Source: a virus. Taken from it: a DNA stretch of 64,000 nucleotides. A program made the translations under genes and the position numbers. Location of the stretch: the IMG/VR virus record IMGVR_UViG_3300042389_001478, positions 64,001-128,000 of that record; one strand, given 5' to 3'. This document shows positions 1 to 64,000 of this stretch, piece by piece. The notes beneath the pieces were generated by a model, which saw only the letters and a list, made by a program, of their open reading frames with translations, had not been told where the DNA came from and did no database searches. Numbering within the stretch: position 1 is the stretch's first letter; each line of letters starts with the position of its first letter.

Positions 1-2
1 TT

Positions 3-491
3 AATTATTTAGTATCTGCTTGTGTGGTGTATAGAGATAGCAATGAGCCTTATTTTAAGAATTTGGAAGAGTATCTAAATAGAGCAGACGACCCCGTTGC
101 TCTACTAGGTGCTCAAAAATTGGCCAGTATGATTTATGGATTGGATAACAATTTTGAGAAGACACTTCCAGAAAACAAATTTTTACAGAAGTATAAGTTT
201 GTTGACGAGAAACTTCGCCTAATTGATAAGAAGGGTCGTTTGGTTGATGCTGATGGCAGGCTAATAGATGATAATGGTAGATTCATTGACGAACAAGGCA
301 ACTTTGTTGATAAGTACGGTGCCAGAGTGGATAAGGAGGGCGATTATGTTGTTGAAACAGAGCCATTCCTTGATGATGATGGAAAACCTGTAGTTTTAGA
401 AGAGACTAAACTAGAAGAAACTAAACCAAATGATGCTACTACTACCCCCACTACAGAAGCAGCAGCACCAGAAGTCACTCCAGCTAGTTGA
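3..491 (+). CDS. 5'-truncated protein immediately upstream of the TMP; putative tail assembly chaperone
   Basis: The frame of ORF 24..491 stays open to the window edge (NYLVSAC-VVYRDS...). Its position directly before the TMP is the usual chaperone slot. Acidic Pro/Thr-rich C-terminal tail. Function is inferred from position only. Confidence 0.55.
   Translation, partial: NYLVSACVVYRDSNEPYFKNLEEYLNRADDPVALLGAQKLASMIYGLDNNFEKTLPENKFLQKYKFVDEKLRLIDKKGRLVDADGRLIDDNGRFIDEQGNFVDKYGARVDKEGDYVVETEPFLDDDGKPVVLEETKLEETKPNDATTTPTTEAAAPEVTPAS
204..350 (+). repeat. 7 x 7-aa (21-bp period) D-x-x-G-x-x-[IV] repeats inside the first CDS
   Basis: DEKLRLI / DKKGRLV / DADGRLI / DDNGRFI / DEQGNFV / DKYGARV / DKEGDYV; Asp codons at 204, 225, 246, 267, 288, 309, 330. 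Confidence 0.85.
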
Positions 492-521
492 TAATTACTC
501 TTTGTTAAAGTATTTACACTT

Positions 522-562
522 GAGCACCATGTTGCTATTACGCAGCATGGTGTTCTTTTTTT
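522..562 (+). terminator. Rho-independent terminator/attenuator just before the TMP gene
   Basis: 14-bp stem GAGCACCATGTTGC (522-535) / GCAGCATGGTGTTC (542-555) with two G-U pairs, 6-nt loop TATTAC, followed by T7 (556-562). Confidence 0.85.
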
Positions 563-579
563 GAGAACGAGGATAGAAT

Positions 580-3500
580 ATGGCAAAAGGATTTAATTTA
601 ACAGCGGAAATTAATTTACGAGGACCATCTAATATTAGATCGGTTGTTGCCGATATTAAAAGACAGGTAGGGTCTGTTAGTGTTGATGTCAGTCCAACGC
701 TCAATAGGGCTTCTGTTAGAACTATTGCTAATGATATTAGGCGTCAGATAGGAAATTTATCAGCAGAAATTAATGTAAGAGCTAATGCTGGCTCAATTAG
801 AAACTTATCAAGAGATATTCGACAGAGACTGGGAACATTAACTGCTGATGTTCAAGTCAGAGCAGATGCCTCGTCAATTAGAAGATCTGTTGCTAATATA
901 AGATCTCAATTTAGGAATATTAGCACCAATGTCGCAGTATCTGCATCGCCATCATCTATTAGACAAGCATCGTCAGCAATTAGGAGACAGCTTGGAAATA
1001 TTAATGCAAATGTCAGGGTTAATGTTTCCGCAGGATCAGTAAGACAAGCAGCAGCCAATATTCGTAGACAACTAGGCTCTATTAACACCACAGTTAACGT
1101 TGGAATCAATGCAGCGTCATTACGAGGCATTGGGGCATATACAGCAAATCTTACAAGATTAAATGCAACTTTAGCTCAAACTACAATTACTGCTACTAAT
1201 GCTGCCGGAGCAATTGCAACTTTAACCGCGGCTATGGGCGCTGCTGGACGAGTAAATCTTGGTCAAATCAATGTTAATCTTGGTAATGCTGGTAATGCTG
1301 CTAGAAATACTGCTAATAATATTCAGTTAGCTGGTAATGAAATTGAAAACTTCGGTCGTCAAGCGGGCTTGGCTATAAGGCGTTTTGCTGCTTTTAGTGT
1401 TGTTACGGGTGTGGTCTTTGGTATTACTAATGCTTTTAAGAATGGCGTTAGTGCTTTTATTGAATATGATCAGCAGCTTACCAGAATTAGCCAAGTTACC
1501 GGAGATGCCAAAGAAAGTCTTGGTAAAATTAATAGTACAATTAGTGAGCTCTCAACAAGCTTAGGTGTTTCATCTAAAGAATTAGCAGCAACATCAGTAA
1601 CGTTAGCTCAGGCAGGTTTAACAGCACGAGACACCGAGACTGCATTAAAGGCATTGGCCTTAAGTGCATTGGCTCCGTCTTTCGATGACATGAATCAGAC
1701 GGTAGAAGGCTCTATCGCATTAATGAGACAGTTCGGCATTTCCAGCAAAGAACTAGAAGGATCATTAGGATCAATCAACGCTGTTGCTGCAAAGTTCGCT
1801 GTCGAAGCTAGCGATATTATTACTGCCATTCAACGTACCGGTGGTGTGTTTGCTGCTGCTGGTAAAGGAGTTAGTGAAGGCACTAATGCTTTAAATGAGT
1901 TCATTGCTGTATTCACTAGTATTAGAGCAACAACTCGTGAAAGCGCAGAAACCATTGCTACTGGCTTAAGAACAATTTTTACAAGAATTCAGAGAGCCGA
2001 TACTATCGAGGCCCTCAAAGAGTTCGGCGTTACATTAACAGACTTAGAGGGTAAGTTCGTTGGACCATATATTGCTGTTCAAAGATTAAGTGAAGGATTA
2101 TCAAAACTGGATCCTAGAGATTTGAGCTTCTCTAGAATTGTGGAAGAGCTTGGTGGATTCCGACAGATTGGCAAGGTTCTACCACTTATTCAACAGTTCG
2201 CCACCGCACAAGACGCTTTGAGGGTTGCCCAGCAAGGACAAGGATCATTATCGGCCGACGCAGCCAAAGGACAAATGGCATTAGCAATTCAAATAGCAAA
2301 AGTTAGAGAAGAATTTTTAGCATTAATTAGAAGTGTTGGAAATACTGATAGTTTTCAAAATATGGTTAAGGTTGGACTAGACTTGGCCAGTGCCTTAATA
2401 AAGGTAGCAGATGCTGCTAAAGGATTAATTCCATTAGTTGGATTATTTGCGGCGTTCAGGGGAGCTCAAGCTATTACTCAATTTGCTGGTGGTTTTGGAA
2501 GAGGTTTTAGAGGAGCACCAACACAAAGAGCCTCAGAAGGTGGCCCTATTAGACACTTTGCTTCTGGAGGCTATGTTCCTGGTTTTGGTAACGGAGACAC
2601 TGTTTCTGCAAAATTAACTCCTGGCGAGTTTGTTATGAGCAAACCAGCTGTACGGTCTATTGGAGTTGGTAATCTTAGTAGAATGAATAAAGGCGATAGA
2701 GCTAGCAAATTTGATAAGGGTGGTCCAGTAACAGTATCCGCCTTATTAACTAGATCTGGAGGACCGTCAATCAGAAATGCTATTAATACTACTAATTTAG
2801 AACCAGATGATACAGTATCGATAAATATTGTTCCTAAACAAGTACCACTAAACCAGACCGACTTTTTAAATATATGGTTACGAGGTAATTCTTCTGCTAA
2901 AAAAGGAACAGGAAAATTCAAAAATTATGCTGGAATTAATGTTAGTCAAGAGAATAGAGATAGATTAAAAAATTTAGCAGGAAAAAATACAAAACAGCAA
3001 CAAGAAATTAAACGTGGTTATGGGGCCGGTATTTCTGAACAAGTGAGTATGCTACAAAGCGCGGAAGGAAGATGGGGGTTAGCATATGAAGAATTTTTGA
3101 TTAATAAACTTCGAGCTAATTGGACCAAAGCTAGTTCTAAAAACAACTACCCAGTTGATCTTGTTCAAAAACTAACAAATAATTCTATAAAGCGTATTGG
3201 AGAGGTTAAATTTCGCACGACACCTACTGAAGATATAGATCTTATTAGTAAGTTATTAAGATATCGAATAGAAAGAGGATCTATTAACAGATACTTTAGA
3301 GAAAATGAAGAAATTCCCAAAGACTTGGATAAAAATATAGGTTCGTTAGATTATTTTTGGGCTGGAAACTATAAAAAACAATTCTATAAGTTTATAGAAG
3401 AGAGACAAAAAATACAGGCTCCTGGTTTTGTTCGTGCGGCAGCTGGTGGACAAATACAAAGATTCCCTAGGGGCGGAAATGTTCAAAAACTAGCTAATGT

Positions 3501-6500
3501 TGGAGTAACCAAGGAAAAGAAACAGACTAATATAAATGAAACTGCTGCACAAGCTCTTCTCGAACAAAATGCAGGTAAATCTCCTGTTATTAGAAGAATA
3601 TTAAGTAAACCAAAAGCTGGTAGAGATTTTGCACAAATACTTAAAAAACAAGGAGTGACTATACCACCATTTCCAAAATTTGTGGGATCTGGAATGGCTA
3701 ACGCGGTTTTTGATATCGGAAATAAGAAAATGTTAAAAGTTTCTCTCACGGGCTTTGGCGATAATATGATGGCAGGAAATTTCTTTGGAGAGAATGTTGC
3801 TGAAAAAATGGGTATGACAGGTAATTATCAATTACCGATGGGTGTTCCTGGAGTAGCTGGATATTCATCTCATATTGATGCGGGAGTCTTGTCGTCTGCT
3901 ATTCAAGACAAAGCTGTTATGAAAATAAAAGGAAGAAGTAAAAATAAAGATGCTAACGAGCTAATCAAGCGATTGCGTAAACAAGAAGGACTTACAGGGA
4001 TTGATCTTCATAACGACAATATAGGATATAGATATAATCCCAAAACTAAAAAACAAGAACCAGCAATTATAGATGGTTTAGTAGTTCATGATGATAAATT
4101 ACCTCCTGGATTTGATTTTTCGAATCGTTTTAAAATTGGTGGAGAAGTACAGAGATTCCCTATTGGTGGAGAAGTTAGAAGAACCAAAAAAGAACGATAC
4201 AAAAAAATATCAGTAGCAGATGCAGAAAAGCTATCAGCTTCTCAGATTATAACCGGCCTTACTACAGGACAATCCGCTCCAGCTAGAGTAGGGGGTATGG
4301 ATGTTGTAACTATGAGAAAGATTCTCGGCCAACGCAATAGAACACCAGATGATCAACGCAAGAGAGATGAAATTCTAAATGCTTATACTAGAAGAATAAA
4401 TGGAGAAGTAGATCAACGTCTTGGAGTTACTAAGCAGAGACAAACAGCAGGATTACTATTTGGTATTGCTGGTTTGTACGGGTCTCCATTTGCCCCAACC
4501 GATATGGTTGTTGGAGATAAAGGAGAACTTACAAAACCCACAACCGTTCAGGTAATGGGTGGTGTTCCTCGTAAAAAATTAATGGATAGAGCTAATCTAA
4601 GTATTAATGACCTAGACATTTATGGTAAAGATTTTAAAAAGTCTGTTAAAAAAGGAGCTAAAAGATTATTAGTATCAGATATTCTTAGCCAACTAGGTTT
4701 AGGCAAAGCTCTTTATGCTGACTTTGATCGAACATTAGTGTTTGGTGCTGATGATCTTCCAGATATCCAGTCTTTTAATGACAAGAGAAAAGTGGGCAGG
4801 CAATTATTATCAAAAAAAGCTAGACTGAGCGTTCTTGGTCAAAAATTAAGAGATTTATTAGTAGCTAAGCCACAGCTCACACCATCTGTAAAAATATTAA
4901 CAGCAAGACCACGCTCTACACTTGGTCTTTTACAAGCTTTTCTTAGACGACAAAATCTTAATATACCTTCTTCTCAATTTACTGGGGTCGGTGGTAATAA
5001 TTTAAACGAAGCAGCAATAGCAAAATTAAAAGCTGCAGAATTACCTTCTGGATCAGTTTTAGTTGATGATAATGCAAAAAATATAAGAGCAGCAGAGCTA
5101 AAATCTAAAGCACTAAAAGCTCAAGGCGAAGCTGGTATTACAACATTTAGATATAAGAGCGCTAGGAGCCCACTAGATAAGCCGGGCGAAGATACTGCTG
5201 CTGGTCTTGCGTTCCAAGAATCATTAAGAGGACTTCTTTCAGAAAAAAGAGCAGTGGCCGCATTTGCTGAAACAGGAGGGAAGAGCATAGATTTCCCGCT
5301 AGGATTAGGAAGACGAGCAGCATTATTCGGACTAAAACCAAATATACCCACAGATGCTAAAAGAACATTAACTGGTCCATCAACAGCAAAAGAGAATATT
5401 ACTAATTATTTGAAAGCTAGATCATATTCTGCTGGCGGAGATATTCAAAAGTTTCCACAAGGAGGAACACCATCGCCGGGTGGACATTCCTCAAATATTG
5501 TACCAGCATTAGTTAGCACTGGAGAAGCTTACTTTCCACCAGAAGAAGCAAAAAATATAGGCTTAGACAAATTAAGAAAAATGAATCAAGCAGATCGTAA
5601 TGGCATGAAATCCTTTGCTCGGGGTGGTGTTAGTGTTTTCAGAGGTCCGGGATCAGGAACTAGTGATAGCATAGGACCAATAGGTTTGCCAGTAGGAAGC
5701 TTTATCGTTCGAGCAGCTGCAACAAAAGCTTTGGGTCTTAGTTCGGGTGGATCTGTTGGTAATGTACAAAAATTTGCCGCAGGAGGAGCTGCTCAAAGAT
5801 TATTTGTTGGAGGATTATTAAATCCACCACCAGCAGCTAGGCCAGATCTTGGTGGTATGAATGATTCTGAAGCTCGAAGAGTTGTTGGAGTAGTTAATAG
5901 CGTTAATCAGCAACTAGGACAATTAGCAGGAGTATTAGAAGAGCTTGGTGTTGCATCAGGAGATACTGCAAGGTTAATGCAAAGAGGAAGTCAGGCTACT
6001 TATGCTCAAGCTATTCAAGCGACAGAAGCTGATATTAGACGAGCCAGAATAGCAGGAGCATCAGCTCAACAAATAGCAGCTGCAGAAAGTGTGCTACGGG
6101 ATATTAGACAACAAGCTGATAGAGATATCAGAGCAAGAAGAGCATCTGTAGATACTCCGGGCGGAGCTAGAGCTTCCTTGGGTAGTTTAGGTGGACAAGA
6201 TTTACAGAGAATAGATTCTAGAGCCGATCAGCTACGTCAACAAATGATGGAAACAGAAAGAAATCGACTACAGAACCAAACTGTAACTCGCGGAGGAAGA
6301 ACAACAGCAAGATATTCTAATGAACAAGTCGAAGAAAGACTACAAAGACGAGCAGGAAGATTTAATAGACAATCCTACGAACAAGCAACTACTCAAGTTA
6401 CCGGCGGACGAGTCGATCTTGGTGCTGTTGGTTTAACTGGAGATGATGCTCAAAGATATATCCAACAAAGTATGAGAGACCGTAATACTTTAGCTCAGAT

Positions 6501-9500
6501 GGATAGAGCATATATACCACGACGAGCCGCACAGATTAGACAACAATTAGAAGCAGAGCGTGGTGTCGGAGCAACAGCAAGAGAAAGAGCGGCATTAGCA
6601 CGACAAGCATTACGCATGGCTGAGCAAGAGGCAAGAGACAGAGCCAATACTGCACGAGCCGCTGCCAGAGCCGCTGGAGCAGCTGGCCCCGGAGGAGGCC
6701 CAGAAAGCGGTATGGCTAGAAGCATGGGCATGGCCTTTGGTCTACAGATGGTAGGCTCCCTACTTGCACAACAGATTAATCCAGAATCTAGCTCTTCAAA
6801 TGCTCAGATATCTGCTGGTTTACAAGGTGGAACAAACATGCTGGCTACTGGCACCATGATTGGTAGTGGTGTGATGGAAATGTTCCCAGCAATGACACGA
6901 TTACTAGGTCCGATAACGATTTTAACAACAGTCGCACTAGCTGCTGGTCAAGCTTTAATTGATGCTCGAAATGCCGCCATAGAATTTGAGAAAAAATTAG
7001 CTGACAAAAGAGTTCAAGATGCAATGGAGAGAGTTGGTCAAGGCTTTGATAAACTAAGTAAAAATATCAAAGATATTAAAATTCAAGATGATATTACTAA
7101 CAATTTAATTGAAGCTAGTAGAAATGTTAGAAAATCAGTAGAAGCAGATAAAACAACAGCCAAGGCTTTTTGGGCTAATATTACTGATGTTTTTACCTCC
7201 AACACATCATCAAACTTAGCTGAGGCTGCGCAAAATGTATATAACTCCAAGCCAGCTGCTGGCAGAACAGACGCTGATAGAAATGCCTTAGCTGCTGTCA
7301 CAATAAACACCCAAGCTGCTGCAGCTAGCAGGAGCAAGATTTTAGAAAAAGAGGGGGTGTCAGCGTATCTTAGTACTACTAGCATGGGACAATTTTTAAG
7401 TGGAGCTGGCTCACAATCATCTTCTAGAGCTGAAGAAAGAAGATCATCGCTCTCTCTGGGTATGATACCGGAAACAGCCAGAGAAGACTCTAAAAAATAT
7501 GTTGAAGTCGCACAAAGTATGCAAAGAATTATTGAAGATAAATTAAGAAGTGGCTTGAGTGTTAGAGAATTATTAACAGCACCAAAACATGAATTTGAAC
7601 AAATTGCTAGAACAATGGCCATGGCAGACCAAGCCACCCATGCTAATATATTAGCAATCCAACAAGACACTAATCTAACCACAGCAGAAAAAGAAGCTAA
7701 AATCAAAAATATTGCTACGCTTTATGCTGAAGACAAGATTCGCAAATCTGCTAAGTCCGTGGACACGGAAAAAGCGAGTAAAAACTTTGAGAAGAATATT
7801 AATAATATGAGCCGTAGTTTGGAAAGAATGTTCCAAAATATGGATCAAGCTATTGAGAGAACAAGCTTTAGTTTAAGACAAATGTCTCAAGATATGGATC
7901 TCATATCAGCATCTCTTGGTGGACAAGCTAAAACTGGTGATACATCTCTTAAGTCCATGAATATTTTACAAAATCCAAGAGCATATGGTGGACTAGAAAC
8001 CAATGCTGCTAGGGATCAAGCTTCTTCCTTCTTTACTGGGGAACGTAATTTAGTTAAGGGACTATTATCAGTTGGAGATAATTTAGAAACTAGCATAATG
8101 TCTAGTATTAATAAAACTCTTACTGATAATCCAGCAGCTAGCAATGAGCAAATTGGTATCAATATTGAAAAACAAGTTACTAAACAAATTGCTAAACTAC
8201 AACTGCCTCCTGATGTTGGGAACAAACTTGGAGAACAAGTTAAGACCGCGTTGGACGAAATGAGAAAACGCGGAGATGAGAATCTAAATTTTGATGATTT
8301 AATGGAAAAAATCCCAGGATTAAGCAAGGTTCTGGAGAGCGGCAAAAGAGCACAAGAATCTGCACTTAAAGCACTAGAACATTGGCAGAGTTCACTAAAT
8401 TCGTATTCAGAAAAAATTAATCAATTAATAGATCTACAAATCGATACCAATGAAAGACTACGAAGATCAAGTGAATTGGTGATTCGTGGCAATATGGAAG
8501 TATCTCGCGCCCTTGGTAAAGATGTTAGTGTTTCATCTGTTAGATCAGCAAGAAATGTTGGCATAGCTCAACAAACTGGTGGCTTAACGGATGCTGATGC
8601 TATAGCCAAAAACATAATGTCATTAGAAGGCCAACGACGATCACTAGAATCATCGGCTAATTCTGCTGGTAATAGAGGATTAGCTGGGGCTAATGATTTT
8701 GTTAAATTTAAGAGCGGACTATTAGACACTAATGTTGCATTAAGAGAAAATATTGCAGCATTAAAATCTTTAGCAGAAAATGGCGATGTTGCTTCAGCAG
8801 CATTAGGAAAAATACAAGAAGCCCAACAGAAACAAGCTAGCAAAGTTGGATTCATTGAAAAGCTAGTAACTAGCACACCAGAAGAAGTTAATTCTTTAGA
8901 ACGTGCTATGGCTAGATTACAAAATAATATAAATGGTCAACTAAATACTATCAACAACAGTGTTGGTGCACAAAAGGCATATAATGATGCTATAGCGCAA
9001 GGAGCCACAAATGCAGAGGCCATGAGCGCAGCACAAGTTGCTTTTGCTGGCGAAAGAAAAGAAACACTAGGCGCTCTAAATGATTTATTGCCATTTTTAA
9101 GTAATAATCAACAGGGCAATAATATTAAAGCTAATGTACTAGAGAGTATGGCTAGAGAGTCTGGTGTTGGTATTAATCCAATGATGCAAGAGGTGATTAA
9201 TTCTTTAAGAAATCCACAGGCCGACCCTCAAACTCAAGCTGCTATGCAGCAATATCAACAGGCAATTAGTGAACAAGCTAGAGCTAATACTTTACTAGCA
9301 CAACTTAATAGTACTTTGGCTAATGATATTGCTACCAAATCAGCAGCAGCATTGAGCCAAGCTTTAACTGGCGCCTCGATTAAATTTCAGAGCAGTCAAT
9401 TAGACGATATTGCTAAGAATGTTAGATCTATTTCATTAAGAGGTGGTGATCAGCCAGTACCAGCAGCTGGAAAAGCCAATGGTGGCATGATTTATGCTGC

Positions 9501-12500
9501 CGCTGGTACAATGGTTAATTTCCAGCCCAAAGGAACCGACACTGTACCAGCAATGCTTACTCCCGGCGAATTCGTGGTCAACAGAGCTGCTACATCTCGT
9601 AATCTTCCATTATTGCAAAGCATTAATAGTGGTGGCTATAGTAAGGGCGGCAGCGTTAATTATTATTCTTCTGGTGGATATGTTAGTAGCGTATTTAAGA
9701 GTGAGTATTTAGACTCCAAGAACTTAGAGAATAGCGAAAAGCAATATATTGATCCAGAAGATAAAATAATAAAAGATATTATTAGTGGAGACGATAAACC
9801 ATTTATGATTAGGTCTGGATGGAAAAATTTCACTAGACTACAATCACCAGCTAACCAATATCACAGTGCTCAATTTAAAAAGACTTATGTTGGTAGAGTC
9901 GGAGGTTATTTTGGGTTTGGTCTTGATGAAACAAACGATAAAATTCCATTTGAGACCAGTGGTAAATTAGTACCTGGGTCTGCTCCGATCATTGATATTA
10001 ACTCCATAGATGGTGAATATGTTTATAAAAACACACCACCTCCTAATTTATGGCCAGCTGGTAATAGAGAGCTAGGATACTTATTATCAGATAGAAAATT
10101 TAATACTAAAAATATTGCTAAGAATGATTTGTCTAAATATAGAGATATTATCAATGGGCTTATTAGTGTTGTTCCTCCTGGTAGAGTTTGGGGTACAGAT
10201 CCATCAAGCTTTGAATTTAGTTCTCCAGATGATCTTTCCGGCGGCCAGAGCGGCTTTCCATATAATCCTAATTTAAGCAGCGCAAAACCGGTAGGCTTGA
10301 TTTTATCTAGAGGAGCTACTGATATAGGACAGCAAGCCACAGAAAGCACAGATGGAATTCAGAAAATCTTTAATAACAGCAGAGCATTTACCGGACAATC
10401 AGAAGAAGCTTCAGATAGAGCTGGAAATACAACTAGAATATATGGAGATATACAAGGAACGGTCTCTGCTGGGAAACTAACCAACGCAGCAAAACTTGCT
10501 CAAAGAGGTTTTATTAACGACGTTCCAACAGATAATGACACATTTAAATGGATTACTGAAACCAAAAAAATTAGCGAACTAAGAGACACTCAAAAAGAAA
10601 ATCTATCTCTACTTAAAAATACCACCACAGATATTTTTGGTAATAAAATTAATTGGCTTAAAAACACTGAAAAAAATAATAAACTTATTTCTTTACAACA
10701 AAAACTACAAAAAATTTATGAGGGTGGATCATTAATAGAAGATCTTGATGTTTCAGAAAGAGAGTTGATAGATAATACTCAGCTAAGACTAGATGATGCA
10801 TCCGGTAAGTTTTCATTGTTATCTAAACAATTAGAACCCCAATTAGCTAAAAGAGTAGCAGAGCTATCGTCTAGACCAATAGATCAACAGCTTCCAAAAG
10901 ATAAAGAAAATGCTAGAATTGCAACACTAACAAGAATAGGTGGAGCAGCAGGCTGGGCAGACGGAGATCCATTCCCGATCAACTTTAGTGAAAACGGACT
11001 AACCAAACCAACAGTCTCATTTCCATGGATAGCTAATATTGAACCAGAATTTTTCTTACAAAATATTAAAGAACAACAAGAGCAACAAGCTAAAGACCGA
11101 GCATCTGGTAAAGACTATGGGTTTAATATTAGCTCACTAGGATTACAACCGTATGCTGCTAAATTACCGGCACCACTAGACAAAGTAAGCTTCAATTATA
11201 AGGCTGCTTATACCAAATATAGTGGTAGACTATTTGATTTAAGACAAAAAGAACTAGATAATACCAGACCATTAAATGACGCTTTTATTATTGACCCTAA
11301 GCACGATGATGCTCTCAATATATTTAAAAATGCTAATTTCCCAGACAAATCCTTCTTTACAGGATTTCCCGGACCATACCAACCACAAGATTTAGCCAAG
11401 AGAATAAGCGTTAAAGATCCTCAGTCCATTCTAGACTACATGCAAGCTTTACGCAATAATGATCCCAATGCCGATGCTTTAGCTGGAAAAATTAATGGGG
11501 TATCTTTAGCTTTGGGACCAGCCCTGCTCAAGGTTATGAATGATAAGCCATTATATTTACCTGACGACTTATATTATGGTATTGATAATACTTTTCAAAA
11601 TCTTGATATTAGTCCATTTGTAGTAGCATCAGCAAAAGATGCTGCCGGGCAACTTGGTCGTTTAGCCAAAGAAAAAAGCTCCCAGATCAATACCCCAGGA
11701 TCAAAAACTCAAAGTATAAGCGAAGCTGATCTTGGTCCAACAGTGCAAAGAATAGCACAAGCATCTTTAGGCATTTTTGGACGTAGACCAGGAATACCAT
11801 CCGGATATCTTTATAGTCAATTTGGAAGAGCATTATCTAATATTAGTGATCCAATCAAAGCTAAGAATACGGCTTCTGGTATCAGTGGAGTTTTTAGTAA
11901 TTTAGTCAAACAAATTCATGGCATGGCTCCCAGAAATTCAAGAGAATTTGCAGCACTAAGAGATTCCAATATTTTAGCAACAGGCGCCTCTGCTGTTTTT
12001 AACAAACTAGCTTCTGGTAGTACTAATTATATTAAATCATTTTTAGGTGGTGGATCTTCTATAGAAAATCTCTTTAGGTCATTAGGTTCTGGATCTTTCT
12101 TTAATGAGATGGGTAGTCAACAGTTTAGTGAAGATTTTACTAAACAGCTTGGGGCTGATCTTAAGGGAAGCAAATTAGCTAAAATTGGAGCTGATGGCTC
12201 TATCGATTTAACAGATATGAATGAGCAGGATGTTCCTAAGAATTACCAAGGATTAGTTGATCTTGCTATTAATCCTTATCATGAATTTGGAAATAGATCA
12301 GTTCGTCAGGGAATTTTCCAAAAATTAATGACAGACATTCCTAATTTTAGAGCTAATCATAATGTTACAGATCCAAAAACTGGCACTATTTTAGAAAAAC
12401 GACAAACCCAACTACCATTATTTGGGCCTGCTGCTCTTAAGATGATAATGACTAATTTGAATAATTTATCACAATGGTATGGTGGAAATGGTGCTTGGGC

Positions 12501-15500
12501 TGGTCAAGACTATCTTAATGAGAACGACCCTGCTACTACTCCAAATGAAAGAGCAGAATTCTTAGCATCTAATTTCGATGGTGCTTTATATACTACAGCA
12601 ACAGAAGCCCACAGACAACTTGGCGGATTAGCAAACTTTGGAGATATTCCTAATAGAGAATGGCTTATGGCTAGAGGTCAGGCAAAGATGCCCGATATGA
12701 AACCAGTAGTTAAACTTGCTACTGGTGGTATGGTTTATGCGTCTAATGGACAGTATGTTAATTTCCAACCAAGAGGAACTGATACTGTTCCTGCAATGTT
12801 AACGCCAGGAGAGTTCGTTGTTAATCGAAGTGCTACTCAACAAAATCTTCCGCTACTAAGAGCAATTAATAATGGAGCTGATGCTTATAGTATGGGCGGT
12901 GTAGTTTACGCTGCTGGAGGATTTGATCCTTCTCGAATGGCCCAAGGAGCATATCCGTCACAAAGTACTAGTCCTAAGCCATCAATGTGGAGTAGAATGT
13001 TTGGTGCTAGAAATCCTGGAGCTTTTAGACCACGCGGTATGTTTCCAACTTTTGGTGGTGCCGTCGGACATATGGAAAATGGGCTACACAAAGCTTTTGT
13101 TAGAACATCTGGATGGGCTGGTAGGCAGGTCGGAGATGTGGGGAGAGCATTTGGTAACATTGGACATGCTCCGATCAGACCAACTGCTATCCTTAATCAA
13201 TTAACCCAATGGCAGGCTGCGCAACAAGGGGCAATGTTTCCTGCCAGCACAAGTGGTGCTGCTTACCAGAGAATGCAGCAAAATGTACTTAAACAGCTGG
13301 CACAGTACAGTTCGGCTGCAACAAATTATAATGCTAGCAATACCCTATTAGCCAGAGCAGGAAGAGGAGCAACTAGTTTAGCCACTAAGGCCGTTGGAGG
13401 TACAGCAGCTTTCAACTCTGGAATTAATATATTGACTGAAGGATCAAGCGCTCTATATGGTTTTGGTAATGCTGCTTTAGGAGGACGTAATACATATGTA
13501 GATAGTAGACGAGAACAAGCTGCTCAAACCAATAATACTATTTTAGGAGGAGCAGCTACAGGATTTATGTCTCCAATTACCACTATGGCCCAGATGGGTT
13601 TTACTGTTGCTGAACTTAATGAAACTAGGAGAAGAGCTAGTAAAGGAGAAAGTTTAAATAGTGAAGGACGAAAGATATCTGTATCAAACATTGCTAATAG
13701 ACAATATTCTGGAGATGAAAGACATTTATCTGGATTAACAGCAGTAGAAGCTACTTATATTAGACAGATCATAAATTTAGAAAAAGCTTTAGCCAAAGAA
13801 AAAGTTGGGACTAAACGGTACGACCAGCTACAACAAAATTTAAATGATGCAAAATCTAGAAATGTTACAGAAAAAACTCGTGGTATGCTATGGGGTACCA
13901 CAAAAACTACTAGCAGAAAGGCCGGTCTTAGTAGTGGTGACGACGTATTAGACAAAGCTATTGATCAACATAGAGAATATGAGGTTAGATTAGAAGCACA
14001 AAGAGTTGCTCAGGCAGCTGCAGAAAAAGCAGAAGAAGCTAGACTAAAAGCTCAACAACAACAAGCTGAAGCTCAAAATAGAACAAGAGCTGCTGTTACG
14101 GTAGTGTCTAATGCTGGACAAGCAGCTTATAATTTTGGGGTCTCTATGTTTAATAAATTCAAAGAAGATAGAAAGAATGCTATAAATGCTGATAGATCTA
14201 AGAGAACAGCAGCAGCATCTCAGTATTTAGATAAGCCCGCAGTGCCAGATCTAATTAAAGATAGTCAAACTTTCAGAGACGAAAGACAAGCTGCTATCGA
14301 TGAAGTTCGTCGTTTGGATGGGGTTTATCAACAAGAGTCACAGCTAAATAAAAATAGAGGAGATAGCGAAGCAGAACTTAAACGATTAAAGGATTCATAC
14401 GACAAAGAACGAGAAGCCGCACTAGCAGCTGTTGCTAAAGTTGATAGTAAAATTATTGACAGAAATAAAGAAGCAGAAAAACTCAGCCCAGACGAAAGAC
14501 AAGCAGCATGGAAGTCATACAATGATAATCAAGCTAAAACAGCCAAAGATGAAGCATTAGCTCAAGCAAGATACCAAAGTAGAGTTGCTAAAACACAACT
14601 TAAAAAACAGGCCGACGGTCAATTGGCCATAGCAGAAATTACTAGAGTACCCAGACCAACAAAAGATATGAACCCTGAATCATTCTTTAGATGGTCAGAA
14701 AATGCTCGTAAGACATTAAATAGAAAATTCAAGCTGAGCGGAAATGATGAAAAAGACATGGCTATTTTAAGTGCTGCTGGATTATCTCCAGAAATAGCTA
14801 AAGAAGTTATCCAGCCTATCTCTAAAGAGAATAGCTCACTATTATTAGAAATGATGTCAACTAGCGGTAAATATAGTAAACAAGAACTAGGACTATTACA
14901 GCTTAGTGGAGATCAAATAGAACAGTTAACTAGAGCTAGCTCTGGTATGGGTGGCTCAGCCACCGCACAAATGACACTAGACGAAAGAAACAAAGTTCTG
15001 AAAAAACAAAGGGGCTTGGCAGTTAAAACTCAAAAGCAATTGAGTAGAATTGAAAAACAAATTGAGGCTGCTGAAAGACTTGGCCCAGAAGGAAGAATAC
15101 GTCGTCAATCCGCTATTCAACAACAACTATTAAGACAAGGATTAGTATCAGCATCTCAAGATGGTCCTGCTAATCAAGCTAGACTAGAACAATTAGGAAT
15201 GAATAAGGAAAGAGTTGGTTTCATATTCCAACAGCAAGGAAATCAACAAGGTGCTCCAGCAAATGGTATGAGTAACGGAGGAGTGGTTTATGCTGCTGGC
15301 GGAACATTGATTCCATATTCTCCAAGAGGAACCGACACTGTTCCTGCTATGCTAACGCCCGGAGAATTTGTTGTTAATGCTAAGGCCACAAGTCAAAATC
15401 TTCCATTGTTACAAAGTATTAATAAAAGTAGTGGAGGGGTAATTTATCGAGCGGAGGGTGGCGGAAGTGACGCTTTCTCTAACAGACAGCCGACCTCATC

Positions 15501-18500
15501 TGCAGAAAAATCAGGATCGATTAGAGCAACAGAATTAAATACTAGACTACAACAACAAATAGCTAATAATACAAAAAATACAGCCGATACTGTTCCAACT
15601 ATAGCAAAAATTACTAGTGAAACAGCAAATAAGCAAATACCGACATTATCTAATAAAACATCATCATTAGAACAAAATAATGCTAAGGCTTTTTCCAACA
15701 TAAATACAAAAGCTACAGATATTAATAAAATAACTTCAACTATTCCACAATTTGACAAAACAGCAAATGAAAAATTAGATGAATTATTAAGAAGAACTGA
15801 AGGGTTGCCAGAGACAGTTGCACAAATTGTTACTTTGATTATTGGGGATATACAACAGAGACAGCCTGGAGGTAATTTTGCAGGATTTGGGTTGAATCAA
15901 GGCCCTAATGCAATACAAGCAATAAATGATGCTATTAGAAATAGGTTTGATAATATTCTTAATGCTGCCGCTTTACAGATGGGCAGGGGCTTTAGTAGTG
16001 GAGGTATGGTCTATGCTTCAAATGGAATGATGATTCCTTATGAACCTAGAGGTACTGATACTGTTCCGGCGATGCTAACTCCGGGTGAGTTTGTGGTGAA
16101 CAGAGTTGCTACCCAAGCCAATTTACCTTTATTACAAGCTATTAATAAGAGTAAAGGTGGGAATATCAAAAAGCTTGCTGAGGGTGGAGTAGTTTATGCT
16201 GCTACTGGCGGAACAATGCCAACTAAACCAGACGGTTCTGCTGATACTAATTTTGATGCTCGCAAAGCTCAACGAAAAGCATCTTTAGAGAGACAGATTC
16301 GAACACAGGAAGAAAAAGAATTTAAGAAATTAGGTATCTTATACAATGATACCACAGACAAAGAAGATATCATACAAGCTCTTAAAAAACAAACTCAGCC
16401 TTATCCTTATCCTTTAAATATTGATTATTATCTAAGACAATTTAGTAGGGATAAAGCATTTGACATAGACCTAAAAAGATTTCCAAGAATTAGCGAAGCG
16501 GCAAAATCAATCTTAGCCAAACAAGAACAACCAAAAGCTAATCCTTTTGATATGGGTCAGCAACCAGCAGCAACTCCACAATCACTCTCAAGAGGTGGAG
16601 TAGTTTATGCTTCTGGTGGCGGAGAGATGACAAAAATTCCAGAGCCACCAATAGCTATGCCATTCGGATTTGCTCCACAAAAGGGATTTGCTGTTCCTTT
16701 GGATAAAACTAAGGCCATACAAGCACATCAACAATCAGAAAAATACCCTGATCCTTTTACTCCAGAAGCTGATAGGGCCTGGAGACAATTTGACTTGAGT
16801 CCAGTAGAAAGTATGGCGGATGATGCTCATGAATTTTTACAAGAAAAATTAGGAGGAAACAAACAAATTCCCCTTAATGGTCCACCCATGCCATTTGGTG
16901 TCGGTCCTAGAGCTAGGCATATGGATAACACTGTTGCTGGACAACTTCAAGGATTGTATTATTCGTTAATACCTGATAATACCAAAGGTGGTCAGGGTTT
17001 AGAAAATTATTTAGACCAATATAAAAATCATTTTGCTCCAAACGCACCATATGGGGCTCAGCCGATCTTACCAAATAAAGATTCGTTGATGCCTCAAATG
17101 AAAGCTAAGGGTGGAGTAGTTTATGCTCAAGAAGGATTTGATCCATCAAGACCATTAAATCCTATGATGAATCGTCAAGGAAAGGGTTCAGCTTCCACAT
17201 TAACCTCATCTCCAATTAGTAATTTTAATAATGAGAAGTTAGCTGAAGAAGGTAAAGCTTTTATGTACGGAGCTGCTAAGTCCGTACTTCCAGGTTTAGC
17301 TGGTTTGGGTGCTGGACTTTTAGGACTACCCACCACGGGTCCTGGTGGATTTGCTATTGGCTTAGGAGCAGGGACCGCAGTATATCAAGCTCAAGAAAAT
17401 TATTTGAATGCTTTTGCTCCAGAAACAAATAGACAGATGAAAGATATCACCGAGGAGCACTGGCAGGCTTCATTATTGGGATCTATAGCTAGTGGTTTTG
17501 GTGTTGATAAGGCGGGTCGTAAGCTACTCTCTCCTTTTATGAAAAATACTCTCAGAATGCCCGCCACACTTCCTAATAATAATGCTTCTGTAAGACCAGA
17601 TATTAAGAGTGCTAGTCAAGAAGCTATGGAGGAATTTTCTTTAAGAAGTAGACCAGCAGCTAGCGCCCCATTAGATGTACCAAAAGCTGATAAAGCTTTA
17701 CCGCTTCTTCGTAGTCTAGAAGAAAAGGGTGTTATAAAAACTACTCAATCATCATCAACATCTAAATTTAACAGTGATAACAGACGAGACCTATATCAGA
17801 TTGATCAAATTTTATATCACGGCACAGGACATACTATAGATGATATAGATCCATCCAAAGGCGGAGGTATATTAGGCGGTGGTTTCTATACTGGATTTGA
17901 AGGTCACGAAGGAATCGCTGCAAGATTTGCAGCAATGGGTAAAGCAAATAAGCATGTGTATCCAGTAAGAGTCAGTGGTGGTATAGGTGATTTTCCTGAG
18001 GCTACAGAAACTCTTGGCGGTAACTCTAAAATTTTATCAGTCATAGAAAAATTATTTACTGAACAGAACTTATCTAGACAAACTCGTCAGTTCTCAGGCA
18101 AATGGGGGAAAACAGGTCCTATTTATGACAACGTAGATTTAAATCTGAAAGACATGACATTCAAAGACGTTGTTGATTTGCTTAAGAATAGATATTCTGA
18201 AACCATAAAGAAAACTCTAGAGCAAGAAAATGGTATTTCTTTATCAAAAATATCGCCTCAAGAAATTGCTACAAGAGCAGATAAATTAGGTGAAGAACAG
18301 GTAAGACAACTATTGGTTAAAGCTGGTATACCAGGAGCCAAAGATACAACAGGAAAATTATCGGGTACTGGCGAACCTATGGTCTCCATATATGATCAAA
18401 GCAGGCTAAGCAAAGAAGGAAAACCTTTTGTTCCAAATAGTTTGAAACCCCAGATGAAAGCCAATGGTGGTGTAATTTATGCTCAAGATGGTATGAGAAT

Positions 18501-21279
18501 CCCGTTTAATTTAAATGATATTGCTGATAAAAATCCAGCAAAAGTGGGATACTCAACATCAGCAGAAGAACGATATATGGAAAGATGGAAGAAAACACAT
18601 ACCGACTTACTAGCAGACCCGTCAGAAGGTCCTGGTATGTTGGGTGCTCCGTTTCATGAAAGATTTTCAGCTGGCTTAAATATGCTTGCTGATATTGGTT
18701 CAGCAAAAATGGCTGGAGCAAAAGCTACAGGAGCAAGAGGTCAAAAATTTGCTAGTGTGCCAAGATCAGGCAGATCCATGAGGAAACCACCGACCTCTAT
18801 AGTGAAACCAAGTGCTCCTTCTGTAGGAGATCTTAAAGCTCTGCAATATAGTCAAGAAAATATACCAAATTTATTAGGAGATGGAGAGAGACCATTATTT
18901 AGTAAAGATTTTCCAAAAACCGTTAAACCAAAAGATATTGAAGCAAAATTAGCCCAAGATAGAACTGAAATAGAAAGTATAGCAAAATTACTCTCTGAAA
19001 GACTAGGAAGACCGGTTGATCCAGTGGAAGCTAAGGATATGTTAGTTAAAAGAATGACTGATATGATGATTGAAGCTAAGTCTGGCGAAGATAATATGAA
19101 AGGTAGAACTGTTGATAGTAAAACATTTATAATATCTTCTTCACAAGGAAGAACTAATCGAGCTTTTGTAGAAGCGTCTCCTAAAGCATCATTATTACGC
19201 AAAATAGCCTCAAAACTATCTTTTGGTAAAATAGATAGATTATCTCCAAAACAACAATTAGATAGAGACGAACTATTTGCCATACAACGAATACAGAGTT
19301 ATATGTATGATCAGTTACATCCTGAAAGAATGGGTGGTTTAATTATTCCTTCTCGTAAACTATCTTTTGCTGAAGCTTATGATGAAATAGATTCATTACA
19401 ACCAGGAAAATATGGTTATTTCAAAGGGCTAACTGAACCCGGAGGCAAAGCATTAAAAAATCTTCTATCCAGCGGAAGAATAGATAAAGAAACATTGATG
19501 ACTCAACGTAAACAAGTATCAGATAAGTTAATATCTGAAGGTAAATTAGATCCACAAGATCTACCAGAAGCAAGAATGGCGGAAGACCCCACAAAATCTC
19601 AAATGATAATGCAGAGAGTAAACAGAAATTCTGATATGATAATTAGATATCAAGGAAATGATGTCAGATTAAATCCAGATATTTTAAAATTAGCAGATAA
19701 AGGTGTCTACCAGTCACCCGTAACCACAAATGATCCACAACAACAAATATACCCTACATCTCCATTAGATTTTTATCAGAAATTTATGGCTCCACAGAAT
19801 AAATCATCTGGTGGTGTAATTTATGCTTCAACAGGAACATTAGTAAATTATCAGCCTCGTGGCACCGACACAGTACCCGCAATGCTTACGCCCGGTGAGT
19901 TTGTTGTAAACAGAGCCTCTACTCAAAAACACCTTCCACTATTACAATCTATTAATAGTGGGAACTATGAAAATGGCGGAATAGTATCATACTATCGAAG
20001 AGGTGGTCGTATTACTGCAGCAGAACTAGCATCAAATAGAAGAGAATATTTAGATCGCAAAAAAGCAGAGAAAAAGCAAAGAGATGATGATAAAAAAGCT
20101 AGAGAAGATAATTTTGCAGCAGCACGACAACAACAGATTGAAGACCGTAGAGCTAGATCTACAAGTGGCATCTCTGTGCAAACCAGGGGCGGGTCCTATG
20201 CTCGATCTGCAATGAGTTCTAGTCAAGCACAACCAAACCAACCACAACAAACAGCACAGAGCACCATAGCACAAGCTATTATCAATGTGGCTCAAGCAGC
20301 TATAAATATTGCAAATGCTACTACTAGTTCTAGCTCCTCTAATAATAATCAAACCGGCACTCCGTCTTATATGACTAGTAGTATTAATGGACCAAGAACT
20401 CAACGAACTCAGGATTTCTTTGAAGCTAGAAGAATAAATAGAAACAGCAGAGAACAAGAAGAGAATGACAGAACATTATATAGAAGAAGAAATCGCAGGC
20501 CATCAGACACAACAGCTTATAGTAATGCTTTAGCTAGTAGAAATACTCCCGTGGCTGCTAATAATCAAAATTCCCCAGCACAAAATAGCATATTCGGTAA
20601 CTTGCTACAAGCCATACAAAGCATGTTTGGATCGGCCCAAACAGCAACGAGAGGTGCACAGAATCAACAAACTGGAACACCAAGATATCTAACAAGCTCT
20701 ATCAATACTCCCGGCGTTCAGCGAACACAAGAATTCTTTGAGATGAGAAGAATTAACCAAGAAGCTCAACAGGCTGAAAGAGACAGAAGAAATCAAAGAG
20801 CTGCAGTGGCACAAGCGGCCAATAGTCCAAATGTTCCATCTGGCCAAAATCCAGCACAAAATAATAACATATGGACAGTATTAAATAATAATGCTCTCCA
20901 ATTTAGTAATGCTTTAAATACAGCTACCACCGCTTTAAACACAGCCTCCGCCGCGATACAGCAATATAATCAACAATTGGCTGGTGGTGTATCTAATAAA
21001 GGAAACCCTGATAAAACCAATCTTGATGGAATTAGCCTATTTACAAGCACATTCCAATCATTTATTGATCAATTGAAAAATATTAATCCGGTAATAAATA
21101 TGAGAGGAAATCATACAGTAACAGTAAATTTCGGTTCTGGTGCAGATGTTTTTGCAAGAATGGAAGGAAGAGTTAAGGAGTTTGTTATTGATCAAATTAA
21201 TGCCGGATTAAATAATGTAAATACTACACTAAGAGATAGCACCGAAGGCTCTATTGATAATGTTCGAAATTTAGCTTAA
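580..21279 (+). CDS. Giant (6,899 aa) tail tape measure protein with embedded effector/enzyme cassettes
   Basis: Uninterrupted ORF with GAGG RBS. TP901-type tape-measure core (AFIEYDQQLTRISQVTG...INAVAAKFAVEASDIITAIQRTGG), hydrophobic segments, long Ala/Gln/Arg-rich helical stretches, TMP-type GTDTVPAMLTPGEFVVN motifs, and position ahead of tail/baseplate genes. Confidence 0.92.
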   Translation: MAKGFNLTAEINLRGPSNIRSVVADIKRQVGSVSVDVSPTLNRASVRTIANDIRRQIGNLSAEINVRANAGSIRNLSRDIRQRLGTLTADVQVRADASSIRRSVANIRSQFRNISTNVAVSASPSSIRQASSAIRRQLGNINANVRVNVSAGSVRQAAANIRRQLGSINTTVNVGINAASLRGIGAYTANLTRLNATLAQTTITATNAAGAIATLTAAMGAAGRVNLGQINVNLGNAGNAARNTANNIQLAGNEIENFGRQAGLAIRRFAAFSVVTGVVFGITNAFKNGVSAFIEYDQQLTRISQVTGDAKESLGKINSTISELSTSLGVSSKELAATSVTLAQAGLTARDTETALKALALSALAPSFDDMNQTVEGSIALMRQFGISSKELEGSLGSINAVAAKFAVEASDIITAIQRTGGVFAAAGKGVSEGTNALNEFIAVFTSIRATTRESAETIATGLRTIFTRIQRADTIEALKEFGVTLTDLEGKFVGPYIAVQRLSEGLSKLDPRDLSFSRIVEELGGFRQIGKVLPLIQQFATAQDALRVAQQGQGSLSADAAKGQMALAIQIAKVREEFLALIRSVGNTDSFQNMVKVGLDLASALIKVADAAKGLIPLVGLFAAFRGAQAITQFAGGFGRGFRGAPTQRASEGGPIRHFASGGYVPGFGNGDTVSAKLTPGEFVMSKPAVRSIGVGNLSRMNKGDRASKFDKGGPVTVSALLTRSGGPSIRNAINTTNLEPDDTVSINIVPKQVPLNQTDFLNIWLRGNSSAKKGTGKFKNYAGINVSQENRDRLKNLAGKNTKQQQEIKRGYGAGISEQVSMLQSAEGRWGLAYEEFLINKLRANWTKASSKNNYPVDLVQKLTNNSIKRIGEVKFRTTPTEDIDLISKLLRYRIERGSINRYFRENEEIPKDLDKNIGSLDYFWAGNYKKQFYKFIEERQKIQAPGFVRAAAGGQIQRFPRGGNVQKLANVGVTKEKKQTNINETAAQALLEQNAGKSPVIRRILSKPKAGRDFAQILKKQGVTIPPFPKFVGSGMANAVFDIGNKKMLKVSLTGFGDNMMAGNFFGENVAEKMGMTGNYQLPMGVPGVAGYSSHIDAGVLSSAIQDKAVMKIKGRSKNKDANELIKRLRKQEGLTGIDLHNDNIGYRYNPKTKKQEPAIIDGLVVHDDKLPPGFDFSNRFKIGGEVQRFPIGGEVRRTKKERYKKISVADAEKLSASQIITGLTTGQSAPARVGGMDVVTMRKILGQRNRTPDDQRKRDEILNAYTRRINGEVDQRLGVTKQRQTAGLLFGIAGLYGSPFAPTDMVVGDKGELTKPTTVQVMGGVPRKKLMDRANLSINDLDIYGKDFKKSVKKGAKRLLVSDILSQLGLGKALYADFDRTLVFGADDLPDIQSFNDKRKVGRQLLSKKARLSVLGQKLRDLLVAKPQLTPSVKILTARPRSTLGLLQAFLRRQNLNIPSSQFTGVGGNNLNEAAIAKLKAAELPSGSVLVDDNAKNIRAAELKSKALKAQGEAGITTFRYKSARSPLDKPGEDTAAGLAFQESLRGLLSEKRAVAAFAETGGKSIDFPLGLGRRAALFGLKPNIPTDAKRTLTGPSTAKENITNYLKARSYSAGGDIQKFPQGGTPSPGGHSSNIVPALVSTGEAYFPPEEAKNIGLDKLRKMNQADRNGMKSFARGGVSVFRGPGSGTSDSIGPIGLPVGSFIVRAAATKALGLSSGGSVGNVQKFAAGGAAQRLFVGGLLNPPPAARPDLGGMNDSEARRVVGVVNSVNQQLGQLAGVLEELGVASGDTARLMQRGSQATYAQAIQATEADIRRARIAGASAQQIAAAESVLRDIRQQADRDIRARRASVDTPGGARASLGSLGGQDLQRIDSRADQLRQQMMETERNRLQNQTVTRGGRTTARYSNEQVEERLQRRAGRFNRQSYEQATTQVTGGRVDLGAVGLTGDDAQRYIQQSMRDRNTLAQMDRAYIPRRAAQIRQQLEAERGVGATARERAALARQALRMAEQEARDRANTARAAARAAGAAGPGGGPESGMARSMGMAFGLQMVGSLLAQQINPESSSSNAQISAGLQGGTNMLATGTMIGSGVMEMFPAMTRLLGPITILTTVALAAGQALIDARNAAIEFEKKLADKRVQDAMERVGQGFDKLSKNIKDIKIQDDITNNLIEASRNVRKSVEADKTTAKAFWANITDVFTSNTSSNLAEAAQNVYNSKPAAGRTDADRNALAAVTINTQAAAASRSKILEKEGVSAYLSTTSMGQFLSGAGSQSSSRAEERRSSLSLGMIPETAREDSKKYVEVAQSMQRIIEDKLRSGLSVRELLTAPKHEFEQIARTMAMADQATHANILAIQQDTNLTTAEKEAKIKNIATLYAEDKIRKSAKSVDTEKASKNFEKNINNMSRSLERMFQNMDQAIERTSFSLRQMSQDMDLISASLGGQAKTGDTSLKSMNILQNPRAYGGLETNAARDQASSFFTGERNLVKGLLSVGDNLETSIMSSINKTLTDNPAASNEQIGINIEKQVTKQIAKLQLPPDVGNKLGEQVKTALDEMRKRGDENLNFDDLMEKIPGLSKVLESGKRAQESALKALEHWQSSLNSYSEKINQLIDLQIDTNERLRRSSELVIRGNMEVSRALGKDVSVSSVRSARNVGIAQQTGGLTDADAIAKNIMSLEGQRRSLESSANSAGNRGLAGANDFVKFKSGLLDTNVALRENIAALKSLAENGDVASAALGKIQEAQQKQASKVGFIEKLVTSTPEEVNSLERAMARLQNNINGQLNTINNSVGAQKAYNDAIAQGATNAEAMSAAQVAFAGERKETLGALNDLLPFLSNNQQGNNIKANVLESMARESGVGINPMMQEVINSLRNPQADPQTQAAMQQYQQAISEQARANTLLAQLNSTLANDIATKSAAALSQALTGASIKFQSSQLDDIAKNVRSISLRGGDQPVPAAGKANGGMIYAAAGTMVNFQPKGTDTVPAMLTPGEFVVNRAATSRNLPLLQSINSGGYSKGGSVNYYSSGGYVSSVFKSEYLDSKNLENSEKQYIDPEDKIIKDIISGDDKPFMIRSGWKNFTRLQSPANQYHSAQFKKTYVGRVGGYFGFGLDETNDKIPFETSGKLVPGSAPIIDINSIDGEYVYKNTPPPNLWPAGNRELGYLLSDRKFNTKNIAKNDLSKYRDIINGLISVVPPGRVWGTDPSSFEFSSPDDLSGGQSGFPYNPNLSSAKPVGLILSRGATDIGQQATESTDGIQKIFNNSRAFTGQSEEASDRAGNTTRIYGDIQGTVSAGKLTNAAKLAQRGFINDVPTDNDTFKWITETKKISELRDTQKENLSLLKNTTTDIFGNKINWLKNTEKNNKLISLQQKLQKIYEGGSLIEDLDVSERELIDNTQLRLDDASGKFSLLSKQLEPQLAKRVAELSSRPIDQQLPKDKENARIATLTRIGGAAGWADGDPFPINFSENGLTKPTVSFPWIANIEPEFFLQNIKEQQEQQAKDRASGKDYGFNISSLGLQPYAAKLPAPLDKVSFNYKAAYTKYSGRLFDLRQKELDNTRPLNDAFIIDPKHDDALNIFKNANFPDKSFFTGFPGPYQPQDLAKRISVKDPQSILDYMQALRNNDPNADALAGKINGVSLALGPALLKVMNDKPLYLPDDLYYGIDNTFQNLDISPFVVASAKDAAGQLGRLAKEKSSQINTPGSKTQSISEADLGPTVQRIAQASLGIFGRRPGIPSGYLYSQFGRALSNISDPIKAKNTASGISGVFSNLVKQIHGMAPRNSREFAALRDSNILATGASAVFNKLASGSTNYIKSFLGGGSSIENLFRSLGSGSFFNEMGSQQFSEDFTKQLGADLKGSKLAKIGADGSIDLTDMNEQDVPKNYQGLVDLAINPYHEFGNRSVRQGIFQKLMTDIPNFRANHNVTDPKTGTILEKRQTQLPLFGPAALKMIMTNLNNLSQWYGGNGAWAGQDYLNENDPATTPNERAEFLASNFDGALYTTATEAHRQLGGLANFGDIPNREWLMARGQAKMPDMKPVVKLATGGMVYASNGQYVNFQPRGTDTVPAMLTPGEFVVNRSATQQNLPLLRAINNGADAYSMGGVVYAAGGFDPSRMAQGAYPSQSTSPKPSMWSRMFGARNPGAFRPRGMFPTFGGAVGHMENGLHKAFVRTSGWAGRQVGDVGRAFGNIGHAPIRPTAILNQLTQWQAAQQGAMFPASTSGAAYQRMQQNVLKQLAQYSSAATNYNASNTLLARAGRGATSLATKAVGGTAAFNSGINILTEGSSALYGFGNAALGGRNTYVDSRREQAAQTNNTILGGAATGFMSPITTMAQMGFTVAELNETRRRASKGESLNSEGRKISVSNIANRQYSGDERHLSGLTAVEATYIRQIINLEKALAKEKVGTKRYDQLQQNLNDAKSRNVTEKTRGMLWGTTKTTSRKAGLSSGDDVLDKAIDQHREYEVRLEAQRVAQAAAEKAEEARLKAQQQQAEAQNRTRAAVTVVSNAGQAAYNFGVSMFNKFKEDRKNAINADRSKRTAAASQYLDKPAVPDLIKDSQTFRDERQAAIDEVRRLDGVYQQESQLNKNRGDSEAELKRLKDSYDKEREAALAAVAKVDSKIIDRNKEAEKLSPDERQAAWKSYNDNQAKTAKDEALAQARYQSRVAKTQLKKQADGQLAIAEITRVPRPTKDMNPESFFRWSENARKTLNRKFKLSGNDEKDMAILSAAGLSPEIAKEVIQPISKENSSLLLEMMSTSGKYSKQELGLLQLSGDQIEQLTRASSGMGGSATAQMTLDERNKVLKKQRGLAVKTQKQLSRIEKQIEAAERLGPEGRIRRQSAIQQQLLRQGLVSASQDGPANQARLEQLGMNKERVGFIFQQQGNQQGAPANGMSNGGVVYAAGGTLIPYSPRGTDTVPAMLTPGEFVVNAKATSQNLPLLQSINKSSGGVIYRAEGGGSDAFSNRQPTSSAEKSGSIRATELNTRLQQQIANNTKNTADTVPTIAKITSETANKQIPTLSNKTSSLEQNNAKAFSNINTKATDINKITSTIPQFDKTANEKLDELLRRTEGLPETVAQIVTLIIGDIQQRQPGGNFAGFGLNQGPNAIQAINDAIRNRFDNILNAAALQMGRGFSSGGMVYASNGMMIPYEPRGTDTVPAMLTPGEFVVNRVATQANLPLLQAINKSKGGNIKKLAEGGVVYAATGGTMPTKPDGSADTNFDARKAQRKASLERQIRTQEEKEFKKLGILYNDTTDKEDIIQALKKQTQPYPYPLNIDYYLRQFSRDKAFDIDLKRFPRISEAAKSILAKQEQPKANPFDMGQQPAATPQSLSRGGVVYASGGGEMTKIPEPPIAMPFGFAPQKGFAVPLDKTKAIQAHQQSEKYPDPFTPEADRAWRQFDLSPVESMADDAHEFLQEKLGGNKQIPLNGPPMPFGVGPRARHMDNTVAGQLQGLYYSLIPDNTKGGQGLENYLDQYKNHFAPNAPYGAQPILPNKDSLMPQMKAKGGVVYAQEGFDPSRPLNPMMNRQGKGSASTLTSSPISNFNNEKLAEEGKAFMYGAAKSVLPGLAGLGAGLLGLPTTGPGGFAIGLGAGTAVYQAQENYLNAFAPETNRQMKDITEEHWQASLLGSIASGFGVDKAGRKLLSPFMKNTLRMPATLPNNNASVRPDIKSASQEAMEEFSLRSRPAASAPLDVPKADKALPLLRSLEEKGVIKTTQSSSTSKFNSDNRRDLYQIDQILYHGTGHTIDDIDPSKGGGILGGGFYTGFEGHEGIAARFAAMGKANKHVYPVRVSGGIGDFPEATETLGGNSKILSVIEKLFTEQNLSRQTRQFSGKWGKTGPIYDNVDLNLKDMTFKDVVDLLKNRYSETIKKTLEQENGISLSKISPQEIATRADKLGEEQVRQLLVKAGIPGAKDTTGKLSGTGEPMVSIYDQSRLSKEGKPFVPNSLKPQMKANGGVIYAQDGMRIPFNLNDIADKNPAKVGYSTSAEERYMERWKKTHTDLLADPSEGPGMLGAPFHERFSAGLNMLADIGSAKMAGAKATGARGQKFASVPRSGRSMRKPPTSIVKPSAPSVGDLKALQYSQENIPNLLGDGERPLFSKDFPKTVKPKDIEAKLAQDRTEIESIAKLLSERLGRPVDPVEAKDMLVKRMTDMMIEAKSGEDNMKGRTVDSKTFIISSSQGRTNRAFVEASPKASLLRKIASKLSFGKIDRLSPKQQLDRDELFAIQRIQSYMYDQLHPERMGGLIIPSRKLSFAEAYDEIDSLQPGKYGYFKGLTEPGGKALKNLLSSGRIDKETLMTQRKQVSDKLISEGKLDPQDLPEARMAEDPTKSQMIMQRVNRNSDMIIRYQGNDVRLNPDILKLADKGVYQSPVTTNDPQQQIYPTSPLDFYQKFMAPQNKSSGGVIYASTGTLVNYQPRGTDTVPAMLTPGEFVVNRASTQKHLPLLQSINSGNYENGGIVSYYRRGGRITAAELASNRREYLDRKKAEKKQRDDDKKAREDNFAAARQQQIEDRRARSTSGISVQTRGGSYARSAMSSSQAQPNQPQQTAQSTIAQAIINVAQAAINIANATTSSSSSNNNQTGTPSYMTSSINGPRTQRTQDFFEARRINRNSREQEENDRTLYRRRNRRPSDTTAYSNALASRNTPVAANNQNSPAQNSIFGNLLQAIQSMFGSAQTATRGAQNQQTGTPRYLTSSINTPGVQRTQEFFEMRRINQEAQQAERDRRNQRAAVAQAANSPNVPSGQNPAQNNNIWTVLNNNALQFSNALNTATTALNTASAAIQQYNQQLAGGVSNKGNPDKTNLDGISLFTSTFQSFIDQLKNINPVINMRGNHTVTVNFGSGADVFARMEGRVKEFVIDQINAGLNNVNTTLRDSTEGSIDNVRNLA
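631..1116 (+). repeat. Six tandem 27-aa (81-bp) Arg-rich repeats at the TMP N-terminus
   Basis: Units start at 631, 712, 793, 874, 955, 1036; consensus S[IV]R..a..IR.QlG.i.a.V.V.a... Confidence 0.9.
1450..2300 (+). other. Phage tail tape-measure core domain (TP901/PhageMin_Tail-like)
   Basis: F..YD..L..I..VTG...I.ELS..LGVSS.ELA.....LAQAG...A...L.ALA pattern typical of this domain. Confidence 0.85.
3073..3380 (+). other. PD-(D/E)xK nuclease-like domain inside TMP
   Basis: WGLAYEEFL (helix Glu) ... NYPVD (Asp at 3157) ... IGEVKF (E 3202, K 3208). Confidence 0.65.
3676..4090 (+). other. Protein-kinase-like domain inside TMP
   Basis: Gly-rich loop VGSGMANAVF (3682-), beta3 Lys in MLKV (3736), catalytic loop DLHNDN (4003-4020), Mg-binding IIDG (Asp at 4072). 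Confidence 0.75.
4708..5130 (+). other. HAD-superfamily phosphatase domain inside TMP
   Basis: Motif I LYADFDRTL (DxDxT, 4720-4734), motif II ILTAR (4900), candidate motif III Lys in AKLKAA, motif IV VLVDDNAKNI (5065-5070). Confidence 0.85.
5200..5420 (+). other. Second, compact restriction-endonuclease-fold-like domain inside TMP
   Basis: GLAFQE ... SIDFP ... PTDAKRT matches an E...D...(D/E)xK spacing, with Gln at the usual Glu position. Confidence 0.4.
9472..9627 (+). repeat. TMP linker repeat copy 1 (GG..YA..G...GTDTVPAMLTPGEFVVN...LPLL..IN)
   Basis: KANGGMIYAAAGTMVNFQPKGTDTVPAMLTPGEFVVNRAATSRNLPLLQSIN. Confidence 0.95.
12715..12870 (+). repeat. TMP linker repeat copy 2
   Basis: LATGGMVYASNGQYVNFQPRGTDTVPAMLTPGEFVVNRSATQQNLPLLRAIN. 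Confidence 0.95.
15268..15423 (+). repeat. TMP linker repeat copy 3
   Basis: MSNGGVVYAAGGTLIPYSPRGTDTVPAMLTPGEFVVNAKATSQNLPLLQSIN. Confidence 0.95.
15991..16146 (+). repeat. TMP linker repeat copy 4
   Basis: FSSGGMVYASNGMMIPYEPRGTDTVPAMLTPGEFVVNRVATQANLPLLQAIN. Confidence 0.95.
17809..18410 (+). other. ADP-ribosyltransferase-like domain (His-type, polyvalent-protein ART-like) inside TMP
   Basis: ILYHGT (His at 17818) ... IDPSKGGGILGGGFYTG ... IAARFA ... HVYPVRV, then a helical insert, then AGIPGAKD ... GEPMVSIYDQSRL. Confidence 0.75.
19801..19956 (+). repeat. TMP linker repeat copy 5
   Basis: KSSGGVIYASTGTLVNYQPRGTDTVPAMLTPGEFVVNRASTQKHLPLLQSIN. Confidence 0.95.
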
Positions 21280-21295
21280 AACAAGGTATACTATA

Positions 21296-24200
21296 ATGAA
21301 TGAAACAATTTCTGGTACATTGCTTATTGGCTCCGGACTCACTCCAGACATCAGACTATCTGAAACATCTGGAATAGCCACAAGCTTTAATAATAATAAG
21401 AAAAATATTGATTTTAGTATATCAGGAACAGGAAATAATGGCCTAATTTATTTTGATGCTTCTACTGGTCGTTTAGGAGTAGGCACCGGATTACCAGATG
21501 CTGTTCTTCATATTGTTGCTCCGTGCGCCAAAGATGGACTTATTGTTGAGAGTGTTACAAATTGCCCCACTGGCGTAACCCTACTATTAGTACACAACCC
21601 ACAAACTGCTCCACAAAGCGGTAGTTATCCAGCTATTATTAATTTAGCCGGAAGAGACACCAACTATGAAGAAATAGCTTATGGCCAGATAATGTCCCGC
21701 ATACTAGATCCAATTACTGGATTTACTAGTGGCGAACTAATTTTCACAGTTGATGAAACTGGAGTTAATAAACCAATTTTTGTTGGTAATCTACAAAGCA
21801 TAGTTCTTGGCGGAAGAAATCAAATATCTGGATCTAACTATGAAGTAATTGGAAGTACAAACTCAATCACTGGAGTTGGCTTTACTAATATAGGATCTTA
21901 TAATAGTGGATTGTCTACTAGTGGTATTTTAATTGGTAATTTAAATTATGTTAACGGTATTAAAACTTTAGCATTAATTAATAGTGCTAGTATAGTGGGC
22001 AATAACAACATTGGAATGGGTGATCAGATAAAAATTTCTGGGTTGTCTAATGTATTGGTCGGCAATAATAATAGCTTGTCTGGATCACAGAACGTGCTAT
22101 TAGGAGGAAATAACGATTTATTAGCAAGCTACTCAGTAGGCTTGGCTCAATATTCCGTATCTTCTGGAATTTCTGGCATAGCTCTTGGTTCATATATTAA
22201 TAATACTGGTGACTATAATATTTACATAGGTAATCTTAATAGCTTATCGGGTAATAACAATAGTATAGTAGGTTCGTACGTAAGCCTCACCGGAACCAAC
22301 ACTGTTGTTTATGGAAGTTCTGATAATATTTCTGGTAATAGTTTAATAGTCATTGGATCTAATCAGTCAGTGATTAATGTTAATAGTGGTATTTTTATTG
22401 GAAATAATATAACCAGTGAAGATTCATATCGAAGTGTTATTGTTGGATTAGGCAATGCTATTCAAAGCGGTTTGCAAGATAGTATTCTTGTTGGTATTAA
22501 TAACAATCTGTCCAATGGAAATCCAAGCAGCCTGCTTTTGGTAGGACAAGCTAACGTTACTAAAGATATTACAGGATCATTGGTTGTTGGCAATACTAAT
22601 AATTTAAGTGGAACAGTATCTAATAACTTAGTATTGGGTAGTATCAATGCTGTTCCGTCCACAAGCAACAACAACCTAGTGCTTGGAGTACTAAATAACC
22701 AAACTGGGGTTTATATCGATTCAGCTGGTTCTATATATGGAACTCCCAGAAGAACTAATGGCTCAGTAAATAATTCCATAGTTGCTGGTGTCCATAACAT
22801 TATTTCTAATGGTAATGCCGATATTCTTTTAGGTAATAAAAATTCGGTATCAGGATCAAATGCAAATATCTTAGGGTCATACAATAATCTTAAAAATTCT
22901 TCTAACACATATAATGTTGGTAATTCTAACTTTATTGTTGGAGATAAGGTTGGAACACTAGGAAGTAAAATATCTGTAATAGGTCAAGAGTCTGTAGTAT
23001 TTAATACTGCAGATCGTAAAATGGATGTTTTTGGTAGTGGTAATATCGTTATTGGTCATAACGCAGCCGTATCAAGCGGTATTATAGTCGGCACATCAAA
23101 CAAAGCCCATGGAACTAATAATATTATTTATGGTAAAAATAATACAGTTGGTTCCATACGCCACCAATTTACTACGAATAGCCCATTTGCTAATAGTGTT
23201 ACTATTGGTTCGCTGAACGTTGCTAACAAATACACTATAGGAGATACGGTACTAATTTATGTTCAAAATCCTCCTTCTATAACTAATACATTCGTTCGAG
23301 AAATTCAGGACATTGTTGAAGATATAGATACAACGACTATTACGTTCACTACTTCTATTAGTATGGATAGTAGTAATGGCTATTATTCTATTAATCAGGC
23401 TTTCGATGATAATAATTCTCCATCACCTTCCATAAGCGGATTAATTATGCCATACCAGCAAGGTGGTGGCATTGGTGGTCCAGAAACAAATCCCACCTAT
23501 GGTTCTGATAATATCATCGTTGGATCTAATAATAACTATATTTTTAGTAGCGGCGTTGTTATTGGAAATAATAATACTGTTTCTGGGGTTAAAAATGTTG
23601 TTATCGGATATGGCATGAGTGGGGTAGCCAATAATACATTATATGTGGGAACTAATAATAACAATAAAATTATTTTAGACAACGATAAAACAGTATTTAA
23701 CTCAGGTTCAGTACAAGATAATTTCATTATTAAATCTAGTAGTGATAATACCTCTGTAGTTAATATGGATTTAAATAGTAATTATTTTGGTATTAATACC
23801 GACAACCCCACGGCTGCACTCTCGGTCAGTGGACTAACGAGCACATCCACCGTAAGAATAGGTTTTTCTGCACCAGATCAATATGTTTTAACTACAAACG
23901 TCAATGGCTATGGCACATGGCAGCTTCCGGTCAGAATATCTGGAACCGATAATGGATTAATGTATAGAGTAAATAATAAGGTTGCTAGTGGTATTACTGA
24001 AGTTCAGTATGATCCAACAACATCTACAATGGGCTTTAATCTTGATGGGGCCAATGGTTTTTATATCACTTCATCTGGACTATTAGTCAATGACGAAGGT
24101 AATACTTATGGCATTAGGGTACGAGGAAGCGGAGGATCAGATTTCGCCAGAACCTTGCTTCAAACAAATTTTGGTAGAAATAGAATTGACTTTTTTAATA

Positions 24201-25648
24201 TAAGTGGCAATTCTGGTAATTTTAATAATTTCTCTGTTGGTAGTGGAATGATTTTGCCAGTTAGCTTAACTGGTACATTTTTATATGTTAATAATTCTGG
24301 TAATCTAACAAGCTTTGGCTCTAGGGCTTATAGTATACTATTTTCTAATGCTAATTCATGGGCTACTGGTAACACTAGCTATAGATGGATTGATAATCAA
24401 TCTACATTAGTGATGGGGTCTACCGGCGTTGTGTCCTATGATGTTTTAGCTACTAGTACTAATGACACAAGATACAACATATTATTAAGCTCCAATAAAG
24501 ACATAGATACCGTATTTAATAATTTGGGTTTGGGTAATAAATTTTCTGTCATCAATTCTGGACAATTAAACACCAGACGTGGATTACACATCAATCCCGC
24601 TAGCGGACAGGTTGCGATCAACGTTATTCCTGATACTTATGCCGGAATAGCAAGTCAATCGCATTTGTATGTTGAGGGTAAAACACACACCCAGTCATTA
24701 AGAATAGGGAATAATAGTATTTCTGGACTATATCTCAGAGTAGATAATAGTGGCAATGTTTTTTCTAGCCTATTAGATCTCAAGACCCAATTTAGTGGAT
24801 TGTGGCCGTTTTCTGTTACAACAACCTCTTTGGGCGGCAGTGATACTTTTAGGGTTGATCTTGGGCTATCCAATCAAGATAGGTCAAATTTTAGTATGGT
24901 CGGAGTGTCTGGTGATGGCCGGTTCTTAGTTTTTGACTCAACTAAGTGGGACTTATCTAATAGTTTGAAAGTGCCTCAATCAACATGGGTTACTAACAAC
25001 ACTGGTCCTGTTCTCAGGACTCTCAGAGGTATTGAATTTGGATACAGGCCCAAAATTAATTACACATACCACAGCCACGTTTTTGCATCAAGTTCTTTCT
25101 TAGATTCATCATCTTTGTATGATGGATCATCTCAGTTCTCCCAATATTACCTAAGATCCCGCACAGTAGGCAACGACATAGCTGAACTTACTACAGACTG
25201 GGGTAAAAATAGCAGTAATGACGTAAGCCAATATAATACCATTAGTTTAAAAAACACAAATGGTTATGATTATGATAATGTATGGAACTATAAGATTTTT
25301 GTATCAGTAATTTGGCAAGATGGTACCACCACACAAACCGTTACTGGTCCAAAATCTGCTGCTGGCATGACTATTGAAGGATGTGTTTTTAGATCAGCAG
25401 ATGGAGGAATATTCACTAAACTAGGCAAGGAGAATATTAATGTGTATGCTACTGGTATTGGAGCAGTTGGGATGCCTGCTGGTATGGGTATTGCAACATA
25501 CATAGACAATGATGCTAATCAAACATTAATGCCTCGATTAGCTATTCAAGCCACAGGAGTTGCTGGAAAAACGACATTATGGAGCGCCTCTGCTCAGATT
25601 AATCAATTAAATCACCCTGCTGGATCTAATTTATTCGGAAATACTTAG
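21296..25648 (+). CDS. Tail fibre/spike-like protein with long Gly/Asn/Ser beta-roll (YadA-head-like) repeats, 1,450 aa
   Basis: Many G-x-x-N-x-[IV] / [IV]-[IV]-G-N-N-N units (about 21.8-23.65 kb); fibre motifs GRLGVGTGLPDAVLHI and FGINTDNPTAALSV; location in the tail module. Confidence 0.7.
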   Translation: MNETISGTLLIGSGLTPDIRLSETSGIATSFNNNKKNIDFSISGTGNNGLIYFDASTGRLGVGTGLPDAVLHIVAPCAKDGLIVESVTNCPTGVTLLLVHNPQTAPQSGSYPAIINLAGRDTNYEEIAYGQIMSRILDPITGFTSGELIFTVDETGVNKPIFVGNLQSIVLGGRNQISGSNYEVIGSTNSITGVGFTNIGSYNSGLSTSGILIGNLNYVNGIKTLALINSASIVGNNNIGMGDQIKISGLSNVLVGNNNSLSGSQNVLLGGNNDLLASYSVGLAQYSVSSGISGIALGSYINNTGDYNIYIGNLNSLSGNNNSIVGSYVSLTGTNTVVYGSSDNISGNSLIVIGSNQSVINVNSGIFIGNNITSEDSYRSVIVGLGNAIQSGLQDSILVGINNNLSNGNPSSLLLVGQANVTKDITGSLVVGNTNNLSGTVSNNLVLGSINAVPSTSNNNLVLGVLNNQTGVYIDSAGSIYGTPRRTNGSVNNSIVAGVHNIISNGNADILLGNKNSVSGSNANILGSYNNLKNSSNTYNVGNSNFIVGDKVGTLGSKISVIGQESVVFNTADRKMDVFGSGNIVIGHNAAVSSGIIVGTSNKAHGTNNIIYGKNNTVGSIRHQFTTNSPFANSVTIGSLNVANKYTIGDTVLIYVQNPPSITNTFVREIQDIVEDIDTTTITFTTSISMDSSNGYYSINQAFDDNNSPSPSISGLIMPYQQGGGIGGPETNPTYGSDNIIVGSNNNYIFSSGVVIGNNNTVSGVKNVVIGYGMSGVANNTLYVGTNNNNKIILDNDKTVFNSGSVQDNFIIKSSSDNTSVVNMDLNSNYFGINTDNPTAALSVSGLTSTSTVRIGFSAPDQYVLTTNVNGYGTWQLPVRISGTDNGLMYRVNNKVASGITEVQYDPTTSTMGFNLDGANGFYITSSGLLVNDEGNTYGIRVRGSGGSDFARTLLQTNFGRNRIDFFNISGNSGNFNNFSVGSGMILPVSLTGTFLYVNNSGNLTSFGSRAYSILFSNANSWATGNTSYRWIDNQSTLVMGSTGVVSYDVLATSTNDTRYNILLSSNKDIDTVFNNLGLGNKFSVINSGQLNTRRGLHINPASGQVAINVIPDTYAGIASQSHLYVEGKTHTQSLRIGNNSISGLYLRVDNSGNVFSSLLDLKTQFSGLWPFSVTTTSLGGSDTFRVDLGLSNQDRSNFSMVGVSGDGRFLVFDSTKWDLSNSLKVPQSTWVTNNTGPVLRTLRGIEFGYRPKINYTYHSHVFASSSFLDSSSLYDGSSQFSQYYLRSRTVGNDIAELTTDWGKNSSNDVSQYNTISLKNTNGYDYDNVWNYKIFVSVIWQDGTTTQTVTGPKSAAGMTIEGCVFRSADGGIFTKLGKENINVYATGIGAVGMPAGMGIATYIDNDANQTLMPRLAIQATGVAGKTTLWSASAQINQLNHPAGSNLFGNT

Positions 25649-25673
25649 GACTTTTTAATTTAGGAAATTATTT

Positions 25674-27263
25674 ATGGCAAATGGAGCTTATATAAAATAC
25701 GGAAACTTTAGTTTTCTTGCTAATAGTGGATATCCAATTCCATCAATAAGCATATCTCAAGAATACCAAAGAGATGGAGCTGGCCGCCAGATAGGAGCTA
25801 CTGTTTCTATTGCTTTAGAAGGAAAGATTTATAGTGGTAGTGGAGATAAAGGTTTTTCTCATTTACTTACTAAAGAAAGCGGTTTAAGACAAGCTTTTAG
25901 TTATGATGGTAATAACTTTGTTGTTGGGTGTAGTGATGGAACTCAAACCACCTTTAGTGGTATAAAAGTTTCTCGATACAATGCTAGTAAAACCGAAAAT
26001 AATTGGACAACCACTATAGACTATAGTATTGATTTACAATCAGAAGTAGCAAATACTGGTAGCGGTATTTTCAACGTTACTAGCACTCAAGATGATTGGA
26101 GCATAGAAACGATTGATGAATTTTCATATTCACGATCTCCAGTAAGCATGAGCCTTTTGGGTTTTGGATCTAATTTTCAGTTTCCACAAGGAAAAAATTA
26201 TCCTTTTTATAGAATCAGTCGCACAATAGGAGCAGTTGGTAAGTTTATACCAACAAGCGGCTCTGGTGGCAACGTATCTCTTACTGGTATCAATACCGCA
26301 GTCTCTAACGCTAAAAACTGGGTTAATTATCATCTTCCACTAAATCCAACCTATTCTGGTATTATTAAAAGTTTATCTTTGTATAATTTTGTTAGAAATG
26401 TCAATAGTAGTGAAATTGAAGGCTCTTATAGAATAACAGATAATTGGATAGCTATTCCTAGTGGGTTAAGTGGGCTATACACCGAAAGCTTTAATATTGA
26501 AAGCTCATTAGACTCTTCATTAATGAGAACCGTAACCCTCAATGGTACTGTGAAAGGATTAGAGCTATTTAATAGTGGTAATTATAATAATTCATCACTA
26601 GATAATTTATCTAATAATATTAAATTAACAAGTAATGGTTCTACAAAATTTGATAACGCCATTAGCGGATACTCCTCTGTTAAAAACTTGCTATATGGTA
26701 GAGCACAGACTTTTATGGTTAGCGGCAGTGCTGCGACGGCAACCTTTTATGGTGGACTCGGAAGTGTTGTCGCCGGACAATTTGCTAATAGAACCGAAAG
26801 TCCTTTGAACCCTATTCCAGTAAGCGCTACCGAAGGGTTTAATCCAGCAGAAGGAAGCATAACATATAGTTGGTCTTTTAATAATCGTCCTATGAACATT
26901 ATTAGCGGAGCTATTAGCGAAACATTAACCGTTGATGATACATTTCCAACACAAGTAGTAGGAAGTATTTATGTGCTTGGTAGAAGATTAGGACCAGTTT
27001 TACAGGATATCGGCACAGTAACTTCTTATAGTAGATCGGTTACGATGGAAGTGGTTTTCCCCAAACCATCTAGTCTTAGAAATATAACATTTCCTGGAGA
27101 TGCTTATAGATCTATAACAGGAATAATCGATTCGTTAGATCCTAAAAATCTATATGCTGACGGAATACGATCATTTGTTAAGCAAAATAGTGAAAACTGG
27201 AATGCAACCGAAGGAAGATTTACCAAGACTAAAGCGTGGGAATATACAAGATGCATCTACTAA
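25674..27263 (+). CDS. Putative tail/baseplate structural protein, 529 aa
   Basis: Beta-rich S/T/G/N composition, tight coupling within the tail operon, repeated strand patterns (YSIDL, YRISRTI, YRITDNW, ITYSWSF). No specific family recognised. Confidence 0.5.
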   Translation: MANGAYIKYGNFSFLANSGYPIPSISISQEYQRDGAGRQIGATVSIALEGKIYSGSGDKGFSHLLTKESGLRQAFSYDGNNFVVGCSDGTQTTFSGIKVSRYNASKTENNWTTTIDYSIDLQSEVANTGSGIFNVTSTQDDWSIETIDEFSYSRSPVSMSLLGFGSNFQFPQGKNYPFYRISRTIGAVGKFIPTSGSGGNVSLTGINTAVSNAKNWVNYHLPLNPTYSGIIKSLSLYNFVRNVNSSEIEGSYRITDNWIAIPSGLSGLYTESFNIESSLDSSLMRTVTLNGTVKGLELFNSGNYNNSSLDNLSNNIKLTSNGSTKFDNAISGYSSVKNLLYGRAQTFMVSGSAATATFYGGLGSVVAGQFANRTESPLNPIPVSATEGFNPAEGSITYSWSFNNRPMNIISGAISETLTVDDTFPTQVVGSIYVLGRRLGPVLQDIGTVTSYSRSVTMEVVFPKPSSLRNITFPGDAYRSITGIIDSLDPKNLYADGIRSFVKQNSENWNATEGRFTKTKAWEYTRCIY

Positions 27264-27279
27264 TTAGCTAGAGGAAATA

Positions 27280-30200
27280 ATGACAGATACGTGTACTAAT
27301 AGATTACCATATAAGGCTGTCGGACCATATAATCAAACTTTATTCTTGGGTTGCAGTATAACTAATTTTAATATTAGTTTAGGGTGGGGTGGAGAAGCCA
27401 GCACTTTAACAGTGAACCTGTTAGATGATCGAGCATATCACCCATCATCAGCAGTCTTTGCGTCAATGGAAAATCGTCTAGTGCAGATCAATACTCAGTC
27501 TCAATCTCAATCCAATGCTTCTAATGCGCTTAAGGTTAATCCGACAACAGGCGATGTGGAAACTGATAATACTAAAACTATGCATCGAACCATTTCTCAA
27601 GAAATGGAAAACCAAGAAAGATCACGATTTTCAAATAATAAAAGACTTTACGATAATCCTCAAACGACCGATAATCAAAATATTATTGATAACGGCAAGG
27701 TTTGCTGGAGCTCTGCGGGGACTAAAAAGTTTTGGACAGATCCCGACCTTGGATTTTTAGGCTTGCCTAATAAGTTTAATAATAGAGGATATGATATTAT
27801 AGGAACTCCGGTTCTTTTTAAGTTTGATGATTTATTTTTTGGGGGAATGATTTATTCTTGGAAAAATGTTGGGTCGCAGGGTGGTTGGCCAACATATGAA
27901 GTTGAAATACGAAGTTTTGCTAGCTTATTGAATGGGTCTCAATTAATTATTGATGGATACGCCGGTACTGTCGCATCTCTTGTTGGTAATACTAGTGATA
28001 ATCCAACAGGGCTAGATGTTTGCGTTCCTCATTCATATCTTAGATTGCCCGGCGGAAATTCGGCTTTACCATATAACGGATCGATAGTGCAGGGTAATTT
28101 ACCCAATGTTTTTAATATTTATGGACATTTAGAGGCAGATGGTTTTGGCAATTCAGGACGAACGGATAGAGGCATTTCTGCTCTGGCAATATACAATGCT
28201 TTAGTCTCTATGCTAGGCCCAGGAACCGATGAAAGTCATAGTCCATTTAATCCGTATGGAGCCCTTCTTGGAAGAACAATTACTGATATGGACGGCAATT
28301 CTGTTGATCCCTATAACACCATTTATCGACCTAGTTTAACCAATCCAAATTATCAGTTATCTTTGCATGATATTGGAATTTGTCGTAATAGAGTTCCGGT
28401 GGTCGCAGCCAATGGAGCAACTCCAGATACTAGCTTTAGACGAAGTATGTTTAAACTAGACCTAAGCCAAGTTCCAGCTCCGCCAGCCGCTTTATATATG
28501 CAGGGCCCAACAATATCCATCATGCAGTTTCTTACAGAGATTTGCGACGGCGCTGGGGTAGATTTTTTCATAGACTTTATACCAGCAAGCGGAAACGACG
28601 ATTATGCTGGTACCATTAAAGTGCGAACCGTATCTCGTAGGGTTCAACCAAATAGAGAAATCATAAAAAACATTGTTGATAATCTAATATCAGAGCATAT
28701 ACAAGTAAGTTCATATAATTATGGACAAGAATTTAATGATCAAAATACTAGAGTAATGTATGTTGGAGGAAAACAAAAACGATTATTGCAAGTAAAGTCT
28801 ACTCCATTAGCTAGTAAACAGAATACATTAATATTCGATCCATTTGCAAATGACGGACTTGGATCATTTATTGACTATTCAGCCCTGGGGCAGCCAGGAA
28901 CAAATCAAGTACGAGAACCAAACCTGATGAGCACCAGAAGCTATAGATACAGAATGGCTCCTGGTGGTGGTGCTGTAGTAGCAGAATCTCAAACAAAAGA
29001 AAATTTTCCCGCTGGAGGCTATAGCGACGGATCTTTTGCTGACCCAACCTATTTCGCAGATGCTGGTTCCTCACTACTTATTAATAGAGGTAACTATCAT
29101 GACGCTAAAAATATACAAACTATACAAACAACAGTAGCTCTTCCTATGGCTAATCATCCATATTACACTAATATGATTAGTCCGTATTTTGGTGTTGGGG
29201 CCAATGGTCTTGGTAGGAAGGTATTTTTTGATCCTGCTATGGGTCAAATGCAAATTATCTTTGATGTTAAAGATATTACAGATATTGTCTCTGCGACCAC
29301 TCCTGGCTATGATGGTTTTAGTTCTAACTCTCCACAGTTTATGGTTTTAGAAAATGAACTTAGAGCAGCCTCCAAGGGCCTCGGTGAATGGATGGTTTAT
29401 TGTTTTAATAGTCCTTTTACCACTGATATTGAAGAATTAACATACAAAATCTTTAGACAGTCTTTTGGTCCCATGGGGTCTAGGGAAAAGTTTTTTGATG
29501 TTAAATCGTTTGTCATCCTTGAATCTATTAGTAAGTTTAATCAAATCAATCAAGGAAGGCCCCACAGAGTTAATTTAAATTCGGCTGCGGCATATATGAA
29601 AATATGGTATAAAAATTTTGAGGCTATTCATCAATTTTTTCAAAAAATAGCATCAGAGTACTACGGCAAACAATTTATGATCAAGATGCCATCACCGAGA
29701 TGGTATGAAGATAGCAGTATTTTACCCACAGAAACCGCTAATATAAACACCCTGCTCAATACTGGAGTCTCTAATACCATAACAATCAGACAAGGCTCTG
29801 GAAAGATTTATACTGATTGGGAATTATCTCCTGACGGAGCATGGGAAGAGCCGGGCAATTTAATAGATGATATGATATATATCGGATCTCCTAACGCCAG
29901 CATGATGATGGATGAACAAGGCAAAATACCACCAATAATAGGGTACAATGCCTCCGCTGAATATGACTATAAACAAATGTATCTTGGAAGATTTTACGCT
30001 GCTCAGGCTTCTATTTCAAATGCGGTTCTTGGCAGTGTTTGGGGAAACTATATTGATCTTATCAGATTTGAGGTCAGAAATAATGCCAGAGACCATTTTT
30101 ATAGTTCCATAAACCACTCATTGCCTTCCAATGAATATATAACACTACCATATAATAATGCAGCAGCTAGAAATTTAAAAACCGCGCACGGGCAACCATT

Positions 30201-32856
30201 AAATGGTAATAATCTATCCAAAATGTATGTTAAGTCCTCGTTATCTAGCGATATAGTCTTTTTAGATTTTATCAACGGAAACTATGCTGAGCCAAGAGCC
30301 ATTATGACCATATCTTCTCCAGTATTTATTGGAGCAAACAGAAACACTACGGATAATCAGCTGGACGCAATTCAGCGTTATGATAGCATAGCTAAATATA
30401 CAAGAGGAAGCAGCATACCCACACCGGCTATTGGCATAGCAGCAGGAAATACTATTTGGGGCGGATTAAGATGGAAAATTAATCCAAGCGCTACTACATA
30501 TAGAAATATCGTAGCTGGAACAGCTAGGGCCGAGGCTTCTTTATACGGAACTAGCTCCAACCCAGATGATCCAAGCAGTGCGAATGTGCATGTTCTAGAA
30601 AAGGCCGCTGTGCCATCGTTTGCTGCTATACCAATTCAGTCTAATTTAGCTATTTACGGACCCTGGATCAATCATCCTGGATCGATAGCCGCTGGAAGTA
30701 ATGGAATTTTTTCTGGTCGTGTTAACCCATATTACGATGTTAATAATCTAATTGGTGGATCAAAAGTTAATATTGACGAGGGTTTGGTTCCATGGAATTA
30801 TGGAGGAATGGACGCTCTTGACAGCGCTGTTTTAGAGAAAATTTTTGAAGACGTTAATTATCAACAGATCAATGAACAGGGAAGCATACAAGTTCCAGGA
30901 TACATGCTCACCACGAGCACGAACGGTTCTGCATATAACGTTGGAGATGCTTTGCAGTATCTTGGAGTGGCTAATGGTCCAATAGTCAGCAATATTCAGG
31001 TACAGGTTGGAGAAGGAGGTATTACGACATCCTATAACATGAGAACATATGTTAGAAAACTTGGTTTTTTTAATAAAGAAAATTCTGATCGTATGAAATT
31101 AATAGGACAAGAAGCGATTAAAAGACGCAAAGAAATAGCCACAAGTATTGCTACCCTAACTCAAAAACTAGGCACTGGATCGTCTAATGGTTTTGGTAGC
31201 ATGGGCGCTGATGAGATTTATGATGTTCTACAAAATCATACCTCTTTTCCGGCTATGTTACGAACTAGTCCTTTAACAGTATTAGCGGGACAAGCATATC
31301 CTAATGTGAATCATAAAAGCAGTTTGACTGATCTTCAAACCCAACTGGGTTATTCCCCATCTTGGAATATGCTACCAGCTAGTTTGGATAGTAGCATATC
31401 ATATACTCCAGAGCAAATGATTAAACAACTAACATATAGCTCATTATATGATGTAGAAGAGGTTCCTAAAGAATTAGTAGCGGACTATCATAAAAAATCT
31501 TTTATGAGTTTAGATGGATTATTATCGCCAATATCATTTTATCCAACAGAATTTAGTGCAACATATCATGCTACAAAGTATCCAACAGAAGCATGTCCGT
31601 TTTGCAAAGGGACGAGGAGGTATAAATATACAACAGCATCGGACACCAATCTACAATCAACATTAGCTTCTAACGGTAACTGTCAAAATATTATGTCCTT
31701 AGTAGCCAATAGTCGTGTTACTATGACTGAGGACTGTAGGTTTTGTGAACCAACAGCTGATAAAGTTAAGAGAAGCTTTATTAGCGCGTCGTCTAAAGAA
31801 ACTACTCCTCCGTATGTCATTGCTAGCGGAGACGACTTAACCCTGGTTAATAATCTTAGATTTGCTGGCTTGACTGGCAATCCTATTATTAATCAAAACA
31901 CATTAAATCCAATATTAACTTCGCTAGGAGAATTTAGTTGTTTTCAAAATAGGCAAGTGGGCGATCTTACTGCTCATTCTATAGAAATTATTGGAGACGG
32001 ATTAACCCCTCCAGAAAATAAGAATTTTATGCAATTGCCTTACTCTGATAATATCAACAAGAGATACTCCGCATACGATCTTAAATTAGTCGAGTTTTCA
32101 CAGTCCCACCCGAATCTAAATATTGATCAAAATTTTGCTGTGGCTAATAATATGAAATTTTTTGGTTTGCGTGGTCCTCTTATGGTCCATGGTTGGGGGT
32201 ACGACCTAGAGGGATATCCTGTACCAAATTCATCTGGAGAACCAAAGATAGAGAATGGGCAAATCGTTAGGGATACAGCAGGAAATATTATATATAAAAA
32301 TCAAGAGCTTCAATTTGATGGAACATGGACAAAGCCATATAAAGAAAATACTTTCTATAAGGGATGGGGTCAGTTGCCTGGCACCTGGCCTGTGGGTCCA
32401 GTTGATCTCAGATGGGATGCTAAGGCCGGGGTATGGACAGTAGGAGCAAACTATAAGTCCGTTTGGATTCAAATTGAAACTGATTTGATAGAGAACCAGC
32501 CGGTTAGAGGCGTTATGGTTGAGGATGCTTCAAATGAAGTGCTTCCAGATGGTTTAAGAAAATTAGTTTTTGTAAAAGACAACCTAGGCATTAACCCGGC
32601 ACCTAGAGGAGCTCAAATATATTGTAGATATGATAGTCAAAACGGATTTTATGAACCGATCTATAATAAGCCATACATCACTTCGGGTATTATACAAAAC
32701 GCAACAGCTGCGAATATTTATAAAATCTACGATACATCATTAAGCAGATATAGCACAACATATAAAAATCCTTTAGGTTTTAATGTCTCTAATGGTGATA
32801 TTGGATTATTTATTTTTATGGATAAGAACTGGACACTACAATCTGTTAGGTCTTAA
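27280..32856 (+). CDS. Putative baseplate hub / tail tip protein, 1,858 aa
   Basis: N-terminal FLGCSITNFNISLGWGGEASTLTVNL and later VSNIQVQVGEGGITTSYNMRT resemble hub (gp27/Tal-like) beta-barrel strands; GAGG RBS; CxxC...CxxC insert at 31594-31746. Confidence 0.55.
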   Translation: MTDTCTNRLPYKAVGPYNQTLFLGCSITNFNISLGWGGEASTLTVNLLDDRAYHPSSAVFASMENRLVQINTQSQSQSNASNALKVNPTTGDVETDNTKTMHRTISQEMENQERSRFSNNKRLYDNPQTTDNQNIIDNGKVCWSSAGTKKFWTDPDLGFLGLPNKFNNRGYDIIGTPVLFKFDDLFFGGMIYSWKNVGSQGGWPTYEVEIRSFASLLNGSQLIIDGYAGTVASLVGNTSDNPTGLDVCVPHSYLRLPGGNSALPYNGSIVQGNLPNVFNIYGHLEADGFGNSGRTDRGISALAIYNALVSMLGPGTDESHSPFNPYGALLGRTITDMDGNSVDPYNTIYRPSLTNPNYQLSLHDIGICRNRVPVVAANGATPDTSFRRSMFKLDLSQVPAPPAALYMQGPTISIMQFLTEICDGAGVDFFIDFIPASGNDDYAGTIKVRTVSRRVQPNREIIKNIVDNLISEHIQVSSYNYGQEFNDQNTRVMYVGGKQKRLLQVKSTPLASKQNTLIFDPFANDGLGSFIDYSALGQPGTNQVREPNLMSTRSYRYRMAPGGGAVVAESQTKENFPAGGYSDGSFADPTYFADAGSSLLINRGNYHDAKNIQTIQTTVALPMANHPYYTNMISPYFGVGANGLGRKVFFDPAMGQMQIIFDVKDITDIVSATTPGYDGFSSNSPQFMVLENELRAASKGLGEWMVYCFNSPFTTDIEELTYKIFRQSFGPMGSREKFFDVKSFVILESISKFNQINQGRPHRVNLNSAAAYMKIWYKNFEAIHQFFQKIASEYYGKQFMIKMPSPRWYEDSSILPTETANINTLLNTGVSNTITIRQGSGKIYTDWELSPDGAWEEPGNLIDDMIYIGSPNASMMMDEQGKIPPIIGYNASAEYDYKQMYLGRFYAAQASISNAVLGSVWGNYIDLIRFEVRNNARDHFYSSINHSLPSNEYITLPYNNAAARNLKTAHGQPLNGNNLSKMYVKSSLSSDIVFLDFINGNYAEPRAIMTISSPVFIGANRNTTDNQLDAIQRYDSIAKYTRGSSIPTPAIGIAAGNTIWGGLRWKINPSATTYRNIVAGTARAEASLYGTSSNPDDPSSANVHVLEKAAVPSFAAIPIQSNLAIYGPWINHPGSIAAGSNGIFSGRVNPYYDVNNLIGGSKVNIDEGLVPWNYGGMDALDSAVLEKIFEDVNYQQINEQGSIQVPGYMLTTSTNGSAYNVGDALQYLGVANGPIVSNIQVQVGEGGITTSYNMRTYVRKLGFFNKENSDRMKLIGQEAIKRRKEIATSIATLTQKLGTGSSNGFGSMGADEIYDVLQNHTSFPAMLRTSPLTVLAGQAYPNVNHKSSLTDLQTQLGYSPSWNMLPASLDSSISYTPEQMIKQLTYSSLYDVEEVPKELVADYHKKSFMSLDGLLSPISFYPTEFSATYHATKYPTEACPFCKGTRRYKYTTASDTNLQSTLASNGNCQNIMSLVANSRVTMTEDCRFCEPTADKVKRSFISASSKETTPPYVIASGDDLTLVNNLRFAGLTGNPIINQNTLNPILTSLGEFSCFQNRQVGDLTAHSIEIIGDGLTPPENKNFMQLPYSDNINKRYSAYDLKLVEFSQSHPNLNIDQNFAVANNMKFFGLRGPLMVHGWGYDLEGYPVPNSSGEPKIENGQIVRDTAGNIIYKNQELQFDGTWTKPYKENTFYKGWGQLPGTWPVGPVDLRWDAKAGVWTVGANYKSVWIQIETDLIENQPVRGVMVEDASNEVLPDGLRKLVFVKDNLGINPAPRGAQIYCRYDSQNGFYEPIYNKPYITSGIIQNATAANIYKIYDTSLSRYSTTYKNPLGFNVSNGDIGLFIFMDKNWTLQSVRS

Positions 32857-32858
32857 TT

Positions 32859-35800
32859 ATGGGATGTAACTTATATAAAAAGCCTTTTTTATTTGATGTA
32901 GACTATAATCAATTTAATATTGATATTTCTAAATTAAGAGATTTAATTCCTAGGTTTGATCCAGCCACTAGTGGTCTTTGGTTTCCTGTTATTGTTAAAT
33001 CTAGTCAATCAAATACTAGTAAAGTAGACCCATTAATACCAGCACGAAGCAATGTTGTCAGCGCATCTTTTGATCCTACCAATTGTATTCCTGATACGAC
33101 CAAGGACTACGATCAGCTAGAATCAGACCCCATAGTTAATTGCCAGTACTGTTCTGTAAAAGAACCAAACTATCAGAAACAATGGCAGTTAAAAGATACA
33201 GAAGGGAATGTTAGACAGACAAGGAACGGAGACCTCCCTCTTGAAGATCAATATATTTATTCGAATTGTTGCAACGGAGCTTGTGACACCAGAATGAAAA
33301 AAGACGATTATATTCCTAAAATTCCTTTTATTAATCAAAATTATATTACTTCATTTTCTGATTTTAAATATTTAAATCAATTTCCTGCAACCAACAATCC
33401 TGGCTTGGGATTTGAGGACTTTATTACGCTAAATGAAAATGGATTATCAAGTTTTAATATCTCTCCATCTCTTATTATTGACTGGAAACTAAGAGAAACT
33501 ATTTCTGAAATACCCTACGACGAATTAACCTCTCAACATGCTAATATAGAACAGCACAATAAATCATTTAATAAGTCATTAAATACTAATAGAACTTGTG
33601 GAAATTTTATATTAACACAAATTAATCCAGCTGTTCAGGATATACATCCTGCTTATCCTATATTTTCTGGACTTATTGGAGACTCAGATCAATCAAGGGT
33701 CACTCTTCCACTAGGTCAGCTATTGCCAGTCGCCTCTAATTTTACTAATCCTTATGGTTTTTCTAAAAACACATATGATAATATATTTATCCACAATGAA
33801 AAATTGGGGTCTCACTGGAAATGGAATTATAGCTCTGGTGTTTTATGCTGGTACAGATATTTTGATACTAATTTAACAAACGACCCTCGCCCTATAAGGG
33901 GTATCGATTTATATATTTCTCCTGGAGATGTCTTTTTTGCTACTAACGATGGACCAGAACCGCTACCTGTTGCCTATGATGTAAATAGGGTGGACATAAA
34001 ACCATGTCCATCTGGAATAAAATTATTAAAGAATGGCTCTGTTGCTGGCGTTATACCTAGTGGATCAAACTTTACTTATATTTCTAGTAATATTTATAAC
34101 AAATTTATAGAATTATACGAGAGAATTAGCGAAGCAGATATTTTGGATGAAACTAATATGACACCAAAAGCTAGATTTGACTTGGCGGCCTTAATGTCCA
34201 CAGCCCCCGAGTATGATGAGATCACTGTAGATCTTTTAAAAAGAAATAGATCATATGAATATAATATAAACCAATATAAGCAGATAACTGAGCTAAATAA
34301 GGATATGACCACTAGCAAGATTGGTTCAGTATCTAAGCTAAATTTTATTGCAGACAAAGAAAGTTTAATTAATACTTTGGCAGATAAGTACGGGTGTTAT
34401 CTTTGGTTTCCTCCAGGCTCTAATAGTGAGGCCAGGACGACCACCCTTAAGTTGAGTAATAAAATTAAAAGTCAATGCCTCATAGACCTTGAGTTTGATG
34501 TTGTCTTCGATCATGAAGATACACAATTCGCTCTTGGTGCTTCATGCGACACAACGATAGACTGTGATGACAATATTTTTATAAAATCATTTGTGTATAA
34601 TCAACAATTTTCTTTAGGTAATATAAAAGTTAATACCGAAGTAGATACTAGTACCAGATATGCTACAAAATGTGCTGAAAAGGGAATAGTCAAGACTAAA
34701 TCCGCAAAAACAGCAGGAATATTTTTAAACAATGGACTAATTAAGGAAATAATCTATAATAGTGGCTGTTCAGTTTTCCAAGATAATTATCCTAGAATTA
34801 TAACAGATAGTACTCCTAATACTAGCTATTGTTCTGAGTGCGGAAGCGAGTCCAGCTATAAGCTGCCAAATGTACAAAGCGATAATATCTGTAGGGGTTA
34901 TTCTGGTGACCAAAGCTGGTGCGATGCTACACTAGCCAGATTCTATAATAACAGCGAAGGTCAAAACATAACAGGAGATAGACTATCCAGATCGATTTTG
35001 GACGGAACATTATATTTTAAGAGAACATACCCAGTAAATACATTTAATCCTCATATTGATAGACTAGCATTTCATAGTCAAGGTGGTCTTTATTATGTTT
35101 CAAATATTTTAGGAGGCATCAGCGGAACCACTATTTTTGCTAAAAATGCTTCTCAATTATTTACTGGTTCTGATGGAGACCAACTATCTATTTCTTTTAC
35201 CAATAAGAATGTTGGAATTAAACTATTTAATATTTCTATTCAAAAACTTAGAAGCTCATCAAGCGATACCTATGATTGCAAAGCTTTTCCTGTCAAAGAC
35301 TCATGTCAATGTTTTAATCTAAGCACTTTTGCAGACTATCCGTCTAAGTGTGGAGATGGAGCAATTACATACACAAACAACCCCATATTATATACTCCTG
35401 GTCTTTCTACTAATAATAGCCCTAGACTCAAAGCATATGGAGGATATTCTCTAGAAAAAATTGCAGAATTATTGGGTGGCGCTGATATAGTAGAAAATAT
35501 ATCCAGAACAGAACAACAAATTCTTGCTACTAAGAAAAAAATAGCTCTTACTGTAGATCCGGATACTTTGTCTACATTAAATAATACGCTTAGTGAACTA
35601 TTAAGAGAACTATCTGGACTTAGAGAGTCTTTATCTTTAACGTCAAGAATACCAAATCATCCAGCACCTGGGTCTTTATTGTCTCCTGTCAACACCAAAA
35701 TTGATCCATTAAATCCATATGGGTGTGAGAAGTCTGTTACTATCACATTAAATAATTATGTTGCAACTAATTGGACGGTGCTTTTGCCGTCCTATAATAC

Positions 35801-38800
35801 TATACATGCTGATGTTTGGGCAGAAGTTCTTGAAAATGTTAATTTATTTAAGTCTAATGTGTTTAGTGTAGATTTTGATAGTGGAGATATAGTATCGACA
35901 CCTAATCAAGGATATCAGAGATTCACTACTAAAGTTGTTTTAAATGAAAACATTACGATATATGATCAACAAAAAAAGGCGATTATTAACAAGGGAGGTG
36001 GACAAGCTTCTTCGGTAGTTATAGACTTGGTTAACCCATTTTTATCTGCCTTAATAGGACGAAGAGATGACGGTAATGATTTTTGTCTTTATCCACCAGC
36101 TGGGTCGTTGTGTGATACAAATAATGTTTTTGCTACTAGAGGCGATGAAATATCTAGCATTCCAATTAAATTTAGTAGAATTCCAAGAAAACAAATTTTA
36201 AATTTTTCTATACCAGCATATACCGCTATGGGAAATCTAAAAAGAGGCTTTTTCCATCCGAATAGTGGGTTGTCTTTTAATAGAGAATATTTTAATTTAT
36301 CACCAATTATTCAGGATAGGAGTAAGCATACTTCATATATAGATTACGAAAAAGAAGTCTTCAACCCAGAAGCATCATATGGAAATGGTTTGGTTTTAAT
36401 TGGAGAATTAAATAGCGATATCGAGCGAGTCTTAACGCAAGTTAATAATTTTTCAGATCACAGAAAACTCAGACTATATTTAAAGCTTGGTGACGGCTGG
36501 TATATGTATAATAATCCAAATAGTTTTGGATTTTTTAATAAAGAACAATTGTATGTTGGTGAACCATTTATGTTTGAATATTTATCTTCAGAAGATAAAT
36601 CAACAATACAAGGACCATGGACACAAACCTGCGCTAAAGAGCCCATAGAATTCGATTTTCTATATAATTATCGCCCCACCGGAACTAGTATATTAGACTA
36701 TAATACCAACAAATATCCATTATACATTGCATCTGTTAGTAAAAACCCAAATAAACAAGATACTGTTATGCTAGATGGAGCTAGACCATATTTTTATATC
36801 GGAGAAAAAGAGAATGTAGTAGTATCTAACAGTAGCTCAATCGAGGGATTGGACTCAGTAGAACAAGACCTAATCTCCACTACGAACCCAGTTGTTTTAT
36901 TAACTAATGGAGATAGATGGAAATATTTAGGGGGAAGTAAAACAAGCCTATCGTCTTATGAATTAACAGACTATAATTATTTATATAGTAATTTTAGCAG
37001 TTTACATATTGACTATGCCTTAAAAAGTAAAAAAGGATATGTATATAACACTAAAATGTTTTGTGACCAAGACGTGACAATAGTTAATAAAGCAAATCCA
37101 AAACAAAAATATACAAGTAAAATTATAGAAAAATCTATTTATTCTTTTGCTGTTGATCAATATGGAAACTCTCTGGATGCTGATTCTATAAATCCCGGAA
37201 AATATATCAAAATTTACACTAGATTAAAACTAGACAAAAAACTTAAATATGATAATGCATACCTGGATTTCTCGACCCTATATAATAATTTTCAAACACT
37301 AAACGGTATTGATTCTTTTATAGTTTATAGAGATTTTAAACCTCTCCTTAAAAATGAGACGGATGAACTTTTACGAAATTCTTTGTTTTCTACCAAATGG
37401 GGAGATGTTATTGAGTTTGACAATAGGCTTAGCTCTGAATTAAATCAATATATTAGTTCTGCTGCTTATATTAATAATAATTATCCATATTCTTTATATG
37501 ATAATTTATTTTATAAAATAATTATTAACAATACTAATATTGAAAAATTTAATTATATTATTAAGCCCAAAAATAATTCCGACATACAAGTATCATATGA
37601 CGGCCCAGTATACTACACTCTTCATCAAAAATATAATATCGGATCAAATAATTATTTGACAAAATCTGATTTTCATAGTCAGGACAATTATTTGCCTTTG
37701 ATAGATATCAATTTTATACCCACACCAGGAACAAACTCACAGTCAGTAAGAGGTCAGATATCACAGCAACTGAGCTCGTTGCAAAATCAGAGCCTATTAA
37801 ATGGAAAAATTATTATTAGCGGAGCATATAAGAACTTAGCCCCAGACCATGAATGGGGTGATTTTAAATCGCCGAATGATACAAGATATTTTTGGATCAA
37901 TATGAACCCAAGTAATAAGTTAAAATCTGCTCTTTCATTTACCAGCGAGACTCATTTTTACTCAAACACCTTAAGAGTAGACGACCCCCCATTTACATTA
38001 TCTTCCTTAAATAGCTCTATGCAATTTGGTCAATCTAATTGCTTCAGATCGTTTACTGCTTCACTTCCAAATTATAATAATTTAACTATTAGCTCTAATA
38101 ATTTAAATTTTACAAACTTTAATACTAATATATTTCAGACAGATGTTTTTGCAAGATATCCTATATATTGTGATACTGATACTGTTGGTAATTGTGCCAG
38201 TCAATTATGTGGCATTAATACTGCTGGGTGGACAACAGTAAAGGCGGATTATACAACATATACAGAAAAAGAACCAGATATTAGTAGTATTTTATCTAAT
38301 AGTATTCCTTTTATGTTGTCATATGATGCTGGCTTATATAATATTGTTGGTAATACTGGTATCAAATATATTCAAAGATTCGAACTAGAACCTAATAACA
38401 TACTATATCCCGAATCAGCTTGCGATAGTTCTGTGGGGCCAAGGCCAGCGGCAGCAAGATATTCAGTATTAAACAGCGAGTATCAGTCTTTGTTGTCTAA
38501 TAGTATTGTAAACGACCACACCAGCGTTGTTACTAATACAGATATATTAGCTAATGAAATGTTGTTTAGGTTGCTATATGGAGAACAACAACGAATTAAT
38601 TTAGACAGGATTGACGGATCAAGAGATAGAGTTACCTTAACTGATTTATTAAAGTATAGTTATCCCAAAGTAGAAGCAAAAGACGTATATAAAAATATAC
38701 CATATGATTTAGATATTGATGCCGATATTTCTAATCGTAAAACTACTGGGTCCATATCTATAGATGGCATCTTAGCAGTAGGAAAAAATATAACTATTAC

Positions 38801-41141
38801 TATAAATAATTTAGATATTAATATTAAAATATCAAGAGTGAACGGCAAGATTAAAGCAATAGCAAGTATTTCTGGTCATGACAGCTTAGAATCAATTCTA
38901 TATTCAGAAGAGGATATTTATACCACCCCCTTTGTTTCTACTCAGCCTGTTTTTCCGGCAAATGAAGATGAATACTTTGATGATCCGATACTATGTAAAG
39001 AACGACAACAAGTGAGTATTAATCTAAGTAGTAAGATTGTAAAAGCCACTATTAAAAATAGGGCATGCGATGGAACAGATGTGGAGTTTCCATACTGGAA
39101 AGCTTCGGATAATCCAAATGGTAGGCCATGTAATCCGAATGGACTTGGCGACAACATTTGGGGAGCATGCTTACCGGAGCGAGTTCACCTGGGCTGGGGA
39201 AATTATATTGATATTCGCCCAGAAGATAGGGGTCATCCAGGAATAGCTTTTGTTAATGTTGGAGGGTGTGCTGGCACAGCAACAACGCCATATAACGCAT
39301 GTACTAATCGAGGGGTTGGCGAAACACAAATACCAAATGGATGCTCGATTATAGCTGCTCCAAAGAATCCTTTTAAGGCTACCCTCAGATCTAATGGAGT
39401 ATCTAGAGGGGTTATGTATGGTTGTCATATTAATGGAGGAACTGCAACAACCCAATACGATTTAGCATATACCAATGAAGGAGGGATAGAAAGCTTTATT
39501 AGCACCAGCCTTATAGACGGTGTACGAGGTTTATCATTAAATCCCAGATACGAATCCTCAGACTGCGGCACTTGTTTTAGTTTAAATGCTAGTAGTTGGA
39601 ATAATATTCCGATATACAATAGTCTAGGTAGAGATTGGCCAGTTGTCCCCGTAACAACAAATGACGCATGTGAATGCTCCGATTACACTTATGGATACTG
39701 TAGAAGTTCTGAGAATATTCAAGGATGTGCTTGTAAATCTTTAAATTATGAGTATGCTGATTTCGATTATAATTTTGAGTATTGTAGACACTCTATCAAG
39801 CTCAAAGGATTTAAGAGAAAGCTTACAGGATATCTAAAAGATCCTAAAATGATTATTGATGATCCTCCAGATTTTGGTGGTAGAGTTGCCCCAACCACCT
39901 TAGCTAGTGGTGATATAGACAACTTAAAGATTGAAGAAGAGTGTGTGTGGTATTCTTGTCCATTGACTAATCCGATAACTTATTATGTGTATAATAGACA
40001 AAATATAATTCGTCGCAGCGCATATGCCACCAATTGTCCAACGCGTTTATGTGATATAACCTATAATAATAATAGTACTACAATAGTATTATCTGGAGCG
40101 AATGGGTTGATATCCAGATGTATTAAGAATAGTCTTGGAAGCGATTGTCCAAAAATAAGGGTGGTTGTTCCTGATGATAGTTTTAAGGTTGTTGACTCAA
40201 TTAATAGCTCATGCGACATTTGCGGATCAGAAACCGATGAAGCTATCATGATAGATCAGCATCCAGCTTGGGATATTATTACCGAGACGAGAACATGTGT
40301 CTTAGGGTATTTATTACAAAATAATCCTAATACAAATGGTCCGGTAGGAATTGGCGGATGTCAAACAATTCCTTGTGATATTTGTCTGGCATGTCCTGAT
40401 GCTAATAGCTGTAATGGCTGGTCTAGTACTCATTGTGGCCGGGGTTTGTGTGGAAAGTCCGCGCCGGAGTCTTTCCCGTGGCATGTTTGTATAAATAAAA
40501 TAGGAGGAGGAAGCGTTGGAATACCAGGCAATACAGACGCTGTACGTCTTATTGGGGAATATTTTGGTGGCCAAAACCCAAATTATAATGGCAGGACACC
40601 CACAATTATAGGATGCGACATCCCCGTGAACTTTGATCTGGCTACTTCTGGAGCAGGTAACCGACTATTGAATTCTGAGTGGGAGTCCAATATGAAACAA
40701 GCTTATGATAATATTGCTGTGTGCAAGAACAATATAGACCGATATAGGATTGAAGATATTGTAGAAGGTGTTATTCCCGGTACTTGTGGTAAGTTAACTT
40801 TCACAGAATTAATTTATCCAGGCATTAAATATAGGTCTACTTTAGGAAGCATTTCTTCTCCAGCCATACCCGATGTTGAAGATATTGACATTATAGTAAG
40901 ACTGGCATATTATACATATCAATACAGAAGACCTAAAACTATTCAAGATATTTTAAAAGGAGTAGAAACTTCTATTAAATGCAACGAACAAGCCACCTCC
41001 TGCATGACATCTAATATTAGGCTATCTTCCGCATATAAAAGCATAGATTGCAATTCAACGCCAATTTGTTATAATACAGACGCATCAAGATGCGATAGTA
41101 CTAACAGGTGTTGTCAAGCAGGCAGGATTCAATATGAATAA
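32859..41141 (+). CDS. Very large cysteine-rich virion (tail-associated) protein, 2,760 aa
   Basis: Continuous ORF coupled to the previous gene; Cys clusters throughout, about 43 Cys in the last ~715 aa by manual count. Virion role inferred from position. Confidence 0.65.
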   Translation: MGCNLYKKPFLFDVDYNQFNIDISKLRDLIPRFDPATSGLWFPVIVKSSQSNTSKVDPLIPARSNVVSASFDPTNCIPDTTKDYDQLESDPIVNCQYCSVKEPNYQKQWQLKDTEGNVRQTRNGDLPLEDQYIYSNCCNGACDTRMKKDDYIPKIPFINQNYITSFSDFKYLNQFPATNNPGLGFEDFITLNENGLSSFNISPSLIIDWKLRETISEIPYDELTSQHANIEQHNKSFNKSLNTNRTCGNFILTQINPAVQDIHPAYPIFSGLIGDSDQSRVTLPLGQLLPVASNFTNPYGFSKNTYDNIFIHNEKLGSHWKWNYSSGVLCWYRYFDTNLTNDPRPIRGIDLYISPGDVFFATNDGPEPLPVAYDVNRVDIKPCPSGIKLLKNGSVAGVIPSGSNFTYISSNIYNKFIELYERISEADILDETNMTPKARFDLAALMSTAPEYDEITVDLLKRNRSYEYNINQYKQITELNKDMTTSKIGSVSKLNFIADKESLINTLADKYGCYLWFPPGSNSEARTTTLKLSNKIKSQCLIDLEFDVVFDHEDTQFALGASCDTTIDCDDNIFIKSFVYNQQFSLGNIKVNTEVDTSTRYATKCAEKGIVKTKSAKTAGIFLNNGLIKEIIYNSGCSVFQDNYPRIITDSTPNTSYCSECGSESSYKLPNVQSDNICRGYSGDQSWCDATLARFYNNSEGQNITGDRLSRSILDGTLYFKRTYPVNTFNPHIDRLAFHSQGGLYYVSNILGGISGTTIFAKNASQLFTGSDGDQLSISFTNKNVGIKLFNISIQKLRSSSSDTYDCKAFPVKDSCQCFNLSTFADYPSKCGDGAITYTNNPILYTPGLSTNNSPRLKAYGGYSLEKIAELLGGADIVENISRTEQQILATKKKIALTVDPDTLSTLNNTLSELLRELSGLRESLSLTSRIPNHPAPGSLLSPVNTKIDPLNPYGCEKSVTITLNNYVATNWTVLLPSYNTIHADVWAEVLENVNLFKSNVFSVDFDSGDIVSTPNQGYQRFTTKVVLNENITIYDQQKKAIINKGGGQASSVVIDLVNPFLSALIGRRDDGNDFCLYPPAGSLCDTNNVFATRGDEISSIPIKFSRIPRKQILNFSIPAYTAMGNLKRGFFHPNSGLSFNREYFNLSPIIQDRSKHTSYIDYEKEVFNPEASYGNGLVLIGELNSDIERVLTQVNNFSDHRKLRLYLKLGDGWYMYNNPNSFGFFNKEQLYVGEPFMFEYLSSEDKSTIQGPWTQTCAKEPIEFDFLYNYRPTGTSILDYNTNKYPLYIASVSKNPNKQDTVMLDGARPYFYIGEKENVVVSNSSSIEGLDSVEQDLISTTNPVVLLTNGDRWKYLGGSKTSLSSYELTDYNYLYSNFSSLHIDYALKSKKGYVYNTKMFCDQDVTIVNKANPKQKYTSKIIEKSIYSFAVDQYGNSLDADSINPGKYIKIYTRLKLDKKLKYDNAYLDFSTLYNNFQTLNGIDSFIVYRDFKPLLKNETDELLRNSLFSTKWGDVIEFDNRLSSELNQYISSAAYINNNYPYSLYDNLFYKIIINNTNIEKFNYIIKPKNNSDIQVSYDGPVYYTLHQKYNIGSNNYLTKSDFHSQDNYLPLIDINFIPTPGTNSQSVRGQISQQLSSLQNQSLLNGKIIISGAYKNLAPDHEWGDFKSPNDTRYFWINMNPSNKLKSALSFTSETHFYSNTLRVDDPPFTLSSLNSSMQFGQSNCFRSFTASLPNYNNLTISSNNLNFTNFNTNIFQTDVFARYPIYCDTDTVGNCASQLCGINTAGWTTVKADYTTYTEKEPDISSILSNSIPFMLSYDAGLYNIVGNTGIKYIQRFELEPNNILYPESACDSSVGPRPAAARYSVLNSEYQSLLSNSIVNDHTSVVTNTDILANEMLFRLLYGEQQRINLDRIDGSRDRVTLTDLLKYSYPKVEAKDVYKNIPYDLDIDADISNRKTTGSISIDGILAVGKNITITINNLDINIKISRVNGKIKAIASISGHDSLESILYSEEDIYTTPFVSTQPVFPANEDEYFDDPILCKERQQVSINLSSKIVKATIKNRACDGTDVEFPYWKASDNPNGRPCNPNGLGDNIWGACLPERVHLGWGNYIDIRPEDRGHPGIAFVNVGGCAGTATTPYNACTNRGVGETQIPNGCSIIAAPKNPFKATLRSNGVSRGVMYGCHINGGTATTQYDLAYTNEGGIESFISTSLIDGVRGLSLNPRYESSDCGTCFSLNASSWNNIPIYNSLGRDWPVVPVTTNDACECSDYTYGYCRSSENIQGCACKSLNYEYADFDYNFEYCRHSIKLKGFKRKLTGYLKDPKMIIDDPPDFGGRVAPTTLASGDIDNLKIEEECVWYSCPLTNPITYYVYNRQNIIRRSAYATNCPTRLCDITYNNNSTTIVLSGANGLISRCIKNSLGSDCPKIRVVVPDDSFKVVDSINSSCDICGSETDEAIMIDQHPAWDIITETRTCVLGYLLQNNPNTNGPVGIGGCQTIPCDICLACPDANSCNGWSSTHCGRGLCGKSAPESFPWHVCINKIGGGSVGIPGNTDAVRLIGEYFGGQNPNYNGRTPTIIGCDIPVNFDLATSGAGNRLLNSEWESNMKQAYDNIAVCKNNIDRYRIEDIVEGVIPGTCGKLTFTELIYPGIKYRSTLGSISSPAIPDVEDIDIIVRLAYYTYQYRRPKTIQDILKGVETSIKCNEQATSCMTSNIRLSSAYKSIDCNSTPICYNTDASRCDSTNRCCQAGRIQYE

Positions 41142-41625
41142 TGGAACATATTGCGACTTAAAACCACTCAATGCTTTTTTTAATAATAAGCCCCTTTATA
41201 AGTGCGATTATTGTGGATTAACGGTGGGCTTAGAGATACCTGACACCAAGATTTTATGCTTTAAAAAGATGGAAGACATAACAAATAAAATTCATCAATC
41301 TCATACTGGGCAAAGTCAGAACGCGGAACATATCTCAGGCAATCAAGATGTATCCAGCGTTATTTTGGACAAGATCGCAGAAGACAGCAAAGAGAAATAT
41401 TTAAGAGAGCAAGAGCAAAATCAGAAGCAGAACCAGCCCGATAATCTGTGCTCGCCTCAACAAATAGAAGAAAGATTAAAGGTTTGTAACTCTTGCGAAT
41501 ATTTCCAAAATAATTCTTGTTTATTGTGTGGTTGTACTGTTATTAGGGATGCTAATCATCAAAATAAATTAGCTCATAAAGACCAAAAATGTCCAGCAGA
41601 TAAGTGGGGGCCTATTGTGGATTAG
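41134..41625 (+). CDS. Small Cys-rich protein (DUF6171-like C-terminal motif)
   Basis: N-terminal C..CxxC..C; C-terminal ERLKVCNSCEYFQNNSCLLCGC...KCPADKW; overlaps the upstream stop by 8 nt. Confidence 0.65.
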   Translation: MNNGTYCDLKPLNAFFNNKPLYKCDYCGLTVGLEIPDTKILCFKKMEDITNKIHQSHTGQSQNAEHISGNQDVSSVILDKIAEDSKEKYLREQEQNQKQNQPDNLCSPQQIEERLKVCNSCEYFQNNSCLLCGCTVIRDANHQNKLAHKDQKCPADKWGPIVD

Positions 41626-42652
41626 GCTTATCTATATTAAGATCTTTGGTGGAAAAGCGTATAACTTGTTGTGGTTGCTGACCAAAAACCGCCATAGCTT
41701 TTATAGTTTTAGTCCCCTTGTTTGTCTTTATTAAGACAGTAACCGGCACGGAAGGTAATCCAGACCAATTTCTAAAGTTATGTATGCCAACAATAAAGTC
41801 TCCATCAGGAGATGATCCAAAAGGCCAGAAAACATTTTCAACAGCCCGAGCAGCCAAGTTAGCGGGGTGGGCATTCATATCAACATCCAACATCCCACCA
41901 TTAATACCTGCTCTATTCATCCACGAGATATAAGAAAACTGCCCAAACTTATCTTGAAACTTAACATGAAGATCAATATCGTCCACAGAATCCCAGGCTA
42001 AAGAAATCTGAACATCTCCAGTTTTAGCTCCAGCGCCCTGTAGTCTTTGTCTAATTTTAGCAACTTCCGTAGAATCCTCAGTATCTCCGATAACATTATC
42101 AGCCCCTAGGGTTCTTTGATTTCTAAAGGGCTGTTGATTGGGGAAAGGATTCCTATGGGTTGTTCTCGCTTCGATTCTATCAGTGGTTCTGATTAGTTGT
42201 TTTGAAACCTTCTCTTTTTCTTCTGAAACTATTACTCTATTCAGGTCTTCATTTGATACTAATTCTGTAATATCTTTTTCTCTAGAAGTTTCTTTCTCAA
42301 TTTCTGGAGACTGAATATCTGAGACTTCTACCGAGGAATCTATAGCATCATCGAGAAACGAAGTGTCCTGAGCTATTTCTTCATTTTGCTGCGTTTGTTC
42401 TATCTCTATTTCTGGAATATCTTCTAGGCTCACAGCATTATTGTCGCTAGCAGATGAGAAAGACAAAGATAGCTTTACTGTTTTAGTCTGCTCATTACTG
42501 AAAATGGTTAATGCCATAATCAAAAATAAGCAGGTGTGAATAATAGTGCTATGAATTATACCGGTTTGGTATAGCTGCATTATAGCAGAATCTATTTTGG
42601 CCTGAGTTGTTTTTAGCTTTTTTCTACCTGATTTTTTTGCCATTTGTGCCAA
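41612..42652 (-). CDS. Membrane-anchored protein with C-terminal YfaP/DUF2135-like domain
   Basis: N-terminal TM IIHSTIIHTCLFLIMALTIF, acidic linker, then GDVQISLAWDSVDDIDLHV...GGMLDVDMN...VENVFW. Exact start uncertain. Confidence 0.75.
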   Translation of the reverse strand: MAQMAKKSGRKKLKTTQAKIDSAIMQLYQTGIIHSTIIHTCLFLIMALTIFSNEQTKTVKLSLSFSSASDNNAVSLEDIPEIEIEQTQQNEEIAQDTSFLDDAIDSSVEVSDIQSPEIEKETSREKDITELVSNEDLNRVIVSEEKEKVSKQLIRTTDRIEARTTHRNPFPNQQPFRNQRTLGADNVIGDTEDSTEVAKIRQRLQGAGAKTGDVQISLAWDSVDDIDLHVKFQDKFGQFSYISWMNRAGINGGMLDVDMNAHPANLAARAVENVFWPFGSSPDGDFIVGIHNFRNWSGLPSVPVTVLIKTNKGTKTIKAMAVFGQQPQQVIRFSTKDLNIDKPNPQ

Positions 42653-42945
42653 CCATTATTTGGTAACCAATTGTTTTCTTCATCCTTACGTCTCGGGAAG
42701 AGCGTTCCGCCCTTTTTATGCTGGCCGAAGGCCAACACCGCGCCACAATCATTACATCTTAATTCATAGTAGTCGTTACCATCGACATTTCTTACTACAA
42801 ATTTCAAATTAGATTTACCACATAAGCCACACTTTTCTTCAGAAAAAATCTCCTGAATTAAGGCTAACTCCTTAAAGATTTCTTTTTGTCCAGCGCCTTC
42901 TAGCTCAAACGACAATCTTTCATTAGCCTTATATGTTGCTTTCAT
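42613..42945 (-). CDS. Hypothetical zinc-ribbon protein, 110 aa
   Basis: CGLCG...RCNDCG pairs; fits operon tiling. Confidence 0.75.
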   Translation of the reverse strand: MKATYKANERLSFELEGAGQKEIFKELALIQEIFSEEKCGLCGKSNLKFVVRNVDGNDYYELRCNDCGAVLAFGQHKKGGTLFPRRKDEENNWLPNNGWHKWQKNQVEKS

Positions 42946-42947
42946 AG

Positions 42948-43682
42948 TTACTTCCAGTTTGCTTGATAGCCTAATAAATCTGAAGGAATTTTACTCATAT
43001 CTTGCTGATAGGCGGTGAGTTGTTTTATGATACCCACTGCGTTCTCATGAGATATATTATATATGTTGCTTTCAGTTATGGCAAGCTGACTTATTAGTAA
43101 AATAACATTAATATTTAGCCTTTGGGCAATCACATCTATAAAGTTGATTTGGTTCACACTAATTTTAGATACCGAGTTTTCATCTGGATGATCTTCAATA
43201 TCTTTTGCTATTTCTTCAGCAGCCACAACCTTTCTTAGCTTAAGGGCTCGCCTCAAAGCCCTACCCTCAGCCCTGGTTTCTGCAACAGCGGTCGGATGGT
43301 TACGATATGTCTTATCACAATTACCCCAGTAAACGTCAGCAGAGCCGCTGACAGTCCTGAATTTAGATTCTTGGGGTAGTGTCTCATCCTTTAAAAAATA
43401 AGCCAGCCTATGGACAACCGTAGCTCTCTTTTCGTTCTCTGGAGTAGGAACTTGTGTTACGTCGCTTGTGGACTCAATCAGATCACAATTTAGAGCAATT
43501 TCAAAAATACGTCTTAGTCCATCAGTTGTTGGATTACCGGCTATTTTTTCATCGTCGGACAATAGGCTTAAAACATGATCGGTCCAACCAATATCATTAG
43601 GCGTTAGTTTAACAACCTCAACAGCTGGTGTGCTGACTGGCTCCTCGATTGATTCTGTAGCGATCTTCTTTTCCTTGGCCAT
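42948..43682 (-). CDS. Rad52/Sak-like single-strand annealing protein
   Basis: PTTDGLRR ... RATVVH ... SGSAD ... AVAETRAEGRALRRAL signature helix; small helical C-terminal domain (KISVNQINFI). Confidence 0.6.
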   Translation of the reverse strand: MAKEKKIATESIEEPVSTPAVEVVKLTPNDIGWTDHVLSLLSDDEKIAGNPTTDGLRRIFEIALNCDLIESTSDVTQVPTPENEKRATVVHRLAYFLKDETLPQESKFRTVSGSADVYWGNCDKTYRNHPTAVAETRAEGRALRRALKLRKVVAAEEIAKDIEDHPDENSVSKISVNQINFIDVIAQRLNINVILLISQLAITESNIYNISHENAVGIIKQLTAYQQDMSKIPSDLLGYQANWK

Positions 43683-43685
43683 TAT

Positions 43686-44474
43686 TTAGTCCTCTATTTC
43701 TGTAATATGACTGGTTTTATAACTATTTGTTTTTAATAAGCCTAATAATTGATCATATATTAAATTGGCTCTAGCATTTGAAAAATCTTTTTTTTGCTTA
43801 ATTCTTATCAGAGCCATACCTTTACCAATAAGCAAACCATTCTTTTTTTCGTCGTATTTCTTATTTTTAGCCAGAGCATCATCGCCCCAAATTGGAGCAA
43901 AGTGTGATGGGCCATCAACTTCGATAGCCACATTCATAGTAGGGAGAAAAAGATCAATTTGCAACTTTGTATTTGATAAGACTTGCTCTTTATGAAATTC
44001 AACAGAATATCCGTCTTTGAGTAGCTGATTAAGTAAAAACTTTTCAAGCTTTGATCCTGTTTTGCTACTTAGTCTGGCAGCGGTATTTGCTGACTTTAGG
44101 ATGTTCTCTTTGATATTCTCATCCATGCCTTCCCACAAAGCCTTGCTCTTAGCCCTCCTCTGCTTAAGTTCTTTTTCGCTTAGTTCGTCCCAGGAGTTCA
44201 TCACCGCTTTGCCAATTTTATCTTTGGTCTCTTTGGATCTTTGAGATCCTTTGGTTGGATGCTTATGCTTACCTGTTTTTAGGGCGTTTTTTTGAGCATC
44301 GCTTTTGTTCCTTATTTTAATATTTAGTCTTTTAGCATCTCTGCGAATTTGATTGGCATAAGTATCAAACTTGGATGCAATATCTTGAAAACTAAGTTTT
44401 TCTTGAACGTATAATTTCTTTAAAATATCTAGTTTTTGACTATCATTAAGAGATTTATAGTTTAGAGAGGACAT
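43686..44474 (-). CDS. Free-standing homing-endonuclease-like protein (HTH + NUMOD3-like + Vsr/DUF559-type nuclease)
   Basis: N-terminal HTH (LSFQDIASKFDTYANQIRR), KGSQRSKETKDKIG motif, C-terminal SKLE...IDLFLPTMNVAIEVDGPSH...YDEKKN...LIRI. Confidence 0.75.
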   Translation of the reverse strand: MSSLNYKSLNDSQKLDILKKLYVQEKLSFQDIASKFDTYANQIRRDAKRLNIKIRNKSDAQKNALKTGKHKHPTKGSQRSKETKDKIGKAVMNSWDELSEKELKQRRAKSKALWEGMDENIKENILKSANTAARLSSKTGSKLEKFLLNQLLKDGYSVEFHKEQVLSNTKLQIDLFLPTMNVAIEVDGPSHFAPIWGDDALAKNKKYDEKKNGLLIGKGMALIRIKQKKDFSNARANLIYDQLLGLLKTNSYKTSHITEIED

Positions 44475-44922
44475 TTTGTAATTCCTTGCTATTAATTTCA
44501 GACATTAGTCCTATGGGTTTTTTCCAACAAATATCTATTATATCATGAGTTTCTTGTTTATCAGTAAGTAGCTCAATGTGGGGCTTCATGTAAATGTTAT
44601 ACCAAAACCCATATGGCAAAGAGGGATTAATTGACCATTCTGGTTCTGACATAAAAAGAATCTGTTTCTTTGGACACGGGAAGGTTTGACTCAGCATCGC
44701 ACTTTTAGTGTCAAATACAAATAACAGGCCGTCGAAATACTTTGCTTGCTGAATATGAAGCATATAGTATTTGTGTCTATGGTCTAATCTATTAAATTGA
44801 TTATTGAAGACCACTATGTTATCATATGGACGATCTTCACATAACTTATTAATTGCTGTTAAAATTTTCGTTTGTAAAACATTTTTTGCCTCTATGTCCA
44901 GTAAGTAGAATCCTATGTCCAT
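44455..44922 (-). CDS. Short glycosyltransferase-like (single Rossmann-half) protein
   Basis: MDIGFYL...NIVVFNN...FDGLLFVFD...KKQILFMSE pattern resembling a GT-B N-terminal domain; no EX7E motif. Confidence 0.4.
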   Translation of the reverse strand: MDIGFYLLDIEAKNVLQTKILTAINKLCEDRPYDNIVVFNNQFNRLDHRHKYYMLHIQQAKYFDGLLFVFDTKSAMLSQTFPCPKKQILFMSEPEWSINPSLPYGFWYNIYMKPHIELLTDKQETHDIIDICWKKPIGLMSEINSKELQNVLSKL

Positions 44923-44923
44923 T

Positions 44924-45709
44924 TTATGTTGTCCTTATAATTTTTGGTGAAAATATTTTTTTGAAAAAATTATCATAAGATAGCTTATCGGCGTTTTCTA
45001 TTATCTCTTTTGTGGTATTGTTTTGAATATTTTTTAATAGATCGTCCTCTGTTGATATATTAGGAATTCCGCAAACTTGCGACTCTAATCGAAAACTATC
45101 ATCGATATCAATAAGGGCTTTGTATGTATTAAATATCACGCAAGTATCTGCTGGATTTAGCATACCTACATTTTGTGGATGTTTATATGTTGGTGAATTA
45201 AACAATACTAGTTTTTCTGATGAATTAGGATATAGCAAAGACCCTAGAGACAAGGCGCTTTTTGTATCATCAGAAGATAAAATTACAGCTATTTTATCAT
45301 TTCTAACACTATTATCTATCTGACTATAGACAGTATCATCATAGAGAGAGTCATATTGAAGCCATAAACCAGCGTCGTTAGCACCAGCGAAATAAATAGA
45401 TTTTCCTACTACCGACACGTTGTTTTCATTCCAAAACTTAAAAATATCTTTCTTATCGACATGGACGTTAAGAAATAATACTACTTTAGTACTATTATGG
45501 TATTCTGTTATAAAGTCATGAAACTCTTGAGTATATTCGCTCACTGGAAGTATAACAAACTCAGGCTTAGTTTGATAATAAATTTCGAATAAATTACCAT
45601 GTACACTGGTATTCATTAATTGAATATTATCACTTTCATTATTATAGAAAGTTTTAACAAATGACTGGTATTCCGTATGACCACAAATATGTATTAATAT
45701 TTTTTGCAT
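44924..45709 (-). CDS. Degenerate GT-B-like protein, 261 aa
   Basis: YKALIDIDDSFRLESQVCGIPNI resembles the GT4 C-terminal (E..A.G.P) motif with the first Glu missing. Confidence 0.45.
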   Translation of the reverse strand: MQKILIHICGHTEYQSFVKTFYNNESDNIQLMNTSVHGNLFEIYYQTKPEFVILPVSEYTQEFHDFITEYHNSTKVVLFLNVHVDKKDIFKFWNENNVSVVGKSIYFAGANDAGLWLQYDSLYDDTVYSQIDNSVRNDKIAVILSSDDTKSALSLGSLLYPNSSEKLVLFNSPTYKHPQNVGMLNPADTCVIFNTYKALIDIDDSFRLESQVCGIPNISTEDDLLKNIQNNTTKEIIENADKLSYDNFFKKIFSPKIIRTT

Positions 45710-45711
45710 GA

Positions 45712-46410
45712 TTACTCTTTAATTTTATGTTTATCCTTCATTCCTGTAATAATACTAATGGATTCTGGTGGTACCACAACCTGACTAAATTGTATTTGAT
45801 GGTTTGCTATTGATCTATTAATTATCTCAAACAAAAACATGTTGTCGTAAAAGGAGTTTATAGACAGCTTTAATTTAATAACATCCTTCCTACACAAATA
45901 AAAAGAATCACACCATACATGGTCTCCTATATCATAAAAAATATAGTCTATGACGCCATTTTCTGACGTTACAGATCCCATGTATTTTTTTTGAGAGGTA
46001 TTTCTTTTATTTTTGTGAGATAATACCCAGGACCTATTATCAGGAAAACCCCCATTCTTTGCATTAGAACTCTTTATTAAAGTGCCGCTATTAATAATAA
46101 AACACCCAGAGTATTTTGATATATCTATTTTTGATAATATCAGTTTTAATGCATATCCATGATTCTTATTTTCATACTCAGCATTTAGTATCGTATTTAT
46201 TTTTGCTGGTAGTTTTTTGTCTAACTTATCGGAACCAAAGCCAGAAATAATAAATATGTCTGGATTATCAAATATTCTATATAAGCTATCAATTTGACAC
46301 AAGATCAATTCTTTAGCCGAGGCGTTGGGTTTCAATAATCCTATTGGTCCAAATGATTTCATTCCTTTGGTAATTTCATAAGATAATATAAAACAAGCTA
46401 CCTTATTCAT
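45712..46410 (-). CDS. Degenerate sugar-phosphate nucleotidyltransferase-like (GT-A/NTP_transf) protein
   Basis: KGMKSFGPIGLL...LILCQIDSL...IFIISGFGSDKL...NAEYENKNHGYAL follows the LicC/GlmU-like layout, but the canonical AAGxGxR...PK is replaced. Confidence 0.55.
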   Translation of the reverse strand: MNKVACFILSYEITKGMKSFGPIGLLKPNASAKELILCQIDSLYRIFDNPDIFIISGFGSDKLDKKLPAKINTILNAEYENKNHGYALKLILSKIDISKYSGCFIINSGTLIKSSNAKNGGFPDNRSWVLSHKNKRNTSQKKYMGSVTSENGVIDYIFYDIGDHVWCDSFYLCRKDVIKLKLSINSFYDNMFLFEIINRSIANHQIQFSQVVVPPESISIITGMKDKHKIKE

Positions 46411-46820
46411 TTATTTTTTTCAATTACTGCTACGGAGTGAATGTCTTCGCTATACAACTTGATCAGTTGATAGCCTTGTATCTGAGAAATTATAGCAAGA
46501 AAGTCGGGTTCTGTCCATGATGACTTTATTCCATCAACCATGTCAGCAAATCCCATCCCGTCAACCAAACCATTCTTAATCTTATTGCATACTAGTATTG
46601 GATTCAGAAATCTAATAGTTAGCTGTCCTCCCGGACCGAGCTTTTTTAGCATTTCCATAAAAAGACTATTTCTGGTATTTTTGGATATCTTGTCAGCACA
46701 ATTACATATAATTGTATTAACATATCCGTTGGTTAGTTGCGGCAATTTTTCTAAATCAATATTATTATATCCTTGAACTGCCTCATCGATATTTGTAATT
46801 ATATTTACTTGCGGTATCAT
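46407..46820 (-). CDS. Degenerate class I SAM-methyltransferase-like protein, 137 aa
   Basis: GYNNIDL...VNTIIC...EMLKKLGPGGQLTIRF matches the small Methyltransf_11-type layout, but the N-terminal GxG motif I is absent. Confidence 0.5.
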   Translation of the reverse strand: MIPQVNIITNIDEAVQGYNNIDLEKLPQLTNGYVNTIICNCADKISKNTRNSLFMEMLKKLGPGGQLTIRFLNPILVCNKIKNGLVDGMGFADMVDGIKSSWTEPDFLAIISQIQGYQLIKLYSEDIHSVAVIEKNK

Positions 46821-47737
46821 AGAACAAAAGCCTCCGTATTAGCATTAATCATTAACTTGTTTATATCTCGTGAAAACGTATCGAAATTAAAAACCTTATT
46901 AGCTTCGGAAGAAAAAACTTCTTTTTCTGCATCTGGTATTGTTAATAGATCTTTTATATTCTCCACAAGATCATTAACAGAGTCTACTAATATTAATCCA
47001 GGAAGATTATAGTCGTTTGACATCATCGGAGTTTTTAGAGATACCCCAACACAACCAGAAGAGATGGCACATAATAAATTCGATATATTATGCTCCGCTA
47101 AATCAATACATATTTTATATTCGTTGAATTGATTGTTAATAAATTCTGGACTATTAACCCCAGAAGTCATTACCTCACAAGTATAACCCTTTGACATCAA
47201 GGCTTGGTAAAGCTGGTGGTTGTGGGGTAAATTTTCGAAATTTAATATGAGAACATCTTTTCTTTCTGACGGAGCCTTTGATATGGCAAAATTTTTAGGA
47301 ATCCCGTACTTCATAGTTATAGATCGACCCTGAAGGTTCCAAGAGTCCTTTGATGATTCACTAAAGAATATTTTTGTTTCTCTTGCTAGCCTCTGACCCA
47401 TTAACAAAGCATCCTCTTTTTTAATATATGGCGGCTTATATGAGTGAGTAAAAATTAAAGAATTAATATGCCATTGTTTTAGGTTTTTTGAAGTAAATTC
47501 CACAATATTACTAGTACAATATAGGTTGTAGTTATACAGATCTGTGTGGGTGGGTGGAAGATCTATGACATTTGGAAGATTATAATTGGTCTTGTTTTCT
47601 CCAAATATATAGTAGTTATGCTCAGAAAGACTCATTAGCATCACATCAAATAAATTATTTTGTGGATAGTAAACCACATTATAATTATCTTTAGAAAATT
47701 TTTGCAAAACATTCCCGGTAATAAAACTTAAATACAT
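46817..47737 (-). CDS. GT-B/GT4-like glycosyltransferase, probably degenerate, 306 aa
   Basis: KYGIPKNF ... YKICIDLAEHNISNLLCAISSGCVGV ... ILVDSVNDLVENIKDLL; EX7E incomplete. Confidence 0.55.
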   Translation of the reverse strand: MYLSFITGNVLQKFSKDNYNVVYYPQNNLFDVMLMSLSEHNYYIFGENKTNYNLPNVIDLPPTHTDLYNYNLYCTSNIVEFTSKNLKQWHINSLIFTHSYKPPYIKKEDALLMGQRLARETKIFFSESSKDSWNLQGRSITMKYGIPKNFAISKAPSERKDVLILNFENLPHNHQLYQALMSKGYTCEVMTSGVNSPEFINNQFNEYKICIDLAEHNISNLLCAISSGCVGVSLKTPMMSNDYNLPGLILVDSVNDLVENIKDLLTIPDAEKEVFSSEANKVFNFDTFSRDINKLMINANTEAFVL

Positions 47738-48852
47738 AACTTGCTTCCTATAGAGGAGTAACTAAATCGATCCATGCTCGAAAGACCAAGATCTCTTTTT
47801 TCTTCCAGCTTTTTTCTATTTTCCTTATGCATCTGATAAACCAGCTTCATTTTTTCAATCAAATCATAAATATTAATCCTGTACCAGAATTCATTAGCAT
47901 TATAAATATCGAAATCTTTAGATAAAGTTCTTTGATCAACAATAACTGGTGTTTTAGAACTATTAACAACAAAACCGTTTTCGCCATTGATATAGTCGAT
48001 CATACCAGTATTGTCTGTAACAATAGGAGTCTTTCCTAAACACAATGCTTCTGCTACTGGCCTACAGAATGCTTCTCCGTAAGACGGAGAGACGAGACAA
48101 TCACAAGAATTATGTAGTCCAATTATATCACTATATGATAGTTTTTCGGTGATAATAATTTCTTTTTTATATCTTTGATTAATATTAAGTTTTTGTTTAA
48201 TTTCGTTTAAGTCTTTTTCAATAGTTTTTAATGAATCATTAGGTGACATTCCCGGTATGCTAGTTTTAAGTATCAGAGATACTGGCTGATTAATGTCAAA
48301 AGCTAAATGAAATGCAGTAATTAAATCTTTAATATTTTTACGTTCTACATACTCACCAATAAAATAGAATTTAAAAGTTTTATTTACTATGGGGTTGAAA
48401 TCAAGCTTATGACTAGTATACTTCTTTATATTCTCAATATCTAGTGGTTGAGAAATTGACTTAATTGGCTTTGTTACCCCAGATTTTATTAAACATTTTT
48501 TCTCTTGTTCACTGGGAACCCAAATTTCATCCATCTGGTTGATGTTTGAGACGCATCTAGAGTTAGAAATATTATTAGTTTCTAGGACGAATAATCCGAT
48601 ATTTTTCTTAAATCTGCCATCATAAAATAAACAATGTGGAAGAGTTTTTTGTATAACAACATCGTATTGATCATACACGGAGTTTTCATACCCAAGAAGA
48701 TCACTATCTAGTTCATTAGATGCATTTCCAGCTAAAAAGATCGGTCTTGTAGTTAATTCTTTTACCTGTGTTGCAACAGCTTTGATATAGCTTTGTGTCG
48801 CTAGTCCCCAGCCGTCTTGCTGTCTATAGGGTCCTATAAAAAGTACACTCAT
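47728..48852 (-). CDS. GT4-family glycosyltransferase, 374 aa
   Basis: DEIWVPSE; FYFIGEYVERKNI; CDCLVSPSYGEAFCRPVAEALCLGKTPIVTD (EX7E). Confidence 0.9.
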   Translation of the reverse strand: MSVLFIGPYRQQDGWGLATQSYIKAVATQVKELTTRPIFLAGNASNELDSDLLGYENSVYDQYDVVIQKTLPHCLFYDGRFKKNIGLFVLETNNISNSRCVSNINQMDEIWVPSEQEKKCLIKSGVTKPIKSISQPLDIENIKKYTSHKLDFNPIVNKTFKFYFIGEYVERKNIKDLITAFHLAFDINQPVSLILKTSIPGMSPNDSLKTIEKDLNEIKQKLNINQRYKKEIIITEKLSYSDIIGLHNSCDCLVSPSYGEAFCRPVAEALCLGKTPIVTDNTGMIDYINGENGFVVNSSKTPVIVDQRTLSKDFDIYNANEFWYRINIYDLIEKMKLVYQMHKENRKKLEEKRDLGLSSMDRFSYSSIGSKLCI

Positions 48853-50516
48853 TGTAGTTTTTCTTTCATATTTGCATATTCTATGAAGTCTTCGTTTCGT
48901 AATTGTCTTAAGTCGTTCTTTGCGTTTTGAGCAAGGTTGTTGTTTGAAATAATGTTATTCAAAACATCCAAAGCCTTAGAAATATTGTATGGCTCGGTAT
49001 GCATTCCATTAATAGCAAAACCATAGTCTAGATCTTTTATCATGTTTAACAAAATCATAGATGATGCCATTTGATGATTTGGCAAATGCTTAGAAACTAG
49101 TGTGGTTAAAATATCATACGCAGTATTAGCCTGTGGTAATTCTTTGATGGTGTCTAGCGTTAATAGATTTTCATGCCATTTACCTTGTAATCCAGTTAGC
49201 TTAACAGAGTCGAAGTAATCCTCCCACCTGCGAGCTATATCGTCCCAATTATAGTGTTGCTCAGTTAGTTTTCTGGTTTCGAAGCTTTTTTGCTCTCGTA
49301 AAAACTCTGGCATCTTACTAAAATCATACAATACTTCGACTAAATGATCGTTGTCGGGATATACTCTAATAGCTTTGGTTTCTAGTTCTTTAAAGTATTG
49401 ATTAATCTTAATCGGATATCCGTTTAGTTTTCTAACAACATCGCTCATAGCGCTATAGTCCACAGAAGCTATAGGAACACCACATGCTCCGGCTTCCACT
49501 TGTGGCATTCCAAAACCCTCACAAATAGCATATTGAACATAGATATCAAAGGAATTAATAATGGTGGCTAAGGTTTGTGATGTTACTCCTGAGCTAACAT
49601 TCGGCATAGAAAAAGACTTTTGGCCGCATCTTGGGCAAAAACTAACAGGATGTTGATATAAACAAGGAGCAAAATATGCGCAATTTTTACAATTATAGGT
49701 GAACAATACTCTGTTTCCTACCTTGTATTCTTTTAATAATTGCGGTAGATCCCAGCCAGCGTCGGGGTAGCTTGTATGTAGATATAGATAAGTATTCTTG
49801 CCCTTTTCGTCTCCTTCTTTTTCAAATTTCTCTAATAGGCTTTTTAAAGAAGCAAATAATTCTGGCATGAGTTTGCGTTTCTGGTTTCTCATAACAGAAC
49901 CAATAATAAATGATGATTCACTAAGACCTAGGGCCTTTTTAACGAATTGCTTATTCCCGATGATATTAAATGTTGCCAGGTCTACTCCTGGCGAAGTTGT
50001 ACTGATATATTTAATTTTATTATTGCTTTGCTGCAGCAGCGTGTCTCTGCCGAAGTCTGAGTATGTGAATATCGCATCCGCATGAAGAAATGTATCTATC
50101 CATTCTTCTTGTTGTGGTGCCGAATCAACTGTTGGCATTAGAACCCAATGATAGAAAGGTCTTAGAGGAGAAAACTGTTGATAAGAACTCATCCAGTAGT
50201 CTCTAACATCAAACACTATATCTGGTTGAAAATCTAATAGTACTCTCTCGAATCTCCATCTTCCAAACTGATTTTCGGTTGAACTGCTGTATTCTTTATG
50301 TCTAGGGTCTTTATCGTCAACAGCATTCGCGTAATATTTCCATGTTATACCAACATCCTTAGGATCATTCACTTTGCCATATGATGCAAATTCTGCTATC
50401 TCATATTTGCCAGTGGCGTGAAGTCTTTTAAGTATTTCTTTAGAGTAAGTACCAAAGCCAGAACTTAAAAAGCTAGCCTCAGAGCACATGAGAATCTTTA
50501 GTTTTTTTGATGACAT
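48849..50516 (-). CDS. GT4-family glycosyltransferase, 555 aa
   Basis: SGFGTYSKE; VMRNQKRK; FDIYVQYAICEGFGMPQVEAGACGVP (EX7E); CKNC/CPRC zinc-ribbon insert. Confidence 0.9.
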   Translation of the reverse strand: MSSKKLKILMCSEASFLSSGFGTYSKEILKRLHATGKYEIAEFASYGKVNDPKDVGITWKYYANAVDDKDPRHKEYSSSTENQFGRWRFERVLLDFQPDIVFDVRDYWMSSYQQFSPLRPFYHWVLMPTVDSAPQQEEWIDTFLHADAIFTYSDFGRDTLLQQSNNKIKYISTTSPGVDLATFNIIGNKQFVKKALGLSESSFIIGSVMRNQKRKLMPELFASLKSLLEKFEKEGDEKGKNTYLYLHTSYPDAGWDLPQLLKEYKVGNRVLFTYNCKNCAYFAPCLYQHPVSFCPRCGQKSFSMPNVSSGVTSQTLATIINSFDIYVQYAICEGFGMPQVEAGACGVPIASVDYSAMSDVVRKLNGYPIKINQYFKELETKAIRVYPDNDHLVEVLYDFSKMPEFLREQKSFETRKLTEQHYNWDDIARRWEDYFDSVKLTGLQGKWHENLLTLDTIKELPQANTAYDILTTLVSKHLPNHQMASSMILLNMIKDLDYGFAINGMHTEPYNISKALDVLNNIISNNNLAQNAKNDLRQLRNEDFIEYANMKEKLQ

Positions 50517-50520
50517 AATG

Positions 50521-50544
50521 AAAACGGGGGATATTTCACCCCCA
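50521..50544 (-). terminator. Weak hairpin terminator/attenuator downstream of ssb
   Basis: Minus strand GGGGG-TGAAATAT-CCCCC followed by GTTTT; short stem and short U-tract. Confidence 0.45.
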
Positions 50545-50576
50545 TCTCCCGGAAATGATTGGTAGTGATAATAAGA

Positions 50577-50948
50577 TTAAAAGCTGACTACTTCTTCTGC
50601 TGATTCCTTGCTTTTCTTTGAAAGCTTAGTAATCTTAGAAAAATTATTTACACGAACCTTAAGAGAGTTATGCTTAACACCATCCTTCTCCCAAGAGTCG
50701 TTCCTTAATGAGCCTTCGACCAAAACCAAATCACCCTTCTTGAAAGACTGGCCGATGATTTCTGCTCCACTATCCCAGGCTTCACAAGGCACAAAGGTTG
50801 TTACCTTGTCCTTCTCTCCATTAGCCTTAGTGTACTCACGAGATACAGCAACAGTAAAATTGACTACTGAAGTCTGCTTGCCTGCTGTATTAACCACACG
50901 AACTTCTGGATCTCTAGCTAAATTACCGCGTAAAATGTTAATATTCAT
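50577..50948 (-). CDS. ssb: Single-stranded DNA-binding protein
   Basis: MNINILRGNLARDPEVR...VNFTVAV...FVPCEAW...KGDLVLVEGSLRNDSWEKDG; start moved to ATG 50948, which follows the AAGGAGAAG RBS; acidic tip EEVVSF. Confidence 0.95.
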   Translation of the reverse strand: MNINILRGNLARDPEVRVVNTAGKQTSVVNFTVAVSREYTKANGEKDKVTTFVPCEAWDSGAEIIGQSFKKGDLVLVEGSLRNDSWEKDGVKHNSLKVRVNNFSKITKLSKKSKESAEEVVSF

Positions 50949-50985
50949 TAACTTCTCCTTGAAAAAAAGACCAATGTACTGAACT

Positions 50986-51013
50986 ATTATAGCCATGACG
51001 CGACGAGCGTCAA
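50986..51013 (-). promoter_or_regulatory. Sigma70-type promoter for ssb
   Basis: TTGACG (51013-51008, overlapping the dnaE-C stop) - 16 nt - TATAAT (50991-50986). Confidence 0.7.
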
Positions 51014-52638
51014 GTTTTTGGAATATAAGTTTTTTCTACGATAAACGAATCGCCGTTCTTTGATCTGTTGCCTTTGACAATAATAACATTGCCTTGAAAT
51101 AAAATATTTCGATAAGCTTTGTAAGCTTCGGGAAAAAAAATAACAGAATCTAAAACACCAGTACCGTCACTCAGTGTAACAAACGCCATCTCTAATCCAG
51201 GATTTTTACCAGTCTTGGTTTTAGTAACACTTAGGTTATCAATCTCGCCACATAAGATCAGATTGTCACTCATTAGAGATGTCTTAAAATCTTTACATGT
51301 TGTATTTGTCATAGTGATATCATACATATCGACCTTAGAACAAGTAATGCTGCAGCCGAGTATCTCGTCCTCGGTGTCAGAAATCCATTCTGGATTGTCT
51401 TCCAAAGAATGCGGAGGCTTATTAAAGTTATTAATTAGTCCCAATATTATAGATTTTCTATTCTTATTAGACTTTCCGTTGTGATAAAGATCATATAATC
51501 CATCTCCAAGGGATTTATATTTATGTATATTGCCTAGAATAAATTCTGCTTCTTTTTTGGTTAGTTCAGAAGCTAGATTAAGTTCAAACAGCATACATGT
51601 CCTACTTTTATTTAAATAGGATAGCGCCCCACTTTGTATTAATGCTTTTGCGGCAATGGAGTTGATATTCATTAAAACCTGCAGCAGCATTTCTGTCCAG
51701 TTCATTGTATCAAAATCTAAATGCTTAGTATTTTTTATATTACTAAGTTTATCAAATACCGACTGTCCAAATCCTTTAATATCTGTTAGGCCAAAGTATA
51801 TCTTATCATTCTTTAAAATAAATAGTTTATTAAGGTTTCTAATGTCTGGTATTGATACTGAAACATCCATTTCGCTAGCATTTTGAACCAGTTCTTTAAT
51901 TTCTGCTTTTGGGTCAATTTTATCCTTAGCAAATCTTAAATATGAAGCGAAAAAGATCTTAGGGAAATGGGCTTTGGTAAATGCTGACAAATATGCGTTT
52001 ATAGCATAAGATACAGAGTGGGACTTATTGAATGAATACCTCTGAGATTTTTCGATCCATCCGAAAATTTCCTCTGCTTGATCAGCTGATACTGTGCCAA
52101 TTTTTTCGCACCCTTGTATAAACTTAACTTTAATTTTTGCCATTTCTTCAGGCTTCTTTTTCCCAATAGCCTTTCTTAACATGTCTGCTTCTTGCAAATC
52201 AAAGCCAGCAACAGTTTTAGCTATTTCCATTGCCTGTTCTTGATAAATCATCTCTCCATATGTTTCCTTTAAAATAGGTTCCAAAGACGGATGATAATAA
52301 TCTACAGACTCCTGCGCATTCTTCTTGTCTATAAAATGATTAGAAACAGATTTGCCATCTCTAAAAGCCTCAAGACAACCAGGTCTCATAATACTAATTA
52401 AGGCAGAGAGCTGTTCTATATTCTCTGGCTTTAATTTTTTAGCCATAGACTTGCCGAGCCTAGACTCTAGCTGAAAACATCCCTTAGTATTGCCATCAGA
52501 AAGCAATTGCCAAGTTTTTGAACAATCTAAATGAATATGTTCTATGGTTGGATCAAAATTGATATGAATATGCTCATCCGTAGAGTCTGGCATAATATCA
52601 AAAGAGCATCCACAAGAATATTGAAATGTTTTAGGCAT
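51010..52638 (-). CDS. dnaE: DNA polymerase III alpha subunit, C-terminal half (fingers, HhH, OB-fold)
   Basis: GCFQLES...ISIMRPG...LKETYGEMIYQEQAM...ADMLRKAIGKK...YSFNKSHSVSYA...FGLTDIKGFG...MAFVTLSDGTG. Confidence 0.95.
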   Translation of the reverse strand: MPKTFQYSCGCSFDIMPDSTDEHIHINFDPTIEHIHLDCSKTWQLLSDGNTKGCFQLESRLGKSMAKKLKPENIEQLSALISIMRPGCLEAFRDGKSVSNHFIDKKNAQESVDYYHPSLEPILKETYGEMIYQEQAMEIAKTVAGFDLQEADMLRKAIGKKKPEEMAKIKVKFIQGCEKIGTVSADQAEEIFGWIEKSQRYSFNKSHSVSYAINAYLSAFTKAHFPKIFFASYLRFAKDKIDPKAEIKELVQNASEMDVSVSIPDIRNLNKLFILKNDKIYFGLTDIKGFGQSVFDKLSNIKNTKHLDFDTMNWTEMLLQVLMNINSIAAKALIQSGALSYLNKSRTCMLFELNLASELTKKEAEFILGNIHKYKSLGDGLYDLYHNGKSNKNRKSIILGLINNFNKPPHSLEDNPEWISDTEDEILGCSITCSKVDMYDITMTNTTCKDFKTSLMSDNLILCGEIDNLSVTKTKTGKNPGLEMAFVTLSDGTGVLDSVIFFPEAYKAYRNILFQGNVIIVKGNRSKNGDSFIVEKTYIPKT

Positions 52639-53329
52639 GGCTAGCGGTGAAAGAGTCTTTGAATTTTATTTTATTGCTTAGATTACGATGGAGCTTAAGG
52701 AATCGAATTAGGATATCGGCGCAGTCCTTAACGTCTTTTAAGGCATCGTGTGCTCCAACCTTAGAGATTCCAAAATAGTCTCTTAATGAATCTAGGGTAT
52801 AACTCTTTAAGTCTCCATTATTTTCAAACCAATAAAAAATTAAATTCATGATATCAACAACATCTCTAGGATAAAAGATATCGGTCTTTGATTCTTTATT
52901 TACGTTACCATATTTATTGCTTAGTCTATCAACTATTGGTAGATCAAAACGATAAATATTATAGCCAGCAGCTATTGGAGCACTAAATTGACTTTTTTTA
53001 GATGATCTGCTGTGATACATTTCTAAATAGTTGGTAAACATCTTCCAAGATTGCTCTTGTGAAGGATACTGTTTCCAGTCTTTTAGAATGTCATCCTTAG
53101 AACATCCCTTAACTTTAGCATGAAAGTCCAGAATATCTGTTGTATATTCATAATTTTCGTCTTTTGCCAGAACATCTGGCTTAAAGAAAATATTAAATTC
53201 AGACTTTGGTACTATTTCGAGTTTAATAGGATCAATAATAACCGAGGCTATCTGAACCGGACTGCAAATCCTGGGATCAGATCCGTCTGTTTCAAAATCA
53301 AAAACACAGATTTTATTATAGTTAATCAT
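52631..53329 (-). CDS. DEDDh 3'-5' exonuclease (Pol III epsilon/DnaQ-like)
   Basis: VFDFETDG (ExoI), AGYNIYRFDLP (ExoII), AHDALKDV (ExoIII). Confidence 0.92.
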   Translation of the reverse strand: MINYNKICVFDFETDGSDPRICSPVQIASVIIDPIKLEIVPKSEFNIFFKPDVLAKDENYEYTTDILDFHAKVKGCSKDDILKDWKQYPSQEQSWKMFTNYLEMYHSRSSKKSQFSAPIAAGYNIYRFDLPIVDRLSNKYGNVNKESKTDIFYPRDVVDIMNLIFYWFENNGDLKSYTLDSLRDYFGISKVGAHDALKDVKDCADILIRFLKLHRNLSNKIKFKDSFTASHA

Positions 53330-53333
53330 TAGT

Positions 53334-53531
53334 TTAGTCGTTTACTTCTACTTCTATTAGTGGTAAAACTTGGATACGTTGAGCTTGATCCGACAGCAAT
53401 GCTGCATTAATAGCCTTACAGCAACTAACTCTTTCTTCTGTCAGCTTTATATATTCATTAACCGCGCCCTGGTCATTTTTTAGTTTAAATGTCTGACCGA
53501 TAGCAACTTCCATAAACTTTTTAATCGCCAT
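53334..53531 (-). CDS. Small hypothetical protein (65 aa) between dnaE-N and the exonuclease
   Basis: GGAG RBS; fills the gap exactly; beta-rich with an RVSCC motif. Confidence 0.75.
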   Translation of the reverse strand: MAIKKFMEVAIGQTFKLKNDQGAVNEYIKLTEERVSCCKAINAALLSDQAQRIQVLPLIEVEVND

Positions 53532-53533
53532 AT

Positions 53534-55408
53534 TTATTCTCCTGTTCTTAAAATATCTCGAATAGTCATAATTTTATCTAACATTGCTACGCCTAAAATA
53601 TCAAATTTAATTATACCCAATGATTCTAAATCTTGCATCTCCATGCCCGCTATCATCTGTTCATTTTTTGAATCATAAACCATCGGACACGATACGTTCA
53701 AGGGGTTGGCACTAATTGCTATACCAGCGGCGTGTTTGGACTGATTAGACTTCGTGCCCTCCAATCTTATAGCCTGCTCAAATCTTTTTGCAAGCGGGCC
53801 TTGTAGTTCATTCTTTTCGTCAATAAAGCACCATTCTTTGAGTTTATCTGGCTGATTTTCCAAAGCCCATCTTATAATTGATGCTTCGCCGGTCTCTTCT
53901 TTCATTTCTTGAAGATCATCGGCAATCTTAGACTCATCTGGGATACTTTTGGTAATTTTGTTCATCTCATCGAAAGAAATATTGCCATATACTCTTAATA
54001 CGTCTTTGATAGCTCCTCTGCCTTTAATGGTATTGAACGTTATCATCTGAGACACCTTATCTTGACCATAACATTGTTTAATATATTCAATAACATTTTC
54101 TCTTTTGTTAATTGGTACGTCAACATCGATATCTGGCATTGAGATATGATCTTTACTATTACGACCAGCATTATAAAATCTGTCAAAGAGGAGATTATAT
54201 TTAATTGGATCTATGCTAGTTATGCCAATCAAATATGAGACCAAACAACCTGCAGCACTTCCTCTTCCAGGTCCTGGCAGCCAATTATTAGATCTCACAT
54301 AGTTAACAATATCTTGGACAATTAAAAAGTAGCTTGATAAATCGGCACCCTGCAAAACATCAAGCTCGTACTTAATTCTATCAACATATTTTTGATGGTC
54401 TTCTTTTGGAATATCGTTAGCAATTTTTTCTCTCCAACCCTTTCTACATAATTCTCGTAGATATTCGGCATCATCCGAATTATTAGGACAGGGGAACGGA
54501 GGTAGTTGTGGCTTGTCTAGAATATTGTATTCTTCACATAAATTAGCCACAAAATTGGTATTTTCGATTTCCTCATCTGTATGAAATGATCGTATTTCTT
54601 CCTGGGATAATATATGAAAGTTATCAGAAGTAAAAAAGCATCCAAGAGGAACTTCCTCGTCGTTTGTGATCTTTCTGCTGATCTCTGGGAAGGTTGTTTT
54701 TAAATTATTGCACAGCAACACTCTCTGATCAATTGCATCCTCCTTACGGCAATAATGAGCGTCTGGCGTGGCTATGATCTTAGTGGCAGTCTGCTTGGAA
54801 AGTTCTCTCATCGCATCGGTCAATATCTTTTGGATTGGCGAGTTTTCTGAGTCCATGAGTTGAGCCTCAAGGAAAAAGTTGTCTTTTCCAAAGATCTCCT
54901 TATATAGACCAATTTGTTGAATACCAATTTCTTTCCAGTCTGGATTTAGGCTTTCTCCTAACATAATTTTATCGGCTATCGTGGAGCCAGCATGTCCACA
55001 AAAACCAATAATATTATTGTTGCAAAACTGGGCTAGTGTCGATAGATTAAGTCTTGGTTTATGGTAATAAAAGTCTGGCCTGTTGGATTCCGAAGTTATT
55101 CTTATTAAGCTTTTCCATCCTTCAAAGTTTTTTGCTAATATAACAAAATGACTAAGGTCTCTATTTTCTTTGCTTTGTATTGATGGGTCATCATTGCAAA
55201 TATATAGCTCACAACCTAGGATCGGTTTGATTCCATGCTTTTTCATTTCGGTATAAAACTTTACAGTTCCGGCGATATTGCCATGATCTGTTAGGGCACA
55301 GGAAGAAGCTCCAATTTCTTGACATCTTTCAGCCATTGTTTTTGGCTGAGATAATCCGTCCAATAAGCTATACATCGAATGACAATGGAGAGGGGTGTAA
55401 TTTTTCAT
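53534..55408 (-). CDS. dnaE: DNA polymerase III alpha subunit, N-terminal half (PHP + palm/thumb)
   Basis: LHCHSMYSLLDG, IKPILGCE, DAHY (PHP); GPGRGSAAG, LLFDRF, MPDIDVD, KHAAGI, IKFDILG (all three catalytic Asp). Confidence 0.96.
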   Translation of the reverse strand: MKNYTPLHCHSMYSLLDGLSQPKTMAERCQEIGASSCALTDHGNIAGTVKFYTEMKKHGIKPILGCELYICNDDPSIQSKENRDLSHFVILAKNFEGWKSLIRITSESNRPDFYYHKPRLNLSTLAQFCNNNIIGFCGHAGSTIADKIMLGESLNPDWKEIGIQQIGLYKEIFGKDNFFLEAQLMDSENSPIQKILTDAMRELSKQTATKIIATPDAHYCRKEDAIDQRVLLCNNLKTTFPEISRKITNDEEVPLGCFFTSDNFHILSQEEIRSFHTDEEIENTNFVANLCEEYNILDKPQLPPFPCPNNSDDAEYLRELCRKGWREKIANDIPKEDHQKYVDRIKYELDVLQGADLSSYFLIVQDIVNYVRSNNWLPGPGRGSAAGCLVSYLIGITSIDPIKYNLLFDRFYNAGRNSKDHISMPDIDVDVPINKRENVIEYIKQCYGQDKVSQMITFNTIKGRGAIKDVLRVYGNISFDEMNKITKSIPDESKIADDLQEMKEETGEASIIRWALENQPDKLKEWCFIDEKNELQGPLAKRFEQAIRLEGTKSNQSKHAAGIAISANPLNVSCPMVYDSKNEQMIAGMEMQDLESLGIIKFDILGVAMLDKIMTIRDILRTGE

Positions 55409-56448
55409 GCGGTGCTTCCGGGTGCTTTGTAGTGTCCAATACTATAACCCGGAGTCTGGTATTCGTCAATCACGGTTTCTGTGCCTTTTGTGTCTATATC
55501 GTGTTTTACTTGCTCACACTTGGTCATGCATTTATCTTTTGGTATTAGCTGGTTATCTCTGTATTCTTTTAGTGGAGTTACCGAGGTATTCTCAAATGTT
55601 GTTTTTCCAAAATGGCATAGCTTAGTACATTTCCAACTCTTGTTAAGTTGGGGTTTTTGTGTATTCTTTATAGTTTCAAATTTGTTCTTTAGCATGATTT
55701 CCGTTTTAAAAAGATCGCTTTTATCAAAACAAATAGTAAATGCTCCGCCATCATTAATAAAATCAATAGATATCATTACATGCTCAATCTCTGGATACAG
55801 GTGTTGTATCGCATAATGATATATTCTCAACTGAGGATCATTTTGCAATTTTTCATGAGTTTTTTCTTCTCCGGTTGCCCAATCTAGCCTTCTTCCGGTT
55901 TTCCAATCTATTACTTCTAAAGTCTTATCGTTTATTTTAGTGATAAGATCAATGGTACCCTTGATTGCTAAATTGCCTTCTAGTAATCCCTCTTTAGTAT
56001 CATATTTATAAGAAGACCATGGTTTTTTAATTTCAATGTCAAAATGCTGCTCTGGTTGCACTATGTTCCTATTCCTTGGGTCAAACATACCACCATTATA
56101 TTCTAGGGCTTTGTAAACCCATCCGTGACAATCTTTATAGTCTTTCAGATCCCATTCGTGGTGAGTAAATCTAGACGTATAATACTTATATACTTTTTCT
56201 ATGATTGTGTTTAGGCTATAGCTATTAATGTCTACGGCCCCCACAACATCATCTTCAAAAACATCTATCTTGTTTTGCTGATTAAGTTTGACATATGCCA
56301 ATATTTCTAGAACCTTATGTACTACAGTACCTTTGTCCGCTTTTTTATTAGACGGAGATCTCAAGCCAAGGATATATTCGAAAAAATATTGCTGAGGGCA
56401 CATTGAGTGGGTGCCGTAAGAACTACTTCTTAGATATGTTATTATAAT
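55405..56448 (-). CDS. Cas4/RecB-like PD-(D/E)xK exonuclease with Fe-S cysteines; probable ATT start
   Basis: RSSS...MCPQQYFF...GTVVHKVLE...KGTIDLI...IDWKTG...QLRIY...WKCTKLCHF...C. The frame extends 15 codons upstream of ATG 56403 to ATT 56448, behind an AGAGGGG RBS. Confidence 0.85.
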   Translation of the reverse strand: MIITYLRSSSYGTHSMCPQQYFFEYILGLRSPSNKKADKGTVVHKVLEILAYVKLNQQNKIDVFEDDVVGAVDINSYSLNTIIEKVYKYYTSRFTHHEWDLKDYKDCHGWVYKALEYNGGMFDPRNRNIVQPEQHFDIEIKKPWSSYKYDTKEGLLEGNLAIKGTIDLITKINDKTLEVIDWKTGRRLDWATGEEKTHEKLQNDPQLRIYHYAIQHLYPEIEHVMISIDFINDGGAFTICFDKSDLFKTEIMLKNKFETIKNTQKPQLNKSWKCTKLCHFGKTTFENTSVTPLKEYRDNQLIPKDKCMTKCEQVKHDIDTKGTETVIDEYQTPGYSIGHYKAPGSTA

Positions 56449-57032
56449 GAGAACACCCCTCTTTTTTGTAAAAATGATACAATGAGATTATTTTGCTCTG
56501 CAATACCAATTTTCTCATTATGTACAACTAGATCAAAATGATCAGGATTATAGTTGTCTGGATCAAGAGCAGTTTCGCTCGCATGATTAGAATTATATAG
56601 ATTTCTGGTTAGCTTTATTACTATGCCACCAGCATTCTTTACGGCCTCTACTTCATTTGGAAATCTACAATCAGCGATAACAGCTAAGCCCAAATGTTCT
56701 CGATTAATTTTAGAGATTGTAGCATTTACCCAAACCCCATTATACATTTTGCGAAAAATATCCGTACCGACTATTTGCATAACTTCTCTTGCATTAAGTT
56801 TCTGCCCCTCCCACTCTATATGAGTGGCGGTGTTTTTATCCATGTCTGATCCATAGCATTGGTCATAGCTCAATCCAAGTATATTCATGCAAATATCTTG
56901 TTTTAGTGGATCAGCAAAATTATATACTTTAGATAAGCCAGAGTATTTACTATTATAGTAGTCACATATATTTTCAGAACATGTGGTTTTTCCGGACTGT
57001 TTTCTTCCAGCAAATGCAATAATTGTACTCAT
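56442..57032 (-). CDS. Deoxynucleoside monophosphate kinase (T4 gp1-like)
   Basis: FAGRKQSGKTT P-loop, FADPLK, REVMQIVGTD, VIADCRFPNE, HASE. Confidence 0.9.
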   Translation of the reverse strand: MSTIIAFAGRKQSGKTTCSENICDYYNSKYSGLSKVYNFADPLKQDICMNILGLSYDQCYGSDMDKNTATHIEWEGQKLNAREVMQIVGTDIFRKMYNGVWVNATISKINREHLGLAVIADCRFPNEVEAVKNAGGIVIKLTRNLYNSNHASETALDPDNYNPDHFDLVVHNEKIGIAEQNNLIVSFLQKRGVFSL

Positions 57033-58189
57033 ACTATACTTTCTAGATATGGTTTAATTTCAGTATTAATTTCTTCTGAGGTCATTTCTCCCACATCAGG
57101 CTTGCTGATCGATGGAATAAAAATTCGATAAGTATTTTGACACTTTGACTTAATCTGATCAGCCGCTTTTCTGCCAGCTTCATCATTATCTGTTAAAATT
57201 ACGATAGTCATAGCGCCAGATGAATCAAGAAGAATTTTTTGTCTATCGCTCAATGACGAACCAAATATTGCAACACTGTTATGAATACCGTTTTCTTCTA
57301 GTCTCCAGACATTGCCTGGGCTTTCAACAATAATAACCTGATTACTCTTCATAATGTGTTCTTTTGCAAACCAGAAGTTGTATAAAGAATTTTGGCTTTT
57401 AAAGTTTGCGCTATGTTTCCATTTTGGATAAAGCCATTTCTTTTCGTCTGGTGGGCACTTTTCGCTTTCGTTATGATATGAGGAACAGTGGCCGCATTTA
57501 TTGGAAACGCTTCTTCCGGTACATGCTATCATATGAGTATAATCATTATTGTAGATTGGCACCACTATTCTATTATACATTTCCTTGGTGGGATTATCGC
57601 ATAGTCCAACATCGTACTTGTCAAGCGTTTGTAAAGAATATCCTCTTTTTACATAGTAGTCTGGGGACATTTGTAAATGTTTTCTTACTTGCTCTCTTGT
57701 TGGTAGTTGAGCTACTTTATCTACAGTTTGATTATCTTTAGATAAATAGCTAACTGTACTAGTAAAAGATTTTTTATCTCTTTCTGTTTTTGAGATCTTT
57801 ATATTTTTTAGGTCTTTGTTGATAAACTTAAGACAAAATTCTAAAGCCTCATTAAAACTACAGGTCTTGTCTCCATTCTCTTCCCATCCGTGCTTTTGGT
57901 GCGATAATATTCCCCTAACAAATCCTATTACAGAAGACTTAAATACTTGTTCGCATCCGTGTGTTCTACACTTCCAGTTACCCCTATACCTATCTCCTTC
58001 TGGATAGAGATTAATTGCTGACATATTATCTCCTCCATGAATGGGGCAGGACATAGAGATCATTTTATTATTAGACCTATATTCCAAACCAAAAGCATCA
58101 AGCAAAGGATATATGTTGTCGCAAATGTCGTCGCAAACTATTTTAAGTTTGGTCTGATCATTATTATTCGAACGGGATTTCTTGTTCAT
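57029..58189 (-). CDS. DNA primase (DnaG-like; zinc finger + TOPRIM)
   Basis: CPIHGGDN...WKCRTHGC zinc finger; IIVESPGNV...SVAIFGSSLS...LTDNDEAG TOPRIM; start set at MNKKS (58189). Confidence 0.88.
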   Translation of the reverse strand: MNKKSRSNNNDQTKLKIVCDDICDNIYPLLDAFGLEYRSNNKMISMSCPIHGGDNMSAINLYPEGDRYRGNWKCRTHGCEQVFKSSVIGFVRGILSHQKHGWEENGDKTCSFNEALEFCLKFINKDLKNIKISKTERDKKSFTSTVSYLSKDNQTVDKVAQLPTREQVRKHLQMSPDYYVKRGYSLQTLDKYDVGLCDNPTKEMYNRIVVPIYNNDYTHMIACTGRSVSNKCGHCSSYHNESEKCPPDEKKWLYPKWKHSANFKSQNSLYNFWFAKEHIMKSNQVIIVESPGNVWRLEENGIHNSVAIFGSSLSDRQKILLDSSGAMTIVILTDNDEAGRKAADQIKSKCQNTYRIFIPSISKPDVGEMTSEEINTEIKPYLESIV

Positions 58190-59618
58190 TTGTATTGTTG
58201 ACGATAAAACCATCTGATGATCCGCCCTTATTGTTAAGTACCTCAAGTCTAGTTTTGCCTTCTGTGATCTTGGCACACCAACCCTTCATATGACAATTGA
58301 TATAGTCATTGTCATCCAAGCCTCCTCCGTGTCTGCTGATTAGTGGCACTAATTTACGATTTCCATTATCTGGTCCATCTTCAGCTATTTCTTCTGGGGT
58401 CTTTCGCTTGAAGATACTAAAGTTACTACATAGCCATATAATACGATCAGATCCGCTAGCAGAGTCTGTGCTTTCTTTTGTGATGCCGTCTCTATTTAAT
58501 TGTATAAATGCAACAATAGGAACCTTATATCTTGTGGCAAAATTATGTAAAGAAGTCATCATAAATCCTAATACCTGATATTCTTTTAAATCTTGACTCA
58601 TGCCAGCACTATCCATTAGTTTTAGATAGTCATAAAAAATTACACATTCCTTAGCTGTGCCATCATCATTAAGACCAACTTCTTTTAGTACCCACCTTCT
58701 CATGATCGCCAGCTGATCTTCAAATGGTTGACCAGCAATGCTTTTATGAAATAGTTTAGTCTTTTTTAATTCTGTGGCCGCTGCTATTAGCTTATTCTTT
58801 TTGTCTGGGGATTCTGCAAACTTTCCGGTTTCTATAGCATTGATTTCAATTTCTGTCATCATAGCTAATATTCTATTAATATGGTCTTCTTTATTCATCT
58901 CTGTATCCATATTAAGCACTGGTATGCCTAGCTTGGCTATGTTATTGCCGATATTATCAGATAGTAATGTTTTGCCTGTTTTGGGTCTAGCTCCGATCAC
59001 ATTAACTGTTCCTTTTCTGAGACCGCCACCTATAGCATGATCATAAGCCGGAAATCCAGTAGGTATTCCAACTTGGTCAACTCTATTGTGTTCTAGGTTG
59101 TGTATATATGCGTCTAGATCATTACCGATTGGTACAGGGTTGTTGTCTGAGTCGTTAAGAAGAGAAGTGAAGTTAAATATGGTTTCTTCAGCTATGCCTA
59201 AAATAGAGCCGATAGGCTCTGTACCATTAACATCCAGTATCTTTTCTTGCGCCAACTCAAGCTGCTTGCGTAATAGTCTTGCTATTTCAAGTTTTCTAAT
59301 TTTAGCCGCAAACTTCCTCACGTTGTCAACAGCAACCGGAAAATCAATGATTGCTCTTAAATGCTGGGCTTCTTCTTTCTTTGCTAAAATATGACCAAAC
59401 CCAAGCTCTTCTGCTACAGAAAAAATAGTCGCTATATCAATATTTGGCTTCTGTTCCCTTTCACAGACGACCTTCAAGCACTTAAAGATAATAGAATTAC
59501 TATCAATTGTAAAAGAAGAGTCTTGTACAATATCTGCCACATCCAAATAAGCATCCTCTCCGTAATTACATATACCGGACAGGACAGCTCTTTCTGCTGC
59601 TGAATCACACAAAATCAT
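58164..59618 (-). CDS. dnaB: Replicative DNA helicase
   Basis: AAERAVLSG; GIPTGFPAYD...GGLRKG; GARPKTGKT Walker A; FYDYLKLM; QLNR; SGSDRI. Confidence 0.95.
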   Translation of the reverse strand: MILCDSAAERAVLSGICNYGEDAYLDVADIVQDSSFTIDSNSIIFKCLKVVCEREQKPNIDIATIFSVAEELGFGHILAKKEEAQHLRAIIDFPVAVDNVRKFAAKIRKLEIARLLRKQLELAQEKILDVNGTEPIGSILGIAEETIFNFTSLLNDSDNNPVPIGNDLDAYIHNLEHNRVDQVGIPTGFPAYDHAIGGGLRKGTVNVIGARPKTGKTLLSDNIGNNIAKLGIPVLNMDTEMNKEDHINRILAMMTEIEINAIETGKFAESPDKKNKLIAAATELKKTKLFHKSIAGQPFEDQLAIMRRWVLKEVGLNDDGTAKECVIFYDYLKLMDSAGMSQDLKEYQVLGFMMTSLHNFATRYKVPIVAFIQLNRDGITKESTDSASGSDRIIWLCSNFSIFKRKTPEEIAEDGPDNGNRKLVPLISRHGGGLDDNDYINCHMKGWCAKITEGKTRLEVLNNKGGSSDGFIVNNTNEQEIPFE

Positions 59619-59619
59619 A

Positions 59620-60033
59620 TCAACCTGCTCCTGCTGAACATTTGTTACACTTATATCTATCGAGAGAATCTGTTATTAAAACCGGATTAATATCCTCTGT
59701 TCTGCCACACACCCGGCAGGTTGCCTTAAGCATTCTAAATTTTCTGGCTCTTGGTACTGGGGGTTGAATGGCTAACTTTTTATCAACAGCAATGTCTTCT
59801 CTATGCATATTTAGTTCAGCCATTTGGTCAAACTTATTTTCTCGCAATGGCTTGGCCTTGATATCATGAGTGGCAGAATTTGCCGTCTTTTTCCTTGGCT
59901 TCCTTTTCGGCGGGGTGGTGGAATTATCCGTCCCGTCAGTTGTAGTAGAGGGTTGACCGGCTGGAGGCAACATCGCTTGCAGTAACTGAATCATTTGTTG
60001 TATTTGTTGCGGATCTAGACTTATATTATCCAT
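59620..60033 (-). CDS. Hypothetical protein with C-terminal zinc ribbon
   Basis: CRVCG...CNKC; Pro/Thr/Lys-rich N-terminal linker. Confidence 0.75.
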   Translation of the reverse strand: MDNISLDPQQIQQMIQLLQAMLPPAGQPSTTTDGTDNSTTPPKRKPRKKTANSATHDIKAKPLRENKFDQMAELNMHREDIAVDKKLAIQPPVPRARKFRMLKATCRVCGRTEDINPVLITDSLDRYKCNKCSAGAG

Positions 60034-60517
60034 GTTTCACCATTTTTATTTTTTGAATAGAAAGAAGAATATCAGACAAGTTTTTAACAGAGTTGGCTAG
60101 ATACGACAGCCTATCGGTTCTTTGCTTCGCGTATATCCTAATTTTGTTTAATGATTGTGCTTTGTCATTATGCTTAATGGCTTGGTTAGCTTTTTCAACA
60201 TATCCATAGCCCTTATAGTTATTAATATCGTCTGCGATAACTACTTTTATGGTATCGTCTGCCCAATTATTTCTAGCAATTTCTCTATTTATGGTTCTTT
60301 GTATATGGAATGCAAATTGTCCTAATCTATAAGATATTTGTCCACAGTCTTCTGGCGTAAGTTTTTCTAGCTCATCTCTATTCATTGATAAATAGTTGTT
60401 GAGCTCTGTCTCTGGTAATATGCCGCTACTGTATTTAGGCAAACCAATACCTGATTCATATTCATCAAGTAAATCATCCCAGTCATGTAGTTCTTCTTTA
60501 GCTGTTTTGTTGCTCAT
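60026..60517 (-). CDS. Hypothetical alpha-helical protein (possible UvsY-like recombination mediator)
   Basis: All-helical/coiled-coil character, about 160 aa, two genes downstream of recA. The function call is weak. Confidence 0.6.
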   Translation of the reverse strand: MSNKTAKEELHDWDDLLDEYESGIGLPKYSSGILPETELNNYLSMNRDELEKLTPEDCGQISYRLGQFAFHIQRTINREIARNNWADDTIKVVIADDINNYKGYGYVEKANQAIKHNDKAQSLNKIRIYAKQRTDRLSYLANSVKNLSDILLSIQKIKMVKHG

Positions 60518-60917
60518 TTTTTATCCTATTTAGCCATGATTCTTCATTCTCGTTAAAGGGCAACTCTATATATGAGATACCATTTATTTCACACCATTCT
60601 TTTTTTTCTTGGTCTCTCTTTTTGTGTTTTACAAAACCTAATAATGTACTATGATAAAATGGGGTAAATTTGTAGTGTTGTTCACCATGTACTTCAATAG
60701 TGCGTTTTAAAAGAGGGATATAAAAATCTAAGTATAGAGTCTCTGATCTCCTCAAAGGAACAGGTACCTCCTCCAGTATTTGCATGGTTGGGAAGCATTG
60801 ATGTATTAGCTGTCTGGCAGTCAAATGCAAAGAGGATTTATTTTTAGCGGCCCCGTGGGCTATGCCTCCAATGAGTTGCCAATTGCAAAGGTTGCCATCA
60901 AGATCTTTTATTTGCAT
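60498..60917 (-). CDS. Vsr/DUF559-like endonuclease
   Basis: LYLDFYIP...IEVHGEQHY...RDQEKKEWCEINGISYIELPF. Confidence 0.85.
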   Translation of the reverse strand: MQIKDLDGNLCNWQLIGGIAHGAAKNKSSLHLTARQLIHQCFPTMQILEEVPVPLRRSETLYLDFYIPLLKRTIEVHGEQHYKFTPFYHSTLLGFVKHKKRDQEKKEWCEINGISYIELPFNENEESWLNRIKNEQQNS

Positions 60918-61933
60918 TTAATACCCATGGTCTCTTTAACTTGTGCTAATAGGCTTTCATAAATATCTGGATGATCAACTAAGTATTGTCTAACCTTTTC
61001 TGTTCCTTGAAATTTTGGCTTATCTTCCACCGAAGTTAATGTGTACCAAGCTCCCCCTTTTTGAATTAGACCAATATCGGCAGCAAGCATTAATAGCTCC
61101 ATCTGCTTATCAATGCCTTGGCCATATCTAATATAGCTAGTAATGGTACCACCAGGAGCACCAAGCGCCGAACAAACCACTTGCCACTGTATCTCTTGTC
61201 CAATTTGTTGACCATCTTCTGATGTCCCGATTTTCCATGCCCTATGAAATTGTGCCCTTAGTTTAATATCTGTTTGATAAGCAATAGCCTGACCACTCTT
61301 CTCTTTCCATTCAACATGGCCAGTCCCAGGATTACCCATAAGATGAGTAATGCCAATCACAATATTCCTATTAACAGGAATAACATTAGCCACCTTCCTG
61401 CAAAACTTAGCTAACAACTTGGCACCATCTGCTCTTTGCATCTTGCTCATATCTGACGTAATTTCTGTCTCAGTGCATAATGCAGAGTATGAGTCTATGA
61501 TTAGTACTGATCCTGGGATTTCATTAATGATTCTTTCACCAATTTGGAGATATTCTTCTGCGTGTAATATCTTTCCTTGTTGAGAGCCAATAATATGAAA
61601 TCGTTCAAGATTGAGTCCTGGAATACCTTCTAAATCTCTTTTCTTAAGTCTTCCTTCAATATTAAGGTAATATATTTCTCTTCCTTCTTTGAATCCCTTG
61701 TAAGCGTACTCTGGTTTTTGTGCTGTAGCAGCGAAATCTAAGGATGTTGTGGTTTTTCCGCATTTAGGTTGACCGGTTAAAATCATGAAGCTACCTTCCG
61801 GCACTCCACCATTTAATATGATATCTAAGGATGGGCTTACTGGGATGGTAATTAATTTCTTGTCTACAACAGCACTTGCTGTTAGCATAATTTCATTACC
61901 AAAATCTTTAATAACGTCTTCTTTTAAGCTCAT
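60908..61933 (-). CDS. recA: RecA/UvsX-family recombinase
   Basis: SPSLDIILNGGVPEG, GQPKCGKTT Walker A, LIIDSYSAL Walker B, ITHL, SGQAI, YGQGID, GLIQKGGAWY. Confidence 0.92.
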   Translation of the reverse strand: MSLKEDVIKDFGNEIMLTASAVVDKKLITIPVSPSLDIILNGGVPEGSFMILTGQPKCGKTTTSLDFAATAQKPEYAYKGFKEGREIYYLNIEGRLKKRDLEGIPGLNLERFHIIGSQQGKILHAEEYLQIGERIINEIPGSVLIIDSYSALCTETEITSDMSKMQRADGAKLLAKFCRKVANVIPVNRNIVIGITHLMGNPGTGHVEWKEKSGQAIAYQTDIKLRAQFHRAWKIGTSEDGQQIGQEIQWQVVCSALGAPGGTITSYIRYGQGIDKQMELLMLAADIGLIQKGGAWYTLTSVEDKPKFQGTEKVRQYLVDHPDIYESLLAQVKETMGIKCK

Positions 61934-62349
61934 TGGTCTAGATCCTTCAATTTAGAAATAATGTTTTTTGATTGAGATTTACTGCTACCAAAAGAGATAT
62001 TTTCTTTTCTCTCAATATTAAGAGTAAGATCAGTATTTTCTTGTAATATTATCTGTTCTTGGCTCTCTATCATAGCGGGAAGATGCGGCGCTCGCAAAGA
62101 ATAGATTTTTCTACCTTGATCAGTGTTCAGAGCCCTTATGATAGCTTTAGCAGAATATTGCTTAAGCAACTTGTGGGCGGAGCCTATTTGGTTTCTATAA
62201 AAAGCAGACCAGCTTTTTTCTACCCAAAATCTATAATGAAGGTCTTGCTTACTGGTTTGTGCTTTTCTTTCACAGATAATTTCTGTTATAAACTGAGCAG
62301 ATGACACAGATTTGCCGTTGGAGTACTTGGATAAATATTTATCAGGCAT
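61930..62349 (-). CDS. Hypothetical protein, 139 aa
   Basis: ATGA-type overlap with recA; tiles the operon. Confidence 0.75.
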   Translation of the reverse strand: MPDKYLSKYSNGKSVSSAQFITEIICERKAQTSKQDLHYRFWVEKSWSAFYRNQIGSAHKLLKQYSAKAIIRALNTDQGRKIYSLRAPHLPAMIESQEQIILQENTDLTLNIERKENISFGSSKSQSKNIISKLKDLDQ

Positions 62350-62803
62350 CAGCGTTTTGATTGTTGGTGTGTATTTCTTGGCAAGTAAGCTCTAGATTGC
62401 TGTGGAATTTTTCAAAAAATTTATCCACATAGATTCTATAGTCTTTTTGATTCCGTACTGGAATATGATAATACTTTTCAAATAGATCTTTGGTTTCAGC
62501 TAAATGTCCGTTTTCGTCTATTTCTGATACTTCTGCCTTAACATAAACCGTAATTTCATGTGGCGCATTGGTAATATGTTTAGGATGCAATATTTCCGGG
62601 TGCTTTTCGCTGAAGTCCAGGGGTTCGTCGTTATCTATATTATCTAGCTTTTTATCTTGAGCTTTTTCAAGAATTTTACCAATTTTTAGTTCGAAATTTT
62701 CGAATAGGCTTTTTTCTTCTGGGGAAAGATTTTCATAAAGTAGTCGAATCTCTTTCTCAACATCATAAGCTTCTTTATCTATTGAAGTATTTTCTTCGCT
62801 CAT
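62342..62803 (-). CDS. Hypothetical acidic protein, 153 aa
   Basis: Tiles the operon; no motif recognised. Confidence 0.7.
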   Translation of the reverse strand: MSEENTSIDKEAYDVEKEIRLLYENLSPEEKSLFENFELKIGKILEKAQDKKLDNIDNDEPLDFSEKHPEILHPKHITNAPHEITVYVKAEVSEIDENGHLAETKDLFEKYYHIPVRNQKDYRIYVDKFFEKFHSNLELTCQEIHTNNQNADA

Positions 62804-62811
62804 ATAATAAT

Positions 62812-63156
62812 CTATTTCTTAAAAGGTCTGAAGATACCATTTTGAGTATCTGACTTCGGACTACCCTTTTTCTTTAGTTCGTCATTTAATGAAGATGCTT
62901 GCTGGGTCATAATAGCTACACTTCTTGTTCGTGATGCGCTCTCTGTGATCATTAGATCTTTAGACTTAATTTTACCAACAGGAGAAGATGTTGTTGGAAT
63001 ACTATTGGTCTGGGTTTCAGCAATATGTATTTTATCAACCACACCCTTAACCTGCTTGTCAGTTAAAGATAATTCCTCTGCTATCTTTGTGTTATCCAAG
63101 CCCTGATGGTTTAACCACAGTACTGCATATGTTAGAGTCTTATTCATTTTAGCCAT
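62812..63156 (-). CDS. Hypothetical protein with N-terminal HTH
   Basis: AVLWLNHQGLDNTKIAEELSLTDKQV resembles a helix-turn-helix. Confidence 0.7.
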   Translation of the reverse strand: MAKMNKTLTYAVLWLNHQGLDNTKIAEELSLTDKQVKGVVDKIHIAETQTNSIPTTSSPVGKIKSKDLMITESASRTRSVAIMTQQASSLNDELKKKGSPKSDTQNGIFRPFKK

Positions 63157-63551
63157 TATTCATTCTCTCTTTCTGCGTTGTTTAGCCATGCTATATTTTT
63201 CGTATTAAGAAATTCCATATAAAACCCAAATACTTTGGCATTAACTTCTTTGAATTTACTATTGGATCTACAAACTTTATTTATGAATATGTTATCGTGT
63301 TCTTTGTCGTATATCGAAAAAGGATTTAAAAATTTCCCGTTATTACCAAGTCTTATAACATATTTAATAGATCCGTTCTTCCGAATATTCTTTTTTGCTA
63401 ATACTGATTCTCCATCGACCTCGGATCTTGAAAACCCGTTTTGATCAGTAAAGTCAGCTTTATCAGCAGTGGTAAAAAATTCAGTATCTAAAGTTTCCTC
63501 TTTTTCAGTATTGCTAAAAAGACTTTTGGGGTTGTATATGAATTCACTCAT
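63156..63551 (-). CDS. Hypothetical protein, 131 aa
   Basis: TAATG overlaps at both ends; tiles the operon. Confidence 0.75.
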   Translation of the reverse strand: MSEFIYNPKSLFSNTEKEETLDTEFFTTADKADFTDQNGFSRSEVDGESVLAKKNIRKNGSIKYVIRLGNNGKFLNPFSIYDKEHDNIFINKVCRSNSKFKEVNAKVFGFYMEFLNTKNIAWLNNAERENE

Positions 63552-63904
63552 TATTTAGTCCATTTGATTTTAGTTTTTGATTTTTTAAGTCTAGACATTC
63601 CACTAGGAAGTTCTTTATTTGATTGTGTTTCTTTATAGTCGTTATGCTTATTGCTTAGTTCAATTCTCTGGTCATTGCTCATTTTGTCTCTATTTCTATT
63701 AGCGATATCTCCAATAGTAGAAAGCTCATTGTCGCTCTTCCTTACGGACGTATATAAAGAGCTAACGTCTTCTATATAGGCTCTTCTCGTATGTTTTGAG
63801 CTATGACACTCAGAGCATTCCATCTCCTCTTTATAATCCTTAATACTACAAAAGATCTCAAATTTGATCTTGCACTTATCGCAAAAATATGAATATGATG
63901 GCAT
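63551..63904 (-). CDS. FmdB-family zinc-ribbon protein
   Basis: MPSYSYFCDKCKIKFE...ECSECHS; start moved to ATG 63904, which overlaps the upstream TAA (TAATG). Confidence 0.85.
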   Translation of the reverse strand: MPSYSYFCDKCKIKFEIFCSIKDYKEEMECSECHSSKHTRRAYIEDVSSLYTSVRKSDNELSTIGDIANRNRDKMSNDQRIELSNKHNDYKETQSNKELPSGMSRLKKSKTKIKWTK

Positions 63905-63999
63905 TATAGATATGATTCCGGCAAATAAACCGACCACTCCAATGGTATGTCTGACCTTATCCTAAGAAGCATGTGTGTTATTGGCAAGTACTTTGGACT
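63904..63999 (-). CDS. 3' end of a truncated gene (possibly HNH endonuclease C-terminus)
   Basis: Open frame SPKYLPITHMLLRIRSDIPLEWSVYLPESYL* ending in TAATG; IPxEWxxYL resembles tails of phage HNH proteins. Confidence 0.45.
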   Translation of the reverse strand, partial: SPKYLPITHMLLRIRSDIPLEWSVYLPESYL

Positions 64000-64000
64000 C

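Follow-up and report, generated by a model that had tools for sequence, protein, structure and literature searches.

How a phage gets through its opening minutes in a defended cell, when none of its own genes is yet expressed, is an open question. [quoted passage not shown] The fusion is gp96 of Thermus phage P23-45 (also present in P74-26, G20c and TSP4), a TMP of 5,002 aa to which a virion RNA polymerase is fused (PMC10770324). Giant chains of another kind are the polyvalent proteins, in which unrelated catalytic domains, including H-Y-D ADP-ribosyltransferases (ARTs), C-lobe-less kinases and nucleases, are joined in one polypeptide whose entry together with the DNA has been predicted; the same study proposes that their cassettes vary by recombination, and it never mentions tape measure proteins (0 occurrences; PMC5512222). 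Motif 3 of TM4 gp17 is an enzymatic motif embedded in a ruler, dispensable for viability and counting toward tail length (PMC1796659). The lambda TMP, gpH, matures to gpH* and gpHC, the latter released from a Gly-rich region of gpH (PMC12617516).

Here we describe a TMP, P0001, in which enzyme-like modules are set between repeated joints. The tail ruler appears to serve a whole, widely distributed clade of large freshwater phages as a re-loadable enzyme rack, with cassettes swapped between distant phages at standard joints. The source is an uncultured lake phage with a 192-kb genome; the window analyzed is a stretch of 64,000 nucleotides of it.

A single tape measure gene with an alternating architecture

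P0001 is a real protein and the sole TMP of its genome. One 6,899-aa ORF, stop-free over 20.7 kb, encodes it (Table 1). Its PF10145 (PhageMin_Tail) match at aa 320-512 scores 88.4 bits (E 7.8e-25; cut-off 33.2), a PF10145 search of all 192 kb returned this protein as the single match (95.3 bits), and nine PHROG TMP families match as well. Upstream of the gene are tail-fibre and baseplate-like genes; its immediate neighbours carry no annotation.

An earlier note on this DNA, made from the sequence alone, had described one ORF of this length with a TMP scaffold in three stretches, and both the open frame with its TMP matches and the three stretches hold. The stretch at ~1.25-2.5 kb of the window corresponds to aa 224-640 and includes the PF10145 and PHROG TMP matches; that at ~5.8-9.45 kb corresponds to aa 1740-2957, a helix-former-rich block kept in 36 of the 58 related loci; and the last ~140 aa show weak but recognisable conservation in 10 closed orthologues, at their C-termini. 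In 16 of 25 related records this C-terminal module served to locate where the gene ends. The conserved frame of P0001 comprises aa 1-640, aa 1730-2960 and the last 140 residues, and alternates with cassettes. Within the central block M4, which is 77% identical to that of the related TMP P0026, the helix-former fraction is 0.50-0.59 over most of aa 1800-2900 (0.45-0.59 per 150-aa bin).

None of the 6,899 residues of P0001 is a cysteine. Long ORFs elsewhere in the genome contain 700 in ~45,700 aa (1.5%), and the TMP family as a whole contains 24 in 257,050 aa. The absence is compatible with a chain that needs to pass unfolded through a narrow channel.

Table 1 Features of the P0001 gene and protein, with positions in the window
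Feature	Residues (aa)	Position	Strand	Key residues or evidence
Whole gene, tape measure protein P0001		580..21279	+	ORF; genome's only PF10145 match
N-terminal tandem repeats, ~40-aa units rich in S-x-IR..Q.G	16-184	625..1131	+	self-BLAST, 36-39% identity between units
Hydrophobic segment	262-288	1363..1443	+	Kyte-Doolittle window 19, mean at least 1.4
TMP core, PF10145 PhageMin_Tail	320-512	1537..2115	+	E 7.8e-25; PHROG TMP families
Hydrophobic segment	602-626	2383-2457	+	Kyte-Doolittle window 19, mean at least 1.4
Joint motif copy 1, degenerate	645-715	2512..2724	+	motif search, self-BLAST; PHROG TMP families match
M1, PD-(D/E)xK nuclease-like	740-955	2797..3444	+	E837, P858-V859-D860, E875-V876-K877
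Short joint GGQIQRFPRGG	956-966	3445..3477	+	kept at ends of M1 and M2 homologues
M2, truncated protein-kinase-like	1010-1186	3607..4137	+	G1036-S-G1038, K1053, E1075, Q1109, D1142..N1147, D1165
M3a: conserved helix, Gly-rich hydrophobic stretch GLLFGIAGLYG, beta-hairpins	1198-1372	4171..4695	+	conservation, model
HAD phosphatase domain	1373-1529	4696..5166	+	D1381-x-D1383-x-T1385, T1441, K1484, D1496-D1497
M3 C-terminal sub-module: invariant IDFP..GLG, PTD-x-KRT; ends with joint GGDIQKFPQGG	1530-1629	5167..5466	+	conservation
M4, central ruler block, helix-former-rich	1730-2960	5767..9459	+	17-36 of 58 loci; composition
Hydrophobic segment inside M4	2104-2130	6889-6969	+	Kyte-Doolittle window 19, mean at least 1.4
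Joint motif copy P2	2961-3057	9460..9750	+	motif and self-comparison
M5, aromatic-rich	3058-4041	9751..12702	+	NPYxEF and WYGGxGxWxGQD conserved in M5c
Joint motif copy P3	4042-4119	12703..12936	+	motif and self-comparison
M6, mostly helix-former- and charge-rich	4120-4896	12937..15267	+	composition
Joint motif copy P4	4897-4994	15268..15561	+	motif and self-comparison
Joint motif copy P5	5134-5214	15979..16221	+	motif and self-comparison
M8 and M9 cassettes	5215-5338; 5339-5510	16222..17109	+	sequence comparison
M10a, with Gly-zipper-like hydrophobic stretch	5511-5740	17110..17799	+	present without M10b in P0004, P0012, P0026
M10b, ADP-ribosyltransferase-like	5741-5962	17800..18465	+	H5747 (YHGTG), Y5770 (GGGFYTG), D5939 (IYD)
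M11	5963-6405	18466..19794	+	84% identical to P0023 aa 4712-5237
Joint motif copy P6	6406-6500	19795..20079	+	motif and self-comparison
M12a, Q/N/S/T-rich	6501-6759	20080..20856	+	internal duplication aa 6601-6676 and 6707-6768
Conserved C-terminal module, common to family members	last 140	20857..21276	+	sequence conservation

Joints between the cassettes

The cassettes are bounded by GG-containing linkers, as had been claimed, and these are of two kinds. Fourteen are short, of the GGxIQRFPxGG or GG[VM][VI]YA types (in broader form, GGx[IV]Q[KR]FxxGG / GG[VM][VI]YA); two more like the one listed after M1 lie at aa 1187-1197 and aa 1619-1629. The other kind is a motif of ~60 aa centred on GTDTVPAMLTPGEFVVN and present in 6-7 copies. 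This motif was found in all 58 related loci, and its number correlates with TMP length (r = 0.82, 62 proteins). Several PHROG TMP families match it near their C-termini. Its profile, searched against the PDB, matched gp16 of mycobacteriophage Douge (8zdo_S) at E 1.2e-4, with two copies, and weakly matched one copy in lambda gpH (8iyk_H) at aa 747-784 (E 0.13).

Enzyme-like cassettes

The HAD cassette, M3, occurs in 31 of the 58 loci. HAD motifs I (DxDxT), II (S/T), III (K) and IV (DD) are invariant or at least 90% conserved in 16-20 sequences of 35-45% identity, and the domain has a Rossmannoid HAD fold. By structural modelling, the cassette is confirmed as a bona fide phosphatase fold with intact catalytic motifs, of a type resembling polynucleotide kinase-phosphatases. 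The identity to the T4 Pnkp 3'-phosphatase domain and Pnkp1 (PDB 5uj0, 1ltq, 4xrp) is just 9-16%. Unlike Pnkp, P0001 has no P-loop kinase domain attached to it, and GSGKS-type P-loop cassettes are found in some relatives. Profile methods did not recognise the domain: a direct PF13419 search gave no HAD match at E <= 10, Pfam scans of the slice containing it gave no match, and a PDB profile search gave sub-threshold HAD matches only (E 0.085). The closest fold matches include class B and C acid phosphatases, which are periplasmic enzymes.

M1 is probably a nuclease, judged by its E..PVD..ExK elements, which stand in PD-(D/E)xK order and are kept in 9 of 9 homologous segments. It is a rare cassette (3 of 58 loci; 8 of 67 representatives), and its PDB profile search returned the FAU-1 RNase only (E 0.06).

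M2 is a probable protein kinase that may lack the C-lobe. The spacing of its motifs is kinase-like, from a Gly-rich loop through the beta3 Lys, the alphaC Glu and a D-x4-N catalytic loop to a Mg-binding Asp, and the chain ends ~20-50 aa past D1165. These residues are invariant in two alignments of M2 as well as among its 10 homologous segments. The K, D-x4-N and ID[GA] elements are conserved in 10 of 10 segments and all have an xSG or GxG loop, homologues of M2 and M10b being few and the conservation statistics thin. The Kinase-PolyVal family is described as lacking the C-lobe and having a conserved Gln, and at sequence level the M2 signature, in which Q1109 is invariant, would agree with that description (PMC5512222). 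M2 was found in 6 of 58 loci, with one alone covering most of its length. As a language-model lead, its nearest named clusters in the ESM Atlas are T7-kinase, Kinase-PolyVal or Pkinase (0.90-0.92). A PDB profile search gave a weak match to APH(2'') (E 0.14), a direct PF18762 search at E <= 10 found no match in this genome or five related genomes, and hhalign of M2 with T7 gp0.7 aligned the catalytic loop at a probability of ~1%, which is not significant.

M10b is probably an H-Y-D ART. A companion note had named a Glu as the acidic residue; the invariant residue is instead Asp5939, and together with H5747 and Y5770 it is invariant among four sequences of ~30% identity, which would agree with the published H-Y-D description (PMC5512222). 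In the ART-PolyVal / Tox-ART-HYD2 group the His, Tyr and Asp belong to strands 1, 2 and 5, the positions predicted for the three M10b residues if it is such an enzyme. Homologues occupy other positions in P0003 and P0029. A language-model lead points the same way: the PF18760 ART-PolyVal family set is common to 24 of the 30 nearest named ESM Atlas clusters (0.91), and in the top rows 17-54% of cluster members carry it. Direct search for PF18760 at E <= 10 gave no match in this genome or five related genomes, and the AF2 model of M10b is of low confidence (pLDDT 44.6).

No P0001 cassette was recognised in model searches with Pfam, NCBIfam and PHROG, and an HMM scan of 11 full-length relatives yielded PF10145 plus two marginal matches and nothing else. 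A search of P0001 for HExxH found none, and no protease is recognisable in it; HExxH modules occur in some relatives, namely in P0060 and as an Aminopep match in 1 of the 11 scanned. Of the four enzyme families named in the earlier note, all four motif sets are present and conserved and the HAD fold is confirmed. The nuclease, kinase and ART labels are less well supported, drawing on invariant catalytic residues in few homologues and on language-model leads.

Cassette content across the family

The P0001 family consists of widespread giant mosaic TMPs of 2,435-7,872 aa from uncultured phages of ~150-240 kb. Closed or open frames of 2,435-7,813 aa were found in the 58 related IMG/VR loci. An exhaustive phmmer search with aa 740-1620 against 1.84 billion representatives gave 67 matches, nearly all in giant proteins of 1.9-7.9 kaa and with no ordinary cellular enzyme among them. 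By tblastn against GenBank phages, the matches were to Bacillus, Clostridium, Rhodococcus and Psychrobacillus phages and 'Bacteriophage sp.', with SPbeta-like TMPs at the top.

The modules occupy differing positions from TMP to TMP. Identity between P0026 and P0001 is 91% across aa 1-704 and 77% across aa 1614-5214, and in P0026 other content stands where P0001 has M1-M2, M8 and M10b+M11. M10 is 88% identical to its counterpart in P0003, the cores of the two TMPs being 53% identical; the corresponding values are 84% and 60% for M11 and P0023, and 82% and 55% for M3 and both P0002 and P0003. Segments matching M8 at 66-70% identity occur in P0010, in P0012 and, twice, in P0013. The ends of shared blocks coincide with joints. 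It is at the joints that cassettes are exchanged. The orthologue comparison proposed by the earlier note has thus found variable cassette content around a constant frame.

Discussion

We favour, with modest confidence, a reading of P0001 as a TMP frame bearing exchangeable enzyme cassettes that are delivered into the host, with the joints as recombination sites. The frame, made up of the N-terminal TMP core with its hydrophobic segments, the central helical block and the C-terminal module, would do the work of ruler and tip anchor. Self-contained cassettes sit between the frame pieces, each fenced by a conserved joint that is either a short GG peptide or the ~60-aa module related to a lambda gpH segment within gpHC. 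The cassettes would ride in the tail, enter the host envelope or cytoplasm before phage gene expression and act there on host nucleic acids and proteins, and recombination at the joints re-equips the TMP. Since TMPs occupy the tail lumen and exit before the DNA, the cassettes most likely enter the host at infection, and the tail probably brings ready-made enzymes with it. Catalytic activity, delivery, targets, joint cleavage, tail length and stowage of the cassettes in the tail are points that we infer.

An artefact, in which separate genes were fused by mis-assembly across repeated joints, would have its opportunity in joints that recur 6-14 times and in the junctions at aa ~985 and ~5963, which are spanned by no independent sequence compared. 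It is nevertheless extremely improbable. The frame is unbroken over 20.7 kb, the joint repeats have diverged in DNA (64-71% nt identity; motif copies share no exact match longer than 15 nt), and independent assemblies cover every other tested module junction. P0026 is colinear with P0001 over aa 1614-5214 in a single alignment, and the C-terminal module match lies inside a long frame of 3,968-7,813 aa in 16 of 25 related records, a count in which 15 frames are listed and three matches contain one stop. The P0001 ORF is not a repeat-driven mis-assembly. If the protein is real, it could still be a true polyprotein, as the earlier note supposed: the ~60-aa joints would be cleavage modules, the chain would be cut at assembly or ejection, the freed cassettes would be proteins of their own, and the helical frame (~2,000 aa, ~300 nm) alone would measure the tail. 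We think this rather unlikely. It has in its favour that the joint motif stands at nearly every cassette boundary, that it aligns with a part of lambda gpH inside gpHC (~aa 690-853), that cleaved forms of both T5 pb2 and lambda gpH are what mature particles contain (PMC12617516), and that some relatives carry HExxH modules. Yet P0001 itself lacks a protease motif, the lambda match is weak, the presumed cleavage site in gpH is upstream of the motif, with neither its exact position nor the catalyst known (PMC12617516), and an embedded enzymatic motif does count toward tail length in TM4 (PMC1796659).

That last point would suit a very long ruler, in which all residues count, the tail reaches ~1 µm and the cassettes either serve as filler or work on the envelope alone, during penetration, and not as cytoplasmic effectors. 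The length rule predicts a tail of ~1,035 nm if all 6,899 residues count and ~300 nm for the frame alone. The earlier note had inferred from a length of ~1 µm that the cargo is probably looped out or released by proteolysis, which is questionable, as a 5,002-aa TMP with a nearly 1-µm tail exists in Thermus phages P74-26 and P23-45 (PMC10034513, PMC10770324) and the TM4 motif counts (PMC1796659), tails being ~20 nm shorter when 114 aa are removed from the TM4 TMP. The continuous range of TMP lengths in the family, from 2.4 to 7.9 kaa, and the periplasmic acid phosphatases among the HAD fold neighbours also fit. We nonetheless place such a ruler below the polyprotein in likelihood. In homologues of only 30-45% identity, the catalytic residues of all four unrelated enzyme types stay unchanged, and filler would not keep them. 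Recent cassette exchange among distant TMPs suggests selection on content beyond length, and nuclease, kinase and ART chemistry requires ATP, NAD or nucleic acid, all of them cytoplasmic.

Two points speak against delivery of cassettes on a ruler frame: folded domains of 20-25 kDa should not fit three- or six-fold in a tail lumen ~4 nm wide, and some of the closest HAD fold matches are periplasmic. In a more speculative version, which we consider doubtful, the gpHC-like joints would be cleavage modules triggered at assembly or ejection, and the polyprotein would free ten or more exchangeable effectors (phosphatase, kinase, ART, nuclease and unknown folds) into the host ahead of the DNA, making the tail comparable to the effector cartridge of a secretion system; instead of this, or as well, family members of up to 7,872 aa would build tails exceeding the ~1 µm record of P74-26.

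If delivery is true, these TMPs would be a natural modular protein-delivery chassis and would offer an extensive set of early effectors still to be explored, most cassettes matching no known family. They would also let one study how a lumen of a few nanometres holds folded domains and lets them through. For tail-length control, either tails longer than 1 µm exist or the ruler rule breaks. The absence of cysteine offers a simple, testable signature of such cargo.

Among known systems, P23-45 gp96 and the polyvalent proteins are the nearest precedents. Like P0001, gp96 is a giant TMP; it carries a working enzyme that is thought to enter the host via the tail, and it also has transmembrane and metallopeptidase domains and serves a tail of nearly 1 µm (PMC10034513). 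It differs in having one N-terminal enzyme and no array, repeated joints or cassette swapping have not been reported for it, and tblastn against GenBank phages detected no similarity between it and P0001. The earlier statement that such enzymes usually come as separate proteins has to be qualified, as a TMP-fused virion RNA polymerase was already known (PMC10770324). Like the polyvalent proteins, P0001 combines unrelated enzyme modules, a HAD domain and three defined by motifs, here in a tail gene. Polyvalent proteins are head- or conjugation-delivered and typically have a zincin peptidase for self-processing, whereas in P0001 the carrier is a TMP without HExxH. T4 Alt, a virion ART, and T7 gp0.7, an early kinase, modify host proteins at the start of infection and are functional analogies for M10b and M2. 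Each is a protein in its own right: Alt, an R-S-E ART, travels in the head, and the gene for gp0.7 is expressed once the phage has entered. Lambda gpH and Douge gp16 share with P0001 the PGEFV-type joint motif, the TMP role and a C-terminal fragment contacting the tail tip; gpH has one joint copy and no enzyme cassettes, in contrast to the 6-7 copies that form cassette boundaries in P0001. In TM4 gp17 and T5 pb2, which has a C-terminal peptidase, an enzymatic module within the ruler acts at infection. Those are single muralytic modules working on peptidoglycan, whereas the phosphatase, kinase, ART and nuclease types of P0001 have no known envelope substrate. The Sle1-type, TMP-related effectors found in contractile injection systems of actinobacteria (PMC13277306, PMC11126660) resemble P0001 in having a TMP-derived carrier with an exchangeable domain, which is loaded into a tail-like tube and ejected; they are cellular injection-system cargo with one functional domain, whereas P0001 is a phage ruler with a dozen cassettes.

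Gene, genome setting and predicted tail type

The 6,899-aa tape measure protein (TMP) has a constant frame, standard joints and exchangeable cassettes, with one verified enzyme fold and three further conserved active-site sets. The single giant TMP gene described in the earlier note is confirmed by an unbroken frame of 6,899 codons and by PF10145 (PhageMin_Tail, E 7.8e-25), a family that matches nothing else in the genome. Nine PHROG families annotated as tail length tape measure protein match aa 76-1118, the standard tape measure core being the N-terminal third of the protein's first kilobase-scale block, and three hydrophobic segments are consistent with TMP identity. The core finds only distant SPbeta-type TMPs by tblastn against GenBank phages, and pieces of the frame gave no matches in PDB profile searches. 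The parent IMG/VR phage record is 192,497 bp long and is rated complete by CheckV; its bases 64,001-128,000 form the window.

Tail-fibre and baseplate-like genes lie upstream of the TMP gene. A 4,221-aa ORF containing 29 cysteines belongs to the same virion gene block and is followed by ORFs of 384, 693, 1,056 and 311 aa with tail-fibre or baseplate-wedge PHROG matches. The immediate neighbours of the TMP gene are without any family match; the four large ORFs downstream presumably encode distal tail, hub and fibre proteins. The GC skew changes sign near 41.6 kb, and this position (~41.6 kb) is a divergent transcription unit boundary, immediately after the tail genes. No sheath gene was found in the genome (PF04984 search), so the predicted tail is likely to be long and non-contractile. 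The sub-threshold match of PF17482 (Phage_sheath_1C; 13.7 bits, E 0.008 in this genome) to the TMP C-terminal module is probably due to chance. A PDB search with the candidate tube protein returned no relatives.

Features of the TMP and its surroundings
Feature	TMP residues (aa)	Window position (nt)	Strand	Remark
4,221-aa ORF		before the window: L001 1-6768 (genome ~38,100-50,768)	+	upstream
TMP	1-6899	580-21279	+	
Tandem repeats	16-184			N-terminal
Hydrophobic segments	262-288, 602-626, 2104-2130			
PF10145	320-512			
Joint module copies, degenerate	~645-715, ~1630-1730			self-comparison
Joint module copies	2961-3057, 4042-4119, 4897-4994, 5134-5214, 6406-6500			self-comparison
M1	740-955			candidate nuclease
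M2	1010-1186			candidate kinase
M3a	1198-1372	4171-4695	+	precedes HAD domain
HAD domain	1373-1529			phosphatase
Sub-module 3' of HAD	1530-1629	5167-5466	+	
M10b	5741-5962			candidate ADP-ribosyltransferase
Low-complexity stretch				Q/N/S/T-rich, precedes C-terminal module
Internal duplication	6601-6676 / 6707-6768	20380-20883	+	41% identity, within low-complexity stretch
PF17482, sub-threshold		20893-21132	+	C-terminal module
1,450-aa ORF		21296-25648	+	directly 3' of TMP; no PHROG/Pfam match
529-aa ORF		25674-27263	+	no PHROG/Pfam match
1,858-aa ORF		27280-32856	+	no PHROG/Pfam match
2,760-aa ORF		32859-41141	+	no PHROG/Pfam match
~30 genes		41612-63937	-	fill remainder of window

Joints

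Self-comparison of the TMP revealed N-terminal tandem repeats and 6-7 copies of a ~60-aa joint module centred on GTDTVPAMLTPGEFVVN. Shorter Gly-Gly joints number 14 in all: those at aa 956, 1187 and 1619 are of the GGxIQRFPxGG type and the others of the GG[VM][VI]YA type. Composition differs from block to block between joints. The two kinds of joint bear out the suggestion that the cassettes are bounded by GG linkers. The joint module copies are 67-80% identical as protein and 64-71% identical as DNA, with a longest exact DNA match of 15 nt, and because of this divergence they cannot have misled the assembler.

A profile of seven joint module copies matched mycobacteriophage Douge gp16 (8zdo_S, E 1.2e-4, two copies) and lambda gpH (8iyk_H, aa 747-784, E 0.13) in the PDB, and several PHROG TMP families match the module near their own C-termini. 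The matching lambda segment falls within gpHC (~14 kDa), the C-terminal fragment that is released from the Gly-rich region (~aa 690-853) once the tail has assembled, by a cleavage of which neither the exact site nor the catalyst has been identified (PMC12617516). The joints may be processing sites. No protease motif was found within the 6,899-aa TMP. A low-complexity stretch with an internal duplication precedes the C-terminal module.

Family and cassette exchange

A search of IMG/VR with the first 673 aa of the TMP recovered 58 loci at 38-86% identity, where the homologous ORF ends at 2,435-3,827 aa or continues beyond the fetched DNA; a search for the C-terminal module in 25 parent records placed the gene end within open frames of 3,968-7,813 aa. 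Single-sequence pattern scans of IMG/VR with M1, M2 and the C-terminus gave no match, and alignment-based scans gave one further locus. When aa 740-1620 were searched exhaustively with phmmer against 1.84 billion representative proteins, there were 67 matches, nearly all of them giants of 1.9-7.9 kaa; the few short proteins resemble contig fragments, and nucleases, kinases and phosphatases of the ordinary cellular kind were absent. The cassettes therefore occur essentially only within giant TMPs.

The earlier note expected orthologues to differ in cassettes around a constant scaffold, and this is what the family displays. The joint module is present at 58/58 loci, the central ruler segment M4c at 36 and the HAD block at 31, M2 at six (with most of M2 covered in one only) and M1 at three. 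A given module occupies differing positions across full-length representatives; M10b, for instance, corresponds to aa 917-1103 in P0003 and aa 829-1019 in P0029. Among full-length relatives the nearest is P0026 (6,675 aa), with 91% identity over aa 1-704 and, in one single alignment, 77% identity over aa 1614-5214; where the 6,899-aa TMP has M1-M2, M8 and M10b plus M11, P0026 has different sequence. Several cassettes are far more alike than the cores of the proteins that carry them: M10 is 88% identical to that of P0003 (cores 53%), M11 84% to that of P0023 (cores 60%) and M3 82% to those of P0002 and P0003 (cores 55%). Such discordant identities bear the signature of recent cassette exchange. 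The ends of the exchanged blocks coincide with joints. Over 62 family members, protein length is correlated with how many joint modules (r = 0.82) and how many short joints (r = 0.78) are present.

Other members carry modules that are absent from the 6,899-aa TMP. The C-terminal half of P0058 has a cassette with R (LYSGLGRG), S-T-S (FLSTST) and E-x-E (EKEF) motifs that resembles R-S-E ADP-ribosyltransferases of the Alt/VIP2 type; P0060 has an HExxH zincin-like module (HELTH); and P0015, P0020 and P0044 have Walker-A P-loop modules (GSGKSSL / GSGKTTL).

HAD phosphatase domain

In an alignment of 20 M3 sequences (aa 1245-1625), D1381-F-D1383-x-T1385, T1441-A-R-P, K1484 and D1496-D1497..N1501 are invariant or nearly so, and together these residues make up the four HAD motifs. 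The AlphaFold2 model built from this alignment has pLDDT 87-96 across model residues 130-280. The top of its Foldseek list against the PDB consists entirely of HAD phosphatases, the Legionella Lem4 HAD domain first (6.9e-5), followed by e(P4), Pnkp1, phosphoserine phosphatase, AphA and T4 Pnkp; matches in BFVD are viral PNKP phosphatase domains. Curated HMMs did not match the domain, PF13419 was not found in the genome, and a PDB profile search with the HAD block gave HAD matches that were all sub-threshold. Residues 1373-1529 are almost certainly a HAD phosphatase domain, divergent but predicted to be catalytically intact, and the modelled shape is nearest to that of nucleic-acid end-healing phosphatases.

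In many family members the HAD domain is preceded by the elements of M3a, a conserved Gly-rich hydrophobic stretch (GLLFGIAGLYGSPF type) together with a pair of beta-hairpins (pLDDT ~80); M3a could be a membrane-active element. The sub-module 3' of the HAD domain (pLDDT 63-81) has invariant IDFP..GLG and PTD-x-KRT, a pattern that resembles another nuclease-type motif in minimal form, D...D-x-K.

Candidate nuclease, kinase and ADP-ribosyltransferase cassettes

In M1, E837 (in AYEE), P858-V-D860 and E875-V-K877 are kept in 9/9 homologous segments in the canonical PD-(D/E)xK order, and M1 is probably a nuclease of this class. Ten M2 segments keep a G-rich loop (GSG, 1036-1038), K1053, E1075, Q1109, D1142-x4-N1147 and D1165, with spacing like that of a protein kinase core, and a protein kinase is the likely identity of M2; since the module stops shortly past D1165, it appears to be without a C-lobe. 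M10b keeps H5747 (YHGTG), Y5770 (GGGFYTG) and D5939 (IYD) in four sequences of ~30% identity, and we somewhat favour an H-Y-D ADP-ribosyltransferase (ART). Published accounts of polyvalent proteins describe an ART whose active site is H-Y-D and a kinase that has a conserved Gln but no C-terminal subdomain (PMC5512222); the patterns of M10b and M2 fit these accounts. In the ESM Atlas, ART-PolyVal clusters are nearest to M10b (24/30 matches, score 0.91), and the clusters nearest to M2 bear Phage_T7_kinase, Kinase-PolyVal or Pkinase (0.90-0.92).

Pfam, PHROGs and NCBIfam recognised no cassette, whether the whole ORF or nine or ten slices of it were scanned. Across 11 full-length relatives, Pfam detected PF10145 and two marginal matches only, and PF18760 and PF18762 had no match in this genome or five related genomes. 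In PDB profile searches, all matches to M1, M2 and M10b were sub-threshold or spurious (designed 'Pizza' repeats, FAU-1, APH(2'') at E 0.14), and hhalign of M2 with T7 gp0.7 aligned the catalytic loop alone, without significance (probability ~1%). No homologues of M2 or M10b were found by tblastn against GenBank phages, nor stand-alone homologues of M10b among proteins of 128-410 aa; the M10b structure prediction, from an alignment of only four sequences, had pLDDT 44.6, too low to be of use. The remaining ~3,500 cassette residues (M5, M6, M7-M9, M10a, M11 and M12a) had no family matches. Of the four enzyme families claimed in the earlier note, the phosphatase thus stands on fold and motifs; the nuclease, kinase and ART have conserved residues but no Pfam match.

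Cysteine depletion

The TMP has no cysteine in 6,899 residues; the genome's other long ORFs have 700 in ~45,700 aa (~1.5%), and 67 family representatives have 24 in 257,050 residues. The adjoining 2,760-aa protein, with 77, makes a sharp contrast. This depletion, which extends to the globular enzyme modules, suits a disulphide-free chain threaded through a narrow channel, a property that would be expected of tail-lumen cargo.

Discussion

TMPs fill the tail lumen, exit first at infection and help to build a trans-envelope channel (PMC12617516), and gp96 of P23-45 illustrates that a TMP is able to bring an active enzyme into the host (PMC10770324). Delivery of the 6,899-aa TMP would bring its cassettes along; the HAD domain and nuclease would act at once on nucleic-acid ends, host or phage, and the kinase and ART on host proteins. 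An arms race may drive the frequent swapping of cassettes.

A tail of ~1 µm had been considered implausible for such a protein, an objection that now looks weak: in P74-26 and P23-45 the TMP has 5,002 aa and the tail is almost 1 µm long (PMC10034513, PMC10770324), and in TM4 the loss of a 114-aa embedded enzyme motif leaves tails ~20 nm shorter (PMC1796659), so that this motif counts towards length. The tail would measure ~1.0 µm if all residues count, or ~0.3 µm if length is set by the frame alone and the cargo is cut off or looped out.

TMP-borne muralytic motifs (PMC1796659), one TMP-RNA polymerase fusion (PMC10770324), polyvalent proteins (PMC5512222) and TMP-related CIS effectors (PMC13277306, PMC11126660) have already been published. 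In the literature we found no paper on TMPs that line up exchangeable, non-muralytic enzyme cassettes in arrays, with repeated gpHC-type joints as their borders. What the 6,899-aa member adds to the known systems is a HAD domain of PNKP type, an ART-like module read as H-Y-D, cassette exchange in quantified form and a cysteine-free signature.

Follow-up and report, generated by a model that had tools for sequence, protein, structure and literature searches.

The 64,000-nucleotide window analysed here, part of a 192-kb viral genome record (IMG/VR IMGVR_UViG_3300042389_001478), contains a giant gene whose product repeats one short protein element, here called the joint, along most of its length, and the question raised by this locus is what such an element does: whether it docks, is cut, or spaces its neighbours. 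Tape measure proteins (TMPs), the class to which the gene product appears to belong, occasionally carry a wall-degrading motif and are cut during tail maturation. The product is probably a TMP of the TP901/PhageMin_Tail type, as indicated by a Pfam core match and by an N-terminus that matches the PHROG TMP families phrog_28, 167 and 4211. The main parts of its front end are the following.

580..21279, plus strand: giant tape measure protein, a single ORF of 6,899 aa
1537..2115 (aa 320-512), plus strand: PhageMin_Tail core (Pfam PF10145, E 1e-24)
2392..2514 (aa 605-645), plus strand: hydrophobic Gly-rich stretch (KD scan), directly 5' of the first joint and comparable to lambda gpH 690-727

In the KD scan, aa 262-283, 605-625 and 2108-2128 stand out as hydrophobic. 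More than 120 relatives of the protein, from 3.8 to 7.9 thousand aa in size, were recovered, and the backbone kept across giant TMPs comprises the N-terminal core, a HAD cassette, a ruler of ~1,200 aa (module M4, kept in 109 relatives) and a module of ~1,000 aa. The ~1,000-aa module, which lies between strong joint copies 1 and 2, matched no Pfam family in seven homologues (the window's own and six others). The ORFs flanking the TMP gene, including the neighbouring giant ORFs, gave no PHROG match, a megablast comparison with cultured phages gave no match, and a search of IMG/VR for related loci with a single module as query returned no close relative.

The five near-identical joint copies of the original prediction are all present in this one ORF, together with weaker and shorter forms, listed here in order.

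2539..2739 (aa 654-720), plus strand: first joint copy, lambda-type, by copy-HMM match and by BLASTP and hhalign to lambda gpH
3445..3483 (aa 956-968), plus strand: mini-joint with double GG (GGxIQRFPxGGxV), from sequence; homology ends cluster at aa 950-974
4138..4176 (aa 1187-1199), plus strand: mini-joint with double GG, from sequence; homology starts cluster at aa 1175-1199
5434..5784 (aa 1619-1735), plus strand: mini-joint and two degenerate joint copies, from sequence and kept in relatives; homology starts at aa 1600-1649
9472..9699 (aa 2965-3040), plus strand: strong joint copy 1, HMM match of 115 bits
12715..12924 (aa 4046-4115), plus strand: strong joint copy 2, HMM match, positional orthologues
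15268..15465 (aa 4897-4962), plus strand: strong joint copy 3, HMM match, positional orthologues
15991..16209 (aa 5138-5210), plus strand: strong joint copy 4, HMM match, positional orthologues
16594..16620 (aa 5339-5347), plus strand: short junction GGVVYASGG, opening a variable cassette; homology ends at aa 5325-5374
17110..17136 (aa 5511-5519), plus strand: short junction GGVVYAQEG; the block beginning here sits elsewhere in relative P0004
18466..18492 (aa 5963-5971), plus strand: short junction GGVIYAQDG, at the start of a block whose order is swapped in P0004
19801..20019 (aa 6408-6480), plus strand: strong joint copy 5, HMM match, positional orthologues; the canonical final copy ahead of the C-terminal domain

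The unit is ~70 aa long, the element overall taking roughly 55-75 residues. In it a [FYK]-A-x-GG strand is followed by a loop, then by a beta-hairpin (DTVPAML-TPG-EFVV) and an amphipathic helix (NLPLLxxIN), with another one or two GG strands after these. In each of the five strong copies the first glycine of the GG pair stands exactly 17 codons before GTDT, as had been claimed, and the 17-mer core GTDTVPAMLTPGEFVVN shows no variation among them. Across a set of 549 copies the glycines of the GG pair are invariant and the 17-residue spacing holds in 72%. Three degenerate copies had also been proposed and proved to be real: the one at aa 654-720 is matched by the copy HMM and aligns with the strong copies in hhalign (99.7%, E 2e-25), and the two at aa ~1634-1735 are kept in relatives, and the model of each shows a helix after a beta-hairpin (pLDDT 50-65). 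The many short GG motifs that had been pointed out likewise exceed chance, with 29 occurrences of GGx[VI] in the TMP against 5.5 in shuffles (shuffle maximum 14), 22 of [FYLK]xxGGx[VI] against 1.1, and 10 of GG[VIML][VI]YA against 0. No family was matched by the five copies in Pfam at E values up to 10, and their profiles found no relative among PDB sequences.

The joint copies are old and each is kept by purifying selection, because every one of them has its positional orthologue in related phages: same-position copies are 91-97% identical across relatives (strong copy 1 in the closest relatives, P0003-P0005, falls in this range), compared with 50-68% for copies at other positions. Among the five copies dN/dS is 0.08-0.26 over 52 codons, synonymous sites are saturated (pS 0.5-0.9) and the longest nucleotide run in common within the genome is 14 nt, which bears out the earlier view that the amino acids are under constraint and that the DNA was not recently duplicated. 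Gene conversion or concerted evolution of the copies was considered as well, and is rejected by the position-specific identities.

Repetition of the joint is a property of the whole family: of 120 giant TMPs, 118 carry 2-8 strong copies, and 75 viral contigs (the IMG/VR loci) carry 2-8 copies as well. The joint profile matched 10,929 cluster representatives; E<=1e-30, a score for which several copies are needed, was reached by 611. In cultured phages the motif occurs at 1,143 places in 1,049 records, mostly as a single copy in ordinary TMPs, as had been supposed, and the joint is a widespread, unnamed building block of tape measure proteins. The 3,404-aa TMP of Nodularia phage vB_NpeS-2AV2 carries two copies in tandem. 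The last copy begins 150-300 aa before the C-terminus in 98 of 116 relatives; here a Q/N-rich duplication brings the distance to 490 aa. A hydrophobic stretch precedes the first copy, and the internal copies 1-4 have neither a hydrophobic nor a near-C-terminal context.

The joints also mark where related proteins part from one another. In orthologues the module borders coincide with the motif, in agreement with the original prediction: 37% of the homology breakpoints between relatives lie within 25 aa of unit edges, against 13% by chance (~3-fold), the other 63% falling away from HMM-defined units. In comparisons with the closest relatives every major breakpoint falls at a unit or a mini-joint. 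Moreover, the order of cassettes is swapped in P0004, where block q5963-6085 maps upstream of the block that precedes it here. With hundreds of giant TMPs swapping cassettes at the joint, this family amounts to a natural experiment.

One of these cassettes could be assigned to an enzyme fold.

4684..5151 (aa 1369-1524), plus strand: HAD-superfamily phosphatase-like cassette, by invariant motifs, AF2 model and Foldseek

In 15 sequences of this cassette, D1381, D1383 and T1385 (the DxDxT motif, 1381-1385), K1484, and D1496 and D1497 (the DD motif, 1496-1497) are invariant; the AF2 model reaches pLDDT 83-94, and its top Foldseek matches, at E 1e-4 to 1e-3, are HAD domains, namely those of Lem4 (1e-4), e(P4), phosphoserine phosphatase and T4 Pnkp. 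Motifs I, III and IV and the predicted Rossmann-like HAD fold thus indicate a HAD-superfamily phosphatase, the only enzyme confirmed in the TMP. It is flanked by the mini-joint at aa 1187-1199 and the degenerate units at aa 1619-1735, so that the claim that every enzyme domain lies between two motifs holds for this cassette; nuclease-, kinase- and ART-like readings of other modules found no support, these modules matching neither Pfam nor, by phmmer, PDB sequences. Relatives of the TMP carry ART and EF-hand Pfam domains.

Some counterparts of the joint are found in well-studied phages. The element is homologous to lambda gpH 730-785, which has the same architecture, a GG strand with hairpin and helix and then a second GG strand: hhalign with the first-copy type gives 95.8% (E 6.5e-9) over gpH ~730-785, and BLASTP gives 58% identity with the first copy over 24 aa. 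Both proteins have a FATGG strand, a hairpin ending in GEFV, a helix IGVGNLxxL and a YATGG strand, and in both the element comes after a hydrophobic Gly-rich stretch (690-727 in gpH, as for the first copy here, aa 605-720). Lambda gpH differs in having one copy, no cargo cassettes and the hairpin PAGIVHRGEFV instead of DTVPAMLTPGEFV. The Pfam model Tape_meas_lam_C covers gpH 627-701, outside the element. Cleavage of gpH yields gpH* (about residues 1-710) and gpHC; after 50 years its site, protease and purpose are not known (PMC12617516). Since gpH* ends at about residue 710 and the element lies at 730-785, the element forms the N-terminal end of gpHC, just past the cut region.

Other counterparts stand next to enzymes or are predicted to lie in the baseplate. 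In TM4 gp17 the element occupies aa ~700-760 (36.7 bits), directly upstream of the embedded Mt3 peptidoglycan hydrolase (PMC1796659), and Douge gp16 has two copies. TM4, cluster K and related TMPs, and Douge have 1-2 copies and 1-2 small wall-acting motifs, whereas five strong and three weak copies are present here, and the cassettes include, unlike those wall-acting motifs, a HAD phosphatase without an obvious wall target. The motif in a tail protein of the cyanomyophage S-SCSM1 precedes a Pfam glucosaminidase domain by ~40 aa. JBD30 gp46 1019-1053 is a true homologue of the joint, and residues 1022-1066 of that protein are predicted by AlphaFold to form a hook made up of helices together with a short beta-hairpin, serving to anchor the TMP in the baseplate (PMC11445458); this prediction resembles the models obtained here in combining a helix with a beta-hairpin. 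The element region is missing from the resolved parts of the lambda, JBD30 and Douge maps. T5 pb2 offers an analogue only: the C-terminal anchor of pb2* (1085-1127) has a comparable place, after a hydrophobic stretch and before a cut and an enzyme, the cut falling after R1127, directly before AEGGMMY and the muralytic fragment (PMC10038345). Its RAEGGMMY...GTEVV looks alike by eye, but the HMM found no match when the T5 tail region was scanned in six frames, and pb2 was rejected as a homologue. The repeated, ultra-conserved copies of the giant TMPs sharply delimit an element that is found near the lambda cut region, in TM4 and in JBD30 and that no Pfam model matched; they point to its two adjacent glycines, to the hairpin's D and E and to the LPLL helix as residues to mutate.

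The reading favoured here, to which about an even chance is given, is that the joint is a partner-dependent junction element, which ordinary TMPs place before their distal or enzymatic part and which is reused in the giant TMPs as the border of every cassette. Ordinary TMPs have the element once or twice, between a helical or hydrophobic part that serves as ruler and channel and a distal part, be it a hub-binding C-terminus or an embedded wall-degrading enzyme. The joint may act by binding a partner, which could be its sister chains in the TMP bundle, or else the hub or tube wall, as proposed for the JBD30 hook, and a bound joint would mark the end of one TMP segment and the start of the next separately handled segment. 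Through serial reuse in the giant TMPs, backbone modules and variable cassettes would each come to be bounded by a full unit or by the GG strand alone, and the joint could also take part in retention, in ordered release or in cutting at ejection. A binding element need not recur at each cassette, and a cutting signal would explain seriality more directly. The JBD30 hook is itself an AlphaFold prediction, and the neighbouring tail genes here belong to no recognisable family.

A possible though rather unlikely alternative takes the joint for a processing signal, in which a cut just upstream of or at the GG strand, whether a protease of host or phage makes it or the protein cleaves itself, would turn the TMP into a polyprotein releasing its cassettes singly, at tail maturation or after ejection. 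A polyprotein of this kind would need a signal at each cassette border, which is what seriality provides; the lambda homologue adjoins the gpH*/gpHC cut, T5 pb2 is cut in front of its own GG sequence, TMP cleavage has been inferred in other phages (PMC11972413) and TM4 gp17 is probably processed (PMC1796659). Besides the invariance of GG, 71% of the 549 copies have A or S at position -2. On the other hand, none of the TMPs with a mapped cut bears the true element, T5 pb2 has no detectable homology to it, and position -3 holds a basic residue in 41% and a bulky hydrophobic one in 46%, so that there is no single P1 preference, and the ~50 conserved residues far exceed the needs of a protease site. 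The GG-specific proteases C39 (PF03412) and C48 (PF02902) are absent from the 192-kb record, the only protease present in that search being ClpP-like, and Pfam detected no peptidase family in the whole TMP or in its single modules.

Processing and docking overlap, as the same element could both dock and be cut. It is tentatively proposed that the joint is a 'hold here, cut here' module, such that cleavage at the GG strand by a host protease or by the protein itself would let the tail tube store and inject separate effectors, and that the same element may be a determinant of TMP maturation cleavage in lambda and other phages. If joints dock or are cut, the tail lumen of these phages would work as a device for injecting several cargoes, with the joint as a portable connector by which phage tails could be loaded with foreign proteins.

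The partner-dependent junction has also to be weighed against a role at the level of DNA. DNA similarity between genomes is concentrated in the units, the blastn depth of this gene against the 75 related loci being 48 inside them and 2.3 outside. It is conceivable, if improbable, that they exist mainly as the only DNA still common to diverged relatives, at which cassettes are swapped by homologous or relaxed-homology recombination, the protein role being secondary; the flanking of units by breakpoints and the different cassette orders of close relatives fit this idea. However, it leaves invariant amino acids with saturated synonymous sites unexplained, the copies are positional orthologues without concerted evolution, linker borders are expected in any viable chimera, and the DNA similarity is a by-product of protein constraint. 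Within the genome, identity among copies (0.786) is slightly lower than the random-codon expectation (0.818, p~0.03), and together with the 14-nt maximum run and the lack of gene conversion this refutes a DNA anchor acting within one genome, one form of the homology anchor that had been raised earlier.

The predicted structure bears on the last option. For the unit alone, with an alignment of 69 sequences, AlphaFold2 gave a mean pLDDT of 62 and a pTM of 0.30, with one confident helix and no strands formed, and the mini-joint at aa 1187-1199 is modelled as disordered (pLDDT ~25); the joint would thus have no autonomous fold and at best form a beta-hairpin and a helix. An autonomous small folded spacer that merely separates neighbouring cassettes sterically, another suggestion of the original prediction, is consistent with the constant GG-to-GTDT length and the conserved strand and helix pattern, but is very improbable given this model, the absence of a Pfam family or PDB relative, and the fact that a passive role would not hold 17 residues invariant.

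The general architecture has parallels outside TMPs. As may also be the case here, the polyvalent proteins of phages and conjugative elements (Iyer et al. 2017, PMC5512222) and MARTX-type effector arrays join many unrelated effector-like modules in one protein, which enters the host with DNA, and evolve as mosaics through module exchange; the polyvalent-protein paper makes no mention of tape measure proteins or of a linker (PMC5512222). Processing is ascribed to an embedded MPTase in polyvalent proteins and to a CPD in MARTX arrays, in contrast to the TMP described here, in which Pfam found no peptidase domain. The Sle1-type TMP-related effectors of actinobacterial contractile injection systems differ in having one C-terminal domain, no described repeated joint and a non-phage setting, and resemble the present protein in that a TMP-derived scaffold with an exchangeable domain is ejected from a tail tube (PMC13277306).

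The whole motif array is held by a single uninterrupted ORF (window 580-21279, + strand; 6,899 aa) in a parent IMG/VR virus record of 192,497 bp that is judged complete. Judging from its sequence, the product is a tape measure protein (TMP), since aa 320-512 match Pfam PhageMin_Tail (E 1e-24) and the N-terminal ~650 aa are matched by several TMP PHROGs. The public gene call of the same protein, P0002, has 6,681 aa and begins 218 aa further downstream than the ATG at 580.

The repeated element of ~70 aa, here called the unit, had been noticed as five full and three degenerate copies. A regular-expression scan recovered the five full copies, and the degenerate ones proved to be real as well:

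Copies of the unit in the TMP
nt 9472 (aa 2965-3040), + strand: full copy 1, regular-expression scan
nt 12715 (aa 4046-4115), + strand: full copy 2, regular-expression scan
nt 15268 (aa 4897-4962), + strand: full copy 3, regular-expression scan
nt 15991 (aa 5138-5210), + strand: full copy 4, regular-expression scan
nt 19801 (aa 6408-6480), + strand: full copy 5, regular-expression scan
aa 654-720, + strand: degenerate copy, detected by the copy HMM and profile comparison
aa ~1634-1735, + strand: two degenerate copies, kept in relatives and modelled as hairpin plus helix

All five full copies carry an identical GTDTVPAMLTPGEFVVN, which the first Gly of GG precedes by exactly 17 codons in each. 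Short GG motifs are also far above chance in the TMP: GGx[VI] occurs 29 times (5.5 in shuffles), [FYLK]xxGGx[VI] 22 times (1.1) and GG[VIML][VI]YA 10 times (0). The unit matched no Pfam family in the scans made, and the copy profiles found no relative of it among PDB sequences.

That the protein sequence of the motif is under purifying selection is settled by saturated pS (0.60-0.76 between copies, 52 core codons), low dN/dS (0.08-0.26, same codons) and positional orthology. Outside the invariant core, a copy is 91-97% identical to the same-position copy in P0003-P0005, the closest relatives of this TMP, and only 50-68% identical to other-position or same-protein copies; the copies are therefore old paralogues, individually constrained and without gene conversion. 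Inside the invariant 17-mer, differences occupy 7-12 of ~13 synonymous sites, and its nucleotide identity of 0.786 lies slightly below the 0.818 +/- 0.017 obtained when codons are drawn at random according to the gene's own usage, with 2.8% of simulations lower than observed (p~0.03). The rare codons ACG, CCC, GAC, GAG and AAC are commoner in the five 51-nt cores (window 9532-19911) than in the rest of the gene; both features possibly reflect selection against internal DNA repeats that would cause deletions.

The unit is present in 118 of 120 giant TMP relatives, with 2-8 strong copies each; more than 120 full-length relatives (3,800-7,900 aa) were found, on contigs up to 250 kb. The last strong copy begins 150-300 aa from the C-terminus in 98 of 116 relatives; here this distance is 490 aa because of a Q/N-rich region (window ~20340-20850, aa ~6590-6760) with an internally duplicated segment of ~40 aa, which reads QTGTPxYxTSSINxPxxQRTQxFFExRRIN... 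Searched against 1.84 billion proteins, the copy profile matched 10,929 cluster representatives at E<=1e-3 and 611 at E<=1e-30, a score that requires several copies, and 75 IMG/VR loci have 2-8 copies per ORF. The TM4-type version of the element occurs at 1,143 places in 1,049 cultured-phage records, and is therefore mostly single-copy there. Serial use of the unit is thus typical of an uncultured giant-TMP lineage and not special to this genome.

Module borders were proposed to lie at the motif, and this coincidence was found. Collinear high-identity blocks shared with the closest relatives break at aa ~704-715, ~1611-1614, ~5196-5224 and ~6405-6408, each time at a unit or at a mini-joint (a short GG motif, double in those at aa 956-968 and 1187-1199), and in P0004 the blocks aa 5490-5723 and 5963-6085 stand in swapped order, both opening at short GGV[VI]YAQxG junctions. 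Across all relatives, block ends cluster right after units (aa 700-724, 3025-3074, 4100-4124, 5200-5224) and block starts right before them (aa 1175-1199, 1600-1649, 4875-4899, 5125-5149, 5500-5524). When the 45 closest proteins were each compared with the family, 1,125 distinct block ends were counted, of which 37% fell no more than 25 aa from an HMM-defined unit; random positions gave 13% (maximum 15% in 500 trials). Relative to the unit start, the peaks span -20 to +10 and then +50 to +100. A helical module of ~1,200 aa is shared with 109 relatives, the HAD-containing module with 66, and a module of ~1,000 aa between copies 1 and 2 (window 9685-12723, aa 3036-4048) with 44, all remaining modules being found in 2-13 relatives each; this occurrence fits a conserved backbone plus cassettes. 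The ~1,000-aa module keeps these two copies at a near-constant spacing of 1,040-1,100 aa in relatives, and no Pfam family was found in seven homologues of it (six relatives and the window's own copy).

As for the claim that enzyme domains lie between motifs, it holds for the only cassette verified, a HAD phosphatase-like domain (aa 1369-1524) that has a mini-joint on one side and the degenerate units on the other. Nuclease-, kinase- and ART-like identities are by-eye readings. The HAD domain has DxDxT, K and DD invariant in 15 sequences, is modelled with pLDDT 83-94, and gives as best Foldseek matches the HAD domain of the Legionella effector Lem4, e(P4) acid phosphatase, phosphoserine phosphatase and T4 Pnkp. 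Among the TMP relatives, some have Pfam domains of the ART and EF-hand kinds. Just upstream of the HAD domain, a confidently helical stretch (window 4282-4392, aa 1235-1271) weakly matches a GapR-like DNA-binding family (PF10073, E 0.005; PDB 6cfy UPF0335, E 0.23), which hints at a cassette that pairs a DNA-binding helix with a HAD phosphatase.

Profile and sequence comparisons indicate that the unit is homologous to segments of well-known TMPs. It matches TM4 gp17 at aa ~700-760 (36.7 bits), directly upstream of Mt3, a peptidoglycan hydrolase motif characterised by experiment (PMC1796659). With phmmer, the TM4 segment found two copies in Douge gp16 (965-1027 and 1410-1460 of 1,699) and one segment of JBD30 gp46 (1019-1053 of 1,158) among PDB entries, whose structures model no more than the extreme C-terminus. 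For JBD30 residues 1022-1066, the authors predict a hook made of helices together with a short beta-hairpin, and offer the speculation that it fixes the TMP in the baseplate once the C-terminal domain has been released (PMC11445458), in analogy to the anchor of T5 pb2* (PMC11445458; PMC10038345). In a virion protein of the T4-like cyanophage S-SCSM1, the identical core is followed ~40 aa later by a glucosaminidase domain recognised by Pfam. The first-copy type (aa 654-720 and its counterparts in 31 relatives) bridges the strong copies to an element of lambda, aligning by hhalign with the former (99.7%, E 2e-25) and with lambda gpH 730-785 (95.8%, E 6.5e-9), and in both gpH and the first copy the element follows a hydrophobic Gly-rich stretch. 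Pfam Tape_meas_lam_C spans gpH 627-701 and not the element, which in lambda is unnamed and has neither a matching Pfam model nor a resolved structure. A 2025 study of Ur-lambda describes cleavage of gpH that yields gpH*, covering about residues 1-710, and gpHC, with cut site and protease unidentified and gpH ~690-817 unresolved (PMC12617516); since gpH* ends at ~710, the lambda element opens gpHC, just past the cut region. Already known are TMPs in which a single enzyme is embedded (TM4 Mt3, T5 pb2C) and the maturation cleavage of TMPs; our literature search found no paper on the element or on giant multi-cassette TMPs.

Ancient, strongly constrained and non-autonomous, the unit stands in ordinary TMPs between the ruler/channel part and a distal part (hub-binding C-terminus or embedded enzyme), and in the giant TMP studied here it borders every segment. 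The small folded spacer once envisaged did not emerge: AlphaFold2, with a 69-sequence alignment, modelled one unit at pLDDT 62 and pTM 0.30, with helix RAATSRNLPLLQSIN as the only confident part, and a second model (aa 1180-1740) showed two of the degenerate copies, at modest confidence, as a beta-hairpin with helices after it, with the double-GG mini-joint disordered. Given these low-confidence models, the unit is not an autonomous spacer domain. Beyond sequence anatomy, we infer mechanism throughout: the unit may fold only against a partner, be it sister chains within the TMP bundle or the wall of the hub/tube, and such folding would mark TMP segments to be held, released or cut separately in tail maturation and ejection. 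To this partner-dependent junction element we give an even chance.

A signal that directs cleavage, a reading that overlaps with the former, is a tentative alternative. The lambda cut adjoins the element and that of T5 is placed analogously, both glycines of GG are invariant, the residue two before them is small, and a polyprotein requires a signal at every border; however, none of the carriers of the true element has a mapped cut, the third residue before GG is basic in 41% and hydrophobic in 46%, neither a C39/C48 protease nor an embedded peptidase turned up, and the conservation far exceeds the needs of a protease site. Among the protease families sought in the phage, the sole match was to the ClpP family (PF00574, 59 bits; G000:C1:150842-151318, outside the window). 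A DNA-level recombination anchor is excluded within the genome, given old paralogues without gene conversion whose longest identical run is 14 nt, and is improbable between genomes, where nucleotide similarity to 75 related loci forms islands mainly at the units (depth 48 vs 2.3) but arises as a by-product of protein constraint, which it could not itself explain.

Downstream of the TMP gene, four very large ORFs (window 21296-41141; 1,450, 529, 1,858 and 2,760 aa), for which no PHROG match at E<=1e-3 was found, presumably encode tail tip or fibre proteins. At the other end, the TMP N-terminus (window ~640-1150, aa ~20-190) shows, by eye in translation, about six tandem repeats of ~27 aa with the pattern ..SIRxxxxxIRRQLGxxxxxVxVxxxx..

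Follow-up and report, generated by a model that had tools for sequence, protein, structure and literature searches.

The kinase-like cassette and its carrier

The analyzed window is a stretch of 64,000 nucleotides from the 192-kb genome of an uncultured phage. At positions 580–21279, on the plus strand like all features described here, the list of open reading frames (ORFs) and their translations give a giant ORF of 6,899 amino acids that contains no Cys. Its residues 320–512 match PF10145 (PhageMin_Tail; E 1e-24) in Pfam, 5 PHROG tape-measure families match the ORF, and annotated tape-measure proteins (TMPs) of Rhodococcus phages match its N-terminal core. The preliminary description had spoken of a tail protein; judged by its Pfam PF10145 and PHROG matches, the ORF is more precisely a TMP. 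No tail-sheath family was found in the phage genome. The content of 0 Cys compares with 0.2–3% in the neighboring proteins, and the proteins carrying the relatives discussed below are likewise free of Cys. Linker-delimited cassettes form a long train along the TMP, and no HExxH motif, as in a metallopeptidase for self-processing, was seen in it.

One cassette (aa 961–1188; 3460–4143), delimited with the help of an AlphaFold2 (AF2) model and its fold matches, had been described as a set of kinase motifs in the right order within about 135 aa, bounded by FPRGG and FKIGG linkers. Both linkers can be read directly, at 3460–3477 (RFPRGG) and 4129–4143 (FKIGG), the latter as the first half of a double linker, FKIGG-EVQ-RFPIGG, downstream of the kinase (4129–4170). 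All motifs are present and in frame, with a distance of 131 aa from G1036 to G1166. In the AF2 model, domain residues 27–63 (3538–3648) form an N-terminal helical extension that packs on the N-lobe, with helices at residues 27–36, 42–48 and 53–63 modeled at a pLDDT of about 94. The glycine-rich loop G-S-G (aa 1036–1038; 3685–3693) is the turn joining strand 1 (residues 73–77) to strand 2 (81–87), and the β3 Lys, K1053 (domain K93; 3736–3738), sits in M-L-K-V within the strand formed by residues 90–96. The loop preceding strand 4 holds a family-specific motif, GNYQLP (aa 1081–1086; 3820–3837), while the last N-lobe strand ends with Q-D-K (aa 1109–1111; 3904–3912), at the hinge position. A helix (161–176) and a strand (178–181) lead into the catalytic loop D-L-H-N-D-N, running from D1142 to N1147 (domain D182 and N187; 4003–4020), and the Asp whose codon at 4003 had been singled out earlier is indeed the catalytic D1142. 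The metal-binding Asp, D1165 (domain D205) of the D-G in I-I-D-G (4072–4077), is the DFG equivalent and directly follows the strand of residues 198–203. Each motif occupies the secondary-structure position canonical for kinases in the model.

The cassette thus keeps the N-terminal helices, a complete five-stranded N-lobe with an αC-like helix, the hinge, αE, the D-x4-N loop and the metal-binding Asp, and stops about 23 residues past this Asp. It therefore has no substrate-binding C-lobe helices and no activation segment. The ordered motif set occurs a single time in the 6,899-aa protein, and the same set was obtained in 2 of 2,000 residue shuffles.

Predicted fold

The AF2 model of the cassette reached a pLDDT of 76.6 and a pTM of 0.74, from an input alignment of 9 sequences and with 2 of the 5 models at a pLDDT of about 40. 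When this model was compared to the PDB with Foldseek, the top matches were all protein kinases. The best match by VIA-align was Archaeoglobus fulgidus Rio1 (Z 9.6, rmsd 3.7, 168 residues aligned), with the alignment beginning at model residue 26. A Foldseek-independent scan of 48,161 PDB representatives, in which Rio1, OspG, ULK4 and IRE1 were among the highest-ranked neighbors, returned exclusively kinase-like folds among its best 50, as had been proposed for the segment. Its matches include the minimal effector kinases OspG (Z 7.5, 136/169 residues) and NleH1 (Z 6.8), both of which are injected, as well as the aminoglycoside phosphotransferase 4pdy (Z 7.4) and YihE (Z 6.9); Z values of 7–9.6 are only moderately higher than the background that the tool states for best matches. 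Phage kinases, T7-type and 170–210-aa proteins among them, are found among the fold matches in BFVD. For the module of about 200 residues, the prediction is therefore a reduced protein-kinase fold in which the catalytic residues are intact.

Relatives, conservation and selection

An exhaustive phmmer search of 1.84 billion proteins identified 5 relatives, all within giant Cys-free TMP-like proteins or fragments thereof; relatives L002–L006 were retrieved with GNYQLP as a DNA pattern. No free-standing homolog of near-equal length was found, the module always being embedded in TMPs, and neither Pfam (including PF18762 Kinase-PolyVal, Pkinase, RIO1 and APH) nor PHROGs nor the PDB sequences gave a match to it. 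In the relative P0002, the linker-bounded kinase unit is present as a tandem duplicate, whose 2 copies are likewise separated by a linker of the FKIGG-EVQ-RFPIGG type.

Conservation was counted over 9 copies with 37–63% identity, including the diverged tandem paralog. G78, K93, D182, N187 and D205 (domain numbering) are invariant in 9/9 copies, as is Q149 of Q-D-K; GNYQLP is unchanged in 8 copies and reads GQWGLP in the diverged paralog, which keeps the 5 catalytic residues although other family motifs are lost. Of the DLHxxN loop noted earlier, the Asp and Asn are invariant, whereas the His is not (other copies read DIRDDN, DAGAVN, DADGSN and DAHGSN), so that the conserved element is D-x4-N. 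Based on a dN/dS of 0.11 between L002 and L005 (at a dS of 0.47), the cassette is under strong purifying selection.

These data bear on one alternative, namely that the motifs arose by chance in a structural protein of great length and low complexity, in which the segment would serve only as spacer or ruler. The length of the protein and the failure of sequence profiles to recognize the segment would fit this, but the results contradict it, and we consider its probability close to negligible. The motif set is rarely reproduced by shuffling, and its residues are invariant across copies that differ at many other positions, which we regard as stronger evidence than the chance statistics. Moreover, the model is confidently globular and α/β rather than a coiled coil, its fold matches are exclusively kinases, and the low dN/dS likewise argues against a mere spacer.

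A second alternative is a kinase fold without phosphotransfer to host targets: a pseudokinase, a nucleotide-binding scaffold, or an enzyme using the fold for other chemistry such as AMPylation. The cassette could also be a kinase whose action is limited to the producing cell or to its own TMP, where autophosphorylation might, for example, control tail assembly, TMP processing or ejection. Several features of the window copy point in this direction: it has Ala where most relatives have Glu before strand 2, and G-N replaces the acidic residue that most relatives carry in the αC-like helix. Without both acidic residues, the classical Lys-Glu pair is not established for this copy, although a clade-specific D101 exists. 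The catalytic-loop D+2 residue also varies among copies, there is no C-lobe for substrate binding, and the confinement of the module to TMPs fits a TMP-intrinsic role. Against this, the 5 residues for ATP/Mg binding and phosphotransfer persist even in the otherwise diverged paralog, which is unusual for pseudokinases, and purifying selection is strong. The neighboring cassettes are of enzyme types commonly seen in arrays of injected effectors, and the T7 kinase gp0.7 (T7K), with a similarly stripped-down layout, is highly active on many proteins (PMC13645617). Taken together, the variants of this alternative appear unlikely, yet deserve to be kept in mind.

A nearby HAD phosphatase cassette

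Two cassettes downstream of the kinase, after a gap of about 180 aa, lies a HAD phosphatase cassette (aa ~1368–1528; 4681–5163), recognized by its invariant motifs, AF2 modeling and Foldseek. Its motifs are DFDRT (4720–4734), TAR (4900–4908, inside ILTARP at 4894–4911) and DD (5065–5070, inside VDDNAK at 5062–5079); DxDxT, T-A-R-P, K and DD do not vary among 3 lineages. This part of the AF2 model has a pLDDT of 80–94, and Foldseek matched it exclusively to HAD phosphatases, namely e(P4), the HAD domain of the effector Lem4, PSPH and Pnkp1. The order of kinase, ~180-aa segment and HAD phosphatase is collinear in 3 lineages. Other enzyme-like modules flank the kinase in the relatives; in L003 it is followed by a P-loop motif and a HIGH-type nucleotidyltransferase motif, in a NadR-like arrangement.

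This neighborhood also fits a different reading. Instead of proteins, the cassette could phosphorylate small molecules, nucleotides or sugars, as kinases of the APH, choline-kinase, Kdo or WaaP type do, and act with the nearby HAD phosphatase on a metabolite or signaling nucleotide, for example in nucleotide/NAD-related counter-defense or envelope modification at entry. Apart from the collinear phosphatase, the NMN/5'-nucleotidase e(P4) among its best fold matches and the NadR-like modules of L003, this is suggested by 4pdy and YihE in the fold list and by the D-x-H-x-x-N loop in the window copy and 3 relatives, which we take to resemble the motif of the APH/choline-kinase type. However, the top structural neighbors are protein kinases (Rio1, ULK4, IRE1 and OspG) and phage protein kinases, small-molecule kinases of this fold normally retain a large helical C-lobe as their substrate pocket, which the module lacks, and the layout of the module matches that of T7K, a protein kinase. 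HAD domains may also be protein phosphatases, Lem4 being among the top matches. We therefore judge a small-molecule substrate to be rather improbable.

Proposed mechanism

Computation supplied the motifs with their conservation, the sign of purifying selection, the fold prediction, the identification of the carrier as a TMP and its division into cassettes. Building on these, we think it probable, with some reserve, that the phage TMP harbors in this cassette a minimal phosphotransferase domain of the protein-kinase-like type, which would be delivered with the tail and act on host proteins. By analogy, a ready-made kinase may be carried into the host with the phage tail. We infer that the module would be catalytically active, would use protein as its substrate, and would reach the cytoplasm early enough to act against host defense.

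In the proposed sequence of events, the tail tube would store the TMP in an extended, metastable and Cys-free form. Once folded, a domain of about 25 kDa, in 3 or more copies, is too big for the lumen of the tail tube, so that unfolded storage and later refolding would be required. Upon infection, the TMP would be expelled into the cell envelope, with the DNA following; the N-proximal cargo modules, kinase and HAD phosphatase among them, would exit last, beside the DNA, enter the cytoplasm and refold. With host ATP, the kinase could then modify host proteins by phosphorylation ahead of all phage gene expression, probably with low sequence specificity because it has no C-lobe, and host functions would be reprogrammed or a host defense disabled. 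The periplasm contains no ATP, which counts against kinase action if TMP segments stop there. Action at time zero, as proposed in the preliminary description, is suggested by the analogy with gp96 of phage P23-45 (PMC10770324) and by general knowledge of TMP ejection.

Comparison with known systems

The preliminary description had likened the module to phage kinases of the T7 gp0.7 type. T7K (PF27024, Phage_T7_kinase) is, by experiment, a hyperactive kinase that acts on many proteins and disarms defenses (PMC13645617). In both, the glycine loop comes after about 70 residues and only about 25 residues follow the metal-binding Asp, and the motif positions nearly coincide: 74–76, 93, 195–200 and 213 of 242 in T7K, and 76–78, 93, 182–187 and 205 of 228 in the module. 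The C-lobe-poor layout of the T7K kinase domain (residues 1–242, metal-binding Asp 213) is thus common to both, as are the D-x-H-x-x-N catalytic loop in the window copy and the absence of the DFG Phe (DPV in T7K, DGL in the module). When the 2 were aligned with hhalign, all 4 motifs aligned at a borderline probability of 24–51% (local profile-profile E-value 1.6e-4); K93 paired with T7K K93, D182-x4-N187 with D195-x4-N200, and D205 with D213 of the DPV motif. Among the Atlas feature neighbors of the module are clusters in which 11% of the members carry PF27024. The likeness to T7K finds some support in the motif positions and T7-type BFVD matches, whereas relatedness in sequence is not established: the profile similarity is borderline, and the PHROGs, which contain kinase families, gave no match. 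The module does not have the DPV of T7K and is set apart by the invariant motifs GNYQLP and QDK. In addition, T7K is a free-standing early product, made after infection and fused to a DNA-binding shut-off domain, while the module lies as a cassette inside a tail protein of the virion.

Kinases without a C-lobe were predicted by Iyer, Burroughs, Anand, de Souza and Aravind in 2017 in injected polyvalent proteins of phages and conjugative elements (PMC5512222). Like the module, Kinase-PolyVal (PF18762) has lost the entire C-terminal subdomain and kept the active-site residues, and the Glu just before strand 2 is present in 6/9 module copies, with Ala in the window copy. Both reside in huge multi-enzyme proteins thought to be injected with DNA, with cassette-like shuffling among relatives. 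One Atlas neighbor cluster has PF18762 on 80% of its members (score 0.94), and the PF18762 profile gave no match to the 4 family members tested or to the six-frame genome, even at E 10. The carrier also differs, being the TMP itself; the term "tape measure" does not occur in the 2017 paper (PMC5512222). The module is a new sequence family in a TMP setting, whereas the minimal C-lobe-less layout itself was already known.

The structural match to A. fulgidus Rio1 (1zp9/1zth; Z 9.4–9.6, rmsd 3.7–4.0) covers 168/228 residues, including the N-terminal helices, and there is no sequence similarity to RIO kinases in the form of a Pfam RIO1 or PDB sequence match. OspG and NleH1 are small type III-secreted kinases, and their unfolded passage through a narrow conduit into the target cell is the mode that we propose for the module. 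RIO, OspG and NleH retain more C-lobe helices than the module, which ends shortly past the metal-binding Asp. They also have different biological roles: RIO functions in ribosome maturation, and OspG and NleH1 have eukaryotic host targets.

A precedent for the proposed delivery is gp96, the 5,002-aa TMP of the long-tailed Thermus phage P23-45 (Chaban et al. 2024, PMC10770324). Its N-terminal part is a virion RNA polymerase that is already active when the phage enters, ahead of phage gene expression, and transcribes the pre-early genes (PMC10770324). Both gp96 and the 6,899-aa TMP are giant TMPs with an enzyme, predicted in the latter, built into the N-proximal part. The cargo of gp96 is an RNA polymerase and that of the 6,899-aa TMP a predicted kinase, and gp96 has a metallopeptidase domain, unlike the 6,899-aa TMP with its lack of HExxH. 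While gp96 has one fused enzyme, linker-delimited cassettes follow one another in a long train along the 6,899-aa TMP.

A conserved kinase-like module within a single giant reading frame

The module occupies window positions 3460-4143 on the plus strand, corresponding to residues 961-1188 of a single 6,899-residue ORF (580..21279, +); residues of the module are numbered 1-228 below. The preliminary description had proposed a minimal kinase cassette within a tail protein, and each motif that it listed is present, in frame, in this ORF. In order, the translation contains an RFPRGG linker (nt 3460-3477), G-S-G (nt 3685-3693), the Lys of M-L-K-V (nt 3736-3738), D-L-H-N-D-N (nt 4003-4020), the Asp of I-I-D-G (nt 4072-4074) and an FKIGG linker (nt 4129-4143), all on the plus strand. 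The motifs thus follow the order of the protein-kinase-like (PKL) superfamily, with a glycine-rich loop, a beta3 Lys, a catalytic D-x4-N and a metal-binding Asp, with spacings of 15, 89 and 23 residues between them, comparable to those of the phage T7 protein kinase gp0.7 (T7K). This ordered set occurs once in the protein. We rejected a chance pattern, as only 2 of 2,000 shuffles gave such a set and the key residues are invariant among the nine copies of the module that could be aligned, including a tandem paralogue in one relative.

Indeed, G78 of the glycine loop, the beta3 lysine K93, the catalytic D182 and N187, and the metal-binding D205 are retained in all nine copies, at identities down to about 37%, as is Q149 in the last N-lobe strand. 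Other positions are looser: the His of "DLHxxN", at D+2 in the catalytic loop, varies among the copies, and the metal-site motif reads D-G-L/M or D-A-L. A Glu precedes strand 2 in six of the nine copies and is replaced by Ala in the copy studied here. An acidic residue at alignment position 106/107, in alphaC, where kinases have the acidic partner of the beta3 Lys, is found in eight of nine, the exception being the window's copy, which has G-N; the alphaC-like helix of this copy begins with D101, specific to its clade, which may substitute for the alphaC acidic residue.

The predicted fold is kinase-like

We ran AlphaFold2 on the nine-sequence alignment, which is thin, and obtained a model with a mean pLDDT of 76.6 and a pTM of 0.74; three of the five models agree (pLDDT 75-77) and the other two failed (about 40). 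The predicted structure comprises three N-terminal helices, strands at 73-77 and 81-87 whose connecting turn holds G-S-G, a strand at 90-96 bearing K93, a helix at 101-109, strands at 135-141 and 144-150 with Q-D-K at the end, a long helix at 161-176, a strand at 178-181 followed by D182, and strands at 188-193 and 198-203 followed by D205. In this model, the topology is that of a canonical kinase, with every motif in its canonical element, and the PKL core (five-stranded N-lobe sheet, alphaC helix, hinge, alphaE, catalytic loop and beta7-beta8 hairpin) can be recognized. The module ends about 23 residues past the metal-binding Asp and so has neither C-lobe helices nor an activation segment.

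Fold searches with the model point in the same direction. Using Foldseek against the PDB, the top matches were protein kinases only, and the best match by VIA-align was Rio1 of A. fulgidus (Z 9.6, rmsd 3.7 Å over 168 residues). In a comparison independent of Foldseek, covering 48,161 representative chains, the best 50 all had kinase-like folds, among them OspG (Z 7.5) and NleH1 (Z 6.8), both minimal effector kinases that are injected, and the best matches among predicted viral structures included phage kinases, both T7-type and proteins of 170-210 residues. The proposal of a kinase was to fall if the predicted fold proved not to be kinase-like; the model and the fold searches, all kinase-like, leave it standing.

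The carrier is a cysteine-free tape-measure protein

The window covers bases 64,001-128,000 of an IMG/VR virus record that is 192,497 bp long and is rated complete by CheckV. Within the ORF that carries the module, Pfam finds PF10145, the phage minor tail/tape-measure core, at residues 320-512 (E 1e-24), five PHROG tape-measure families match the first ~640 residues, and tblastn of the core matches Rhodococcus phage proteins annotated as tape measures. Upstream of the ORF are tail-fibre and baseplate-like genes. These matches, together with the gene context, therefore identify the "tail protein" of the preliminary description as a tape-measure protein (TMP); in addition to the core domain and its position in the tail block, it has a hydrophobic stretch near residue 2108. 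A reading of the module as a coiled-coil ruler segment was considered and rejected. No tail-sheath family was found in the genome, and the tail of the phage is probably long and non-contractile.

Directly downstream of the TMP, at 21296-41141 (+), are four successive very large ORFs of 1,450, 529, 1,858 and 2,760 aa, for which Pfam and PHROG searches gave no significant match and Pfam one sub-threshold match. The last of these is unusually rich in cysteine (2.8%). As for the host or taxon of the phage, the DNA polymerase matched diverse phages, at only ~33% identity. The DNA polymerase III alpha-like gene at 51010-55408 (-) consists of two separate ORFs, 624 and 542 aa long, that match consecutive halves of phrog_405, and a 232-aa ORF for an RNase_T/DnaQ-type exonuclease (52631-53329) lies between them.

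The TMP is built of modules in series, separated by short xFxxGG linkers and, further along, by a longer GTDTVPA joint present in five copies; xFxxGG and GTDTVPAMLTPGEFVVN joints both occur in the protein. Not one of its 6,899 residues is a cysteine, with 0.2-3% Cys in the other proteins of the window, and cysteine is equally absent from every relative (4,808, 6,201, 5,503, 799 and 679 aa). This absence points to selection against disulfides, the protein being, on this view, stored or translocated in an unfolded state, and a cysteine-free TMP would fit both unfolded travel and the crossing of an oxidising compartment.

Relatives are rare and share the same architecture

An exhaustive phmmer search of 1.84 billion cluster representatives gave five matches only: three within giant proteins (4,808, 6,201 and 5,503 residues) and two in fragments. 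The family numbers about 8 sequences out of some 15 billion proteins. To retrieve further copies, we used a DNA pattern derived from the family motif GNYQLPxGxxxVxGY, which picked out additional ones in metagenome contigs and in a pair of IMG/VR contigs, of 197 kb and 84.7 kb. The same pattern had no match in 185,579 species genomes and so gave no clue to a prophage or host. Profile searches of proteins returned no stand-alone relative of near-module length; a search for longer homologues, spanning 439-2,000 aa, gave the two known fragments only, the full-length giants lying beyond its range. Megablast and tblastn of the module against 50,697 phage records found nothing, and a search of viral contigs for related loci, with the single sequence and with the alignment, had no confirmed result.

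The genomic context of the relatives was read through three DNA loci that hold them (L002, L003 and L005). The relatives are collinear giant TMPs, with a shared N-terminal core that is 60-64% identical. One of them, P0002, has two kinase-like cassettes in tandem (residues ~843-1072 and ~1064-1300), and the boundaries of the repeat fall exactly at an FKIGG-EVQ-RFxIGG linker, the same linker as in the window's TMP. The stretch between linkers has thus been duplicated as one real unit. In the second copy, a diverged paralogue, GNYQLP and QDK have been lost and only the catalytic residues are kept. A pair of copies whose synonymous divergence is unsaturated gave a dN/dS of 0.11.

A phosphatase and other candidate cassettes accompany the kinase

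About 180 residues past the kinase cassette, at window positions 4681-5163 (+; residues ~1368-1528), lies an HAD phosphatase cassette with the sequence signatures DFDRT, TARP, K and DD. HAD motifs I-IV are represented by D193-x-D195-x-T197, T253, K296 and D308-D309, which are invariant in three lineages, and the predicted fold is the Rossmann-like one of the superfamily. The HAD part of the AlphaFold2 model has pLDDT values of 80-94, and all its top Foldseek matches are HAD phosphatases, including the Legionella effector Lem4, e(P4), phosphoserine phosphatase (PSPH) and Pnkp1; the ~180-residue segment between kinase and HAD gave no confident model, its pLDDT being about 30. The main rival to a protein kinase takes this neighbour as its partner: the module would then act on small molecules, in concert with the HAD phosphatase. 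The top Foldseek matches of the module itself in the PDB are, as described, protein kinases.

Other cassettes of the TMP and its relatives bear motifs that resemble those of further enzymes. Just upstream of the kinase, at 3148-3216 (residues 857-879), Y-P-V-D-L-V ... G-E-V-K-F looks, from its sequence, like a PD-(D/E)xK nuclease signature, and Pfam gave no match for residues 720-960. At 17815-17895 (residues 5746-5772), preceded by a glycine-zipper hydrophobic stretch, YHGTGH ... GGGFYTG resembles an H-Y-type ADP-ribosyltransferase cassette in its motifs, again with no Pfam match. In the relative at L003:9099-10313 (-), on IMGVR_UViG_3300014720_002243, a Walker-A motif (GSGKS) comes after the kinase cassette, with a HIGH-type nucleotidyltransferase signature (TRGH ... 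ISATKVRD) beyond it, an arrangement that resembles the kinase plus adenylyltransferase of NadR and hints at NAD-related cargo. In P0004 and P0005, two fragments of one relative, an HExxH (HELTH) metallopeptidase-like motif precedes the kinase cassette and an R...S-T-S...E-x-E-like ADP-ribosyltransferase pattern follows it.

A proposed route of delivery

The experimental precedent is the TMP of Thermus phage P23-45, 5,002 residues long, whose N-terminal part is an RNA polymerase of the virion and transcribes the pre-early genes. This implies that cargo near the N terminus of a TMP arrives, in active form, where the DNA enters (PMC10770324). By analogy, the most likely mechanism would be that the TMP is ejected from the tail on infection, that the N-proximal kinase comes in with the DNA and then refolds, and that the refolded kinase phosphorylates host proteins with little sequence specificity, disarming defences as T7K does. 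The fuller scenario built on this course is one that we consider rather unlikely as a whole: the cysteine-free TMP would be a delivery train of ready-made enzymes, in which a T7K-like kinase, promiscuous in its substrates, would come in alongside the DNA and, ahead of the transcription of any phage gene, phosphorylate proteins of host defence and nucleic-acid binding; the burst would be limited or redirected by the HAD phosphatase that lies two cassettes downstream. This would amount to a virion-borne anti-defence by phosphorylation that precedes phage gene expression. It was recently shown for T7K that a phage kinase can disarm many bacterial defence systems at once (PMC13645617). Whereas T7K needs to be expressed first, a kinase built into an ejected tail protein would precede transcription and, if the scenario is true, would close the interval in which defences can sense incoming DNA.

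Comparison with known kinases and tape-measure-borne enzymes

The module and a four-sequence family profile matched no kinase family in Pfam, PHROGs or PDB sequences at lax thresholds, and four family members gave no match to a Pfam kinase family at E values up to 10, in a Pfam set that does not contain PF27024, the family of T7K. Membership of the canonical Pkinase, RIO or APH Pfam families was rejected, as Pfam matches none of them. Compared with eukaryotic-type kinases (PF00069 and relatives), the module is without a profile match, without helices alphaF-alphaI and without an activation segment.

The layout is shared with T7K, whose kinase domain likewise ends soon past the metal-binding Asp. 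This domain comprises residues 1-242, with the DFG-equivalent D213 within a DPV motif (PMC13645617), and the T7K motifs lie at 74-76, 93, 195-200 and 213, next to 76-78, 93, 182-187 and 205 in the module. All four motifs are aligned by hhalign, with weak to borderline statistics: the T7K sequence alone gave a probability of 3.5%, and the family profile against a seven-sequence T7K alignment gave 24-51% (pairwise E 1.6e-4 to 8e-4), with the strongest signal at the catalytic loop and the metal Asp. T7K differs in having DPV for DFG and in being an early protein that stands alone, in most cases with a shut-off domain at its C terminus (PMC13645617); the module has none of these and is internal to a tail structural gene.

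The second candidate is the C-lobe-less kinase domain described by Iyer et al. in the "polyvalent proteins" of phages and conjugative elements, now PF18762 (Kinase-PolyVal; PMC5512222). The truncation is common to both; the module's family further has, as partial points of likeness, a Gln that never varies in the final strand of the N-lobe and, in six of nine copies (Ala in the window's own), a Glu ahead of strand 2. The module agrees with the definition of Iyer et al. in its layout, its invariant residues and its neighbouring enzyme cassettes (PMC5512222). With the PF18762 profile (cut-off 27 bits), hmmscan gave no match at E up to 10 for the module and three relatives, and the 192-kb genome, searched over its full length in all six frames at the same threshold, gave none either. 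Protein-language-model neighbours, which serve as leads only, are viral clusters of 163-235 residues, a few carrying PF27024 on 11% of their members and one PF18762 on 80%. We therefore file the module as a sequence family of its own, of the minimal phage-kinase kind, membership of PF27024 or PF18762 not being demonstrated. Its near-minimal core makes a compact test case for the least kinase fold needed for catalysis, and the xFxxGG cassette boundaries and zero cysteine content offer handles on how folded enzymes pass the tail tube.

The module also lengthens the list of enzymes carried by tape-measure proteins. Enzyme-TMP fusions as such are already known, cell-wall hydrolases being published examples. 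Another is the RNA polymerase of P23-45 (PMC10770324), and kinases within injected polyvalent proteins were predicted in 2017 (PMC5512222). What is specific here is a very rare family, orphan in sequence, with a near-minimal kinase core; its location inside the TMP, in a conserved place near the N terminus; the conserved block of kinase, ~180-aa segment and HAD; and the tandem duplication at linkers in a protein family that avoids cysteine altogether.
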